Source: Balanoglossus misakiensis
Taxonomy: Eukaryota > Animalia > Hemichordata
Direction of reading: 5' to 3'
Assembly: GCA_040954595.2 (NCBI GenBank)
Contig: CM082589.2
Location: 524,988-588,987 of the forward strand
Length of the DNA stretch: 64,000 nt
Made by a program: the position numbers and the translations under genes. This document shows positions 1 to 64,000 of the stretch, piece by piece; position 1 is the stretch's first letter, and each line of letters begins with the position of its first letter. Under the pieces are notes generated by a model. That model was given only the letters and a program-made list of their open reading frames with translations. It did no database searches and was not told the origin of the DNA.

Positions 1-358
1 TTAAAAGGCAACGTTTGCTGGAAAAATTCCCCCGGTCAACTTCTGGACAAATTATAGTAGTTTACGTAGCACACATCAATATTACGACGGGTCTACGATT
101 TGAGGTCCGTGTTCCCATTAATAACAACGTGAATCAATGGTTAAATAAGAGGGCAGTTAAACAATCAGGCTATATTTGAAAGTACGATGTATGCCCTTTG
201 TGAAATCGCATAATAGTAACAGCCACTAGAAGGGACTTATTCAAGATACTTAGAAAAGTAAATAAGGTGACTACGGGGACTAATAATTGGCCAAAGGTAA
301 GCCAATACGCTACAAAACGTCTACCATTGCATGCATATATCGCAGATGGTAAACTTAC

Positions 359-700
359 TTGTAGAATAGGTCAAAACCCAACCATTCCCAGTTTTAGCGG
401 TGTTTGTATAAAATATCAGCCACGCTTGGTCCGAATCTATGACTATTGGATCGGGAACGGTGGTGCCGGTCAGAGTGGCTATCGGGTCATTGACATCAGC
501 CACGGGTCCAGAACCAATGAACAAGAAATCAGCAAACGCTTCGACGTGGAACTCGGTAAAAGTCAAAGTGACCACTTCCTTATTTGGAGTTTTAATGAAA
601 TAGTAACAGTTATGCCTGTTGCCATATGGATCGGGGTACAATGGCGACAACAACGACCCTCCCGTTGAGGAGTAGGAATTACTCCCACAATCCTGCTTTC
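359..700 (-). CDS. CUB domain exon
   Basis: DCGSNSYSSTGGSLLSPLYPDPYGNRHNCYYFI..VTLTFTEFHVEAFADFLFI..LIFYTN..GWVLTY; 342 nt, CAG acceptor, GTAAGT donor. Confidence 0.92.
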
Positions 701-3700
701 CTGTGAAGGAAATTTGACCAAACCTGGGATTAAAATGCTTTCAAGATTTAAAGAAAGACCAGCCACCACCACAGGATAAAATCTGAAATGCCTCCACCAC
801 AAACCGACCGATTCCATGGAGTTGTGAATAATTCCCCTAGCCTATACTTATCATATGCACCACTTTACCACATGTCACCCCATGCAACTAATCGATAAAT
901 AGTATTACCAGTGAAACACCTCCAAAACACCAACAATCTGTATAGGCCTACTTAAAACGAAGCAGCCACAGTGATAGATTTACTGATAAATATTTTGACA
1001 ATGATATATTTCTGATTTTCAGATTTGTGCTCACACTGACATTTTTTTGCTTTTAGGGACATACTGTCATCTCTATGAATAAAATCCCATTTATATCCCG
1101 TGTAAATTCATGGAGATCATCGGTACGAAAAGCTACAAACAACCTGTAGCTGTTCCTCAATTATCTACGTTGATTCTACAGCCATGCCGTCTCCATGACA
1201 ATTATATCTATCTGGCTGCGCCACATTCACGCAACAGAGTGCGTTTGGTGTCGTAAAAGGGGAGATTTCGGTGTGTTTGAGCATGCGTGTTCAACCACTA
1301 CCTGCATGCAGATATCCCATGGCGAGACCATGCCAAAATATTTTAATCTCACCTAAAATTTGTAAGTCACAGTCCTGGCCCATATATTCATCAGGACATT
1401 GGCAAATGTAACCAAAACCTACCGTCGACGAAATGCACACACCGCCATTTTCACACGGATTCGTACTACAGTCATTAACTGTGTTAATAGAGAAAAAGGC
1501 TGAAAAGTTAGTATTCGCACAATAGAGGCTGCAGTTGTGAAGGAAGTCAACCTGAGACCAGATGGCAATAGTTACAGATGAGGCGAACAATTTGTGTAAA
1601 TGCTTTTGAACGACACAAAGGCCCTTTAATAGTTTGATTTCCATCGGAATCTTTTTGTTAAGATGAACCGTTACTTGAATGACAAGGTCTCAATTTGCGT
1701 ATGTGAATAAGATAGAAAATTTATCTCTGTGGTAAATAAAATATGGGCACGCCCAAAGCGTCTGTTCTATAGTTGTAGTCCAATCGTCATTAGTTATAAA
1801 CACTTTTCAAATATTTAATTAAAATCATTTACTTTCGTAAATTTTTGTTCAAAGTATACTAGTACATGCATCATCTCCGTTAACACCACACCGTTGGCAA
1901 ACACGTTTACGATATGACGCTCGCTAAAAGGACTTTTGAAAATTTCATGGAGTCGTTTTCACTTTTTATTTTACTGTGAGTCATATTGACAGTTGATTTG
2001 CATAACAATACATAAAGGGCAAGTGTAACAATACACGCCCTGAAGTGAGTGGTACGGCCTTCGACTCACCGCCAACACAATGGATTATTACTGCCGACGT
2101 GAATATCAACATGAACAAAGTTTTCTGACTCGCGCACCAGCTGACGGTATTTACGGTAAAGTATACTGCAATTCACAAAGCGGTGTCAGATTTTTAAATT
2201 TGTGTAGCAAATGTGTTGCCATACCTTTCGTGGGAAATAAAAAAAGTCCAGAAAGACCTCAAACCTAAGTATTACATGTATTGTTATTCTAACTTCAGCG
2301 TGTTTACGACGACTAATTTGTCAGAAACACGATTAATTTAACCGCCACCCTTTTTTTTCATTTAAAGCTTTAGAACATACTCCTCTCTCCTTTTGAAAAA
2401 GTAATTCACATAATCATAAAGCATAATCACTCTGTTTGTCTAACCACATTAGTTCAGTCACGGCTGAGTACCATAGGTTTGTTGTAACGAAGACCCCTGA
2501 CCTTTGACTCGAACGTTGCTAAGCAACTATACTGCATCGCTTCTTTTCTACCCCGAATTACTAAAGATCAAAAGTCATATCAAAGTTCATTAGGAATGGC
2601 CTGGTTTTTGAAAGTTACACAGACCTGAATGGCTCTTTAAGTTGATAGATGGTCTTAAGACGTGCTTGAAATATTTTTGATAGACCTTCTTAAAGAAGGC
2701 ATACAAGTGAAATCGAAAGTGAAACACAAAATGTTAAGGAAAGCAAATTTAACCTCAATGGTGAAATAAACTACTACCAGAAAATGCACAATTTTTTCCA
2801 ACGGCCGCATGGTCGGAAATTCACCGTTACAGCTTGTATTATGAATAATTCAACAAGAGCATATGGCAATAGTATTATATATATAATTATGTATTATATA
2901 TATGGAAATGAAGAATAACGGTTGAGTAATATTGGAACGATTCCAGAATTATTTGTTAAATTATTGTAAACTCGAAATTATACGACCAGTATGTAACATG
3001 TCACGCCCGCCATGATTGACAGTCTGTTTGTCTGTTTATCTGTCGTCTATCTGTCACTAGTTATGTGCGTATAACTTTGCTCTTCAGAAAACTTCACAAC
3101 AAGACAATGAATTTTAGGAATGTCACGGTGGATGGACTACATGTGATGTTGCTGTAAAGTGCGTTCGTGAAGGCAATCCTAAATTTTGGAAGACCGCTTG
3201 ACATAAAGGTGACACACTGTTTGGGATTGCTTTCAAACTATTTTGGTCGTTGTGAGCTAATTTAAGCCTGGACCAAAACTATCTCTTGTTGAGTCTGTGC
3301 AAACTGCAATCCTTGCTGAAACCTGCAGTAACATCTGTGACACGGATATCATTCAAGGCTGACCAGATCAATCATTCTCTCAGCCGTTGCAAACAAACAC
3401 ACATATATAACCGCGCTTCGCATAGATTCCATTTCAAATCAACCAAATTTGAAGAAAATATGATAAAACACATCAAAACTAACAAATACCAGACTCTGGT
3501 TGGCAAATACCAGCACAATTTCCAACATATGGTCTGAACGTCGATATTTGCAACCTAAACTGAAGGCTTCTCCCAGGCCATTTTTCACAGTGGATGTTCC
3601 CTGAAATTAATTGCTGATTGTAAGCGCCAAGTGTTCGCCATCGTTGGCCCACAGATGCCAGAGATCTTGTGTGATTGAGGCGGACGGCATGAGAATCAAT

Positions 3701-5691
3701 AGTTTGCATTATAAAAAAGATTACATGAAAGAAGGACGACAGGTCTGGCCCCTGTGACACAAATTCAGAACCAAAATAGTAACATGTGTACAACAGTTTT
3801 ATGAGTGGCTGATGACCCTAAACTAGTGCAAATATCATACCAAGGACATGTCATATTTTGAGAAAAAGTATTTCGGGAATAATTTGATATCAATATGTTC
3901 TTCTGTTACTGATTCATGCATCATCTTTTTTGATATAGTCTAACTTGATATTTATCACTTATGTCATAATTATATTTATCAAAAATTTACAACGTAGATC
4001 TAATTACTCATTACAATTATTCAAAAATTTAATACACCAATCAGCCTAATTACATGCGGATGATTGTTTTCATATGCAAATTGTTAACGGAAAGCAAAAC
4101 GATAATTAATCAAACGCTAGACTAACCTTACTGAATAACTAAAAATACGTATTATGACTTTCAAACGGTACTTTGAAATAAACCGCGTGTTCCACTAAAT
4201 TCATCACTTTACTTAAATTGGTATCAACGCGATGTAAATTTGATAATATGAGGCGTTATTGAATCCGTATTGAATCCTGAAATCGGATTTGGATTTATGT
4301 TGCAATCGCTTGTTATGGGACAATTAGCTTTACAACGAACACGCATGTAAATCTATCAAAGTAACGAAGTCATCAACCTTTTGACATTATTTGATATTTT
4401 AGTTTCTTTTGATCGCTTATTTATCACTGAAATAACTCAATGACCTGTTCTTGCCACAAGAAAGCGATTTCTGGGAAATAAAAATGACACTGTAAACATC
4501 GACTGTTTAAATTTCTCTAACGGTGGATTTGACGTCCATAGATTTTACAGAATACAGAAGACGCTTCGCCTATTTTGAATAAACACGACGGATCGATGTT
4601 TTATTCTTTTGTCAGAAACATTTGATAAAATATGATGGTAGACGATGCCATGTGTAAATTCACTTGAAATCATCGCCACGTGTTTGAATGTTATTGGAAT
4701 ATATAATTATTAATTTAAGGGAATATTAGTGGAACTTTGAGTGGTATTACAATAAACATGTAGAATAAAACAGATTGGTGATTCTACTCGAAATTAGGAT
4801 TTTCCCTGCACTGCGTCTGATTTCCACGGACGCTTTATTTCCAATTCGTGCAAAACAATATTTTATTGGCTGTTGGCATATGGAATTCGCTTTCAAAAAA
4901 TGAATCTATGATTATGTGATGAGCAAGCGAATACGCCTTGTTTTACGTCTGTTATAAATGGTCGCGGTGCACGTTTGTACGAAAATAGCTCAGCACTGTA
5001 GATACTGAACTGACGTGGGTACTTTGCGTTACTGTACGTGTACTGAATGTTAACAATGCACTGCTAATATGGGTCTATTAAAAGTGAATAAGCAATAAAC
5101 ACATATTGCTTATAATTCCACCACCGCAGACGCATATATCCTGTTACTATAACTCCTTTCCTTCCTTTACCGATTTTGTGAGTCAAAGCGACGACTGTCT
5201 TTTCAGTTGAAGGTTATTTTTTAAACATTTAAATAATGGCCCTTTAATTGATCGATACAGCAGACTATGGCGGTTTAAACCAGCCTGCAACCTTTTGCTG
5301 TCCTGTAAACTGGGCGGAGGAAAGATCAATTTCAAAATGGCTGAACCCACCTGTTGGCGCACTTATATGCAACAAGTGGTATAAAATGTAAATTCACGCA
5401 CGTTTCAACTTAAACATGGTCCCCATTATAATACCGATACGGTTGGCAACGCGAGCGAACGCATGCGACTGGTTGTTTCATAATTCAAGGTACACATTCA
5501 CGTAACACAGATGTTTAAACAACGTAACAACGAAGGTGTTGCGAAATTTTCAGTGGTCACCTGGGCGCGTCATGCACTCTCCGGCCTCACTGAAAATTTC
5601 AATATGCGGGGATATTTTTCTACTTACCTGTCTGTGAATTGACTGCAGCAATGGTCGCGAGGAACAACGTAAATGTAAACATAGCAGCCAT
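359..5691 (-). CDS. 5' part of a secreted or membrane EGF-CUB domain protein gene, continuing beyond the left edge
   Basis: Three phase-1 compatible exons: signal peptide 5628-5691, EGF 1353-1478, CUB 359-700. Confidence 0.8.
1353..1478 (-). CDS. EGF-like domain exon
   Basis: NDCSTNPCENGGVCISSTVGFGYICQCPDEYMGQDCD with six Cys; 126 nt, phase 1-1. Confidence 0.92.
5628..5691 (-). CDS. Signal-peptide exon of the EGF-CUB gene
   Basis: MAAMFTFTLFLATIAAVNSQT followed by G|GTAAGT (phase 1); in-frame stop upstream of the ATG. Confidence 0.75.
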
Positions 5692-5753
5692 ACTCCAACC
5701 AGTCAATATAACACTCTTCGGTTACTACCTTTTACACTGGAACACCATTAGTG

Positions 5754-5759
5754 TTTATA
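5754..5759 (-). promoter_or_regulatory. Candidate TATA box of the EGF-CUB gene
   Basis: TATAAA on the minus strand about 63 nt upstream of the ATG; could occur by chance in AT-rich DNA. Confidence 0.3.
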
Positions 5760-8568
5760 TCCTCCCAAACTAAAAAGCGACAGTGGTTCGTTAACAATCC
5801 CAGCAAACGCAACAGTTTCCGGAATATGGGTCCGAACACACAAAGTTGTTAAAATTCCCTCGTTATGGTGCTCCCGTGGTGGTGATGTAGGGGTCACTCC
5901 TCATCGTAGTAGACGCGCTTGGGTCTGAATTATTTGAACGGTCATACAACCTTTACACAACAATGATCCTCTTGATATTCAAACGAGATGGTCGTGCTAC
6001 TCAGTGGAGCACTGAATAGATGGAACAAACTCATGAATTATGCATGAATGTAACGCCCAAGCTGACTCCACACCACTACCAGTGAAAGTGGAGACACGTT
6101 TCCATCGACCGGTGTCAACCAGCTCCGAAAATAAACAGTCAACTGCGCGAAAATACACAAAAAATCTCAAACCAATAGTTTTACTTGAACTTTACCAGAA
6201 ATTTCATCATTAAGAATTTTGATGTTCCTGTAAAATTATGTGCTGCTTGAAAATATAAAGAAATACGAAAAAATAATATTTGTTGTATATTTTAAATTCG
6301 AAATATATACCCTGTTAAACATGCGTGTATGTTACGCATAGCAATAGACCATCACCATAGCAACCGCTTAGCCCGAGGAAGCTTTCACTGCCATTCCAAA
6401 AGACAACAGGCTATTGTTTTCAATTGTATTCCAAATAGCAGTGTTGTTTTGCTTTCAGTTCGAGGGCACTTTGCCAGATTTCTAATCGTAATTTCTAAAT
6501 CTAAAATATGCTTCATGCAGAAATTCCAATCGACAAGAGAGTTATTTCTCTGGATACCAGGAAAAGCAAGTAGTCCCAGAGGTGTGGAGACTTTTGATTG
6601 ACGGTTTTGAAAGCTGTGATTGTCGACAATGAAGACGATGTGTGACACTGTATAACAGTAGACAGTGTGAATACAGTTAGTCAGGTCATCAACATCGGTT
6701 TACGCCCAAAACAATCCAAATATGTCAACGTTGCAACATAGCTATTAAAGAGGAGTACATGTATACCCATGTGCGAGGTCTGACGCTCTCCTTTTGACTG
6801 TGTTTTAGCACTCGGTCACTGAAGTCAAGATTTTCGCACACGTGACCCAAGGTGAACCCAGGGTGTCAGTGACGTGGGAACAATGAAATTATTGGTTGTT
6901 GGCGGAGGTAGTATTTAAATTCCGGCCGAAATGACCCAATTTTAAGCAGATGACTGCGCTTCCATCATTAGAGCTACGCCCTCAACGGTAGTGGTTGACC
7001 ATCGGTTGAAAAGTTGATGGCGTCTTCCAATCCTATGGCGCCCGTCGTTGGCATGGGAACCTAGTGCCATTTTGTCTAAAACCTTCTCCCTGGTTTGGAG
7101 ACGTTAAAACGAGAATTGCTGACACTACCACACATCCAGATTTAATTATTTGTCATAATGGTCTTTACTGATATGTAATGTGATATTAATACAATATTCA
7201 ATTGGTTTGGATGTATAGAAACTTAAAAACTGCGATAAAACTATCATTCCATCTATACAATTAAGATAAACCAATCACTCTTGGTAACTACATAATAAAA
7301 GACTCATTAATTAATCTAAATTGAGTTGATTATAAATATATTCATTCCTTGCTCAGTTGAGACACACGCACCCACATAAATTTGCACTGCAGTTTCACTG
7401 CAAAGTATTTCACCTGCACGTCAAATTTGAAGAGAAAAAGGTTTCTGCGACAGTTAATTCCCTCTACATATTACCCCAGTTCTACATGTAAGATAGCTTT
7501 ATGCTGGCTTAATAATCCTGGTGTTTATGTGGGTTTGCAAGGTTGTGAAGCACTTTCACCAAGCTGAAGAACTATTTCTCATGTCCCTCTTACTAATCTG
7601 TATATACATGTAGTTTTAACCTATATATGACTGCTTTTCCTCCTATATAATGGAGAGTTTGATTTAGATATGGTTATCTTTAAACTGGTTTGCTTTCAGC
7701 TATGATTTGTAATGAGAATTACCCTTCCAAATACCATCACCCAAAATTTGAAACAAAACACTATTTGTCTGTGTGGAAATTGAACCATTTCCATAAAAGA
7801 CAAAAATACTGTGATCTGCAGAATTAAAATGCTCAATTGCGACTGGTTATTCCTATCTAATAAATTATAAACATTCTTATCAGTTGCTACAAAATTAAAA
7901 TTGGCGTTGAGACATTACAACTGTCTACAACATATAAGGCACTTGTTCTTTGTAAATATGTTTCAAAGCTAGACTACAACATCGTTGTTTTTACTTACAT
8001 TTTCTACAAAAAATTCTCTAGTTTCAACGATGAAAAATAAAAAAAAAATAATTGCATTGATAGTAGGCCTTATACACAGCCGTTTTCCCCATGCTCGGTT
8101 ACCATGGTTTTATAGTAAGGATTACTATAGAGTGAATATGAAATACCATGTTGTCTTTATGTAATCGAGAAATCTTGCACATTATGAATTCAATACTTTC
8201 ATGATTATACTAATAAGTACAATACAGTTCAGCCTTTCTTCTGATAATTTTTATCAAACATAAAATATATATCACATGTGGATGAATAGGACTGGGAATA
8301 ACTGTATTGAGCCGATATATAATTAAATGATACTGTAAATAAATTCTGCTCTGTTTTTCTTGTATAAAGTTCTTATAAAATTACAATATAAACAGCAACT
8401 ACCAAGAATTCATCAAAATATACATTTTTGAACTCGAGCAGTTTGTGACACAATTATATACAAGTGTTACATCTTGTAAAAATGTATTTTAGTCTGGTTT
8501 GACCATAATTAAAAATTCTCTACTCCGTGACATCAGAATGATGTAAGCATGTTTCATTTTCGCATGTC

Positions 8569-8646
8569 TTACACAGGATTTTCATATTCTTCCGGAATCT
8601 CTACTTCAATATTTTCTGTGGCCATGTTTGCGAAAGACAGGAAAAT
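8569..8646 (-). CDS. ABCA terminal coding exon (distal)
   Basis: TTTTGCAG acceptor then [28 protein letters not shown], equivalent to the ABCA VFVNFA motif. Confidence 0.85.
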   Translation of the reverse strand: MFLSFANMATENIEVEIPEEYENPV

Positions 8647-11600
8647 CTGCAAAATATGGAAGAGAAAGATGTTGTTTAAAATAATGTTAGTTGACAGGAC
8701 TGAAATCATGTGTCATACTGTGTACCATATGTATGGAGTTTTTGTCAATATTTGACACTACCAGTGGAATAAACAAGATTTGATAAAGAAGTGAAACCGC
8801 ATCATACTTCTAATTTCTACAATAATGGTTACTAAACAAAATGCAGGTAGTTTGTCATGAAGTGACAATGGTGTGATCGCAAATAGTATCACTAAACGTC
8901 GCACTGTGATGACACATGATTATGTTTCAGAAACCAACTTCCATAAATATAACAGAGGTGTGAGCAGGGGACATGCGTGGTGGTGGGGATAGGTACGGCA
9001 GGGTTTGTTCAGTTAGAAGCGTGCAAAGTCTTGCAGGGGAATCAAGTGTTTGTAACACTATATCATGCCACATCCAACTAACAAGCAATACAAGAAGGGG
9101 CAGTGTGTACAGGTATACATGTGAACTATTCTGAGATAAATTCACACAGAAAAATTGATTCTGAAATCAGCAGAAGACTATGCCACTATTTTCATGTCTA
9201 CATGTTTTGTTACAAGAGTAACATGTCGACGTGCAATTAACATTGCTTACACAACATTAGATGGTATCTATATGCATTCATATCAGAATAGTTCAAATCG
9301 TGTTCTGGTAGTTTGTGAAGTGTTATGCATGTAAACAGGTTAGATCAATGCGCATGCGTGAGATAGATCACCACGTTCGTCGAGTCAGACATTCGCCAAT
9401 TCACCTTGTTGCAGTCTGTATACAGGGCAGGAGTCTGTGAGTGCGGGAAAAGTTTGACATTGCAAAAGTTCGCACAGGACAGATAACAGATGTTAAATAG
9501 AAAATTTCTGGTTAGCAAATAAAAAGCAAAGCGTGCGCACGTGCGTTGCCGATAGCGACCAGTCTCTTAGAGAGTAAGAACGCACTTCTCTAGACAAGTA
9601 TCACGGCAACGCATCAGTCCATATCAACTTGGACCGCAGCATCTTCAAAAGCTTCATTTTCAACTCCACTGTGGGTGTCTGGGCGTTTTCCCATTGTGAC
9701 ATAAACCTGGAAAATATCACATTATTAGAATGTACGTCGGGAGTATGAATGCAATAGAGAGAGAGAGAGAGAATAACCGATGGTTATGATGAGTAAGAGA
9801 CAACATCAGGAAAAACAAAGAGACACAGATGACAAAGTAATTGTACGTGATAACCATTTTTGAATGGTTGATACATGAAGCAATATAATATTGCTGTTGT
9901 TATATTGGCTGAAAGGGATCAGCTTATGTTTGATCTGTAATACAATCCAAAAGATGTATGAGTACGCATTTCGAGTAAATGTATGTTGTTACAGAATGTA
10001 ATGACAGGCATATGTCATAATAAGATCTGAAAGAGAATATTTTATGCACAAATAAAACCCATTCCTTTACCTGATCTAATGTGGTCTGGAATACGGAATA
10101 ATCTTCAATGTGGAATGTTTTCTTTTTGTCTTCCATGAGTTTGAATATCATGGAGAGGGTGCCATCTTTTCCAGGAATCTGATAATGAAGAACTCCATGA
10201 TGCCTCTCCTGTCATAAATTAAGGAAAACATTATTTAAACATTCAATTCGGGAAGATTATGACAATGTTCAGTTGTTCGAAATGGGCAAATTCCAAGTTA
10301 TTTCAAAAACAAAATCTGTCAAAATATAGTTTGTAGCTCACCTGTAATGTTGCTGAAGGAAATCTTGTCACAACAAGATCCTCAATCGGTCTGAGATTCG
10401 GCATTTCTCTCCCCACTTTTAGTATCAGTGTGTATCCTTGTCCATATTTGTTCTTCACATGTTGAGGGCTTCCTAAGCATTTGAATCGACCATTGACCAT
10501 AATCGCCAGCCTCGTACACAGAGCTTCACATTCTTCCATGCTATTCAGAGAAGAACAAATGTGTTATGCGACATGAGTGCTGATTGGTTAATGAATATTC
10601 TTTGATTAATTTGCATGAAATGTTATCCAATGGCATGAAGTGTAATACTTTGAAATGGCCTATGAATATGTGCGTACCTGTGTGAAGTGAAGACAACTGA
10701 TCGTCTATCAGCAATGGTGCTCAAGATGTTATCCCATACAACACGTCTTGAAGTGGGATCCATACCAGTTGTGGGTTCATCCTGGCAAGAAAAAATACAA
10801 ATATTAAATCAGATCAAATTCTTTCCTTGCCTCAAATTACTAATCTCTTTTATTATCCAATCACTGCTTTCATCCAACTTACCATTAGAATGACATCTGG
10901 CTTGCCTATGAGACTAATAGCAGTTGATAATTTCCGTTTCATTCCTCCACTGTATTTGCCCACACGCTTGTCTGCTGCTCCGAGCAACTTCACCTTCTTC
11001 AATGCCCACTTGACGACAGTTTTAACATTTTTGCCGGGGATCCCGCGAATTCTTGCGTAGCAGTACAAGTGCTCCCTCCCTGTCATGAGGTTGTCCAGGG
11101 CGTCTTCTTGCGGGCAATATCCAGTGCTGAGGATTGCGATAGAGGAAAATACAAACTTAAAAGGGGTCGCCATTTAACTTGTGGCCTTTACAGACAGGTC
11201 CATGCTGCAAAGGGTCTGTAAGAAAGTGGCTACATGTAGACAAGTTTCCACTATACAGAGGAGGCCACTAAACAACAGTGGTGTAAATCGCACCAGATAA
11301 CTAATGTTGATCAAAATTGTACCCACCTTGTTGAATTCAGAATTGCTTTGCCACCTGATGGATTCAAGTCTCCTGTGAGCATCTTGAAAGTTGTTGTCTT
11401 CCCGGCGCCGTTTACACCCAGTAAGCCAAAGCACTATGGGTAGACAAAAATGGTAGAAGTTAATTCCCTTTCTTGATAAAGAACTGCACTTGTATAAAAC
11501 CTCATCAAACCCATCAACCAATTAAAAAAACAAAGATTCCACAATAGAAATATAAAGGTCTGTACTTACTTCTCCACCAGGAACTCCAAGAGAAAGATGA

Positions 11601-14600
11601 TTGACAGCAACATGTTTGTGAAAACCAGTTCGGTAAACCTGGAAAATAAAACGTGATATATTTTATGTTCCTCTTTTGCTATGGTTTAATCAATGTGCTT
11701 ATTTTAAAAAATATAAAATAAGGGGCTTAATACACAGATAAGAGGATACTTACTTTTGTAAGGTCCTGTAAGACTACAAAGTTTTTGTTTGCATTTCCAG
11801 CCAACACACGTCGTTGTTCGTCCATAACATCACTGTCTTCCTGTTCTGTGTCACTGTGTTTGCCGGCATTGTGACTGTGAAATGTAAAACCATGTAATCC
11901 ATGAAGTTGCAACAACAACAACAAAAGCGACGACAACAACTGAGCCTGAGATATCCTCGTTGGACAAACGAAACAGAAATGTCTTGCGTCTGAAATGTGA
12001 TCCTACTGTTGATGATGTTGATGAATTGAACTTACCTATCTGGAACACTATAGCTGATGTATTCAAAGATCAAAACCATCAAGAAGAACAGGACGCCTTC
12101 AGCAGCCATGACAATCAAATGCCACCCTAGCATCTCGTATCCAAGGGGCTCTTCAAACACATTCACACCAAAGCGCATGTAGACATCCGCGATGTGTTGG
12201 TTACTCGACAACCGAATCAAACCGTTCGTCAGACAAAACTGAGGAAACATCAGGAAGACATACTCGCATGTTTCCTTGACTTCAAGAAGTTCCTGAAATG
12301 CAAAGACAAGAATAACTGATCAGACAATGCATGACCAATACAACTTTAAACCCTTTCACCCCCAATTTGCACTATAGAGGTCCAACTACACCTTAGAAAA
12401 CAACAGATTTAGGTCAATGCAGAAAAAAATAAAGACGCAGTGAATTTTATGAACACAATATGGTAAACAACCATGATTTCTTCATTGATTTCAAAAAGAC
12501 TCGTGTTTACCTCAGTGGTCATAGGTAGGATGGAGAATATGTTGGTCAGAATTGCGATCAGTGCATTTGCACATCCACATACGATGAAGGCAGTTCCTGA
12601 ATCTTTGAAGCTTCGATGGAATAAATACATAAACGGTATGCAGGACCATCTGAGAGAAATAACACAGACACAGAAATAAGGATTAGCATGTTTTTTTTTC
12701 ATGGTATTTAAAAAGTAATCCTATAGGATTAAAAACATATATAACTGGAATAAAAGACACTACTATGCACAACTCTAATTTCACAAGAATGACATTTGGA
12801 TTTAAAAATTAAAGGATAATACCAGACTTACCCAAAGAGTAACAACAAAGAGACAAATGCTGGAATGTTGTCCGGTGATGAAAATGACTTGGTGCCAAAC
12901 GCATACACTAAGATCACACACAGAGCTGTTGGCAACAGGTAGTTTATCTGTAAAAAAAATCAAGAGCCAATAAGTTCACTGTTTCATCAAAATCCTGAGA
13001 AAAATTCTTATATCATTTCAATGTCTGCATGCACACAAATCACATCATATTCAAGACAGGACATTATTACAATGACAAAGTTCACTCACCATATCCCAGA
13101 GGAAGTTGGCCAACCAATATGTGCCAAGCGTCATACCACTGACCAAATGTAAACGTTTGATTCCTCGGATGTTCTCCGTGACAAGATACATGATGAAGCA
13201 CGGTGGCACAATGCAGAACGCACAGACAATCATGATGCACACACCAAATTCTCGTATCATCTCCAATCTGTTCAAAGACAGAAAAAATTCATAGACTTCA
13301 CTTGAGAGGTTTGCTTGATAATCATTCAAATACCGTTAATACCACTGGCCCAAAACCTGATCTTATGCATCCTGTATAACCTTGATTATCATTCTTACAC
13401 AACTTTGTAAAGAATACACTCTATGTTTTTCTGATATATGAATTAACACTTACACTGTATCGTCTCCAAGTTGTGCCTTGTTCAGATGAAGAGGGTGGTT
13501 GTATGCTGTAATACCTGTAAAACGACATCAACAAGATCATTAGAACGATTCTTATACAGATGAGGATCCTCTCGAATTTTGACATGTTGACCAATAAAAA
13601 CCAGTTTGTTTTATGACAAAGTTGCAGAGCCCGGGTACATGTAGCTCATGTCTTGTAACTTGCATTTTTTATTTGACCGAACTGTCAATACTTTCAGCGT
13701 CTCTCTCAGACCGAAGTTCATATATTTTCAAGTGCAACAAATGGAACCAGAAATAATACTCACCATATAAGGCAGGATTTTCACCGTTCTGTTGCACCCT
13801 ACTGCGCAGAAGTACATTGTTCATGGTGTTCAAAAATGTCGGCATTGTGTGGAAACCTTCATTGTCATACCAAACCTAAAAATACAATTTGAATTTAATT
13901 AATTTTAGCTTATGCCCAGACAGCTATTTCTCTATCATGTTTGCACCAACTGGTATTACACTGTGTAACACTACTTTTCCACAACATTTTCTTTAATGGG
14001 TAATGTTACCTTGATAAACTGTTTGCTGCTACCACTCTGTGTATTTCCGAAAGAAAGACCGCCATATCTGACGCGAAAATATTCTGCTGTGGTTCTCTGC
14101 AAATAATCCGACAGATCTGGCTTCAAAGTGAGATCTTGGATGATGGAAGATGTGTTTGAACGCCATTCAGGCACACGGGAACCAGCTGCTCCATCTGGAC
14201 ATCTCTGACGTCCTTGATTTGAGCATGTGCAGTTCGGGACGTTCCTGTCTTGTTCTAGCAATGTTTGGATCTGGCTGTAGGTCAGGTCAGCGATGTTGAT
14301 GTCAAAGTAGTCTTCTTTGAAACTGCACGGGTAAAGATTCCTTCAAATAAACAAACAGATACAAATACGGTCATTATACATCAGTACTTACCGGTACATA
14401 GGGAGAGATGGAAAGAGAAAGTTGGCTTAAAGGTATACGGTCACCTATACAAATTTAGCCACAGTTACCATGGTAAATTGAGATCTAACCAATCACAGAT
14501 TTTCAGTGGGTGGCACACGCGAAAATAAAGTGTTCTTTAGAACACTTAAATACGCCATTTCAACTATATATGGCTATATGAAAATTGGAGGTGACCGTAT

Positions 14601-17600
14601 ACCTTTAAGTGGGTAAGATGGACAGATAGATAGACAGATGGAACAAGTGCTTGTTTCTGTTAACTTACTTCTGGTCAGCATCGGCCATACACGTCGTCCC
14701 AATACCCGGTGGTCCAAGGAAAGAAGCGGTCAGTTGGTCAGCTTGAGGTTGACCTTGTTGACTATTGCTGAAATGAATGAAATGATGTGTGTAAATGCTT
14801 ATGGTAACAAGTTTGCTCATGTTAACATGCTAAAATTACGACATGAAACCGTACATGTAGTAATCATTTGCAGGGTGCAAGCACACAATTGTACTATCTT
14901 GTTTATTCAAATATGGAAAATAAATATTTTGTTCTTTTTAATTCAGTAGGACACAAATGAGAAATATTTGTGTTGTCTTGTTTACATACCTGTAGAAGAC
15001 ATAACTCGGACTGCCGAACATGGCAGGTGTAAGTTGTAATGCTGGAGCTTTGCCACTAATTTCCAGATCGGCGAAGAACAGCGAAAGAGCAATCAAGATG
15101 GCGGGCATAATCAGGGTCCAGAAGTAACCTCTGATGTCGCGCTTTACGTGGTGGAATCGCTTGATCAAAATGGCCGACAATTGCTTGAAGCCGAGCGCTA
15201 GTCCGACATATTCTTGTTCACTATCACCTCTGAGTTTTCCCTCCTCTCCACGCTTTCGTCTCTTCGCTGAAATTACAGAAATAGTGAAGTTAAACATTTG
15301 GGCATAGTTTACAGTTGTTCAAACTGTCGTTTCTGTCTTTGGGTCGACAACACACATTTCTCAATGAAAGGACAAAGAATTTATAAACCAAGTTGCAGAG
15401 GATGTTGAAGATCAAAAGTATTTTTTCGCTACCTACCCTTTGAGTCTTTGTCTCCTTCTGTATCTGTCGACACATACGAAATGTCACTGTTGTCATCATG
15501 TGATCGTCGAAGATTCCAGTTTTCTCTCTGCACGCTTTCTGATTCTTGAGCAGTCAGTGCAGTTTCTGCAACTTCTATATTTTGATTTCCAGACAGCTTC
15601 AGGAAGATCTGAGAGAGAGATTGCATAACAAGGTTTGTATAACCACAGGATTAAGGAGTAATGTGGGATATTCATTAGTTAAAGAGATCCACGCAAGTAC
15701 GTGCCTCATAGAAGCAAAAACTGGACAAACAAACTCTGAATAAATCATTCCCACATATGTAACTGAAGACCAACCTGTTCAAGTGTTGTGTTGGAGATTC
15801 CATACGCAGCCAAACGAAGGCTGGGCAAATGATCATCCAGGTCAGCAAACAGCCCGCCAAAATTTGACAGCTGTCCACGAGTGATAGGCAGAGTGTAGGA
15901 AAGTTCACTTCCTATATCTTCGATCAATTCTGCACCCTGGATACGCGATTGGATGAACTCTGTTACAATGTTGGTGTCAAATGGACCTACAAAACACCAA
16001 AACAAAGAATCAACCATGTTTAATTTGTCATTTTGTGTGATATGTATAGTTTCTAAATCTCTCGAAACTGAATGAATAAAAACTAATTCAAGTTACAATA
16101 ATTCTCACCCATTGAAGATGCACCACTAGTTGAGCCTGATGAGCTTGGGACATCTTTCTCGTCGTCTAAGCCTTCATAAAGATTAAAACCTCGAGATTGT
16201 TTTGTCTCTTTCCTTTCCTTTTCAGGTGTTGACTTTTGACTGTCAGTCTTAGAAAGAGTGAGTTTGTAGCCATCACCGAAGCGTCTCTTGAGGAACAGTG
16301 GTGATCCGCATGCCCGAAGTTGTCCGCGATCCAAGATGGCAATTCTGTCTCCAAGGAAATCAGCCTCGTCCATGTGATGGGTACACAAGATGATCGTACG
16401 ATCTGTAAATAAAATGTGCAATAAATCTTTCTGTATCTCACAGTCTAATCATTCCTACCAACAACCAAATAATTGCATGTATACAATCCTCCTATGTAAT
16501 ATATAATAATATTATAGATAAATATGGTATTTTAAAACTTTTTTGGGGGTTTAGTCTGGGTTGTTTCCATTATCACCTACCTTGTCTATTTTTCAAAATA
16601 AGATCCCAGATTCCCCGCCTTGCCATCGGGTCAATACCACTCGTAGGTTCATCGAGGATGACAGTGCGAGATCCAGCAAAGAAAGCTATAGCCACGGACA
16701 ACTTCCGTTTCATCCCTCCCGATAGATTTTGGACTTTCTGGTTGCGATGCTCAAGGAGTCCAACATCTTCAAGAATCCTGTATTTGCAGAGACATAAATA
16801 CCAATTTATTAACTGTGATTTTCACCACGCTTTCTCCCAATTCTCCAGAAGAAGCCACAGTAATGAGAATATTCATGAACTATTAAACATTTTTGTGCAC
16901 ATTTGTTTTTGACATCCTGATACTTACGTGTATGCTCTCTGTTTTATCACTGATCTAGGGAATCCCTTTATCCGACCATACAACTGTAAATGTTCATCAA
17001 CTGTCAAACTGAAATTGGTAAATAGAAAACAGGTATAATTAACCTCAAATTTAATATTGTGAAATATATTTACATGACACTCTCACAACTGAGCATACCT
17101 TTCTTAACAGAAATAAAGAGGTAGAAACTTACGTCTCAAAGAGAGCGTTGTGCTGTGGACACATTCCAAGGTCTTGTCGGACTTCCTTGACATGTTTGAC
17201 AACATTTTTGCCATGGTGATAAACTGTGCCACTGGAGGGCGGTATTGTCCCAGTCATGATCGATCTGAAGAAAATATCAATTCGAGGAATCATAATGATG
17301 ATCATTTTTGTCAAGTTTGTTTTGGTTTTGGAACAGCAGCATTGAACAATCGGCATTTTGGTGTTCACAATTGAACATCTTTACTACAATCTTCATCATC
17401 TACGTATGAATGAGTTGAAAAATCGGACACTTACATGGTTGTTGTTTTGCCAGCTCCATTGTGACCCAGAAATGATGTAATTTGACCTTCGTAAAAGTTG
17501 AGACTAAGATTATTCACAGCAGCACGTCGTCTCTTTCCACTTCCGTATTTCTTGGTCAGTTCCTCAATGGACACTCCAAGATGCAGTCCAACTGGGGCAC

Positions 17601-20600
17601 GCTCAACACCTGGACGGCCATCTTCTTCTGTTAAGCCAAAGAAAATAAGTAACATAAGTAATCTGATCAACTTCATCATGGACGTGTTATGGCCTTTCTC
17701 ATACAATCATAATATTTTCCCAACTTTCAAGATGGGTGTGGTTCTCTACTGAACGTTTATTTTTCTTGCATGGCAAGACAAGATACAATCCTCGATCATC
17801 AGTTAGTAACTAGTCAATCAATCAAACCTTTCCAATCATTGATTTGGATTTATTGGATTCTCGGGTACTCCTGGGCACTGAGAGAAAGTGCCAAGTCTTT
17901 TCTATGATTGTATTGCCCACTTTTTGTACTGTGACCAATACTCTGCCAGTCATTGTCTCTCATTTTTCATCCACAACTACACCACTCACCATCAAGATAT
18001 CCGGTTTCGTACGTGGGATTTGAATGACCCTGGATTTCAGTGCCCTCTGTGTATTTCTTTTTCCGAGAGCCACCACTGAACAAGCCAGGGCAACAGTTCC
18101 AGTACGACAGAGTCAGAGGGAAATAGAATGGACGAGGAATTCCATATCGACCTGAGAAACAAAATTGGTGAAAAAATTCATTTCAGTGACAGTGTGAAAC
18201 AAATTAAAAGAAATGCACATCAACAGAAACAGCAAAATAAATACAACTTCAATTGTCATGTATTCATGTTATACGCACCTGGGTTAACATTGTTCACGTA
18301 CCAACCAATCAGGAAATAGATAACGCTGTCAATCATTATCATCGCTAACATCCAATCAAATGTAAGAACACCACCCTCTATAGGGTTATCCTGGATGTTT
18401 GACCAATGGATTCCAATGCCTTGTTCCTCATAGATTGCCAGCAAGCCACACCCATAGCACAATGCAGTTGTTGATGATAAACACTAAGAAATAAACAGGA
18501 GTAAAATCGAGTCCTATAAGTTTAGAGTTTCTTATTCTTTGAAAGTTTAATACCTCACCACTCATCTACAGTAACTTTTATCAGAGAGGTGTCTGTGAGA
18601 TACTTTGAGATATTTGCTTTTTAGTTCTGTTGACCAATGAAACCATGGTGATGAAAGGGTTAACGTAGCAGTTTCATATGCACTTACCGTCAAGATGGAT
18701 TGCCAGAAATTCAACTCATCCTGCAATGCCAAGACAACTACATAAGGTAGATAACCTACAAGATACACCAAGATTGCTGCCACGCTACTCATGTTGGATC
18801 TTTGGAAGAACGCCCCAATCATATAGCTGTAAATGTAAAAAGGGAAAATATTTCAGAATGAAATCAGGGAGAGGAAATACGTCTAAGTCATGACTATCTA
18901 CCATCACATTATAACACGTCATGCACATACATGTACCGGTAGATCGTAGATCGTAATGTTGATCACATAACTTACCACATCATCACCAAGGAGAAACAGT
19001 AACACAGCAGAAACACGATAAGAACCAGCCAATCAGAAAAGCCGAGGACGTTTCCAACTTTCAAGATCACAACCAAGAGGATTGCTGATATCGCCAACAA
19101 AATGAAGTTATTCAGAAACCAGGCACACCAGTTGACACCACTAGGAAGTCCCATCACTTTCATGACCTGTTGGTCAGAAAAAAATTGTTAATGGAATGTT
19201 AAATTGATAACCAGATTTAAACTGAATATGCCTCCATGCTTTGACTGTTATCTGTATATTATAACGAATATCAAAAGATAGATTGATTATTCAACCAACC
19301 CAGAGCCATATTTGCTTATGATTACCAAACGTCAAAAACACTCACCTCCTCAAGACCATGTTCTTTTTCGTAAACAAGTCGATAAGTCATTATAGCAACA
19401 TTTGCTATGAAGCTCAGCGTCAGTAGCACTGGTAACATGTAGGCCGTATATCGTGTAAACCTTGAAAAAAAAATTTGGATATTAAAGTTACAACTATTTT
19501 CATATCTGTCACATACTTTCTTCTTGTAAATGTCTGTTATGCGATATACAGTACTATATGTGAGCATGCAGTTGGGTATTAAGGTATAGTGAAAGTCACA
19601 GACTGAGAGTCATAGAAAGACACAGTAGAATGCCATGTTATCCATATGTACTTACATATCACTGACATAACATGGGTAGGGCACTTGCTGTGTATAAAGT
19701 CCCACGTCACTCGTATCTCGTCCAGTCTGCACATTGATCACAGCTCGTTCAACCATGTCTTGCAGATAAACAAATCCACGCAAATATCTTTGATCGTTGA
19801 TGAAATCAGTTCTCGGAGCTGGTCGCCATACTCTGGGTCGGACCAGATGCGTCTGCGGAGTATTATCGATGTCCATGCGGATTTTGTACTTAACATGTCT
19901 GGGTAATGTTTCTCTGTTTTCAAACTCGCTGAAGAAGACACCTGTGAATGTGCAATTAAAATACAGTCAAACTTGAGTTAGTGGTCACTTCTCTATAGTG
20001 GTCACTTCTCTATAGTGGCCACTTTGTTACAGTTCCTGTGCAATTAGATTCAGTCCTCTGCAGACGTCGTAGGCAATGTGCCGGAGCGCCTGCCTATACA
20101 TGACGGAAATTTTCAATCTACTCTACGCTAAAACCTTCTCTCTTGTTTACTCACTTGCTAACATTTTGTTATCAAGGTCCAACTCTTTCGCCCTGGCAAC
20201 CATTTCTTCTTCAGTTGCAAACCCTTCAAATCTGTCCAACTCGACACATTGCGTGACCTCCCACAACAATTTTAGCAGACTGTCCATCTCAGAAGTGCCT
20301 TCACCTCCCAAGAGACTCGCCAAATCAGAATCCAGTGCATTCAGCAGTTGTGTCGTGTCAAGGTTTTCTTGTCCTTCTAGTAGACTGCTAACCAATGGGT
20401 TGCTAAGCGTTTCCTGATTTGAGTAAATAAAAGTTTAACTTTCATGTTATCTAAGCATTAACTGTAAAAGAAAAATTATTTCATACTCTTAAATAAGAGA
20501 GATGACTAATTAGTTTTCTCAATTCACAAATAAAAATACATGTAATTCAATCTTAACTTGAAATAACATTTTCCAAAGATGAATCATTTCTATGATGTTG

Positions 20601-23600
20601 CTAATAATCTGTAAACAAATTATAACCTACCCGAAGTTGGTTTATTTCTTCAGCTGAGATGAAACCTTCCCCGATGGTCTCTGATGTTTCAAGCCAAGTG
20701 GTTGCAAACGTTTGCAAGTCGGCAACTTCTTGGAAGGTATCATTGGCCTACGGAACACATCAAATATGCCAAGTGAACATTTTAAGAGACAAAACTGTCA
20801 TCAGTGTGATACAATATGACCCTCTCTCTAGGACAAGTTTGTGAAATGTTTCTGACCTTAATTCCCCGCAGATTCTTTCTGCCAACCCCCCTCTTGTTAT
20901 AAATGAAAACTCCCTGATAGATTCTCTTGCAGCCAAAATGAGTGATCAAAAAGCAATGCTGATAAATTTGTCTTACCTTGGCTATGATCTTTCTCGTTGC
21001 TTCATTGTCAGGTGCATAGGGGATTTTGCCTAATAAAATGGGCTTCAAATAAGCCCAGGTGATAATGCCATTTGGACCGTTGTTGATTTGTTGGTAAACA
21101 CTTCGACAAAAGTCAGCTACAGGAAGTAAACAACACATTTTATATGAGCATTTGAATAAATAACTAGGAAATACTTTCAGAAAAAATTCAAAGTAAGGAT
21201 GACATGTGAGAGGTTGACCTGTCCATAAAAACCACCTGCTTATTATAAATAACAGGTTAGGAAAGTCCCTCGACTGGCTGTTATAGACAGGTTTGATTGT
21301 ATTATTAGCAAACTTTGAATAATTGACATAATTACTTTTAGCTTCGAGCAATTCACTGGGTATCTGGTCGCCCCTTGGTTCAACGTCTCTTTTCCGCCTT
21401 TTGCCAAATGCTGTGAAGGTTGATTCCACATCATCGTATGTGGTGACTAAATCTTCCCCACACATGACCTCTGACATGCTACTCATTGCTTGTCGTGCAG
21501 CGGTTCCGGTCAGCGTTCCTTGTCCGATTTCTGGCGGCAGTTTGTCCGTCAAACTGAAGTTCTTGACAGCATTCAGAATCTCCGGTAATTTTTCTTCCAG
21601 TGGTTTCAAAGTATCAAGAAGTTCCGTGATGCCATCCAAGTTGTCTGCTACTCCTTCGATCTGTTCTTGGATGTTTCCACTTAAAATCTGAACATAAGAA
21701 AAGTTTTCAAAAGAGAAATTCAACGTCACTTAATTGTATCGAAAACAAGTCAACTTAAAACACCACTGAACCCTGAATGCATAGTAATACAAACCTGTTG
21801 AATAATGGTGCCAATATTCAATTGTGAGATGAGTTCAGAGGTGATGTTCGCCCAGAGGTTCTGTTCTACTGTACAAATACTGTTGATTAAATCGGTGACG
21901 TTGAAGTCTTCGGGAAACACCAGGAGTTGAGATAGTTCTTCTTCATTACACACTTGGTCTGCAACTACCGTGGCATTCGGATCGAAAAACTGAAAAATTC
22001 AGGATAGAAAATGAGTAAGAAAGGTGTAGACACTCAACACAACACAACAAAACCACTTGAATATCATAATGACATGTGTCAGATTACATGTAGCTATGTG
22101 ACAAAATACCAGCTTACCGATTCAAATTTCAGAGATGCTCTCAACAAGTCATCAGCGACTTTTGGCGGGAAATTCAGCTCTTCCACAAGGAAATCTTTGA
22201 AGTCGTCTGCATTGATGACCAATTCTGATATTTGAACATCTGTCATATAAAAAATTCTCAGTAAATAAGATGATATGTTCATAGTATTCTATAATGTACA
22301 TGTAATACATATGGAAGAACAAACTATAGTTACTTGTGAAAATCTATGTAATGATGTGATACTTGGGAGTTGTGACCTACCTGGCATTTGTTGTAAGATT
22401 TCTCTCAAAACGGGCAAACTCTCAAAGGCGTCAAAGAATTCCCGAAGTCGTTGGTATTCAGGAAGATCATGCAGAAATGGTTCAAAAGTCACCAATAGTT
22501 CTCCCATTCTGTTTCAAAAATTAAAGAGTTAAGTTTTAGCATGAATGAGTCTAGATGAATTGGACAACTTTGTAAAGCTTATCCGATAGAAAGTGTTGGC
22601 CTAATGATGAAAAATTGAACGTTATATATCTTCTAAATAAAAAACATGTCTCTTACTCGATGATGATATCACCAGTTTGTTGATCATTGATCAGCAGGAG
22701 TTGAGCAGCGTCTATGCCTTCTTCCAAGGCTCCACTGAGATCTTCCCACATCTTGACAGCTCTATCCAGGAATTCCTCGCTCGGACGTAGCTCCTTCAGG
22801 TATCTCTCCAGATCTCCCATGAGCGTTGACCAATCTGGATTTTCACTGGGTGGACTGCGTACTAGAAGCTGGCATAAAATCAACGAACATCAATGAGCAT
22901 ACCAAATACTGTACATGTTCATTATGAAGTAATTAGTACAGGATCTAACATTATAAATCTTTGACTACAGGGGCCAAGTTTCTGAAAATATGTTACCTTA
23001 GCAACTAAACTTGGTGTATCAACAAAGTTCTCCAATACATCGAGCGGGACATTCACAGTGCACAATTGGTTCAATCCAAACATCACCATGGTTTCATTAG
23101 CGTCAGGAGGGAACATGATGAAGTTGTGAACTTGGTCTTCGTCACAAATAATGGGCAACACATCAGCCTCAGTCTCGATTATCTGCAGAAGCTGTAAACA
23201 GAAGATTTTGAAAATCACACACTTCAAAACATAATCAACAAAAAGCGCAGTAATAAAGGGCAACCTTTGTATGCAATTAGAATAGAAGCAGAGTATAACA
23301 AAAACCGCCACCCATCTTACCATATCCGAGTTGACGGTAGAATTCATCAGCAACCGCACAAACTCTGCGTCAATTCCCATTATGTCGGTCAGATATTTCT
23401 GGACTTCAGATGAATTTGTGAAAATTTCAGTAAAGTTGATAGGTGGACCTGGTTTGGCTGAAATTAATAAAATGAAGATGCAAACATGTATTCACTTCTT
23501 GGTCTGTTATGATTATTCGTCGAATGTTAATTCAGTGAACGATATTATAAGCTGACATGAGTCATAAACATTTTCTCAGAACTTGTTTCTCAAACTGAAT

Positions 23601-26600
23601 AAACATTCACACAAACACAATTATTTGAGACTCTGACAAAGTTGTCCCTTACTGTAGTTCAACATCAGATCTTCAATCCATCCCTGTATTAATCCAATGT
23701 ACGGCTGAACCACATCCATATTTTCCAGAACTGCCAGAGTTTCGTCATCAAGGAATGGTTCCAGATACTGCATCAGGTTGGCAATTCTATTTAGAAAAGA
23801 AATTAAACATTGGTACACTAACAAATGATGGTATTTTATAGATGTGACATCATTACACTATGTACAATAAAACACAAAGGGATTTACACACAATTGTTCG
23901 TACCTTTCCAGATCACTTGGTGTGACAACTGTCAACAGATCTGAAATGATTGGAATCATGTCCACAATCTGCAGGTCACTGAAGATTCTCGCAATTGTTC
24001 CATTCATTATCATTTCAAGACCAACAGTGGTAGTAGCTATGCTTTCCATGACGTGCGGTACAAAAGTGCTACAATTAAAGGGACCCAACTCTTCGATTGG
24101 TGCACTCCAAATATATTGAAGCTAAAATGAAAAAGGACATACATGTAAATTTGTGATTTTATCATGGTAATTGGTATTTTTAATATCAACAAGAAAGCAC
24201 ATAAATGTGTTAGTACACTGATCATAGTGAATCACTACGAGACTTGGTTAATTACTTTAACAACAGGATGCTTGTCAGGCGATATCTCGTAGGGCTTTGT
24301 GGAATGTATTACCTGTTCCTCAAAGGATTCAATATCCATAATACGCATCACGTCCTCCATAACCGCTGTTGAACCAATTCTACTCATTCCACACATCATG
24401 CTTGCGATCTCGGTCGTGTCAATATGGCCGGGTACCCCCATGGCAACCCTCAGGGCAGCCTCGTCGCACACGGCAGTTGCCACGGTTTCATTTTCCATCA
24501 GGTAGACCTCTATCATGACTGACATCCACTGAAAAGCAAAGGACAAAATACAGTATGTTCAGAAAGTTTTGACAGGAAATCACCATAGTAACATTCAGTG
24601 CGCAAAACCTTTGTGTATACATACCGTTTGGAACTTAACAGGATCAGTCAGAATAACTATGGCTGATGCCAAGACGTCCGGTAGAACTATCACTGTTTCC
24701 ATGGTGAATTCTATCATTGCTGTTAAGTTTTGCTCCATATTTACCACATCATGTAACTTGCCTGAAGAATAAAGTGACAAAAAGAAAATTATGGATTCTT
24801 CTTTGTACCTTAAATTTATAATATCAGAAAGCAGGATCAAAAAGGATTCATTAACACATACAGCATGTGAAATACAATCAAAATGTGTACTTATTTCAAA
24901 ATGTACACCGTCAGAAAATGATCTTTTATCATTTCACAAATACTAAAATACCAGAATGGACAGAGCATTTTTACCTGGCACTGTAGCAAAGTATTTATTG
25001 ACGACATCCATCGTGTGGTCTGCTCGTATCATTACTGGTTCAGTTTCTTGTTTCCAGGCAACCGTTTCACTGATCATCGGGAGCAGAGCATTACACATTG
25101 GAACACCCAGGTTGCCCAAACTATAAAATAATAAGAACAGTCAGTGCTAAAATTGCGTGTCGTGGTTGTATGATTATATTAAAAAGATATGAAATTTTTT
25201 GTAAGGTAAAAACAGCTAAAACCCTCTGGAGGAGAGAAAAACGAAACATGATCTTACCTTCCGAGCTCCGGGAATTCAAAATTCTCCATGAGATAATCTT
25301 CATTTGGGAATAAAGCTAACATGTCATGAAGATTGAAATTATTCAGTGATAGATCTTTCCCCAGAAGTTCTTCCATATTTTCTATCGCTTGTCGTAGTTC
25401 ATCAATGACTTTGCGCCACTCGACATCATCTGCACCAATGCCGTAACCATAGTTATCAGTCATCAGTTTTTCAATCTGAAAATTAGAAGGCCACAACACT
25501 TATATTGTTATTTTCTATTTGTTTTTAATGACCATTTAAAGGTAGCACCCACTGAAAATCAAACCAGTTATCAACTTTCCATGATAACAGTGGTCCAATT
25601 TGAATAGGTGACTGTTTTTTTAATGATGAACATAAAATCAAGTAGGGGTGAGAAAGAAGCGACTATACTATCAACACATCTTCAAAACTGGCCAAGATCT
25701 CTGCAAAAAACTCTACATACCTCTTGATAAAGTAACATGACATCAAACTGACTCAGGAGAAGACTGACAAGCATATCAGCTGTGGTCTCGTTAGAAGCGA
25801 TGTCACAAAGCGTCTGCTGTAATAGTATGATGTCATCGACGTCAAAGTCAGGTGGAAATTCGAAGAGTTCCGTGAATTGTTCAGGGTCACACACGGATTC
25901 TTGGAACGTGTTGATGTCCATGAGTTTGATTAGCTGTATCGAACAAAGAATGATTGAATCAGTGCTGACATCAGATTTATCAATTAGAAGTTATGGCATT
26001 GAAATCGAAAGTGGTTCTTACGTTTTCAGGTGAAACTGCAGCATTCATGAGAAGACCAGCTGTCTCCTGAGACATAAGGGTCGACAGCGAATCAATCAAC
26101 TGCGTCTTGTTGCTTATCAGGCTGGTCAGATTAAATCGGAAATCTAAACAAGAAATATGATCATGTTAGTTCACCATGTATTATGTCAGGTACCATAGTT
26201 AATCTGTTATTGGTGAGGGGAAAGATGGTTTCAACTACCCAATCTACTAACATTTCACCATCCTGACAGTCTTGAAAACCTACATTGATGTACCGGGAAA
26301 AAGAATTGGCTATCAAGACTCAAAACATACCTTCAAGTTCATCATATCTATCATTAAACCATGTTGCCAGGTTACCAATAGATTCGATGTATCCTTTGGC
26401 CATCCTCCAGAAGCTGTCATTTCTCAAAAAGGGATCCAGAGTTTCGATGACAGTTATTATCCTAAATGCATAAAAATAAATACATGTATACACATTTCAA
26501 TACTTTCATACTCACATAGGCAAACAGATTAGATAGAATAGAATACATATTACATACTAGATACATACACACACACAAAGAAATACAGACAGACAGACAG

Positions 26601-29600
26601 ACATACAAACTAAAAGCGACTTACATTTCCATCTCGTTTCCAGTCGCATTCATATATTCTTCTAAGATCAACTTTATTTCAGTGAAATCGACACCAGTCA
26701 GATCACCGAGACCTGGTGCCGCTGTTTGTAGCTGTTCAAAGAGATTGATTAATTGTTGAATGTTTCCAGTCATATCCTCCAAGTTGAATGGTCTCAGATC
26801 TTCGAGAAGGTTCGTGGAGTTGGCTGAGAACAGTAACGCCATCTGAAATGGAAATATAACAAATTTATGAGAGAGTGTCAAACTGATATTCAAAATTAAA
26901 ATAAATAATCCATTACAAAATTAACAGCGTTCCGATTTGTCCACCCCCTTTACAAAAATGAAAGAAACTTTACAAAAATCTTTAATACCCATTTCTGTAA
27001 CTCCAAGATATCAACACCAAGATCTTCTTCTGCACCCATGAAGAAACTTGTTATGTTGATATTACACATGGTTTGTTGAATTGCTGTAGAATTTAATTCT
27101 GGTGACAGAGGCATTGGTAGTGAATTGGTGAAACTCTCCAGGTTGCAAAATATGTCGTCCCATGCTCCATCATTGTAGATCTTGGCAAGCTGAAAAGTAA
27201 ACAAAATTAAAGCGAAACTTGCAGACAATGACAGTGTAATGATTTACCACTGGTAGTTAGGTGACCATTAGGAAATAAATCTACTATTGGCAAATTCTGT
27301 CCACTTTACCTGCCAAATATTGAACTGATCCATGAGGAAAGCTTGCTGTAAATCCTCTGGTGAAGTCAGTAATGAATCTTGAAGATACTGCAACAGCTGA
27401 TTCGGATCATTCATCAAGTCCATCAGATCTGTGTCTGCAAAATTTACGTCAGAAAATTTATTAGAATTCTCTGAGAACTACTGGAACAAGTCAATGAAGA
27501 AAGGGCAGGTTTAGGTACCATGCTTCTTTCGTACATTACACAAAGAACAACAGTTGTGTATGAATGAATCTTTTACACAATGATTAATGAGGTTATGGAA
27601 ATTCTCACCGTTGCCAAGGTTTTCAAAGATGGCGTCCACAAAGCCAGTGAACAGTTCAAACTGCGGTCTGACTATTTCCCAGACATCATTTGCTTTCAGA
27701 GTATTCTCCACCAATTGAAGCAGCTCGTTGATACTGGGAAACACAAAGTTAAAACAAATAAATATTTTGAATACAGAGTTATTAAAATGAAAGCAGTAGA
27801 CACACACAACAAAAATGCTTAAAACATAGCGAAAAGTTACATGGAACTTTGACATATCTACTGCCAGCAAACTTACTTGGTTGGTGTTTGGGTCAGCTGG
27901 GTTGAATTCAAATAACCTTGGAGAAAGTCCATCAGCATATCTACAGTCGTCATATCAAACGATTCATCAAGACTCGCTGGATAGCTCAGCAGGTTTTCAA
28001 GAGTATGGATCATACGCATCACACTTTGAATAAGTTCAGTGATGTTGGTTTGCCCTTCTCCAAAGTTGAATTGTGAACCAGAGGTACCGTCGAATTCATT
28101 GGCCAGCCACTGAGTTACTTGACTGATAATATCCGCATATGCAAATAACTCGTTCCATTCTGTAGAGTTGGTTTCGATGAGTAGCTCCATCAAAGTTTCA
28201 AATGTGGATAAAAGGCTGATTGTATGAAGAAGGCGAAATAAAGGAAGTTTGTGAAAATTGGGATGTTTCTGTAGAAATGGTTTGAAATCTGGCATCTCTT
28301 TCCTTTGCATATGATAGAGCAACTTTGATACATGCCATCTTTCAGTAAGACAATATCGCTTTACAATACTGACCAGAAAAGGTACAATCAAATATACTTT
28401 ACCTTTCAGGGTCAGCTACAGTCATATCGACACCAAAAGCTTCTCCAAGATCGGCCAGTATGACAGTGAAGTTGTCTTGCATAAGGGGATTTTCCCACAT
28501 GGATACAGGCATCATTGGGATTGACATGTTTGAATTCATCATATCCGTCCAAAGTGTGTACATCTCCATAACGTTTAAGATAGTCTGGGTCCAGTCAATT
28601 GGTCTATGGTGTGATTCACTTGAAAACTGCAAAGAAATATCACCGTGCAATTAACATGTACATTAAATGACCTGTCTGTAAAGGCCACCAGTCTATACAG
28701 GCCAGTTTAGGAAAGTCCCTTGACCGGCCACTATAGACAGGTTTGACTGTAAGAGCGTTAACAAAAGCTTGAAACATTCAACTTACCAGCATTAACAGCC
28801 TGTCCAATTCCAACTCCTCTGCAAGCTGTTCAGCCATTTGTGTAAAGTTCGCACCACACAACGCATCTACCATCTCACTGATATTTACTGATGACCCAAA
28901 ATCAAAGACTTCGACCAGTTTGTCACCATCGCAAACAAATGACTCCCACGTCTCCGGGTCAACAAGTTCAAAAAGCTATGTAGAGGAATAGACAACATAA
29001 TCACTCGGTATTGATAAAATTTGTGAATGGATACTGAAAAAATCATCTGACAATGTTAGAGTATGGGACAAACATCTGCTTGAACGCCAATATATTCTTC
29101 TCTGAGAAAGGACTTTATAAATTCCTTATCACAGATATTGTTGGGAAATAAGAAATAAGGACAAACCTTTTCTGGGTTGAGAGAAGCAGATAAAAGAGCT
29201 TCAGCAACATCAGGAGACAAATTCAGGGAGTTTTCAAGCATCACAATCATCTGGCTTTGATTTCTCAGGATTTCGCTGAATGTGAATTCACCATCTGTGT
29301 AGGGAAAGAGAACAACGATTTAAAGTGAGAACCAAATGTATGTAGCAAGGATTATTCAAACATTTTTGATTTACTGTAACATGCAACAAACATATAATTA
29401 AATACCTTCAAACGCATGAAGCGTCCTGATTGAGAACTCAACAAAATAGTTGAGGACGTGAATATACTGTTGCAGTTCTTTCCATTCTGAAACATCTTCC
29501 ATCTGTTCGTTAACTTGGTTTAGAAAATTCCCAATGCTGGAAAGAAAAATTCAATGGAATATTAATGTCAATTATGCCCCTGTTGAATGACAAACACAAA

Positions 29601-32600
29601 ATAATTTAGACAGTTGTTTCCACACAAAACTTTAGATTTCATTGTCATGTTTGACTAAACACATTGTGGAGGTTAAGAATTCATACTTATGTGGTTGGCA
29701 AGTATACTTACTGTCGAAGTTGTTCTTCCCCATACGAGGAAGCAATTCTTTCCAATTGCTGCATAATCGATGTTGTATTCATCGACATCAGTAGGCTCAG
29801 GTCTGGATATGGTTGTGATACAGGATCACTTCTTAAAATGTTCCATATCATATCCACAAGTGGTCTGAAACTGTCATATTAAAAAAATCAACACTTGCTG
29901 TATTGTGTGAATGTGTGTTAATTTTCTTTTATATTTGAATCCACAACTTTTGATTTAACTTCAAGCAATGACTGGGTTTATACTTTCGTCAATTTCCACT
30001 AATACTCACCTTTGAACGTCATAGTTGAGAATATTCGCAAGAGATTCTATCACATTCTCCAGTTCCTGCATGCTATTCTGGATCCATTCATCGTTTTCCG
30101 GGAATTCAACTGGTCTCTGCATGGAGTGTTCCAGATTCTGCATCAGTTCCATCATGTTCATGAAGATATCTGTCCAACTAAATGGCATATCTTCATCTGT
30201 ACTGTTCAACTGTGAAAACAGACAACAGTTAACTCCAGAGTAAGTAAAACTTAACAACAGTCATGAAGCCATTTACTTCACCACATAGCTGTACCATCAT
30301 ATCAAAATAACCCACAACTTTATACTCATTTTACAATGTACCTGTGCCAGCAGGTCCTGCAATTTAAGGTCAGCTAGTAGTTCATTCATCCAGACAGACT
30401 GATCGACAGAGCAGATCGCGTACTGTATAGCGCTCATATTCACGTTGTCAGGGAGACCAAACAGGGCATCAAAAGCTGTGTCGTTGTTGCAGATCACTTC
30501 ATACCAATTTTGATAAGTCAACAACGCATATATCTACAAAGAGACAGAAAAATATTATTGAATTTATGCAACAAGACAGAATTAAATTATTGTATTTATG
30601 CCAATACAGAGATAACACCTTTCATCATTTAGATGCCATGTCTATCATACACATCAAAGATATATAAACCCATTCTACACTATTAAATACAATGTCATAC
30701 CTTGTCAGAATTGACGGCCGCCTCTTGAATGGCCTTTACCATTTCCGAGGGAAACTCTCCACTCTTTTCCAGATATTCAGCAATGCTTTCTGGGAAGAGG
30801 TCTCCAAATGTGATATTTGAACCTCCAGAAGAACAAGTTAGCATCATTTATTACATGAACACAAACAGCATTTTCCACAATTTATCTGACAGAAGTTGGA
30901 CCCATGCCATTACCAAACCCAAAGTAGTTGGGAAAACTGAAATATTAGGGATACAAATTGGTGTTTAGCTTTATACTTACCACGCATATCTTCGATGTTT
31001 TTATTCAAAAATTCTGCAAGCCAGTTAAACGTTATCAGTATCGGTCGTAGATCTTTCCAGACAACAGAATTCTGTATCATTTCCATGTTATCGTCCAACA
31101 TTTGGAAAGCCCTGCAAGTGTGTAAAAAATATTGGTATTTGAATATTTATTGTCGCTTATTATTTTCGAGGAACCACAGATCATATTTTAGAATATGTGG
31201 ATACGACAGTTAATTACAGCAGAAAGAAAACAGGTCTTACCCATAGAGATCCGTCATTGTCTCATTACTTGTCATTCTGTCTCCAAGTTTCATGAAGATA
31301 TTCGTAAATGCCACCATTGCCGTATCCAGCCACTCCTGGTCAACAACATTTGGGGGAGACAACATGAAAGCACTTATGGCATCTACCAGGTGGCCATTGT
31401 TAATGGCCCACTCCGTCCAATTGATGTTTGGAGACGGTGATTCCAGGATTGTCGTAATCTGCAGATGGTAGAAAGCAAATTTCAAAACATGATTTGCGAG
31501 GGAACATGATTGTGGTGAGCTTGAGCAACAAGAGATTAAAATGTGAAAACAATTGATAAAATGAAAATTATGCCATATTTAAGTTAGAACCCGTAGAACT
31601 ACCTCTTGCATTATCCGCTCAGCGTCTATCAACTCCATCATCTCTTGTCCAGCAACTGTCAAGTTGACACTGCATATGAAACGTTCCACTGCAGTCAGAT
31701 TGAATTCTGTGCCAGATGGTGCCATGAAGAACGTCTGGAATTCACCATTCTCACAGAGAGTGGTGAATGGTTCAGGAGTGAAGAGCAATGCAAAGAGCTG
31801 TGAGAATAGGAGATAGATGAGTTTGATTTGAATAATGTGTTTTGATATGATATGATAATTCCCTGTGTACTGGTTTATTCAAACATGTTAGAACATTCTT
31901 CCACACAGTGCCAAAATTGAAAATCTATGATTTGCATAGGTGAGGGTACACCATTATCTTGAGTACATATACATTTATATTAAAAATTGATTCACTTTAC
32001 CTTATCAGGATAGACGACCAAATTCATGAAGAAATCAGTCAAATCCGGCACAATGTTCGCCCCATTCAAGATCTCTCTAACTTCGTCTGCATCACCCAGC
32101 AAGTCATGTATCCTAGGAAACATGATTGCTTCATCTTCTGTGTTAATCAAAAAGAACATTTTGTATTGAGTAGATGTGGTAGGATTTGGTGTAGTTAAAA
32201 CAATTTCAAAGTGTGGGAAAAACATCAACACACTGAGAGAGCTTGACATGATGTTTGAATTAAAATTGTATTTCACTAAATCAGAAACACCATTTGGAGT
32301 TTTACTTACCAGAGATCCTCTTGAGTAATTTATTCATAGGATTCACGACGACGTTAGTTATTTGCATAATCTTCAAGGACTCTTGCCATAGAGGATTGTC
32401 ATGTAACAAATTGTCCAGAACGATCATGATATCTGAAAGACTGGAAATAATGTACAATGTTAAATTAGATGGACATGAATTCTTATAGCCACACACAAAT
32501 GAGTATCTATTGGTCACAAAACAAATGTTCAACTATATCCTAAAAATATGAAGTATGAACAGAGTAATGTATATAAATCAAGTCTAATCTAGCCTAGCCA

Positions 32601-35600
32601 CTTACCTTTCCAAACCTTGAAATACATTGATGGGGTCTAATATTGCTCCCATTGCTTCCTGGATGTTACTGCCGTCTAGGAGGAATTCTGGCAAGGATGG
32701 TAACACTGGTCTACTGAAATTTGCCAAGGCTTCCAACAGAACCATGTATTCCTGAATGTTGGCAGCGTATTCCTGCCAGCTGAAATCCACTATGCCGGAA
32801 TCTTCATTAGACTCCATGAACTGAGAAGGGAATATGGATATTTCATTATGATCACAAGTATTGGAAATACCATATGTGGTCTATCACTTTGTCACTGACA
32901 GTTGTGACCACTCCTTATATATTTGTGAGTAAGACGAAATTTCATCAATACCATCAAACATGAAGCAATGCATGAAATCGCTTTGGTATTCACATTTCAA
33001 ATCCCATGTCATTACCTCTCTCATTACATCTGCTATCTCATCATTGTTTAGTAAATCCTGCAGAAGAAAGTCACCATCCATTGGAAAACACAAGATCTTT
33101 GAAACACTTGTCAGATTCACTGTTGCAGGGAAAGTGAATGCTTGACTCAGCGCCTGTGGATCGCAGAGTGTGTTGTTCAGTTGTCCTCTCATAACCAATA
33201 ACACTAACTGTAAAATGACGAAGACAGAATGAAAGCTATGATTATCATGAAGTGCATATAATAGCCAACAGTAGATATCTCTTGCAATGCCGAGTCGCCT
33301 CATAAAAAGTGAAAAAGTGAAAACTCATAAAGACTTATATTACTTGGTAAGCAACCCATTGCTATGGCAATGAACCAAGTCTTGCAAGATCTCACAGTTT
33401 ATCTTACCTTCTGTGGAGTTGTCATCATAGTGAGTGTTGCTTGAATGACATCAGGAAGAAATGTAACAGATGTTTTGATGTAATCTGCAAAGAATGTAGT
33501 ATTCTTGAACATCCTGTCTAAGGTCAACCCTTCATCTGTAAAAAAATTCAATATATCAATTTAGAATAATTTACACCAAAGTACTAATGATAAGGATGTT
33601 ACACACGACAGATTTACATCATGGGAAAATATTTATCACACATTTTAAGGAGGACATACATGAACTGTACTTACCTAGAACTTGTCTAAGTTTAGTGTTT
33701 ATAAACTCCATGACAGCGTTGTTTGTTTGGAAGGATTTCAAGACACTGTTCCATTCTTCATTGTCAATCAACATGTTATCAATACTGTCCAGCATAAAAG
33801 CCATTGTATCAATATAGCTGTAATGTAGAATGATATGTTCATGTCAGTTATAGACAACAACGCCATACTAATCATTAGTTAATTGGTTGCTTGTCTTTGT
33901 ATACTTGCTTCTTGATTGGTTGATTGTTTCATGCATGATTGATTGATTGATTCAATGTATTACTTACTTATTGCTTATTGGCATATTTAACCTTGCAATC
34001 ATCTCTTGCAGATTAACATTCCAAATGGTGCCATTCATTAAAGATTGCGGCAGTGAGAGGAAGACAGGAAGATCTTGCAAATTCTGCAGTTCCATTGTTT
34101 TCGCTGCATATTCTTCAAGGGTCTTGATATAATCCAGCCACGAGAATGCACCAGGATTACTCAACTCTTCCATCTACATGGAAGAAAGAAGTAAAGTTAC
34201 ATACAGTTGTAAAAACTTTAACAAAGCATCCTCATGTGTGGACACAGCAATAACACACTTCTATTCAAAAGTTCAAAGAACCTAATTACTTACATGTAAA
34301 GGTTACTAAGGACTTAAAGAAAACTTTATTAACTTACACTTGCAAGTAATTGGGCAAAATCCCGGTTTCTCAATAGGTCATGCATGAAAGCATCTGTGTT
34401 GAAATTGCAGAGCAGACGTTGGATTTCTGTGATGTTAGCACTAAAACCAAACTCTTCTCTCAGATCATCAGCATCACAGAGTGTCTCATTCCAATCCCCT
34501 GTTATCAACTCTGACAGCTGTAATAAAATCAAGAATTAGTTCAATATGTGAATCTCGTGATGTCAATACCAATAGTGCCATTTTAAAGGTCTAAACTTCC
34601 ATTTTTGCTTCTTTTTATAAAATTTAAATGATGAAGCCCCCCCCCCCCCAATGATTTATTGTCATTCCCTCGATAAAGTGTTTATCATACCTTTTCTGGT
34701 TGTGTGACAACAGTGAAGAATAAATCAACTAAGTCTGGAAGAGCTTCTGCTGTCTTCTGCATCAACTCGATGTACAGGGTGGCGTTCTCGAAGAGACCAT
34801 CCAATGATAAACCATTCTCTACAATAAGTTGAAAAACATGATCAGGTGAATGTTTAAATGAATGAATTGTTATTACTTTTAGTGCAACATGAGTAAAACA
34901 TTCAGACCAAAAGAAAAACACGTGACAAATGGAAAAATCCATACAGATTTAAAGGTAAGTAATGATAAATGCCATACTTACCCATGATATCATCTAGTTT
35001 AGCATTTACAAATTTGTAAATAATATTGTTCATTTGCATGTTGCTTTTCAAACTGTTCCACATCGTGTTGTTCTGCCACATGATGTCCAGAACATTCAGG
35101 AGAGTATTAAGTTGTTCAAACCATCTACAGAAGTGAATAAATGGGAAAATGGTTTTAATAATAACAATTATATTTACGAATGAGAGTGTCTTGAAAGATG
35201 TTTCAAGGGGTCACGTCTTGTGTGTGTCAAATCTTATCATCTGAAATGTTGTTAAATGAAGAAATAAAATGTTGATTATCAATAACTTACGCCGTTGTTG
35301 TGGGCATCTGCAGTCTGGCTAGAATCTGTGGAAGTACCGTGTTCAACAAGGTTTCGTTCAATTCTAGTAACGATGGAAAGATTGGTAAGTTGATACTCTG
35401 TAACTCCTCCAATCTTGTTGCATACTCCTGGATGGTTCGGATGAAATCCAACCAATCGATTTCAACTTCCCCAGATGCATTTCCTAACAGTTGATTAATC
35501 TTAGAAGTAACAAAATAACATCATTGTTTTAGTTGCAATAGTCATGTGCTTTTCCTTTCAATCTCTGAGTTCATAACAAAAGCTTTATGCAAACTCTTCT

Positions 35601-38600
35601 ACAACCTCTGATGGTTCAATGTTGATATTATGATCAATATCACAGTCCAAGTTCCTGCGAAATCACTGAAAACTTAAAAGTAAAACATGTAGATTCCACT
35701 CACTCAAGCGATCAATCAATTGATCAAACAATTATCCTCATTGTGCCAAAAGTTCTTACCTGATCTAAGAGTTCAGCAACATCCCCAATCTGCATGAGGT
35801 CATTCATATAATCGTTGTTGACAGACTCACATAGCAGACTCAGTAATGCTGTTACGTTAGCAGAGGCCGGGAAATTGAAGGTTTCCTTCAATTGATCCGG
35901 ATCACACAGGGTTTCATTCCCATTTACTGACATTGCAATAATCTCCATGAGCTAAAAGAAAAAGGATTCTTTCATTACTAATTGTTTGTTTGTATAACAG
36001 AAGCTTCAGAACTTCAGTTTACTCCTTAAAACACACTATATCCAGGAAACCTGGCCTATTCAGATTGCGTCAAACTTTTATCTCGATAAAATACCATCAT
36101 TTCATATCATTTACCTTTTGTGGCTGGGTTATGAGAGCCAGTGAGGCTTCCATCATGTCAGGCAGGGAATCGGCTAATTGCTGGAACAGTTCAATGTACA
36201 TAGTCCCATTCTCGTACAACGAATCCAGAGTCAAACCATTTTCTGTGAATACAATTGAGAATAATATAAGCCTAGTTTGTGTGATCCCACCAAAAGCTCG
36301 TCATTTACACTATCAATTCTGGAGAAAGCCAGTAAAACACTTGTTGGGCGACCTACCAGTGATTTCTTCTAGCCTTCCATTTATATATTTCAAAATGTAA
36401 TAATTCATGTGAATGTTGTTCTTGATTTCATTCCAAGGTTCAGTGTCTGGCAACATGCTGGCAACTATTCCAATGTTTTCAGCGAGAAGCTGGAACAAAC
36501 TGGTGAAAGTAATAAAAGGTAGAATACATTACAGGCTGAAGACATGATGATGCTTGAGGCAGGATCATTTAAAACATTTATGTTTCTCTGATAAAACACA
36601 CGAGATATAAACAATGGTGAACACATACTCATCATTACTGCCAGGCATTTGTAGACGACTCAACATCCGAGCCATCAAAATATTCCAAGACGTTCCATTG
36701 ATAGTAATTTCTTGCAATGATGGAAACAGTGGGGCATTGTAGTTTTGCAACACGTCCAACAGCAGTGCGTAATCTTCCATTGTTCTGAAGAAGTCCATCC
36801 AGTCTATTTCAATGGGTGCTGATGAGTTGCCAAGGAGATGAGTGATCTTTTCAAGGGAAAAATACAAAGCATATGGATGTTACCATAGATCTCATGTTGA
36901 GTGATCTGGCATTTGAATAATTTGGTACCAAATGAGAAGTTCCTGGTTTCTTTTCCATGAATGTATTCTACTTAATATTACCTGACCAATAAGTTCCGCC
37001 ATATCTTGGTTCTGGAGAAGTTCAGCCATGATCTCTTCATAGGATGTTTTGCAGAGAATTCTCTGTATAGACATTATGTCTGCATCTTCTGTTAAATTGA
37101 AAACTTCCTTCAGTATTTTCGGATCGCAGAGAGTAGTGTTCCAATCTTCAGACAAGGCCAATTGAATGATCTAAAAAGAATGACAAATGATTTATTTGTT
37201 CAGCAGACATAGACAATATGGGAAATATTCCATGATACAAACAGATGATTTTAAAACTGTTACCTTTTCTGGTTGAGTGCCCATTGCTAGCGATGCTTCA
37301 ATCAAATCAGGTAAGAATTCAGCAGATTTTTGGATCAATTCGATGTACTCAGTTGCATTCAGGTAAAACGAATCCAGTTTCAACCCGGTGTCTACAGAGA
37401 TAAGCAAAATATAATATAATCACACAAGCGTTGAATGCATTTCAGCTATTACCTTGCTTTAATTCTGAAGTCATGCTTTGAAATCTTTCAGAATTACTCT
37501 AATTAATGATGAGCTCAGAAAACCATCTGACAATTTACTATCTTTCTGAAAATATTATGAAAATCGTCCACAACAACAAAAGACAAAAACTATTCCACTT
37601 ACCCATAGCTTCATCCAGTCTACCACTGATGTATTTGATAATGAAGTAATACATTCCAGCTTGGCTTTTCACTTCATTCCATGCGTCGTCGTTTCCAAAC
37701 ATGGTGTCCAAAATTGCAAGGTTACGACCAACAAGATCCAACCAACTAAACAAAGGTAAAAAGACAATACAGTCATGATACAGGCAAATTTTTCAAATTT
37801 AAGATTTCACACAAACTGGTGAACAGCAAAGAAGTAACTCTCAAAAAGCTTCTATTATTAAACAGTACCATTCAGAAAAGCACTCTTTTTAGCAAACCAT
37901 GTATTTTTAAACTCACATGTTAGTATCAGGCATGTCCAACATTACAAGTACTTCTTTGATCTTATCTTCCCAGAAAGTTCCATTCGTGATGAACGGAGGA
38001 AGTGATTGGAAGAGTGACAAAGAATTGTTTTGCATCATTCCAAGTCGTACAGCAGTTTCCTCTATTGTTCTGAAGTAACTGGTCCAGTCGACGTCGATTG
38101 GACTAGAATCGTTCCCGACCATGTATCCAATCTGTCAGACAAATTGAAATGTAGCTGTTATTCTTGTTCTCCGTCATTGCAAGCTATTTGATTATATTTA
38201 CCATATCTATAATTAAACTTCATTTCAATTTTGGGATGAGACAAGAATTTGCAAGTACCTGATTCAAGATATCAGACAAGTCTTCATCACTTGCCAACTG
38301 CTTAATAATATCTTCAACATTTGCGTTGCATAATAAATTCTGAAGCATCATGATTTCAGCAGTTTCAGGGAAGTCAAACATTTCCTTCAAGATGTCTGGA
38401 TGGCAGAGTGTTTCATTGATGGCGGCAGACGATATAAACTGCATTACCTGGAAGAATATTGCAAAATAATCATTACAGTATTACCATGTAGTTATCTCAT
38501 CAGTTACATTTCTGATTAAAAAATCAACAGCTCAACAACTTTTTAAAGAAAAATGGAAGTGAAATTTAAGACAAGGTGTTTCACAAACATAAAAAGGCAA

Positions 38601-41600
38601 AATAGTTAAAATACCTTTTCTGGTTGTGTCAATATTACCATTGATGCGTCAATAAGGTTCGGTAGCTGATTGGTTGATTCCAGCAACATTTCCGCATACA
38701 TGGTGGTATTCTTGTACAATGAATCAAGTGTCATGCCATTCTCTGCCAAACAAAAACAAGAGATGTTTAGATTAAGTGAAGATATTCAACGTCTCTTAGA
38801 ATATATGTTATATTTATTGTTAGTCACACTGCAAGAACACATGTCTGCATTAGCTTGATTCATTCTAAAACTCACCTATAATATATTCCAGTCTATTGTT
38901 GACGTATTTGTAGACATGATTGTAAAGACTGATAATCTGCTTAATATCATTCCATGCTGTGTTGTTTCTCCATGCGTTTTCAACCATCGCCATATTGTCA
39001 GCAAGCACGTCCAACCAACTGACAAAAAAAAAGTGTGTTTAGGAAGTGATAATTAAAATGAGTCTATAGGAAGCTCACATATTTCTTGACAACAGTTGAC
39101 CATTTTAACCACCATACTGTCAAACTGAAACATTTATATTATTCAAAACGAGTCCATAAAACACAAAGAGAAACTTCTCAGTGGAATTAAACCCTAAAAT
39201 TGTTAATTCTTCATGTCAATAATTTACTTTAAAAAGCAAATCAGAATAATACTTACTCATTTGTTTCAGACATTTGTAGATTTCTCAGTATCTGAGAGAT
39301 TTTAATATCCCAAAATGTTTCATTAACAGAAAATGTCTGTAGGGAAGGGTACAGTGGCCCATTGAAATCTTCTAACTGCCCAAGCTTCGTTGCATATTCC
39401 TCTAATGTGCTGAAGAAATCAAACCAGTCGATTTCAACTGGTTTAGAGGTATTTGTCTGACTTCCAAGCTGAAAGACGAAATGGAATCATTAAGTAAGTC
39501 CATCTGAAAGAAACATGTTCTAAACAGCAGTTTCATATGAGATTCCCAAATGTCTGTTATGACCAGACAAAATTACCGGTAAATATTTTGAAAGAAATCA
39601 GAAGTAACTATCAGACATGTTATAATTGCCATCAAGAGTTGTCGCTATTCTTCTATTACATATATCTTACCTGGTTAAGTAGTTCTGTTATGTCTCTGCT
39701 CATCAAGACATCATCCATAAGATCTTCTGGACTGGTACTGCATAGTATTCTTTGGATTGATGTTATGTGGGATGTGTTGGGAAGACCAAAAATGTCCCGT
39801 ATCTTTTCCGGATCACACAGCGTTTCATTCCAGTCACTAGACGTTACAAGGTCAATTATCTAGGATAATGAAACAAAATCATAATGTATACAGGTTTATT
39901 GCTCGCTCGCTCGCTCACTCCACTCCCACCCTCCAATCCCCTCCCACATTGTCAATCATTCAGTCAGTTAGGTATGTATATGTAGGTAGATAAGTAAATG
40001 AACGAACAGTGTTTAGATTACCTTTTCCGGTTGTGAAATGAGTGTCAAAAACGCATCAATCAGATCCGGAAGCTGCTCTGCCGATTGCTGGATCACTTCC
40101 ATGTACAAAGTCAAATTCCCGAAAGTTGGTTCCAATGTCAATCCATTTTCTAAAGAAGAAGTGGGCGTGGTAAGTGAACAATTTCTGTCTTGTTGATCTT
40201 CAGTGTAATGTATTAATCATGAATAAAGGTGATAAAAATTGGCGTTAGACACACTTCTTGTTTCTTACTCACCTATGATGTCATCAAGCCTATCATTTGC
40301 ATATTGGTAGAAATGAAGATACGTTTTCAGATTTCCTTTGATTTCATTCCATATTGAATTGTTTCCCATCAAGCTGTCAATCAGTTCACTGTTTTGCGCC
40401 AAAAGATCATTCCAGCTGAAAACAGAAAAAGGGGGAAAAAAAAACACTGACAAGTTACACATGCTGTAGCTCACTCAAGCATCATTTTAAAACAATGTTC
40501 TTCTCTATCTTTTCCCATCATGTGACAGAGTAAATGCCAAGACACAAATAACTGTCAATAAACGGAATGGAAGAACGAGTACTAACCTGTTTGTTTCCGG
40601 CATCACCAATCTACCCAACATTTCCTGGATCTTTGCTTCCCATACAGTTGCATTCATGAGCGACTGTGACAAAGTTGGGAATATTGGAGCAGTTAAACTC
40701 TGCAATCTCTCAAGATTGGCGGAATATTCTTCCACTGTTCTGAAGAAATCCAACCAGTCCACTTCAACTGACTGTGAAGCATTCATCAAGTGGAAAATCT
40801 AGAAGGAATAAAAAGGGTACACATTTTTACACAAGTATCACAAAACTGTACCATAGTTAGCAACATATCTACATTTAATTGATTAATTAAAAACCCCACA
40901 AAGTGTCAGGAAATCTTTTATATTCATAAACTATATTTTCTAGACTGAACATCGAATATCGTATTAGATATCCTTACCTGAGCTACAAGTTCTGCAATAT
41001 TTCTGTTCTTCAACAGATCAGACATGAAGTCATCTTGGCTACTATTGCACAAAATTTGTTGTATGGAGATGACATGTGTTGTATCAGGGAGATCAAATGC
41101 ATCCTGTAGGTGTTCTGCATCACAGAGAATTTCATTCCAATCCGAGGCCATAAGAATGCTGATCATCTACAAGAAATATAATTTAAACAACATGATACAA
41201 AGTGCTGACATATATTTTGAAATGCTGAGAAATACAAGCTCTGAATTGGGGATATGTGATATTTAGACAATTGAAACGAAGTTGTACCTTCTCTGGTTGT
41301 GTAATAAAAGTCATTGACGCATCGATCAGATTAGGTAGAAGCTCGGCAGACGTATGGATCAGTTCCAGGATCATTGTCGCATTGTCAATCAATTCCAACG
41401 TCAATCCATTTTCTGAAATAAAATGATGGAAATCTCAGTTAAGAGAGATACATGTAACATTGTTGTTGAGATTAGTATGGTACTTGTGCCTGACAGGTAT
41501 GACAGTTCGAAAATAAGAAAGTTATAAATTATGTTATGTACCTATTTCAAGATTGTAATAAATATATATGTACCTATTGTATCTTCCATTCTCGCATTGA

Positions 41601-44074
41601 CATACTTGTATATGTGATGATACATATTGATCGTGGTCTTCACAGAATTCCATGCAGCATTATCGTCCAACATGTTTTCAACCAAATCAGTACTTCTCAT
41701 CAACATATTCATCCACCTGTAATAAATTGTAAAATTAATCCTCAGTGCCAACAAGTTTCGGCCGTTTGCATGTTACATTGATCAGATCAGTAGTACATGG
41801 GAAAGATAGGTCCCATTAAAAACAATGATGTAAATGGAAAAAATAGTATGTGTGACATTAAAATGAATATTACTCACTCTGCTGTGTCTGATACATCCAA
41901 CTGTGCCAGTATACTTTTCAATTTCAAATCCCAAAATGTAGAATTTGTGATGAAATCAGGCAGTGATGGGTAGATTGGTCCATCAAAGTCTTGTAATCTT
42001 TCCAAGTTCATTACATACTCTTCAAATGTACGGAAGAAGTCCAGCCAATCGATTTCCACGGATTCAGAGGCGTTCTTGTACAAGTCTTCCAACTGAAGGA
42101 AAGAAAAGAGAAAAGAAATGTTCAGCGATAACACAAGAATCCACCAACCTACTAAGGGCATTTATACTCTATGAGTTGTATAGAAGAACGATCATTCAAG
42201 GCATTGCACCATTTCGTAAAATCTTACCTGGCCAACAAGTTCAGCCATATATCTGTTCTTCAACAGATCATTCATGAAATCATCCGCAGATGAAGTGCAA
42301 AGAATTCTTTGTATAGAACCAACATCAGATGTATCAGGCAGATTGAGTGCCTCCCTCAACTGGTCTTCATCACATAGTGTCTCATTCCAGTTCCCAGACT
42401 GTAGAATGCCAAGCATCTTGTGGAAAAGAATTAAAAGATATAAGATACTTATATCTAGAAGCAGGTTGCAACTGGTCCAATAATGTATTCACAAAAGGAC
42501 AAAACGTGGTTTAGCTGATGATGAACAAACTTTATATCAAGACAACTGTGATTCACAATGCTTTTCCGAAGATGATATTATCAAAACATGCACCATGCAT
42601 AAAATATTGAATTCATACCTCCTGTGGTTGCATCATGAATGACATTGAAGCATCGATCAAACCTGGAAGTAGTTCTATCGATTTGTGAATCAGTTCCGTA
42701 TACAAAGTTGCATTCTCATAAAACAAGTCCATCGTCAAACCATTTTCTGCCATGAAAAGAAAATATTCAGTTGAGTCAATAATCCTGGAGTATTCTTTTA
42801 TAACACAAATGCACTCACAGCACCCAAAGAAAAATGTCTGTTCATCATAAATGGTTACACAACAAATTATTTAACTTTAGCTTTACAATTTACATCAATC
42901 AACTCTCTCTCCTCTCTCTCTCTCCTATATATGCCATACTTACCCAAAACTTCAGCCATACGCCCATTGATGTATTTGTAGACGTAGTAATACATCTTCA
43001 GATTCAACTTGATTTCATTCCAAGCTGCATTATCACCCATAATGCTTTCTCCCATCACCATGTTTCCAGCGACAAGCTCCAGCCAACTAAAAGGAAGTTG
43101 GGTAGTGATTGAAATTAATAATCACGTGAGGTTTTAATACTGAAAAAGGGGGAGCTGAGTTCAGCAAGATAAAATACTTACTTCAATGAATCCTGCATGG
43201 GAAGGTTTCCGAGCACATTTTCCATCCTAGAATTCCAGAATGTACCGTTGAAAAGTTCCAATAATGGCAAAGATGGAAAGATGGGACCACTGAAGTTCCC
43301 AAACATCTGCAGCTTCATGTTGTTTTCAACCAAAGTTCTGAAGAAGTCTAACCAGTCAATGTCAACAGGTTCAGAGTCATTCCTGAAGAGTTGGTTGATC
43401 TGTAATGAAATGGAAATATTGATGTTATGAAGCAATTTTATCAAGTATGATATCCACTGAATCAGATTAACATACTGGTATTCATAGATCTCTTACCTGC
43501 TCGTAAAGTTCAGCAATATTTCTATTCTCGACGAGATCATTCATGAGACTTTCCATGGAGGAATTACAAAATATTCTTTGCACTGATTCAATTTCCGATG
43601 CGTCTTCCAAATCTAAGAATTCTTTCAACTGGTTGGAATCACACAGAATGTCATTCCAGTTTTCCGCCATTACAATTTCCATCATCTAGGGAAGATAACA
43701 TGTTAATGATTTAGTAGTGAGAAATTATGGATATGAAACGAGTGAAGAAAGATAACTTGTTCTCAGCACACATTGTACACACCTTCTGAGGATTTGATAT
43801 TATCGTAAACGATGCATCGATGAGATCAGGCAGAATCTCGGCTGATTTCTGGATGAGTTCAATATAGACGGTTGAATTTTCAAGCAGTGAATCCATCGTC
43901 AACCCATTTTCTGAAAGAAAATACACAAGAATATCAACTGATGCACTGGAAGGAGACTTTTTAGAATGATGATCACCACCAATGACATGCAGTTTCTTCA
44001 TCATAGGCGTATCTTATTTGGCTCAACATTTACAAAACGATTTGTGAAATTCAATGAATTTTATGAGATTACAA

Positions 44075-44107
<33 letters not shown>

Positions 44108-47100
44108 CATACATACATACATACATACATACATACATACATACATACATACATACATACATACATACATACATACATACATACATACATACATACATAC
44201 ATACATACATACATACGTACATACATACATGAAGGTATGTGTACTATATTGCATTTACTCACCCATAATTTCATCCATTTTTCTATTTGTGAATTTGTAC
44301 ACATACTGATTCATCTTAAGCTGACGTTTGATTTCATTCCATCCAATATTGTCGACTAAAATACCGTCAATCATGCCCATATTTTGTACAAGAAGTTCCA
44401 ACCACCTTTGCAAAAGGAAAAAGAAAAGGTCTCAGTATAAATGTTGTAAGGTGTAGATACCAGTGGATAAATAGAAATGACAGAAATTTCATTACAGTAT
44501 ATTTTCATATTAAAAACATCTTACATGTCGGAATCGGGTGCGTACTGCATTTGTGACTGCATTGTCACCATTTCCATCATTCTGAGGATTTGCGTCCAGT
44601 TATACAAGGTCTGCCAGGTCATCGTGATATTTGGAAGTAACATGATGTTGTCTGTGAATGACTGAGCATTGGCGATGAACAGGTCCCAATCAAATGGACT
44701 GACACTGAAGTTAAGATGGACACCATTTCCAAGTTCCTGGAGCTTGGACATCTAAGACAAAAGAATTGGAAATGTATTTAGATCAAAAGTGTCAAATAAA
44801 GTTCAACACAATCTTATTCTATGTAATGGTGATGTTTTATAGCATACAGCAACTTCAGTCGATAGGTCTGATAAGTTAAATTTTATTTCTTACCTCTTTT
44901 TCTAAAACATCAACTCTGTATTCGACTTTCAGTTCGTCTGCCAGTCTCAAGTAATTAACTTGACAAAGGTCATCCATGAAAGATACGTTTGTGGTCGGAG
45001 GAAACTCAAAGAAGTAACTTCTGATGTCATCATTACACAAGAGTTCGTCTGCCGTGTGTGCTGCCATGGCATTGGTCTTAAATAAAGAGTAACATTTTAT
45101 ATGTAACATGTACAGGTTCAAGCAATGTCCAATTAGAATACCTTGAACTTTCATAGTACATTGTCATTGTATATAAGGTCACTTCCATGAACTTGTCGAT
45201 TTATAGAAGTATGGATTAAGATTACTTTTCCTAATTGGTGTAATTCATCTCGTCAAATATGCAGATTATACAGGAAGGTTAAAACGTTCTCCTTACCTTC
45301 AATTGGTCATTCAAAGTTTCCAACGTGACCTGAAGGACATCTGGGAATTCCTTCATCAGACCTTGAATACCGTGAAGAAACAATTCAGTTTCATTACCCA
45401 TGACAACCATTGGGTCCTCTTCTGTTATAGCTGTAAATAAATCACACACAAAAATAGTAAGCACAACAAAGCACTATAATATGAGTTATCACTTTTTAAA
45501 ACTAAATGATAATCCACAATAATACTCACTCTGCCAGAGTTCGAAGTGCCTATTAACTGCTTCCATCAGTGAGTTAGCAAGATTAAACATTGGTCCGGCA
45601 ATTGTCCAAACTTCTGATTGCTCCATCATTTCGCCATACATACGAATTGTCATTGGAATCCTGTGGATTAAACATCATACAGTTTAAAGAAAGAACTTGT
45701 GATATTCTGACGTCTACCAAGTCTTGCTTTCATTGCACGAGCTACAGATACAAATAAAAATTAATTCATTATATATGCATACAACACTCACATTCCCAAT
45801 CCTGAATTAACCATCTCCATGTAACTCCCTCCTGCCTTTTCCACTGCTTCCAGAAGAATTCCTTCCATTCCAGATGCATCATGACCTTCAAACATTCCGG
45901 CTGTGCGGTTGAACATCGTCATAGTGTTCTCAGCCAGTTGTGACATGCTAATTAAGAATGCCTCCCAGTTGATTGGCTCACTGCTAACATTCACAGGTGT
46001 TCCCATCACAATATGCTGAATCTGAAAGATGAAGGATTAATTTTTTTGCGTGAATATACATCTATGTCAAAGTACTTGATAAAAGAATTGTCAAGCTGCA
46101 TACTACATGTAATAAACTGATCTTTTACAGAACAAATAGTCAGGAAAATCTCCAAAAATTGGTCCTTCTGTTTATAATTTTACAAGTTCACAATGAATAA
46201 ATATGTCTTACTTTAGTTATCAGGTCGTTCATAGGATATTGGTCGGTTCCTGCGACCAAATTGTCATAATTGACTTCGCAGAGGTAGTCGTCGAAGACCG
46301 ATTGGTTGAAATTTGGCGGAAAAGTCAGCCACTGTGAACGTCGCTCAGGATCACAAAATGCGACATGCCAATCCGTTATTTGGGAGATCATAGCAACCTT
46401 TGAGGAAAAAGAGAAGAGAAATAATGTAGATGAAACGATCAACTCAGCAAGTGCGGACCGGAAAATGAACATCAACTTATCACAACCTGTTTGTCGTAAA
46501 CAACATACTCTCTGAAATATCACTTACCTTCGACGGATCAGAAACTGTATTGATGAGGGTATCAACTACGACTGGTGCGTCCTGCAGCAACATATATACA
46601 CCATCATAAAACATCATCAAGTCTTGGTTTTCCAAGTCAATCTTACCATCGACGTAATCTGTAAGAAAATTAAATCAATATATTAATATCGATCAAATTG
46701 ATTAAATAAACGAGTATCTCTAACTACATAATAAAGATAAGTATTCTAACTGTGTATCATTAGCTGTGAGTCATACAACTAGGTCCAAGATACATGTAAC
46801 ATCGCTTACCAGAAAACATCTCAAGGTGATGGTTTAATGTGTTGACCATGTCATAGATCGTCTTGACAAAAGGTTCATAATGATTCCACATTTCAGTTTG
46901 TTCCAAGGTTGGCATCATAGACACCAAAATAGCAGGAAGGATCCTGTGAAAGAATACGTTGATGTAATGAAACAGTTTGAAATTAATTCAATGTATATAT
47001 CTAAACACACACATACATACATACATACATACATACATACATACATACATACATACATACATACATACATACATACATACATACATACATACACACACAT

Positions 47101-50100
47101 ACATACATACACATACATACATACATACATACATACAATGACAAAAACATCTTTAGTAGACTTGGACTCTTACATTTCTGGTATGTCAGCACTGGTCATT
47201 CCTCCTAAGTTCTGCATGATTTCCTGCGATATTTTATTCACAATGCTTGTCATATTCATGCCATTGATCATCATCATTGTCTCTTCGACTGCTTTTCCGA
47301 TATTTGCGTTCATTTTGTTAGAATCTTCCAAATATTGACTGTAGCTCCAGTCGACGGCTACTGCAGTTGTGTTTGATCCCATTCCGTCCACCTGGTGAAT
47401 CAGTTCACCGATGAACATTTCACGTTGCATTTCTTCAAAAAGTGTCTCCCAGTTGATTTGACACAAATTATCATCAATGATTGAGAAATCAAATGAAGAA
47501 TCAACAATTGGACGGACATCAGGATTACAAACAACTTCTGACCAATCATCGACTTGGGACAGCTGCTGTGCCTGAGATTAACAAAAGGGAAATAAAACAA
47601 CAAACACTCACAAATTATAGCGTTGTTCTTCTAAACAAACAGTCAATTTTCATTGGTGCACAGGTAATTGCTGAGACACATTTATATATGTGAAAATTAG
47701 GGGCCCAGGAAACAGTGTGGTAATTTAAAAGGCAATAAAGTTGTGTACCTGTTGTGGATCCATGAACATCATCAGAACCGTTTGAAGTAAACTTTGCATG
47801 TTGGTCTGGATGTAATATATACTGGTGTAAAACCTGATAAGTTCCGTTCCGTTTATTTCCATCCTGTTTTCTGCAAACCCTGAATGGGAATACATCATCA
47901 TCATCATTATCATCATCATCATCATCATCATCAAAAACGTTCAATTGTAATGAAGTAATCATATCACTACATACCTTCCATTATCTCAAAATGCTTATTA
48001 ACCATTTTAATGAAGAGATGTTGGGATTTGATTTGGTTTTCCATTTCTGGAAACAAACCCTGCATTCCGTCAAGCATCTGGCTCATCATCATCCCAGCGT
48101 TCTCGAAAACCCTGTGATGTAAAGAGAACATTATAGAATATTCTGCCTGTAATAATGGAGAACTGGGCTTCCTCTCAATCCATTACTTTAGAATAATGAC
48201 ACCACACTTTTTGCTACCACAGGAACTAAACGAGAAATCTACTTACTCTACTATTGGCATTTCCGGGGATACTTGAAACGGTGAAGCAGACATGTTCATA
48301 GAAGCCAACATTTCCATGACGGCAACTAAATCATAATATTCCACAAAAGTCATGGTAACGTTTCCCCACATATTCAAGTTCTCTGTCACAGTTTGTGCAG
48401 TCTTCATGTACGTTTCCCAGTCGAAAGGTTCGCCGCTTGCTGGGATGTCTATCCCATTCATCAGCTGTGCAAATTTCTCCATCTGTTTAAGGAAAAAACC
48501 CAGAAGTTTCTCAGCGCATGTGAAGAATATTATTAAAGCTCAATTCTATTCACACTGTAATCACACAGTAAGATAGATTTCGTTGTCTCAATTACTGAAA
48601 ATAAACACAGAATCTATTTGAAACTAACCTGTTCGTTCATTTGGGTCTGATAAAATTCTTCTGCAAATTCTTCAGAAAGAATAGTAATGTTGATGTTGCA
48701 TAGGTACAGGTCAAACACCGTCACATTTGCTGAAGGTGGGAAATCAAACAATTCCTGGCGTCGATCAACATCACAAAACATATCTTCCAAGGCTTCGAGG
48801 TCATCTATTGTCCCCATCTAAAATTTTGAGCACAAATTACATATACAAATGAAAAAATTAAGTTTTCATATTTGAAAATATTGTGAAAGAAATAATAAAA
48901 AGATACGACAAGAAAATTCAAATGGCACATACCACTTCTTGGTCCATGAGTACTGTCATTAGTGGTACCATCAAATCAGTTGGCTGTGACATAATTGCTA
49001 TTATCCCATTCAATAGTTTCGTCACTTCCGGTTGATCACTAAATACTTCTCCTCGGGATAATGCTACAGAAAGACGGATAATAATGGTTGTAAAGTACAA
49101 AGTAAAAAAGTCATACAAACAACAATGTAGGGCAACAGAGTGTCGCAACGGATATTTTTTTCCATTAATGCCAAAAGTGTACCCTCCATTAATAATTCAT
49201 TACCTTCTGCCATTTCAAATTGTTTGTTCATCGACATCATCATGTAATGGCTATACATCACCAATGGTTCCATCAGACGCCATTCTTCCATAGTTTCCAA
49301 AGTCTGACCAATAGCCAGCATCGTAGACGACAGACTACATAAAATAAAAATAAATACACAATGGGGATAAGATAATTTTCAAAGGATTTCATGAGAAATC
49401 ACACCAATGTGGAGAAGATTGTGTATGTTGATGAGAAAATGAAGAAATATCATGGTAAAAATAATGTGAAAGTAAAATGAAAAAAAAACATGAGGGTTAT
49501 TATTTTATAATCACAATCAAACATGGCCACCAGTGACCATAACAACGACACTGGTTGTCAGGGGAGGCTACGACCACAGGTGTAATGTTTCTCAGCTTCA
49601 AGAGAATATATTATTGTACTTACGACTCTTCTAAAGTCATTGGTGTTTGCATGCCAGTCAGTTGTTGTTGCATGACTTCAGTGATTCCTCCGATATCAAT
49701 ATCTTTGAATAAATTCATGAAAATGAAGTTCCAATCCATCGGATATGTAGACAGCTCTGTTAGTTGTTGCACCATCAGCATTGACTTTATGATGAGGGCA
49801 GTATAATTCGCATATACAAGGTGTTCTGGTGTCAAGTCGGTTGCACTTGTATCCAACACTTCTTGAAATATTGTGACCTGTAAATAAAGGCAGACGACAC
49901 CAAAATATTACATCCACATTCATGTACGATATGTATGTTAACAATGTGTTCGTTGTTAAAGTCTGTTGCCATGGTATCTACATTTCCCCTACTTGAAAAA
50001 AACAACTAAAAACACCTTAAACAAATCAGCCTTAAAACAGCGATTATCGAAAGTGGTTTGCTGAGATAAATATTGATAATACAATTCTTCAAATTTTATT

Positions 50101-52201
50101 TTATTTTATAAATCTTTATGTACCACTTGTTTTTTCCAGTTATTTTGTAGATACAATGTTTTTCTTTACCTTTTCCATTATTTCATGAGAATCCCATCTA
50201 AACATGAATTCTTCCATCATCTCCTCAATATCAAATTGACAAAGGGCATTCTTGACAACCGTTACGTTGACAGTGTCTGGGTACTGGATGAAATCGCCGC
50301 AGAAAATATTGCTTATGTTCAGACCATATATCGCAATTTCCTATCACAAAGAGAGTAAATATTACACGTATTAGTCACTGTACATCAATCAAAGATCATG
50401 GAAAGTAACTTCAATCTTGACCTCTGCAACTAAACTATGGATCTTTTCATACCTCAATGTTCGCTTGGTCAGAGAATGATTCCATAATGGCAGACATTAC
50501 ATCAGGACCGAGTTCCATGATCGTCGTTGCCATCTCAACGAAGGGGTCGTCCATCATGAAATTCATAATAGCAGGACCTATGACAAGGATAAAAGAAGTC
50601 ATTACATATTGCCAAAAGTTACTGATCTCAAGATTGAAATTTTAACTATATAATATTAAACATATAGAACAAAATAGATGAGAACTTCCCATAAGATTTT
50701 ATTTGTTATTTTCCATAACAACTGGCAATGATTGAGAGTTTGTTTCTGAATAGACATGACATATTCACCTTGCTGTGATTCACAAATGAAGCCCTCTGTG
50801 ACCAAACTGCAATTGTGTTTGTGCCATTCTCCATCAGATCCGAAATTTGCAACTGCGCAGTATTTTCTCTGTGTTTCGGACGCCCAGTTTTCGTATGTGA
50901 GACTTTCTCCATTTAGCCACTGCCATTGGTCACCATCCTGGCTTGACACTAGCTTCGCTCCTATCCATGTAGTGAAGCCAATACTGAAACATAGGGCAAA
51001 TTAAACACTTTATAACATTTCTATACCTTTACATGTAGTGTGGATACTTTTCTTGAGTCACCACTGAGTTTGTTGAGTCAGTGGCACATCATATGGGCTT
51101 GGGGGGGGGGGGGGGGGGGCACATTGTCACTTACATGAGAAATAGAATTTCACATACCAAGGTCCTGAGATCCTATTTTTCACACTCATCTGGCATATTT
51201 TGTCCCACACGAGTGTGACGAGCTGTGAGTGACAAAGAAATCCCCAATTCGTGTGAGAAATAGGTTCCTAGGTCCTTGGGAGTGTGAGATTCTATTAGTT
51301 TCAAAGTGAATGTAGAATAAAAAACTGTTACTTCCATACCTCATGCTCTCCAGTAATGCCTGTTCTTCTGCGGTCTCCACGGCAACCAGATGTGAGCCAA
51401 TCACAAGGCTGTCACAATGGGAGTTGGCGTCAACCATCGTCATTGTTTCCTCCACTGGCAAATAACATGATGTCTGTTCCTTCATCCAGTTTTCTGGACA
51501 ATATCTTTCGCCTATAACAGTGGAGAAAAGGGGATACATCTTAGCTTGGTATTTGCTATGAATGATCAACATCATTTAGAAAAATTGACTGATAATTTAC
51601 ATGGAAAACTTTATTGCCAATAAAGAATAGCATTTTCTTGCAGATAATGAGCTGTGCTCAATGGCCAATTTTGACATGAGTTACTATGCCTATCGCTTTA
51701 ATAGCTTTTGATTTTCTCCCTTGAAGATGGCGAGATCTTTTGGTAATAATTTTGTGGATAATCTTTACAGATAAGACACTTACCGGTAAGTTTTCCTGTA
51801 ACCAGCATGATGATATCAACAGCTAGGTTTTCCAAGATGGCCATCTTCTGGATTGTTGGCCACAACTGACTATTCTTCATGTTCTCCTCAAACAACCACA
51901 CGGTCAAACCTGTTCCTTTGTCCATCCACCAATCCAGGGTGGTGTTAGTGTTCCCTATTCCCTGTGCCAACTGATTCCATTTATCCAGGTTCAACCGCAG
52001 CAAACTATCCAGGAATTCCGGAATATCTTCCAGGACATGAGGCGGGATGGATTGGAGACTTTCAGATAATTCTTTCACTGAGTAGTACAAATCGACCCAG
52101 TCTACATCGAATAGGTTGTCCGACCTGTCATTGTACTTGTTCAACTGAAATAACAATAATGATGATTGTTAAGGATGTTGATGAATGGTGTTGATGAATG
52201 G

Positions 52202-52296
<95 letters not shown>

Positions 52297-52312
52297 GTGA
52301 CGGAGGTGGTGG

Positions 52313-52358
<46 letters not shown>

Positions 52359-52368
52359 AATGATGATC

Positions 52369-52412
<44 letters not shown>

Positions 52413-55400
52413 AATGATGATCATGATTATGATCATGATGATCATCATCATCATGAAGAAGCACAAAAAATGATCCACCGGCAGTGGCAGTAAGAGTAAG
52501 TAGCACTTGATTTTCAACCCATATACCACATTCAAACACCAACCTTCCTGTTCAATGATGTCTGCGGTTTCAATAGTATACAAAACTGATGATATATGCA
52601 ATATTCTAGGCAAACTGGGGTTAAATTTCGCAGTGCTATCCACGAAAAATGGGCTAACGTTCGAAGAGGAAGTCCCGAGGTCAAGAATGTGCCAGGTCGC
52701 GATTCGCAATTTGTAACGAAATTGTACCATGTCTCTTTCTGCTGAAAACGAAAGCACACGTCTCTTATAAAATCTCTTCCAACCGGGTTGTTTACGATCA
52801 TTTTATGGCTTAACATCCTGTTCCTGTAATTCAATTCCTTAAATTGCAGGAAGTAAAAAGCTACCGACCTCTTTAACTACTTGAGTCATATCCATCATTC
52901 TCCAGAGTTCGTCCAAAAGTTCTGTTGCGTTCATTGTGCACAGCGTCTCCTGAACGTATTCGACATCAGCGTCTTCGGGGAGATGAAATATTTCCTCCAG
53001 AGAGTTTGGATCGCATAAAGTGGCTGCTACTTGCTCTGAATCAGTCAGAAGGGCCCTCAGAATATCTGGTGAGATAGTGGCTTGCAGAAAAACCTCAGTA
53101 AGGCCGGGATCTTCAGCAAAAAACCGGTCGACAAACCTTGTGAAATCCGAACTGTTTCGGAACAGATCAGATAACAAGATTTGGCCATCTGGGGGAAAAG
53201 ACAGCAATGAATAAATTAATATTAGATCAGTCTATTTCCCAAGAGACCAATTGAAATATAGTTAACAAGATTTCCTAAAGATACATCATCTCACAGGGAG
53301 TTAGTTCGTCCAAATTATGTATGAAAAAGTTACTAGGAATCTCTGCGCTTACCGTCATCCCTGGAATCATCAATCTTCTCGTTGAAGAACTCCGACAGAA
53401 TCCCTATCTGGCGAATTCCCTTCCTGACATTGACCCACTCAGTGGCATTTCCAAAGACCTCGTCTAGTGTGTCAATCACATGTTTGAATCTGGGGAGAAA
53501 ATGTAAAACAATACAGAATCATCAGCAAATGACAATTTCCATCAGTTTTGCCCAGTTAACTCCACCAGTCAATACATCAAAACATTTCTCTTTTCTCAAT
53601 ATTCACTCCGCACTAAAATGATATAGTCTTTTACTCACATGGCACTTTCCAAATCCAAGAATTCGGTCGAGAAGACATCATAAAGTTCCTGTAACTTCGG
53701 AATGATGTCAATGAATTCGATCAACTTGGGGAAGTCCTCCAATAATTGGCCAATATCTTGGATGTCTCCAACGCCTTCCAACAAAATGGCCAGATCATTC
53801 ATCACTTTATCCCAGTTGTATTTTCCAAATAAATTCAGTAAATCTGAAAACTAAACGAAACACGAGGGCAGAGAATTGGTTATGAAGTGAAATGACGCTA
53901 AACAAAATATATGGAAGTCACATTAAAGTCACAATGGTGTAAAAGAACAAAAAAGTTTCAGGAAAGTCTCCGTGATTTCCTTGGTTGCCTTGTCGAATTT
54001 TGTAAGTTCCCAATCTTTCTGTTCGATCATTGCATCTCAGGGCATCGTGGGTGGACTAACCTCTGTCAAGAGAAACGCCACATCGAGTTGTTGCTGAAGT
54101 TCTTCCACCACTAACGGTATTTGTGAGTCGGTAATATTACACAACGATTTCACCACATTGGTGACGTTGGCGTCCTCTTGAAACTCCAAGTATCCCGTCA
54201 ATTCCGTCTCATTGCATGCGATGGTTTTGAAACTGAAGCCAGCCAGTAAATCAAATATCTGTTGAATGATAGAAAGGGCATGTTAGTCTTTTAATCAACA
54301 TTATATATTCGTGTTTTGTTATTAGACAATATTTAATATCACTGAAGTTGACTGCAAATTGTCATATCTGATAACTGTGAGCATTGATAAAGTCTGAAGG
54401 CGACACCGATGCCGGTTTTGAAAACGGCTCAATGCGTCCAAAAGTATCGCATGGCCAAGCTTTGAATATTAGTCAACGTCGGTAAGATTTTAATAGCATA
54501 AATGTTGACATAGCACTGTGCCGACTTCTACATTATAGTGGCCGAAAGTGGAGAATATTCGACCTAAGAGGGCGCACACCAACTTACCCTGTTGATATTT
54601 ATAGTAGCATTCAAAAAGACATCCAGAATCTCTTCTTCAATCCCCGCTTCATCCCTGAGGTAACTTTTCACATATTCTGGATCTTTTAAAATATCTCTCA
54701 CTTTGTATTCTTTTCCTGAAATCCAGAAGATCACCAGTTCAAAAGAAAGATGCATGGTTAGTAATAATAACAGTTTTACTGAAAATTGGCCGAACAGAAT
54801 TAGTTTCGAGACACTGCAGGTATGAACTCGATTGAAGTAAACAACTTGACAACAGGGGGCATGTGGTGACACGCCCTTAACCGACCTTGACGTTATTTTT
54901 AGCAATAAAATGCGTAACAGACGAGCGATCGAAGAGTTCAAAGAAATTTCTGATGTACATTCTAGATAAAAGAACATTTCCCTACCTGTGAGATTTTGGA
55001 TTCCTTGATTGATTGTCGATGTCAGCTCGTTGATTGGCTGAACATTGTAAGATAAATTTCTCAACTGTTGCAACAATGTATCGTTTACAAAGAGTGGTTG
55101 AAGCTCTTCTAGTATATTTGATATTCTGAAAAAAATACAGGAATTCGGCGACGTTAGAGTTCAAAGCATGTGTGTGTCGACATTACTCGGAAACTGCATT
55201 TAATACTCTGGGCAAATCTGGAAAAAGTTCAGACTCGAGTCTTTATTTATATCTCAGCCGCCAATGCGACCTGTATATTAGCATATTACTTACTGTGCAC
55301 CTGCATAAGCTGGAATTTGATTACTTGGCGTAGTCATGTTATTTTGGCACTGGTTCTGCATATCACACATAAATGATTGCATGAACGGCATAAGGCCACT

Positions 55401-56189
55401 GCTTGGCATTCCCTTCGCCGCATAATGACCTGAACGAGGAGAAAAAACATAAAGTTTGCTATGGTGGAATTGGATTGATGCTCTTTGGCACACTGAACGC
55501 TCGCATATTGGTTAGATCAGGTCACGTGGTAGGTGAATACTGTACATGTACTTACATTGCTCGTTGCTGACTGGTGGGTTCTCCTGCCTGATAACTGCAA
55601 CAACGATGAAAACAGCAAGTGGCCATATCAACTGAATACCTGTCAAAACCTTGTGAAGAAACAAAACAACAGTTTCAATATAAAAAGTAATATCTGAAGT
55701 CAGTTCGCAGCTAGAAAACCACAGGAATATTTGAAGACATGCCAGTAACAGGGGTCTGTCTGATTTATTATTTATGTTATTTATGTTCATACTTTCTGCA
55801 ACACGACAAAAACAGCTGTTCCGAAATTAATCAAGGCTATAACCTTAAGACGAGAAGATGTCTTAAGAAGACGTTTTAAAAGTTTAAAGAAAGCAGCTGC
55901 TGTATACAGTTAATGACATTAACACGTAGTATAATCTCGAGGTATTTATATGCAAGTTGAATCATTGTCTAGATCTTATAGTTGCACTGTTCTATTTCGA
56001 CCTACTTTTGAAGAATACACTGTCGACTCTCTCTCCTCTCCTCCCCTCTCCCTCTTCCCTCTCTCTAGTTGACAACAGGTAACGAAAACTCATTAACTAC
56101 TTAATTAAAATTAATCTACTTACAGGCGCTCGAAGTCGTAGCTTTAAATTTTTCCACAGCAACAAGGACAAATGCTGGAAGACACCCAT
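8569..56189 (-). CDS. ABCA12/13-like: Giant multi-exon ABCA-subfamily full transporter (ABCA12/ABCA13-like) with a massively expanded extracellular domain 1; span of a spliced CDS of roughly 130 exons
   Basis: N-terminus [22 protein letters not shown] then TM1 and [23 protein letters not shown]. Two NBDs ([25 protein letters not shown] and [28 protein letters not shown]). ECD2 motif [24 protein letters not shown], closest from memory to ABCA12 WYDPEGYH. C-terminal QTTLDQ-IFLSFA. Junctions I checked are GT-AG and in phase. Orthology needs a phylogeny. Confidence 0.95.
9614..9706 (-). CDS. Putative alternative ABCA terminal coding exon (proximal)
   Basis: TTTTCCAG acceptor, phase 0, [33 protein letters not shown]; the start resembles VFVNFAK. 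Confidence 0.6.
   Translation of the reverse strand, partial: VYVTMGKRPDTHSGVENEAFEDAAVQVDMD
10071..11858 (-). CDS. ABCA NBD2 and regulatory domain 2 exons
   Basis: [12 protein letters not shown]; [21 protein letters not shown] (~11327-11433); GYCPQEDAL; [12 protein letters not shown]; DEPTTGMDP; [20 protein letters not shown]; [12 protein letters not shown]. Confidence 0.96.
12036..15990 (-). CDS. ABCA regulatory domain 1, TM7, ECD2 and TMD2 exons
   Basis: [22 protein letters not shown]; [16 protein letters not shown]; CTCS..CPDGAAG; WYDNEGFH; NHPLHL; [10 protein letters not shown]; [10 protein letters not shown]. Confidence 0.92.
14427..14608. mobile_element. Non-autonomous DNA transposon (MITE), Kolobok-like
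   Basis: Perfect 16-bp TIR AGGTATACGGTCACCT (14431-14446 and 14589-14604) flanked on both sides by TTAA. Confidence 0.8.
16109..17627 (-). CDS. ABCA NBD1 exons
   Basis: Walker [11 protein letters not shown]-loop [10 protein letters not shown], signature [10 protein letters not shown], Walker [14 protein letters not shown]-loop THHMDEAD. Confidence 0.96.
17990..19460 (-). CDS. ABCA TMD1 (TM2-TM6) exons
   Basis: [24 protein letters not shown], hydrophobic helices, [45 protein letters not shown]. Confidence 0.92.
19656..21687 (-). CDS. ABCA ECD1 membrane-proximal conserved region
   Basis: [72 protein letters not shown]. Confidence 0.92.
21218..21301. mobile_element. Second copy of the same short dispersed repeat
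   Basis: TTAGGAAAGTCCCTCGACTGGCTGTTATAGACAGGTTTGATTGTA. Confidence 0.55.
28670..28751. mobile_element. Short dispersed repeat, pogo/Tc1-like MITE remnant
   Basis: TTAGGAAAGTCCCT..TATAGACAGGTTTGACTGTA is shared with 21218-21301; the terminus TACAGTCAAAC also occurs at 19963. Confidence 0.55.
32309..44406 (-). repeat. High-similarity core of the array: nine A-B-C-D exon cycles with a period of about 1.15-1.45 kb
   Basis: A-type exons at ~43783, 42619, 41288, 40023, 38615, 37264, 36115, 34691 and 33408, each followed by B, C and D exons of near-constant size (~128, ~189, ~215, ~143 nt). Confidence 0.92.
44078..44230. repeat. (TACA)n microsatellite, intronic
   Basis: About 38 TACA units. Confidence 0.97.
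47005..47136. repeat. (TACA)n/(CA)n microsatellite, intronic
   Basis: Visible directly in the sequence. Confidence 0.97.
47893..47932. repeat. (CAT)n microsatellite next to a splice acceptor
   Basis: Visible directly in the sequence. Confidence 0.9.
50769..51511 (-). CDS. C-type lectin-like domain (2 exons) embedded in the ABCA ectodomain
   Basis: Exon 51340-51511 [41 protein letters not shown]; exon 50769-50983 [38 protein letters not shown]. Both outer introns are phase 1. Confidence 0.9.
51141..51296. mobile_element. MITE-like foldback element in the C-type lectin intron
   Basis: About 45-bp imperfect inverted repeats AATAGAATTTCACATACCAAGG... and ...CCTTGGGAGTGTGAGATTCTATT. Confidence 0.6.
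52195..52454. repeat. (GAT)n microsatellite, intronic
   Basis: About 260 bp of imperfect GAT repeats. Confidence 0.97.
55294..55649 (-). CDS. ABCA coding exons 2-3: TM1 and start of ECD1
   Basis: Exon 55556-55649 (94 nt) [31 protein letters not shown]; exon 55294-55429 (C)[27 protein letters not shown], a typical ABCA ECD1 start. Confidence 0.92.
56124..56189 (-). CDS. ABCA first coding exon (start codon, LLLWKN motif)
   Basis: ATG at 56189; 66 nt encoding [22 protein letters not shown] followed by GTAAGT. Not in the ORF track. Confidence 0.93.
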
Positions 56190-56491
56190 GTCTGAAAAAT
56201 GACCGGCTTCACTCAGTCAATGATCAAACTTACACGTCTTCTCAAACCGTTTGCTGAAAAGTAAAAGAAAAACTCCGTCACAACTTTTCCATGCCTTCAT
56301 TCACTGACTGGAATTCCACAGTGTTCTTTACTTAGTGTCAAGACACTTTCTGTTGAAGTTTTCTCTCCCCTCTCTCTCTGTGAAACCGCCCTCTTGTGAT
56401 TCAGAATCTCGTGCTAAGAGTCCCATGAGCGAGGTCAGTCCTAAAGATCCAGATCAGCGAGACCCACAAAAGACGCATGCGTATACGCTGC

Positions 56492-57076
56492 GTGTTTTCT
56501 GGTCACCCAAGTATTCTCGCTCGCTCCCGCAATTATGCGAGTAGATTCCAGTGCAAGTTTAGTGACTCTGAGAATAAACATGACCAGTATCTTGGAATCC
56601 TTAGTCGTGTCCTTTATTCTATCGACCCACTTTCGTTTTTCACGGAGTTTTGATAAGACTCGAACTAGCGTATTCGAAACGTCGAGAAATGTATGATTTT
56701 AAATTCTCTTTTTGGTTAGGGTTTTTAAATGGAGTGGCGGGACTAAAATGTGTTCAAATAAGCTAGCAATTGTGGTAATAGTGTTTTCTGGTCACCCAAG
56801 TATTCTCGCTCGCTCCCGCAATTATGCGAGTAGATTCCAGTGCAAGTTTAGTGACTCTGAGAATAAACATGACCAGTATCTTGGAATCCTTAGTCGTGTC
56901 CTTTATTCTATCGACCCACTTTCGTTTTTCACGGAGTTTTGATAAGACTCGAACTAGCGTATTCGAAACGTCGAGAAATGTATGATTTTAAATTCTCTTT
57001 TTGGTTAGGGTTTTTAAACGGAGTGGCGGGACTAAAATGTGTTCAAATAAGCTAGCAATTGTGGTAATAGTGTTTT
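56492..57076. repeat. Tandem duplication, 2 x 289 bp, near-identical
   Basis: Copies start at 56492 and 56781; one mismatch seen (aaatggag vs aaacggag); GTGTTTT at all three junctions. Confidence 0.95.
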
Positions 57077-60000
57077 ATTGTACTTCAACGACAGATCTCA
57101 ATTTGCAACTAGCTCACAAAATACTCTCCGGTTATTAATCAATGTTCATAAAACTTTTCAGATACGTGGAAACTGTGGCCTACCAAAGCCGATCGCAGAC
57201 AACCCTAATTTTATCGATTTCAAGCACGTAACTTGACAAAGCAACATGTACATGCATTGTTTACTTGGTTGCTTGATTGATTGATTGATTGCTTGCATGA
57301 ACACTGTACTTGTAGGTACTGTCTGAGCAACACGTATCTGACGTCACAGATCTCTCCTTATGACGTAGGAATGCGATTCTTGAGAGAAAGGTGCGGCGAA
57401 CTTAAGAATAAATCAATGGGAGAAATTCCCTAACTTTTGACATCATTTTGGTTATTCTAATTTCTTTTGGTAGACTATCTTGACATTAGTATGGACACTT
57501 GGCACAGATAGGCCTAAAAGCAAGTGATTTCTATCAGAAATGGCATCACACTAGGACAGGCTTGCAGATTTTGATACTGGTCTCACAAATTGGTCACAAA
57601 GAGACAAAATATTGCCTTATGTTTCAAATTCAGCATATGACCGAACCTTCGAATACTTTTGCTTGATTTATGGCACGGGTGATATTTTGTGACGGTGTAA
57701 ATATTTGAGAGAGAGGGGTGAGGTGCCCAATCTGAGTCATTGTCACAAGGTACGGTGGAAAGTTGACAAGTTTGTTGACTCGATCGGATACTCCGGATGG
57801 TCATTATGTTTTATACATGATTTAGTAGTTTGCACAAGAGAACGCGTGTGTTTTAGAGTAACATTTTGGGCGCCTGCATTATTTCAATCATTCTCAAAGT
57901 CAATTTGAGAGTGCCACTTGACTGTTTTTTTCTCTGACAACATTTTATGATCGATTGCCGAGTCAAAAGGAATTTTTCACGCAAATTGGCCATATACCTT
58001 TAATTTGTGGACGAAATACTAGCGTCACATTCGTCCCACGCAGTGGCATGGGATATGGTGAAAGGGTGACGAACTTTGTCGACACCAGGTATGAAATGAG
58101 GACAACTACCGTCTCTTTTTGATGTAGAGCTATTTTATAACAAAGCAGAGCTACTATTGGTTGCTATTTTTGGTTCACTAGTTTTGTCTACGTGCCGGTA
58201 GGAACTGTCACCAACCATCACTCAACAACTTGACGCGGTCAACAAATATCACTCATTCAGAACCACTAAGTACATTCATAGTCTAAATGTTAAATGTCCA
58301 AGCCTTTCCAAAAAAATTCTCGTGGTATGTTGAAATGAAACATGAAGACATGGCATCTACAAAGAACGATGACTCAGGTTTTCCACAACAAAAAAATCCA
58401 GCACACAAAGGCTTGGCCGAAACGCGAAAACACGCACAATTGTTCAAAGGCTTGTGAGGATAATAGGTCACGTGCGCAGTTATAGTACGACCAGGAATGT
58501 GGTTCGCAAAGTTTTTAACGAAAACCCAAAAATCACAACCTTGACATTTTGCTTTAGGTTGCCTAAAGTGCACACCTGTTTCGTCACGACAACTGACATG
58601 ATTGGTTTATGGCGCAGAGAGGAGTGAGGGTGACCGATAAGGGGTCATCTCTGTGGCCAATAGAGAAAGTGTGTTTTGGGAGATGGTCGTTGGATGACCA
58701 AGATAGATAAAGGTGAACGAACTTCCAGAGGCAAAAATTTTGTAAGTGAGAGAATTGTGACAACAAAGAAGCAGTCAAAAGAAGGGTCATTGTTATTCAG
58801 AATGGGATTGCACTTCGAATCCGCATTGACTGTTTTCAAAGGTGCGGTCTTTACAAAATCATGACTGATATGCAAGACTTCGCTTTTTCGGTATCATTTT
58901 GTCTTCTTTCATAGATTTATGATATTTATATTAATGGCGTAAAATAGAGCTCTCGAAAAAAAATCACTAGTGTAGAAGCATCTATCATATTTTTTTCTGA
59001 TATGAGAAAATGTATCAATAGTATAGTTTACACAGTTGTCAAAAGGCGTGGTCGACAACAAAGCCAGTTACTGATTAAACAATGCTGTTTCAAACCTTTT
59101 GCTGAATAGAATTGTTAATGAAGTTCATACGTCAAAGTTCGTGTCCGGAGGGTCACAGTGGCAACGCACTTTGGCTGAAAGGGCGCTGACATGTTCTTAG
59201 GCCATGCTTGGATTAATTCCAGAAACTTTTCAGCGTCTGAAGCTTTAACGGAATGACAGCAAGCATACGCCGGATTATGAAAAAAAAAAAACTAGGACAG
59301 AAATTAAATAAATAACATGACTATAAAATGACGGTATTAAAGCTTGGTTATAGTTCTTTTTTGGACGACCAGTCGTTATTACTGGGGTGTCTCAGACCCT
59401 CGTGATCACGTCATTCGAAAGCAGGCCAGTCTGGCCTGTTAAGTTGCGTAACTTGAAGATCAGACTTCTTTTCATTAAGATATTTCTCCCTTTCTCGTCT
59501 ACAGTGTGAGGTCGTGAAGCTTAGACTGGGTGTTTTCAGCAAAATCTTTCCACGTCGGATACAATTTATTGCAGTTATCGAAATAAAATTTGTTGGACTT
59601 TCCAGGAGTCGCATAAGTTGACGATTTCAAGACCGAGAAATCAAGTGATGACTGAAGTTTGTCCCGTGACAATCCATCCATTTCCCCGGTAGAAAACGAG
59701 TCAATATCAGGAATTTGCCTGAAGCCGATCCTGGTTGGGCGAAACGACGATCCCATGAGTCAACAGTGATTTGGGTTTTGAGTGTAACGATTAAATGCAT
59801 CTATGTGTCAGACGAAATGTGATTTTGCGTTTTACTGGTCGTGTCGGAATTTTTATTAAAACTTGTTTGGTTCATGCATGACCGTGGCCTTCACCCATGG
59901 AGTGCGTCACCCAAACTCGACACATAATCAAGTCACTCAAAGAAACAAAAATTTAGACGATAAGTCTGATCTGAAACAATCTAAGACACCGATTAAAATA

Positions 60001-62230
60001 ATTCCGGGTTTTATAGCGAGTTTCGGGCTTTCCTAATCAGGTTAAATGTCTGTGTTCAGTTTCACCTTTTAATATATGTGGCACTGACACTAATAATAGG
60101 CGATAGCGTGAAAGCCCTCTTTGCAAACTAAAAGTGCTGGGCCATTATTCCATTGGTGAAAACGCGTATTGTATTTTTAGCTGACGTTGTTCTGTATACA
60201 CAAACTTGTCTCGCTTGAAACGAGGGGAGCGGTAAGGGACCGTCTCAGAATGTCGTGTAGGTTCAATGACTAATCTTCCAATAGGTCAAACAATCTCACC
60301 AACTCCTCGCAAATGGTTTAGCTTATGTTCATTATATTAAGGAATTGATTTCGCTCGTTTAAGGATTTGTCCCTTGCTAAATGGCCGCTATACCTGTACT
60401 GTTGTCGGAACGCTATCACTGACAAAGGTGTCACCATCCATGGTGTTACCAACACAGTTAGAAATTTCTCCAAAATGACAGTTCGCGTTTTGTCGTCACG
60501 ACAGCACTATTTAATTTGCTGCGACAACAAATTCGGCAGCCATATATGTAAATACAGATAAAGCTACTGCCAAACGTATAATGTACTAGTATTGGTAATT
60601 ATATCTACGTCCATTAGCGTCAACATGGGGTCAGAACTTGCGGGTCAAAAGGTAGTGCGTGGGAAAGTCCCCGTCCTACGTGATAGTTTGTTTCGCGTTG
60701 TAAACTGCTGGGGTCCAGTAAATGCTGATACTCTCAGGGAAAGTCCCACTTTAACCGCAAACATCATCTAGGTCGCTTTAAAACACGGGAATAGTACAAC
60801 TACCTGTTGAATCGACTTGTCAGGACACCACCAGACCAGTTATGCTGGTCGTCGAAGCCATGTCCCACTTTTATATAAATATATTCACACCTACTTAGCA
60901 CCCCTTTAGAAGGGCAGCGTATACAGAAAAATTAAGCACAACTCAATGAATCTGCAAACTTAGGCTCAATTGTGATTATTTCAGGCAGTGAGACTGTGGT
61001 CTTTTGAGTGTTTCAACGTCGTTCTTGCTAAATCACCTTCGCAAACAGACATGTCCTATACTTCCAAGCTACCAGTAGTCAACTGCGTGCTCATAAAGCG
61101 TTGGAAAGTGCTTCCACTCTACGTAGGGGGTCTGGAATCGAGAGATTCTTACCTTTTTATGACATTATAAACGTGGAGTTCTTGCCAACAAAATGTGATC
61201 TCTTGCTAAATAATTCCAGATGTTGCTTCTCTGAATCCGTCGATGGCAGAACGCTGTTTATTAATGTTACGTCACCACGACTGTGTAAACATCAAAGCCT
61301 AGCTCACGGTTTCACCATGTCGATGGCTGGGCACTTTCTCTGGGTGATACCATCCTTCGTGGGGGGTATTTAATCTTTCAACAGAAAGGACCGAAAATCT
61401 GGAAAGTTTCAGTTTTGTGCGCTTTTCCACAGTCACGTATTAGGTAGTTTTGATGGATGTTACAAAAAACACCTGTTGGATTCGAGTTTTTTTTAATGTT
61501 TTGGGGTTATATATCACCAAGACCAGCGACTCTTCGCTGTTGAATACAAAATTACCCTCTATAGAGAGACCGTACTCACACTGTTTGTCATGTAAATACA
61601 AGTAGCCTTGCATGTGCGTTGGCGGGCTGAACACGCCTGTTGGTGATGTCCATTGGATGAAGGAGTCTGGTTCTGCAAACAGACAGTCGGAAAGGGAGAA
61701 AGTGCCGTTAGACAAATACGATGAAATAACTGTTGGGTTACGTTAGACAGAGGGGAGGATTGAATTCCGAAACTGATCGAAAGTGAAGGATCAACAAGAG
61801 TCCGAAAAAGAGTTGTCGAATGGCAAAGAGTTTTGAAAAATTAAAAACTGAGAACTTTACAAAACTTTCCCTAGAGAAGAGAAGAACAGAAATGTTATAA
61901 AATTCAGGTTGTGGAGAATGTGATGTGATATCAAACGCTTTGACTCGCGCGACGCTCACGTAAGCCTTTCTTATTTTTATATTTTAAAGACAAAAGACAG
62001 AATAAATCCATTCCCTCGTTAGATTGCCAGCATTTTAATAAAATGATGACTGGACGCAACTAAGGGCGTGAATATCATTTACATAATAATTGTTATCTGA
62101 TGCTCAGTTGACATACATGTAGTTGCGCATGCCTATTATACTAGGACAATTGGTACCAAGGAACGATGGTACGCGGTATGTCCACGAACGGAGTCGACCT
62201 TTTGTTCAGCCCATTGCATTCCGCCCTCTA

Positions 62231-62360
62231 CTGTCATTCATCAGAATAAAATGGTGAGGGTGGATGAAAAACGTGGGAGCCGAGGGCGTTAGTTGGCATA
62301 CAGTCACAACACTGAACACGTTTTATCTCACAAATTCCATTTTATTCTGATGAATGACAG
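62231..62360. mobile_element. MITE-like element or hairpin with 24-bp perfect inverted repeats
   Basis: CTGTCATTCATCAGAATAAAATGG (62231-62254) and its exact reverse complement (62337-62360); no clear TSD. Confidence 0.65.
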
Positions 62361-62464
62361 AAGTATGGAACATTGCAACTACGCATTTTCAACATATCAC
62401 ATACTTGGTAATTCTGTGCTTCAAAAACCATTTCTCCTGATTCAAGTTCGAAATTAATAATCGA

Positions 62465-62762
62465 GGTTCTTACGTTTTACAACCAACAAAGTCGAATTTT
62501 TTTAAGGCTCTAGCTTACAAAGTCTTAATTTTAGTCTATGCAATGATAATTTCTCATTAAAAATTAACAATTATCGCTCTATAGCGCTCTCATATCATCA
62601 AGATTCTTAGATAGGCAGTTTCATGCATATAGCCGTGGTTCTCACCGAAAAATCGTGGTTCTTACGTTTTACACCCTACAAAATCAAAACTACTCTAGGT
62701 TCTAGCTGACAAAGTCTTATTTTTAGTCGATGATAATTTCGTATTAAAATTAACAATTATCG
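62465..62762. repeat. Diverged ~110-bp direct repeat, two copies
   Basis: GGTTCTTACGTTTTACA...CAAAGTCTTA...ATTAACAATTATCG at 62465-62576 and 62657-62762. Confidence 0.8.
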
Positions 62763-64000
62763 TAATTTATCTCTCAGATGTTTTTTTGGATGGGTTTGCA
62801 TAACCACGACAGAAATACCACGTTTCCGCACAAGGAAGGACTATGACTTCAACATAGATTGTTTAAGAAATTAATATTTGAAAAATGTATTCTAACACGG
62901 ATGTTCTTGGGTATTCTGACGTGAAGGGGTTGGGGGAATCTTTATATGGTACGAATTTGGACACGCTTATACTGCAACCAGCGGGGGATTCCTGTCTATC
63001 CCAGATCTGAGTCAGCTCGGGTCACCAGGCCAATTTTGTCCGAAAAGCAGGAAGTTCGCAAAAAAAAAAAAAAACGGTGCGTTAGATTCTGTGAACAGTC
63101 ATATCCTACAGTTTAATGTTTCAGTAAGCTAGTAGATGGGCCAAAATATTATCAGAGTGTAAAAATTCCCTTTTCTTTTAGCATTGTCCGCAAAATTCGG
63201 AATATTGCAAAGTTGATGTTGAAACGCGTTTATGTTCTGTGCGCGTTTATGTTATGAGCGCCCTCGTGTGATTTACAACCACAGTGTTTATACATATATG
63301 ACGCCGGGAGGATCGGTCAATCACTTCTCCGGTTCATGATGAAACAGTTTACACTGTGAAGGCCTGATGTTTCGTTGCTGGCAGATCACGAGTGGTAAGT
63401 ACAGTACTTTTAACTCCATTCAACGTAAACGTTTTGATATACTTCAGTATACACATCTGAGATATTATGTCAGTTTCTCTCGAAGAACTGTTTGTCGATT
63501 TCAACCGGTGATTACAGCTCGATCGGACGCCGGTTTCCGGACATTAATTAATTAATGACTGATCGTTGTGGTCAGCTAGCTGCCCGCATTCGTTTCAGGT
63601 ACTACGTTCAATAACAAATGTTTATCATCACAGGTAGGTCGACAACACAATGTTTCGATTCGTCATCAACCTGTCGGTAGATCGGACGGAATACTCTTTT
63701 TGGTGTTCAAAACTGTTTCGTTTACCGGGTTCAGACGATTAACACCACTATCAGTAGCTCAATTTTAATATGTATTTTAAATCGATGAGAAGCGAGATAA
63801 TATTGCAGGTCATCGCTTTAAGTAATTTACATTCAATAATGGTGGAGGTTTATTTCTATTATAAACATATTCGTTCTGTTTAATTCAAATTGAGGTTTGG
63901 TACAAGAACTTGTCTCCAACATGCAAATAGGTCTAAGTGCATTTTTGCAGGTATGATCTTTCTCTCAGAGGTTAGGTGAAAGCTGCCCGCAGTATTTCAA

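Follow-up and report, generated by a model that had tools for sequence, protein, structure and literature searches.

The window, which is the whole stretch of 64,000 nucleotides of Balanoglossus misakiensis DNA that was analysed, carries on its minus strand (56189-9614) a predicted gene for a giant ABCA transporter, with an ATG at 56189, a stop at 9614 and 133 exons between them. The exon parse of this strand was self-trained, with three corrections made by hand, by coordinate. All introns (132/132) are GT-AG and range from ~80 to 724 nt with a median of 163; neither a large intron nor a second start lies within the model. The coding sequence is a multiple of 3, and its predicted product of 7,703 aa, free of internal stops, falls inside the range of 7,000-8,000 aa given by the original prediction. 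The span first noted (21775..55126) does hold the repeat array, but the gene starts ~1 kb outside it on one side and ends 12 kb outside on the other, and a lectin cassette inside the array had been overlooked. A first-pass exon (52741-52302), which covers a GAT microsatellite, was discarded as spurious. The gene is made up of the following features:

56124..56189, minus strand: exon 1, with the start codon and the N-terminal elbow helix (LLLWKN motif), aa 1-22
55556..55649, minus strand: exon 2, TM1, aa 23-53, hydropathy peak at aa 24
55294..55429, minus strand: exon 3, N-terminal base of ECD1, with C54, C75 and C81 numbered as in ABCA4
21336..55125, minus strand: array of 24 D-A-B-C modules on 97 exons (about aa 99-5790), the last exon being fused to the ECD1 base
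53639..55125, minus strand: module 1, four exons
51784..53489, minus strand: module 2, in which exons A and B are fused, as are C and D
50769..51511, minus strand: C-type lectin domain (Pfam Lectin_C), two exons, aa 598-726, six Cys
44525..50577, minus strand: modules 3-7, divergent and Met-rich (8-12% Met)
32606..44405, minus strand: modules 8-16, the youngest block, with units 8-15 34-52% identical
21336..32440, minus strand: modules 17-24, old units, with two extra 2-2 exons
19656..21687, minus strand: C-terminal base of ECD1, with C5803, C5848, C5986, C6107 and, at aa 5824, an RRKR motif
17990..19460, minus strand: TMD1 (TM2-6), from model sequence and hydropathy
15775..17627, minus strand: NBD1 (Walker A aa 6437, signature 6536, Walker B 6558, H-loop 6591) and regulatory domain 1
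12036..15608, minus strand: linker, TM7, ECD2 and TMD2, from model sequence and hydropathy
9614..11874, minus strand: NBD2 (Walker A aa 7415, signature 7503, Walker B 7524, H-loop 7558), regulatory domain 2 and stop

The domain order found in the 7,703-aa model from sequence and hydropathy peaks, TM1-ECD1-TM2-6-NBD1-RD1-TM7-ECD2-TM8-12-NBD2-RD2, is that given for ABCA full transporters in the available part of a review, and the Walker A, signature, Walker B and H-loop motifs are all present across both NBDs (8/8). By these features the product would be a full ABCA transporter with intact ATPase motifs, whose lipid translocation is predicted only. It exceeds in length every ABCA protein fetched (the next has 7,012 aa), which is not a ranking of all ABC proteins. 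NBD2 is ~10 aa short ahead of its Q-loop in the model, where a micro-exon was possibly missed.

Between 55125 and 21795, 96 exons (aa 99-5727) follow a phase cycle of 2-1, 1-0, 0-0 and 0-2, in agreement with the fixed phases and ~95 exons originally described. Exceptions to the cycle are three fused exons (53188-52869, 52144-51784 and 47571-47174), two extra 2-2 exons (29870-29712 and 28215-27877) and the two C-type-lectin exons (51511-51340 and 50983-50769). The repeat unit, an acidic and amphipathic stretch of ~225 aa, spans four exons and contains a pair of cysteines 19-27 residues apart in 24/24 units, the very number of pairs counted at the outset. In leave-one-out HMM searches each of the 24 units scored 42-221 bits against the other 23, with reversed copies reaching at most 10.1. 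The acidic, Leu/Met-rich and sequon-rich character first noticed is borne out over the 5,629 aa of the array by 905 D+E versus 269 K+R (net charge -17 to -48 per unit), 12.3% Leu, 6.0% Met and 113 N-glycosylation sequons. The hydrophobic moment peaks at 105 degrees (0.271 versus 0.193 +/- 0.006 for five shuffles); the amphipathicity claimed for the units is strong and helical in the A, C and D exons but absent from the Cys-pair B exon.

Skipping any whole D-A-B-C block keeps the frame, and ectodomain size is tuned by a frame-preserving four-exon cassette. The four-exon cycle of the original prediction stands, but its natural unit is D-A-B-C (stalk helices, lid, stalk helices) instead of A-B-C-D, which matches the distal ECD1 of ABCA4. 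The only otherwise unpaired cysteines of the array, 5123 and 5297, flank the lid of module 22, in its D and C exons, and, along with residue pairing in the first structure model described below, hint at a D-C stalk. The closest array units are 52% identical and most unit pairs 10-25%. Among units 8-15, mean pS is 0.74, with synonymous sites near saturation, and mean pN 0.36 (28/28 pairs); the repeats are under purifying selection.

Profile comparisons uphold the proposed homology of the unit to the lid region of ABCA4. The crinoid protein P0001 aligned with ABCA4 1-237 (E 4e-21), a repeat profile matched ABCA4 108-233 (E 1.5e-4), and the best match among 177,635 PDB sequences was ABCA4 130-283 (E 1.4e-3) for a profile built from 13 stretches of two units each, from which N-terminal first units were absent. 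All four cysteines (4/4) are invariant in these 13/13 stretches, which come from several phyla. An HMM of internal units 3-23 only gave 13-46 bits on 8/14 ABCA1/2-type proteins (reversed maximum 10.4). At a threshold of at least 8 bits, the broad unit profile matched 13 of the 14; the single copy originally supposed for proteins of the ABCA1/ABCA4 type was found in 11, and two matched twice. The 63-column B-exon profile alone found no match among PDB sequences and, against proteins of up to 2,000 aa, one relative. Judged by these matches, the repeat unit is homologous to residues ~108-283 of ABCA4, which comprise the lid together with its flanks. In ABCA4 the distal ECD comprises residues 101-300 and the lid 138-271; the lid is the longest part of ABCA4 that is not resolved, and it carries many variants of uncertain meaning. 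The available part of a preprint describes the ABCA2 tunnel as a hollow four-helix bundle with cholesterol inside, the lid growing from the loops of the bundle. The Pfam scan of three repeat exons and of the repeats of P0001, P0002, P0134 and P0124 returned no family. PF26955 is annotated on many relatives in a precomputed list and absent from our Pfam scan results. In the ESM Atlas, P0001 360-800 had no usable match, and the A+B exon gave only leads below 0.9.

Outside the array, ECD1 contains seven cysteines only (C54, C75, C81, C5803, C5848, C5986 and C6107), and 7/7 follow the order of their ABCA4 equivalents C54, C75, C81, C324, C370, C519 and C641, of which C75 and C324 are bonded (PMC8501128). 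By analogy, C75 and C5803 would be bonded in the giant ABCA. Because the base cysteines are conserved, the array appears to be a loop held at both ends; hence 24 units could hardly form a straight conduit, and a tethered scaffold fits better. Across phyla the first and last units stay recognisable, as would be expected if both array ends dock on the base. Module 1 is the best match of the relatives' first units and the positional equivalent of ABCA4's single copy, and modules 17-24 match crinoid units roughly in order.

Two two-unit AlphaFold models, built from alignments of 6 and 13 rows, had a mean pLDDT of 58.1 and 51.8, and only the lids reached 70-88; alignments that combined single exons and long proteins were not in register and were not used for folding. 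In model 1, residues ~5-45 are paired with ~150-195 by the aligned ranges; model 2 has a different stalk register, with ~190-216 paired with ~380-405. These low-confidence models had no Foldseek match at E 0.001 and no ABCA chain among the matches listed, the ABCA4 lid being itself unmodelled, and their best VIA Z values (7.5 and 5.6) were to generic helices.

The C-type lectin exons (phases 1-2 and 2-1) form a cassette that is skippable in frame, located at the D-to-A junction of module 3. The second exon matched Pfam Lectin_C with E 8.6e-8 and 33.3 bits, above the curated cut-off, and the first with E 0.056; the six-Cys pattern comprises Cys 602, 613, 630, 697, 713 and 722. EPN or QPD together with WND are the calcium/sugar motifs of C-type lectin domains, and a search of the lectin domain sequence found neither EPN/QPD nor WND. 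A WAP domain occupies the equivalent junction of the crinoid relative, at its unit 4, and a lectin domain was present in 0/313 fetched proteins. The array tolerates insertions of 50-130 aa (lectin, WAP and extra exons).

A search of other invertebrates, as had been suggested, revealed similar arrays in a crinoid, molluscs, a nemertean, chelicerates, a millipede, decapods and insects, with up to 16-20 units. These relatives include Antedon P0001 and P0134, Tubulanus P0088, Saccostrea P0044, Patella P0124, Sinanodonta P0130, Tachypleus P0139, Dermacentor P0287, Chamberlinius P0123, Vespula P0161 and Cherax P0002, as well as P0176, P0276 and P0028. Among 220 fetched proteins of at least 700 aa, an HMM built from the window only detected at least 3 units in 42, at least 5 in 18 and at least 9 in 9, isoforms and fragments being counted apart; the same HMM counted 16 units in P0176, which has 20 Cys pairs, 15 in P0088 and 14 in P0044. 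The spacing is regular, ~220 aa, in all arrays. On six contigs of relatives, which exceed their ORF in length by only 3-30%, TM1, array and core are joined, and long continuous arrays are found on intron-free contigs (P0276, P0028, P0176, P0142 and P0149). RefSeq splits the Antedon relative into two proteins (P0001 and P0134), and the Dermacentor andersoni model is also split; two other Dermacentor species have whole models.

In the core-domain tree (28 rows, 873 columns) the giant ABCA groups with vertebrate ABCA12/13 with a support of 100/99, ABCA13 being represented by one partial row, and the crinoid is its sister (100/99). Its grouping with the ABCA1/2-type was rejected by the AU test (p-AU 0.00018), for which the test group had been chosen with an earlier tree already known, and FastTree with 54 rows gave the same split from the ABCA1/2-type. 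The giant ABCA is not a one-off: it belongs to a bilaterian-wide ABCA12/13-type group, and a lungfish ABCA12 is annotated at 7,012 aa. Our literature search, subscription papers aside, listed no description of a repeated ABCA ectodomain module. Labelled in databases as uncharacterised, hypothetical or ABCA1-like, and in some cases split, the relatives mark out an overlooked invertebrate ABCA12/13 branch.

Our preferred reading, to which we assign a probability of about 0.45, is that the gene encodes one predicted pump of the ABCA12/13 branch, with the 24-copy lid-and-stalk array as a tethered lipid-holding scaffold loaded by the pump. The 133 exons would be spliced into one mRNA, and the putative C75-C5803 bond would make the array leave and re-enter the base as a closed loop. 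Each D-A-B-C module would place amphipathic stalk helices beneath a disulfide-pinned lid, with copies arranged side by side, or in a ring or spiral, and not end to end. The apolar faces of the stalk helices may take up lipid on the luminal or outer membrane side, fed by the ATP-driven pump, and this uptake could replace an outside acceptor such as apoA-I or help to pack secretory granules as ABCA12 does; the lectin domain (WAP domain in the crinoid) would be an exposed add-on at the stalk-lid junction. The conduit or reservoir of the original prediction would thus survive in its second half. Against a lipid scaffold it may be noted that plain helical solenoids are also amphipathic, that the number of units and their sequence differ greatly, which would be as much in keeping with a spacer as with a binder, that the array has a strong acidic character and heavy glycosylation, and that both two-unit models are poor and differ in stalk register. 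The two RefSeq proteins of the crinoid speak against the one-protein reading. According to the available part of a review, direct validation of ABCA lipid hand-off through the ectodomain is lacking.

An array that functions in sorting, spacing or adhesion, as a large acidic glycosylated loop that would direct the pump to a vesicle or granule, set luminal distances or bind partners while lipid is carried by the base tunnel only, is unlikely in our view and has the sequons, the net charge of every unit and the lectin and WAP insertions in its favour. Unit number is free to vary, vertebrates fill the same loop with repeats unlike the unit, and localisation of mouse ABCA13 depends on the long N-terminal region in the available text of PMC7948424. 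The conserved Cys pair and the strong amphipathicity, however, exceed the needs of a mucin-like spacer. Derivation of the unit from the hollow tunnel/lid region of ABCA4 and the regular spacing would also suit modules that stack so that their hollows form a single long conduit, shaped as a spiral or hairpin tube and carrying lipid far from the membrane. This arrangement is improbable, since a tube anchored at both ends would need to reverse its course, a module with both its start and its end at the stalk base would add sideways and not on top, and sizeable insertions are tolerated inside the array. Still less probable is a locus with several products, namely a module-skipped shorter pump and/or a separate TM1-plus-repeats protein, with the 7,703-aa form minor or absent. 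The frame-preserving exon cycle and lectin cassette, the split RefSeq models, the 225-aa steps between Carassius abca12 models and the short ABCA13 forms reported in the available text of PMC7948424 would agree with it; the continuous arrays on intron-free contigs, the whole models of two Dermacentor species and a gene with neither large intron nor second start do not. An assembly artefact or decaying duplicated DNA is scarcely credible, because the units are at most 52% identical with saturated synonymous sites, 96 exons run without a stop with every exon length in register, and the same design recurs in other phyla.

Beyond the lipid-holding scaffold itself, we consider it conceivable, if rather doubtful, that the ancestral bilaterian ABCA12/13 had a lipoprotein of its own, in which 10-24 modules formed a ring or spiral closed at the base and filled by the ATPase, and that the multi-thousand-residue ectodomains of ABCA12 and ABCA13 in vertebrates descend from this array by erosion or renewed duplication. 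If so, the invertebrate copies would be ready-made soluble models of the ABCA lid, which is missing from ABCA4 and ABCA2 cryo-EM maps; the 217 diverged units collected make for an alignment of great depth and supply candidates for soluble fragments to be used in structural work and lipid assays.

Vertebrate ABCA12 and ABCA13 share with the giant ABCA its branch and an oversized ECD1 between the same base cysteines, and the size ranges overlap, as the lungfish ABCA12 indicates. The last lid unit is detectable in ABCA13 of lizard (35 bits) and lamprey (28 bits) and is matched by a reptile/bird ABCA12 profile (hhalign 90%, E 1.4e-6). In contrast to the 24 clear copies and four-exon cycle of the giant ABCA, the internal ectodomain of vertebrate ABCA12 is mostly without a unit match, and therefore ABCA12 biology may not transfer. 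In this comparison, which was made without the human ABCA12 and ABCA13 sequences, internal windows of vertebrate ABCA12/13 mostly did not rise above reversed controls; these reached 7.0-13.5 bits depending on the set, and internal HMM matches of 5-11 bits were excluded. One internal segment from fish reached 65% in hhalign, a suggestive value. The 225-aa repeats of cyprinid ABCA12, young and Cys-free, showed no homology to the unit (hhalign at most about 2%), and the equal period may be chance. The available text of PMC7948424 describes the long region of ABCA13 as without homology or conserved domains, and reports that mouse ABCA13 lacking it is reticular, not vesicular, and that the region is needed for cholesterol internalisation. 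The human region is partly a single 4.8-kb exon, going by the title of a cited paper, and ABCA12 loads glucosylceramide into lamellar granules in the available part of a review.

ABCA4, ABCA1, ABCA7 and ABCA2 resemble the giant ABCA in topology, base cysteines and the lid-and-stalk segment, but have one copy of it versus 24 and belong to a different branch; a sea-urchin ABCA1-like protein has two copies. The exchangeable apolipoproteins apoA-I and apoE consist of tandem amphipathic helix repeats. ABCA1 gives lipid to the free acceptor apoA-I, and the analogy with the array would be a functional one, in that amphipathic helices in tandem could accept lipid from an ABCA pump. No sequence relation was found and none is claimed, and the array unit differs from these apolipoproteins in its ~225 aa, its disulfide-pinned globular lid, its glycosylation and its tethering at both ends. 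The invertebrate giant ABCAs have the same architecture, with fewer units in those fetched and without the lectin domain.

A self-trained exon parse of the window, corrected in its coordinates at three places from a reading of the frames, revealed an ABCA gene on the minus strand with 133 predicted exons (56189 to 9614) and GT-AG borders in 132 of 132 introns. Its predicted product of 7,703 aa contains no stops, amounts to about 877 kDa before glycans and, by predicted splicing, falls within the 7,000-8,000 aa originally proposed. Hydropathy places TM1 at aa 24. TMD1, NBD1, TMD2 and NBD2 follow in that order after aa 6112, and each NBD has its Walker A, signature, Walker B and H-loop. The predicted NBD2 is ~10 aa shorter than that of relatives ahead of the Q-loop, and no convincing micro-exon candidate for this stretch was detected in window 11127-11326 (-). 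Further features of the window are as follows.

324-740 (-): CUB-domain exon (Pfam E 8.1e-18)
~1294-1689 (-): neighbouring ORF with EGF-like Cys pattern (no Pfam match at 1e-4)
44078-44230: TACA x38 microsatellite, intronic
47007-47137: ACAT x34 microsatellite, intronic
52174-52442: GAT x89 microsatellite, inside the longest intron (724 nt) of the ABCA gene
56492-57076: pair of 289-nt copies (99% identity) lying ~300 nt ahead of the ABCA start codon
59131-59730 and 61518-61672 (-): a few exon-like stretches of weak signal upstream of the ABCA gene

The CUB exon and the EGF-like ORF are part of a separate gene leaving the window at its left end, and the 289-nt copies in the promoter/5' region may have arisen by recent duplication or be an echo of the assembly.

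Where about 95 exons of fixed phase had been predicted, 96 were counted, cycling 2-1 (D), 1-0 (A), 0-0 (B) and 0-2 (C) in a stop-free frame; deviations within the array are three exon fusions, two additional 2-2 exons and the two exons of a lectin domain. The expected ~24 Cys pairs and ~225-aa cycle were recovered as 24 units of 219-235 aa with one Cys pair each; units 18 and 19 exceed the usual length because of extra exons, and the last unit runs into the ECD1 base. Compared with an HMM of the other 23, each of the 24 units scored 42-221 bits, with reversed copies at 10.1 or less. The array is also acidic, rich in N-glycosylation sequons (113) and amphipathic at helical periodicity, as the original prediction had described the repeats. 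Its one hydrophobic window (aa 5186, mean hydropathy 1.99), in the A exon of module 22 (window 24625-24761 (-)), is read as a probable buried helix and not a membrane span. Identity between units is 34-52% among units 8-15 and 10-25% for most others, and comparison of units 8-15 gave pS 0.74 and pN 0.36, which together mark the array as long-standing coding sequence kept under selection.

Two insertions were found. A C-type lectin domain encoded by two exons, a phase 1-1 cassette, occupies the D-to-A junction of module 3; the usual C-type lectin sugar motifs are absent from it, and none of the 313 fetched proteins carries this lectin domain. In the crinoid, a WAP domain immediately precedes the unit 4 A segment.

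The proposed likeness of the repeat to the single lid segment of ABCA1 and ABCA4 was borne out for ABCA4 by profile comparisons. The top PDB sequence match was ABCA4 108-233 (E 1.5e-4) for a two-unit profile of 6 rows and ABCA4 130-283 (E 1.4e-3) for one of 13 rows with no N-terminal first unit among them; ABCA1 and ABCA7 were not among the listed PDB matches of either, and the short B-exon profile alone matched no PDB sequence. Crinoid protein P0001 of Antedon, 31% identical to aa 1-523 of the model, aligns with ABCA4 1-237 (E 4e-21) across both lid cysteines, and an HMM of internal units 3-23 exceeded the reversed maximum (10.4) on 8 of 14 ABCA1/2-type proteins. The ABCA4 lid (residues 138-271) is described as unresolved in structures (bioRxiv 10.64898/2026.06.25.734683; PMC7932691), the distal ECD of ABCA4 as residues 101-300 (PMC8501128), and the ABCA2 tunnel as a hollow four-helix bundle with cholesterol, whose loops give rise to the lid (bioRxiv 10.64898/2026.08.25.746927). 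Because a D-type exon (exon 4) precedes the first lid and a C-type exon trails the last, the natural unit would read D-A-B-C, that is, stalk helices, lid and stalk helices.

The relative set comprised 313 stored proteins, cluster members included, from three homologue searches and one representative search, with the best 120 of 319 matches used from the last homologue search and the best 150 of 449 from the representative search. Units were counted in proteins of at least 700 aa by an HMM of the model's own repeats (cut-off 2 bits over the reversed maximum; isoforms and fragments separate). The count revealed at least three units in 42 of 220 such proteins among the matches listed, at least five in 18 and at least nine in 9; judged by these predicted proteins, the giant-array architecture is widespread and not unique to the window's gene. 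Arrays occur, among others, in Antedon, Tubulanus, Saccostrea, Solemya, Patella, Sinanodonta, Bulinus, Biomphalaria, Tachypleus, Dermacentor, Chamberlinius, Vespula and Cherax, and in decapods chiefly the first and last units are still recognisable. The two-unit stretches keep all four Cys without exception (13 of 13). A single ORF fills 77-97% of the contig in seven relatives' contigs, six of which unite N-terminal match, long ectodomain and core, which would imply spliced transcripts with uninterrupted arrays in relatives. Contrary to such continuity, RefSeq splits the Antedon gene into two proteins, which lie on contigs of equal length, and the Dermacentor andersoni gene is in pieces, although whole models exist in two other Dermacentor species. 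Crinoid units correspond to model units 1-2 and 17-24 with order roughly kept, so that the flanks of the array would be old and its centre expanded later.

An extra four-Cys segment ahead of the second-last unit is common to three protostome giants (Tubulanus P0088 2883-2995, Saccostrea P0044 3235-3352 and P0028 2953-3057), and unit spacing near the second-last unit is ~340-360 aa in five relatives; the segment appears to be a position-specific element near the base, which the model lacks. The ABCA1-like P0218 of Strongylocentrotus, which groups with ABCA1/2-type rows, has two unit copies, which may stem from a minor duplication of its own or from the annotation.

In a tree of ECD1 base, TMD1, NBD1 and R1 (28 rows picked from an earlier 54; 873 columns), the model was sister to Antedon P0134 (support 100/99), a placement that points to an echinoderm or hemichordate as the probable source animal. 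One branch united invertebrate giants with vertebrate ABCA12/13 (100/99), ABCA13 being sampled by one partial sequence and human ABCA12 and ABCA13 left out of the comparisons; the invertebrate giants alone formed a weak group (87/77). Placement of the model with nine ABCA1/2-type rows, a group named after an earlier tree had been seen, was rejected by the AU test (p-AU 0.00018). Vertebrate ABCA12 reaches 7,012 aa among fetched proteins and retains a detectable last lid unit, with one internal fish segment suggestive of a unit; the remaining ectodomain, including Cys-free 225-aa cyprinid repeats, gave no match to the unit. The partial ABCA13 shows a recognisable last unit (35 bits). Isoforms of Carassius gibelio abca12 (P0060-P0077) differ in exact 225-aa steps of near-identical Cys-free repeats, equal in period to the model unit and with no detectable homology to it. 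The ABCA12-like ectodomains of lamprey (P0306) and quail (P0045) have their own recent internal duplications of different periods, and so the ABCA12/13-type loop apparently goes on growing by tandem duplication.

Outside the array, ECD1 has only seven cysteines (C54, C75, C81, C5803, C5848, C5986 and C6107), in the same order as in ABCA4 (C54, C75, C81, C324, C370, C519 and C641), whose C75-C324 disulfide has been resolved (PMC8501128). From the shared order we infer that the array of 5,700 aa forms a loop with both ends held by the ECD1 base. An RRKR furin-type motif lies at aa 5824 in the ECD1 base, just past C5803 (window 21336-21687 (-)); Antedon P0134 has similar motifs at the same place, and two of the three ABCA12 rows displayed have one shortly ahead of the C5803-equivalent Cys. 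Cleavage at RRKR would not alone release the array, still attached to TM1. Self-contained modules are weakly favoured on two grounds: the unpaired Cys of the array (C5123 and C5297) sit one in the D exon and one in the C exon of module 22, and helical-hairpin matches to AlphaFold model 1 put its D and C helices together. Model 2 has the stalk closed beneath the lid in a register unlike that of model 1, and both two-unit models are poor except in the lids. Fold searches with these low-confidence models listed no ABCA chain, the ABCA4 lid itself being unmodelled.

The most likely reading, at a probability of about 0.45, makes the protein a lipid exporter driven by ATP, in which the looped array would store lipid as a built-in acceptor; ABCA1 passes lipid to a free acceptor (PMC8501128), and ABCA12 loads lamellar granules (PMC13161189). 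The main rival, a targeting or spacer role of the array, is rather unlikely and agrees with the report that ABCA13 requires its long region for reaching vesicles (PMC7948424). Of the straight conduit and the tethered reservoir originally suggested, the reservoir is favoured as a prediction, and a continuous lipid conduit is improbable, because an array pinned at its base could not form a straight tube without turning back. Several shorter products from the locus, which the divided Antedon and D. andersoni genes would suit, are more doubtful still given the relatives' single ORFs across array and core. That the array is an artefact is scarcely credible.

The oversized ECD1s of ABCA12/13 are already known (PMC13161189), and the ABCA13 paper describes the long region as lacking homology and conserved domains (PMC7948424). 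Full-text literature searching outside subscription papers and supplements found no description of a tandem lid-and-stalk array, and Pfam gave no family for the repeats scanned. The pump itself is of a known kind, and the tandem array of lid-and-stalk modules is what appears to be new.

Follow-up and report, generated by a model that had tools for sequence, protein, structure and literature searches.

The 64,000-nucleotide stretch of Balanoglossus misakiensis DNA analysed here (the window) carries on its minus strand a gene for a giant ABCA protein, and two neighbouring exons within that gene together spell a C-type lectin domain (CTLD). Is this CTLD really spliced into the transporter, how did it come to be there, and what might it do in the ectodomain of a putative lipid exporter? 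ABCA transporters, their large ECDs, CTLDs and exon shuffling of 1-1 modules are all known already. Which lipids an ABCA protein carries, and with which partners, is believed to be set by its ectodomains, and the oversized ECDs of ABCA12 and ABCA13 are not known to contain recognised domains. Searches of the open-access literature listed no description of an ABCA protein that includes a lectin or WAP domain, nor of repeat arrays like those reported below, and the passages of PMC13257379 used here do not mention a lectin.

In order to define the host gene, an ab initio splice-aware model was built that was seeded without the two lectin exons. The model yielded 133 predicted coding exons and a single open frame of 7,623 aa, and comparison with homologs extended exon 101 to position 21116, which adds 29 codons and brings the predicted protein to about 7,650 aa, exceeding human ABCA13 (5,058 aa). 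Its main parts are as follows.

9614..56189, minus strand: complete gene of the giant ABCA transporter (splice-aware ab initio prediction with a single open frame)
54986..56189, minus strand: exons 1-4, with the N-terminus, TM1 and the ECD1 base carrying Cys 54, 75 and 81 (splice-aware model)
21336..54715, minus strand: ECD1 repeat array of 24 modules, about 225 aa each (splice-aware model and module comparison)
9614..19941, minus strand: end of ECD1, TMD1, NBD1, ECD2, TMD2, NBD2 and regulatory domains (model and homology)

The complete ABCA order TM1-ECD1-TM2-6-NBD1-R1-TM7-ECD2-TM8-12-NBD2-R2 was found in one predicted chain, in whose C-terminal part the two Walker A motifs and the signature motifs can be recognised, and exon 3 matches residues 55-87 of human ABCA4. 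Pfam detects ABC_tran twice, ABC2_membrane_3 twice and R1_ABCA1 in the orthologs. The closest relative is Ptychodera flava XP_070556625.1, to which the model is 47% identical over 4,593 aligned columns; the N-termini are 79-80% identical, and no exon is identical. Judging from family membership, the protein would carry out ATP-dependent lipid transport. The longest intron of the model is intron 9 (724 nt), and long (CAT)n and (TATG)n microsatellites lie in introns 9, 31 and 22 (52170-52450, 44060-44310 and 46990-47170, respectively). At 56444-57060, directly upstream of the start exon, about 300 bp are duplicated in tandem almost exactly, and by-eye reading of the six-frame translation placed at 300-1700 on the minus strand exons of a different gene, which encode an EGF-like and a CUB-like domain.

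ECD1 contains the 24 modules, most of which are encoded by four exons with phases 1-0-0-2-1, and all of which contain an invariant Cys pair. When the Saccoglossus ortholog was aligned with human ABCA4, its residues 1-277 matched ABCA4 1-283 (E 1.5e-28) and the module Cys pair fell on ABCA4 Cys 205 and 230, indicating that the modules arose by multiplication of a segment present in a single copy in the ABCA4 ECD1. The solved human ABCA1, ABCA4 and ABCA7 share their domain order with the giant ABCA, and the best PDB match of a crinoid ortholog is ABCA1 (1,352 bits), but these human proteins have one copy of the segment in about 2,200 aa, whereas the acorn worm protein has 24 copies, the inserted CTLD and a furin-type motif. 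A profile made from the 24 Cys-pair exons matched no PDB sequence; among 1.84 billion representatives it found 128 proteins at E <= 0.001, most of them short fragments. Two longer matches, P0031, which has chitin-binding repeats, and P0043, were dropped as false. Among the relatives, of which 30 were named through their sequence clusters, module-bearing giant ABCA proteins are found in echinoderms, molluscs, annelids, a nemertean, a flatworm and arthropods, and the number of detected modules is 27 in the Ptychodera model and ranges from about 2 to 27 per protein across the relatives. Modules 9-17 are far more alike than the remaining ones, which suggests a later expansion, and modules 21-22 (27877-29870, minus strand) contain extra phase 2-2 exons, 29870-29712 and 28215-27877, outside the four-exon pattern.

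The furin-type motif follows the last module directly, as listed here.

21388..21399, minus strand: furin-type R-x-K/R-R motif, the sole one in ECD1 (motif scan)

By chance 0.13 such motifs would be expected in ECD1, and one was found. Apostichopus and Antedon have a furin-type motif in the same loop as the acorn worm protein, and in 8 of 10 protostome sequences inspected it lies in a different loop of ECD1. In Macrobrachium the motif occurs only far upstream, and the ECD1 scan found none in Chelonus or in dog ABCA13.

The lectin exons lie near the start of the array, and the features around them are as follows.

51784..53188, minus strand: module 2, exons 9-10, ending in a phase-1 donor at 51784 (sequence and model)
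51340..51511, minus strand: CTLD exon 11, phase 1 to 2, with the long-form N-terminal Cys pair, alpha1 and alpha2 (sequence and model)
50984..51339, minus strand: internal phase-2 CTLD intron, 356 nt (model)
50769..50983, minus strand: CTLD exon 12, phase 2 to 1, with WIG, a short long-loop, C-x-V-A-N-F and WHK (Pfam PF00059 and model)
49204..50577, minus strand: module 3, exons 13-16, starting with a phase-1 acceptor at 50577 (sequence and model)

Exon 10 (52144-51784) ends in phase 1 with a GT donor, and joining exons 11 and 12 gives a complete CTLD of 129 aa, which follows the second of the 24 modules and precedes the third. An earlier note, made from the sequence alone, had described a two-exon CTLD with all core Cys and the WIG and W-x-W-x-NG motifs, set at a phase-1 junction between the second and third Cys-pair modules, and the present analysis bears this out: the domain has six Cys, its version of the last motif is W-Q-W-L-N-G, and its ends coincide with the symmetric phase-1 introns at both borders. 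The downstream acceptor given in that note, 50576, was one base off, as exon 13 starts at 50577. We then scored the two exons with a coding model trained without them. The in-frame scores of exons 11 and 12 were +19.2 and +14.6, respectively, while the other frames reached at most +3.0, and none of 117 intron window-frames attained the per-base score of either exon. Based on these scores, the CTLD frame is not a product of chance. Compared with the other 131 exons, exons 11 and 12 outrank 90 and 33, respectively.

These two exons could also form an independent nested lectin gene or be an annotation artefact. In favour of this, intron 12 contains one AATAAA, and reading through the end of exon 12 adds 37 residues before a stop. 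On the upstream side, however, the open frame preceding exon 11 has just 22 aa and no signal-like stretch (best 9-residue hydropathy 1.4), and the introns flanking the cassette measure 272 and 191 nt. A different concern is that the cassette is a tolerated passenger that is mostly skipped or has no function. Exons 10-13 give 291 stop-free aa with the CTLD and 162 stop-free aa when both lectin exons are left out, while skipping one exon alone creates 4 or 6 stops, so that the claim of in-frame skippability holds for the double skip, as a matter of frame arithmetic. The splice sites of the cassette are also weaker than the median of true sites, with the acceptors at the 26th and 18th percentiles and the donors at the 38th and 32nd. 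Both of these readings are best judged against the relatives, to which we return after the domain itself has been identified.

With exon 12 alone, Pfam Lectin_C (PF00059) was detected at E 8.6e-8 and 33.3 bits against a gathering cut-off of 22.6. Exon 11 alone gave a weak match (E 0.056) and matched PDB CTLDs, mincle and others, at E about 1e-5. The Saccoglossus ortholog scored 42.4 bits for Lectin_C. In the four copies of the domain compared here, the Cys at 5, 16, 33, 100, 116 and 125 are invariant, as are W64 and G66 of WIG, and in total 32 positions are invariant, including all Cys and the C-x-V-A-N-F...G-x-W stretch. In order to examine the fold, we ran AlphaFold2 on the Ptychodera segment from module 2 through the CTLD to module 3 with an 11-row alignment. 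The model is of low confidence (mean pLDDT 56.8, pTM 0.37), so that domain packing is unreadable from it, and it shows a mixed alpha/beta domain between helical modules. Even at this low confidence the model matched the CTLD fold in Foldseek (E 1.3e-5), and, through this Ptychodera model, VIA comparison with solved CTLDs gave a Z of 10.6 and an rmsd of 3.8 (109 aligned). Among the fold matches listed, nearly all of them taken up by the CTLD, no ABCA ECD match for the modules appeared.

The best sequence matches of the domain are CTLDs of PLA2R and DEC-205, repeats of the mannose-receptor family, and the fold matches include CLEC5A and CLEC12A. Since identity to known CTLDs is 25-30% or less, no donor can be named. 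The absence of EPN/QPD and of WND, both read earlier from the acorn worm sequence, recurs in the other copies: EPN/QPD is missing from the long loop in all four copies, only 8 residues and no Pro separate the loop Trp from the third core Cys, and the WND position reads WHK, WHK, WEK and WYT. According to passages of PMC7618208, canonical sugar binding depends on EPN/QPD and WND at Ca site II, and proteins or other ligands are often bound by CTLDs that lack this site; on the strength of its motifs, canonical sugar binding by this CTLD is rejected. The CTLDs of PLA2R, DEC-205 and the group V CLRs LOX-1, NKG2D and CLEC5A, which have no Ca site 2, likewise do without EPN/QPD/WND. These proteins are receptors, however, while the acorn worm CTLD has been inserted within a loop of a transporter. 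E50 in alpha2 and E126 are invariant and would fit the ligand positions of a structural Ca at site 4. Passages of PMC7618208 place the fourth Ca site of CTLDs between alpha2, beta1 and beta5.

Loss of site 2 leaves room for a non-canonical, Ca-independent glycan or lipid site, comparable with those of dectin-1, CLEC-2 and LOX-1, which would tether the transporter to mucus, matrix or the surface of lipoproteins. Such sites are known in CTLDs without site 2 (passages of PMC7618208), and a patch of aromatic and polar residues, Y88, W91, N104, F105 and W111, is kept in all four copies. Several of the invariant aromatics are, however, ordinary core residues, and there is no motif test for sites of this kind. 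The domain is also strongly acidic, with 20 D+E against 6 K+R, and such a surface would speak against sulfated-glycan ligands. We consider this possibility quite unlikely.

The CTLD was found after module 2 in three further species. It occupies residues 598-724 of Ptychodera XP_070556625.1 (E 1e-59, 89/127 identical, 70%), 636-760 of Saccoglossus kowalevskii XP_002737786 (E 1e-30, 53/125, 42%) and 603-725 of the sea cucumber Apostichopus japonicus XP_071835863.1 (40/122-123, 33%; the match with E 2e-14 covers 606-723). All three are database gene models named only 'uncharacterized protein', and Lectin_C is already detectable in them. In Ptychodera and Saccoglossus the model breaks off ahead of the transporter core, and the Apostichopus model unites within a single chain of 5,326 aa the N-terminus, the CTLD, the last part of ECD1 and both NBDs. 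A search for homologs of exon 10 among proteins of 211-2,000 aa found none, and a search with the Ptychodera CTLD region recovered only the query itself. A second ABCA N-terminus in Saccoglossus, XP_006823222 (P0152 / P0118), is 27% identical to the one that bears the CTLD and too short to include the slot.

These relatives bear directly on whether the CTLD belongs to the transporter. Three independent database models splice it into an ABCA chain at the same residues, and this common slot, together with the presence of CTLD and NBDs in one Apostichopus chain, makes a nested gene or a dead pseudo-exon unlikely. We regard the nested gene or artefact as extremely improbable and are highly confident that the CTLD is genuinely spliced into the transporter; its position within an ABCA ectodomain, as first read from the acorn worm sequence, is thereby supported. 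The CTLD is included in all four gene models that bear it, and its exons would be spliced constitutively into the ABCA mRNA. For the tolerated passenger, the crinoid and protostome proteins described below speak in its favour, as they have no CTLD. Against it, the six Cys and the 32 invariant positions have been kept from hemichordates to sea cucumber, and the CTLD is no less conserved than the modules on either side of it (70% against 64 and 52 in Ptychodera, 42% against 40 and 40 in Saccoglossus, and 33% against 18 and 16 in Apostichopus). A passenger of this kind appears very unlikely to us.

We next consider how the CTLD arrived. Among Ambulacraria proteins that span the module 2/3 slot, four of five have the CTLD. 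The fifth, Anneissia XP_033110729.1 from a crinoid, has no CTLD and carries at the same junction an eight-Cys WAP domain (residues 532-571; Pfam E 3.8e-5, 24.3 bits against a cut-off of 20.8; one gene model). The WAP domain is another small disulfide-rich extracellular module. The Antedon model does not include the module 2/3 region, and no N-terminus was recovered from sea urchins, sea stars or brittle stars. In protostomes the CTLD was found in none of 10 proteins bearing an N-terminus (P0004, P0010, P0022, P0046, P0059, P0126, P0141, P0143, P0147 and P0153; P0142 was omitted as redundant with P0143), and the spacing between the Cys of modules 2 and 3 is 166-199 aa in three protostome proteins against 327-364 aa where the CTLD is present. 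Residues 160-600 of P0059 (Bulinus) contain a Cys-containing 37-residue tandem repeat, which could be a further insert or an artefact of the gene model. Three relatives have frames of 16-20 kb on sequences barely longer, as expected of assembled mRNA, and the CTLD is in none of them. Pfam gives no Lectin_C in dog ABCA13.

Since hemichordates share the insertion with an echinoderm, it is ancient, and a recent or species-specific insertion is rejected. Sequence comparison suggests that the CTLD was likely inserted by exon shuffling before the hemichordate/echinoderm split, a 1-1 cassette presumably being dropped into a phase-1 intron between modules. The reading of the cassette as a symmetric 1-1 shuffled unit gains support from the phase-1 borders and from its absence in protostome relatives. 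The simplest history would be one insertion in the Ambulacraria stem followed by a replacement or a second insertion in crinoids.

In order to place the protein among other ABCA members, we made a quick tree of the core with 14 rows, in which Macrobrachium was mis-cut and ABCA1/4/7/12 were absent. The acorn worm protein grouped with Apostichopus and Antedon at an SH-aLRT of 99, and dog ABCA13 joined this Ambulacraria clade at 98, on a long branch of odd composition and with no ABCA1/4/7/12 rows to compete for it. Vertebrate ABCA13 resembles the giant ABCA in its very large ECD1, ABCA12 is another member with an abnormally large ECD1, and the ABCA13 ECD is reportedly encoded in part by one 4.8-kb exon. 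Large ECDs of ABCA members are noted in passages of PMC13161189, and passages of PMC7948424 describe the ABCA13 ECD as having no known domains. A profile built from 148 modules detected no repeat array in dog ABCA13 and gave one weak module-like copy (8.9 bits, against 4.5 for the highest-scoring of 100 shuffles), a result in which decay could hide an array. Beyond this single copy, nothing supports the idea that the same repeats make up the long ABCA13 N-terminus.

This tentative grouping brings in another explanation for the CTLD, namely that it helps the huge ectodomain to fold, to be sorted or to assemble with itself in the secretory or endocytic pathway and does not capture a lipid acceptor. 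Passages of PMC7948424 report that ABCA13 acts in intracellular vesicles and that the long N-terminal region of the mouse protein is required for vesicle localisation; the grouping with dog ABCA13 and the strongly acidic composition of the CTLD point the same way. The tree behind that grouping, however, has no ABCA1/4/7/12 rows, many-module giants exist in protostomes with no insert at all, and the WAP replacement in the crinoid would be easier to reconcile with a slot that faces a ligand than with a structural role. Based on these considerations, a role in folding or sorting seems unlikely to us.

We slightly favour the view that the CTLD is a non-sugar docking handle, which would keep a matrix protein or a protein that accepts lipid close to the lipid exit. 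Because ECD1 leaves from TM1 and returns to TM2, and the CTLD follows module 2, the domain would lie near the membrane-proximal base of ECD1 and not at the far end of the array. The partner might be bound through the conserved beta3-beta4 face, formed by the C-x-V-A-N-F...G-x-W stretch that is invariant in all four copies, and a structural Ca at site 4 would perhaps steady this face. By analogy with ABCA1, ATP-driven export could move lipid into the repeat array, from which it would be handed over to the bound partner. ABCA1 keeps exported lipid in its ECDs prior to hand-over (PMC5906560), and changes in ECD1 have been proposed to set the partners of ABCA proteins (passages of PMC13161189). 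It is these two points, taken together with the loss of site 2 and the position at the base, that favour the docking handle. The CTLD would be an accessory, since most protostome giants work without any insert. Because ABCA13, the nearest vertebrate relative in the tree, is vesicular, the partner of the docking handle may be luminal and not a circulating acceptor.

These results add a recognisable binding domain built into an ABCA ectodomain, which hemichordates and an echinoderm have kept and in whose place a crinoid apparently has a WAP domain. It is conceivable, albeit doubtful, that the giant ABCA proteins of bilaterian invertebrates form a class with a tandem array of the lipid-holding ABCA1/4 segment, a module-2 slot that is swappable (CTLD or WAP) in Ambulacraria, and an ectodomain cut by a convertase. 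If this is true, the transporter would have a built-in lipid reservoir and an interchangeable address label that chooses the lipid recipient. An HDL-type acceptor is not known in these animals, and the 129-residue CTLD could serve as bait for the acceptor of the giant ABCA. The spread in the number of modules detected, from about 2 to 27 among these proteins, would likewise offer a natural deletion series for the function of the ECD1 segment.
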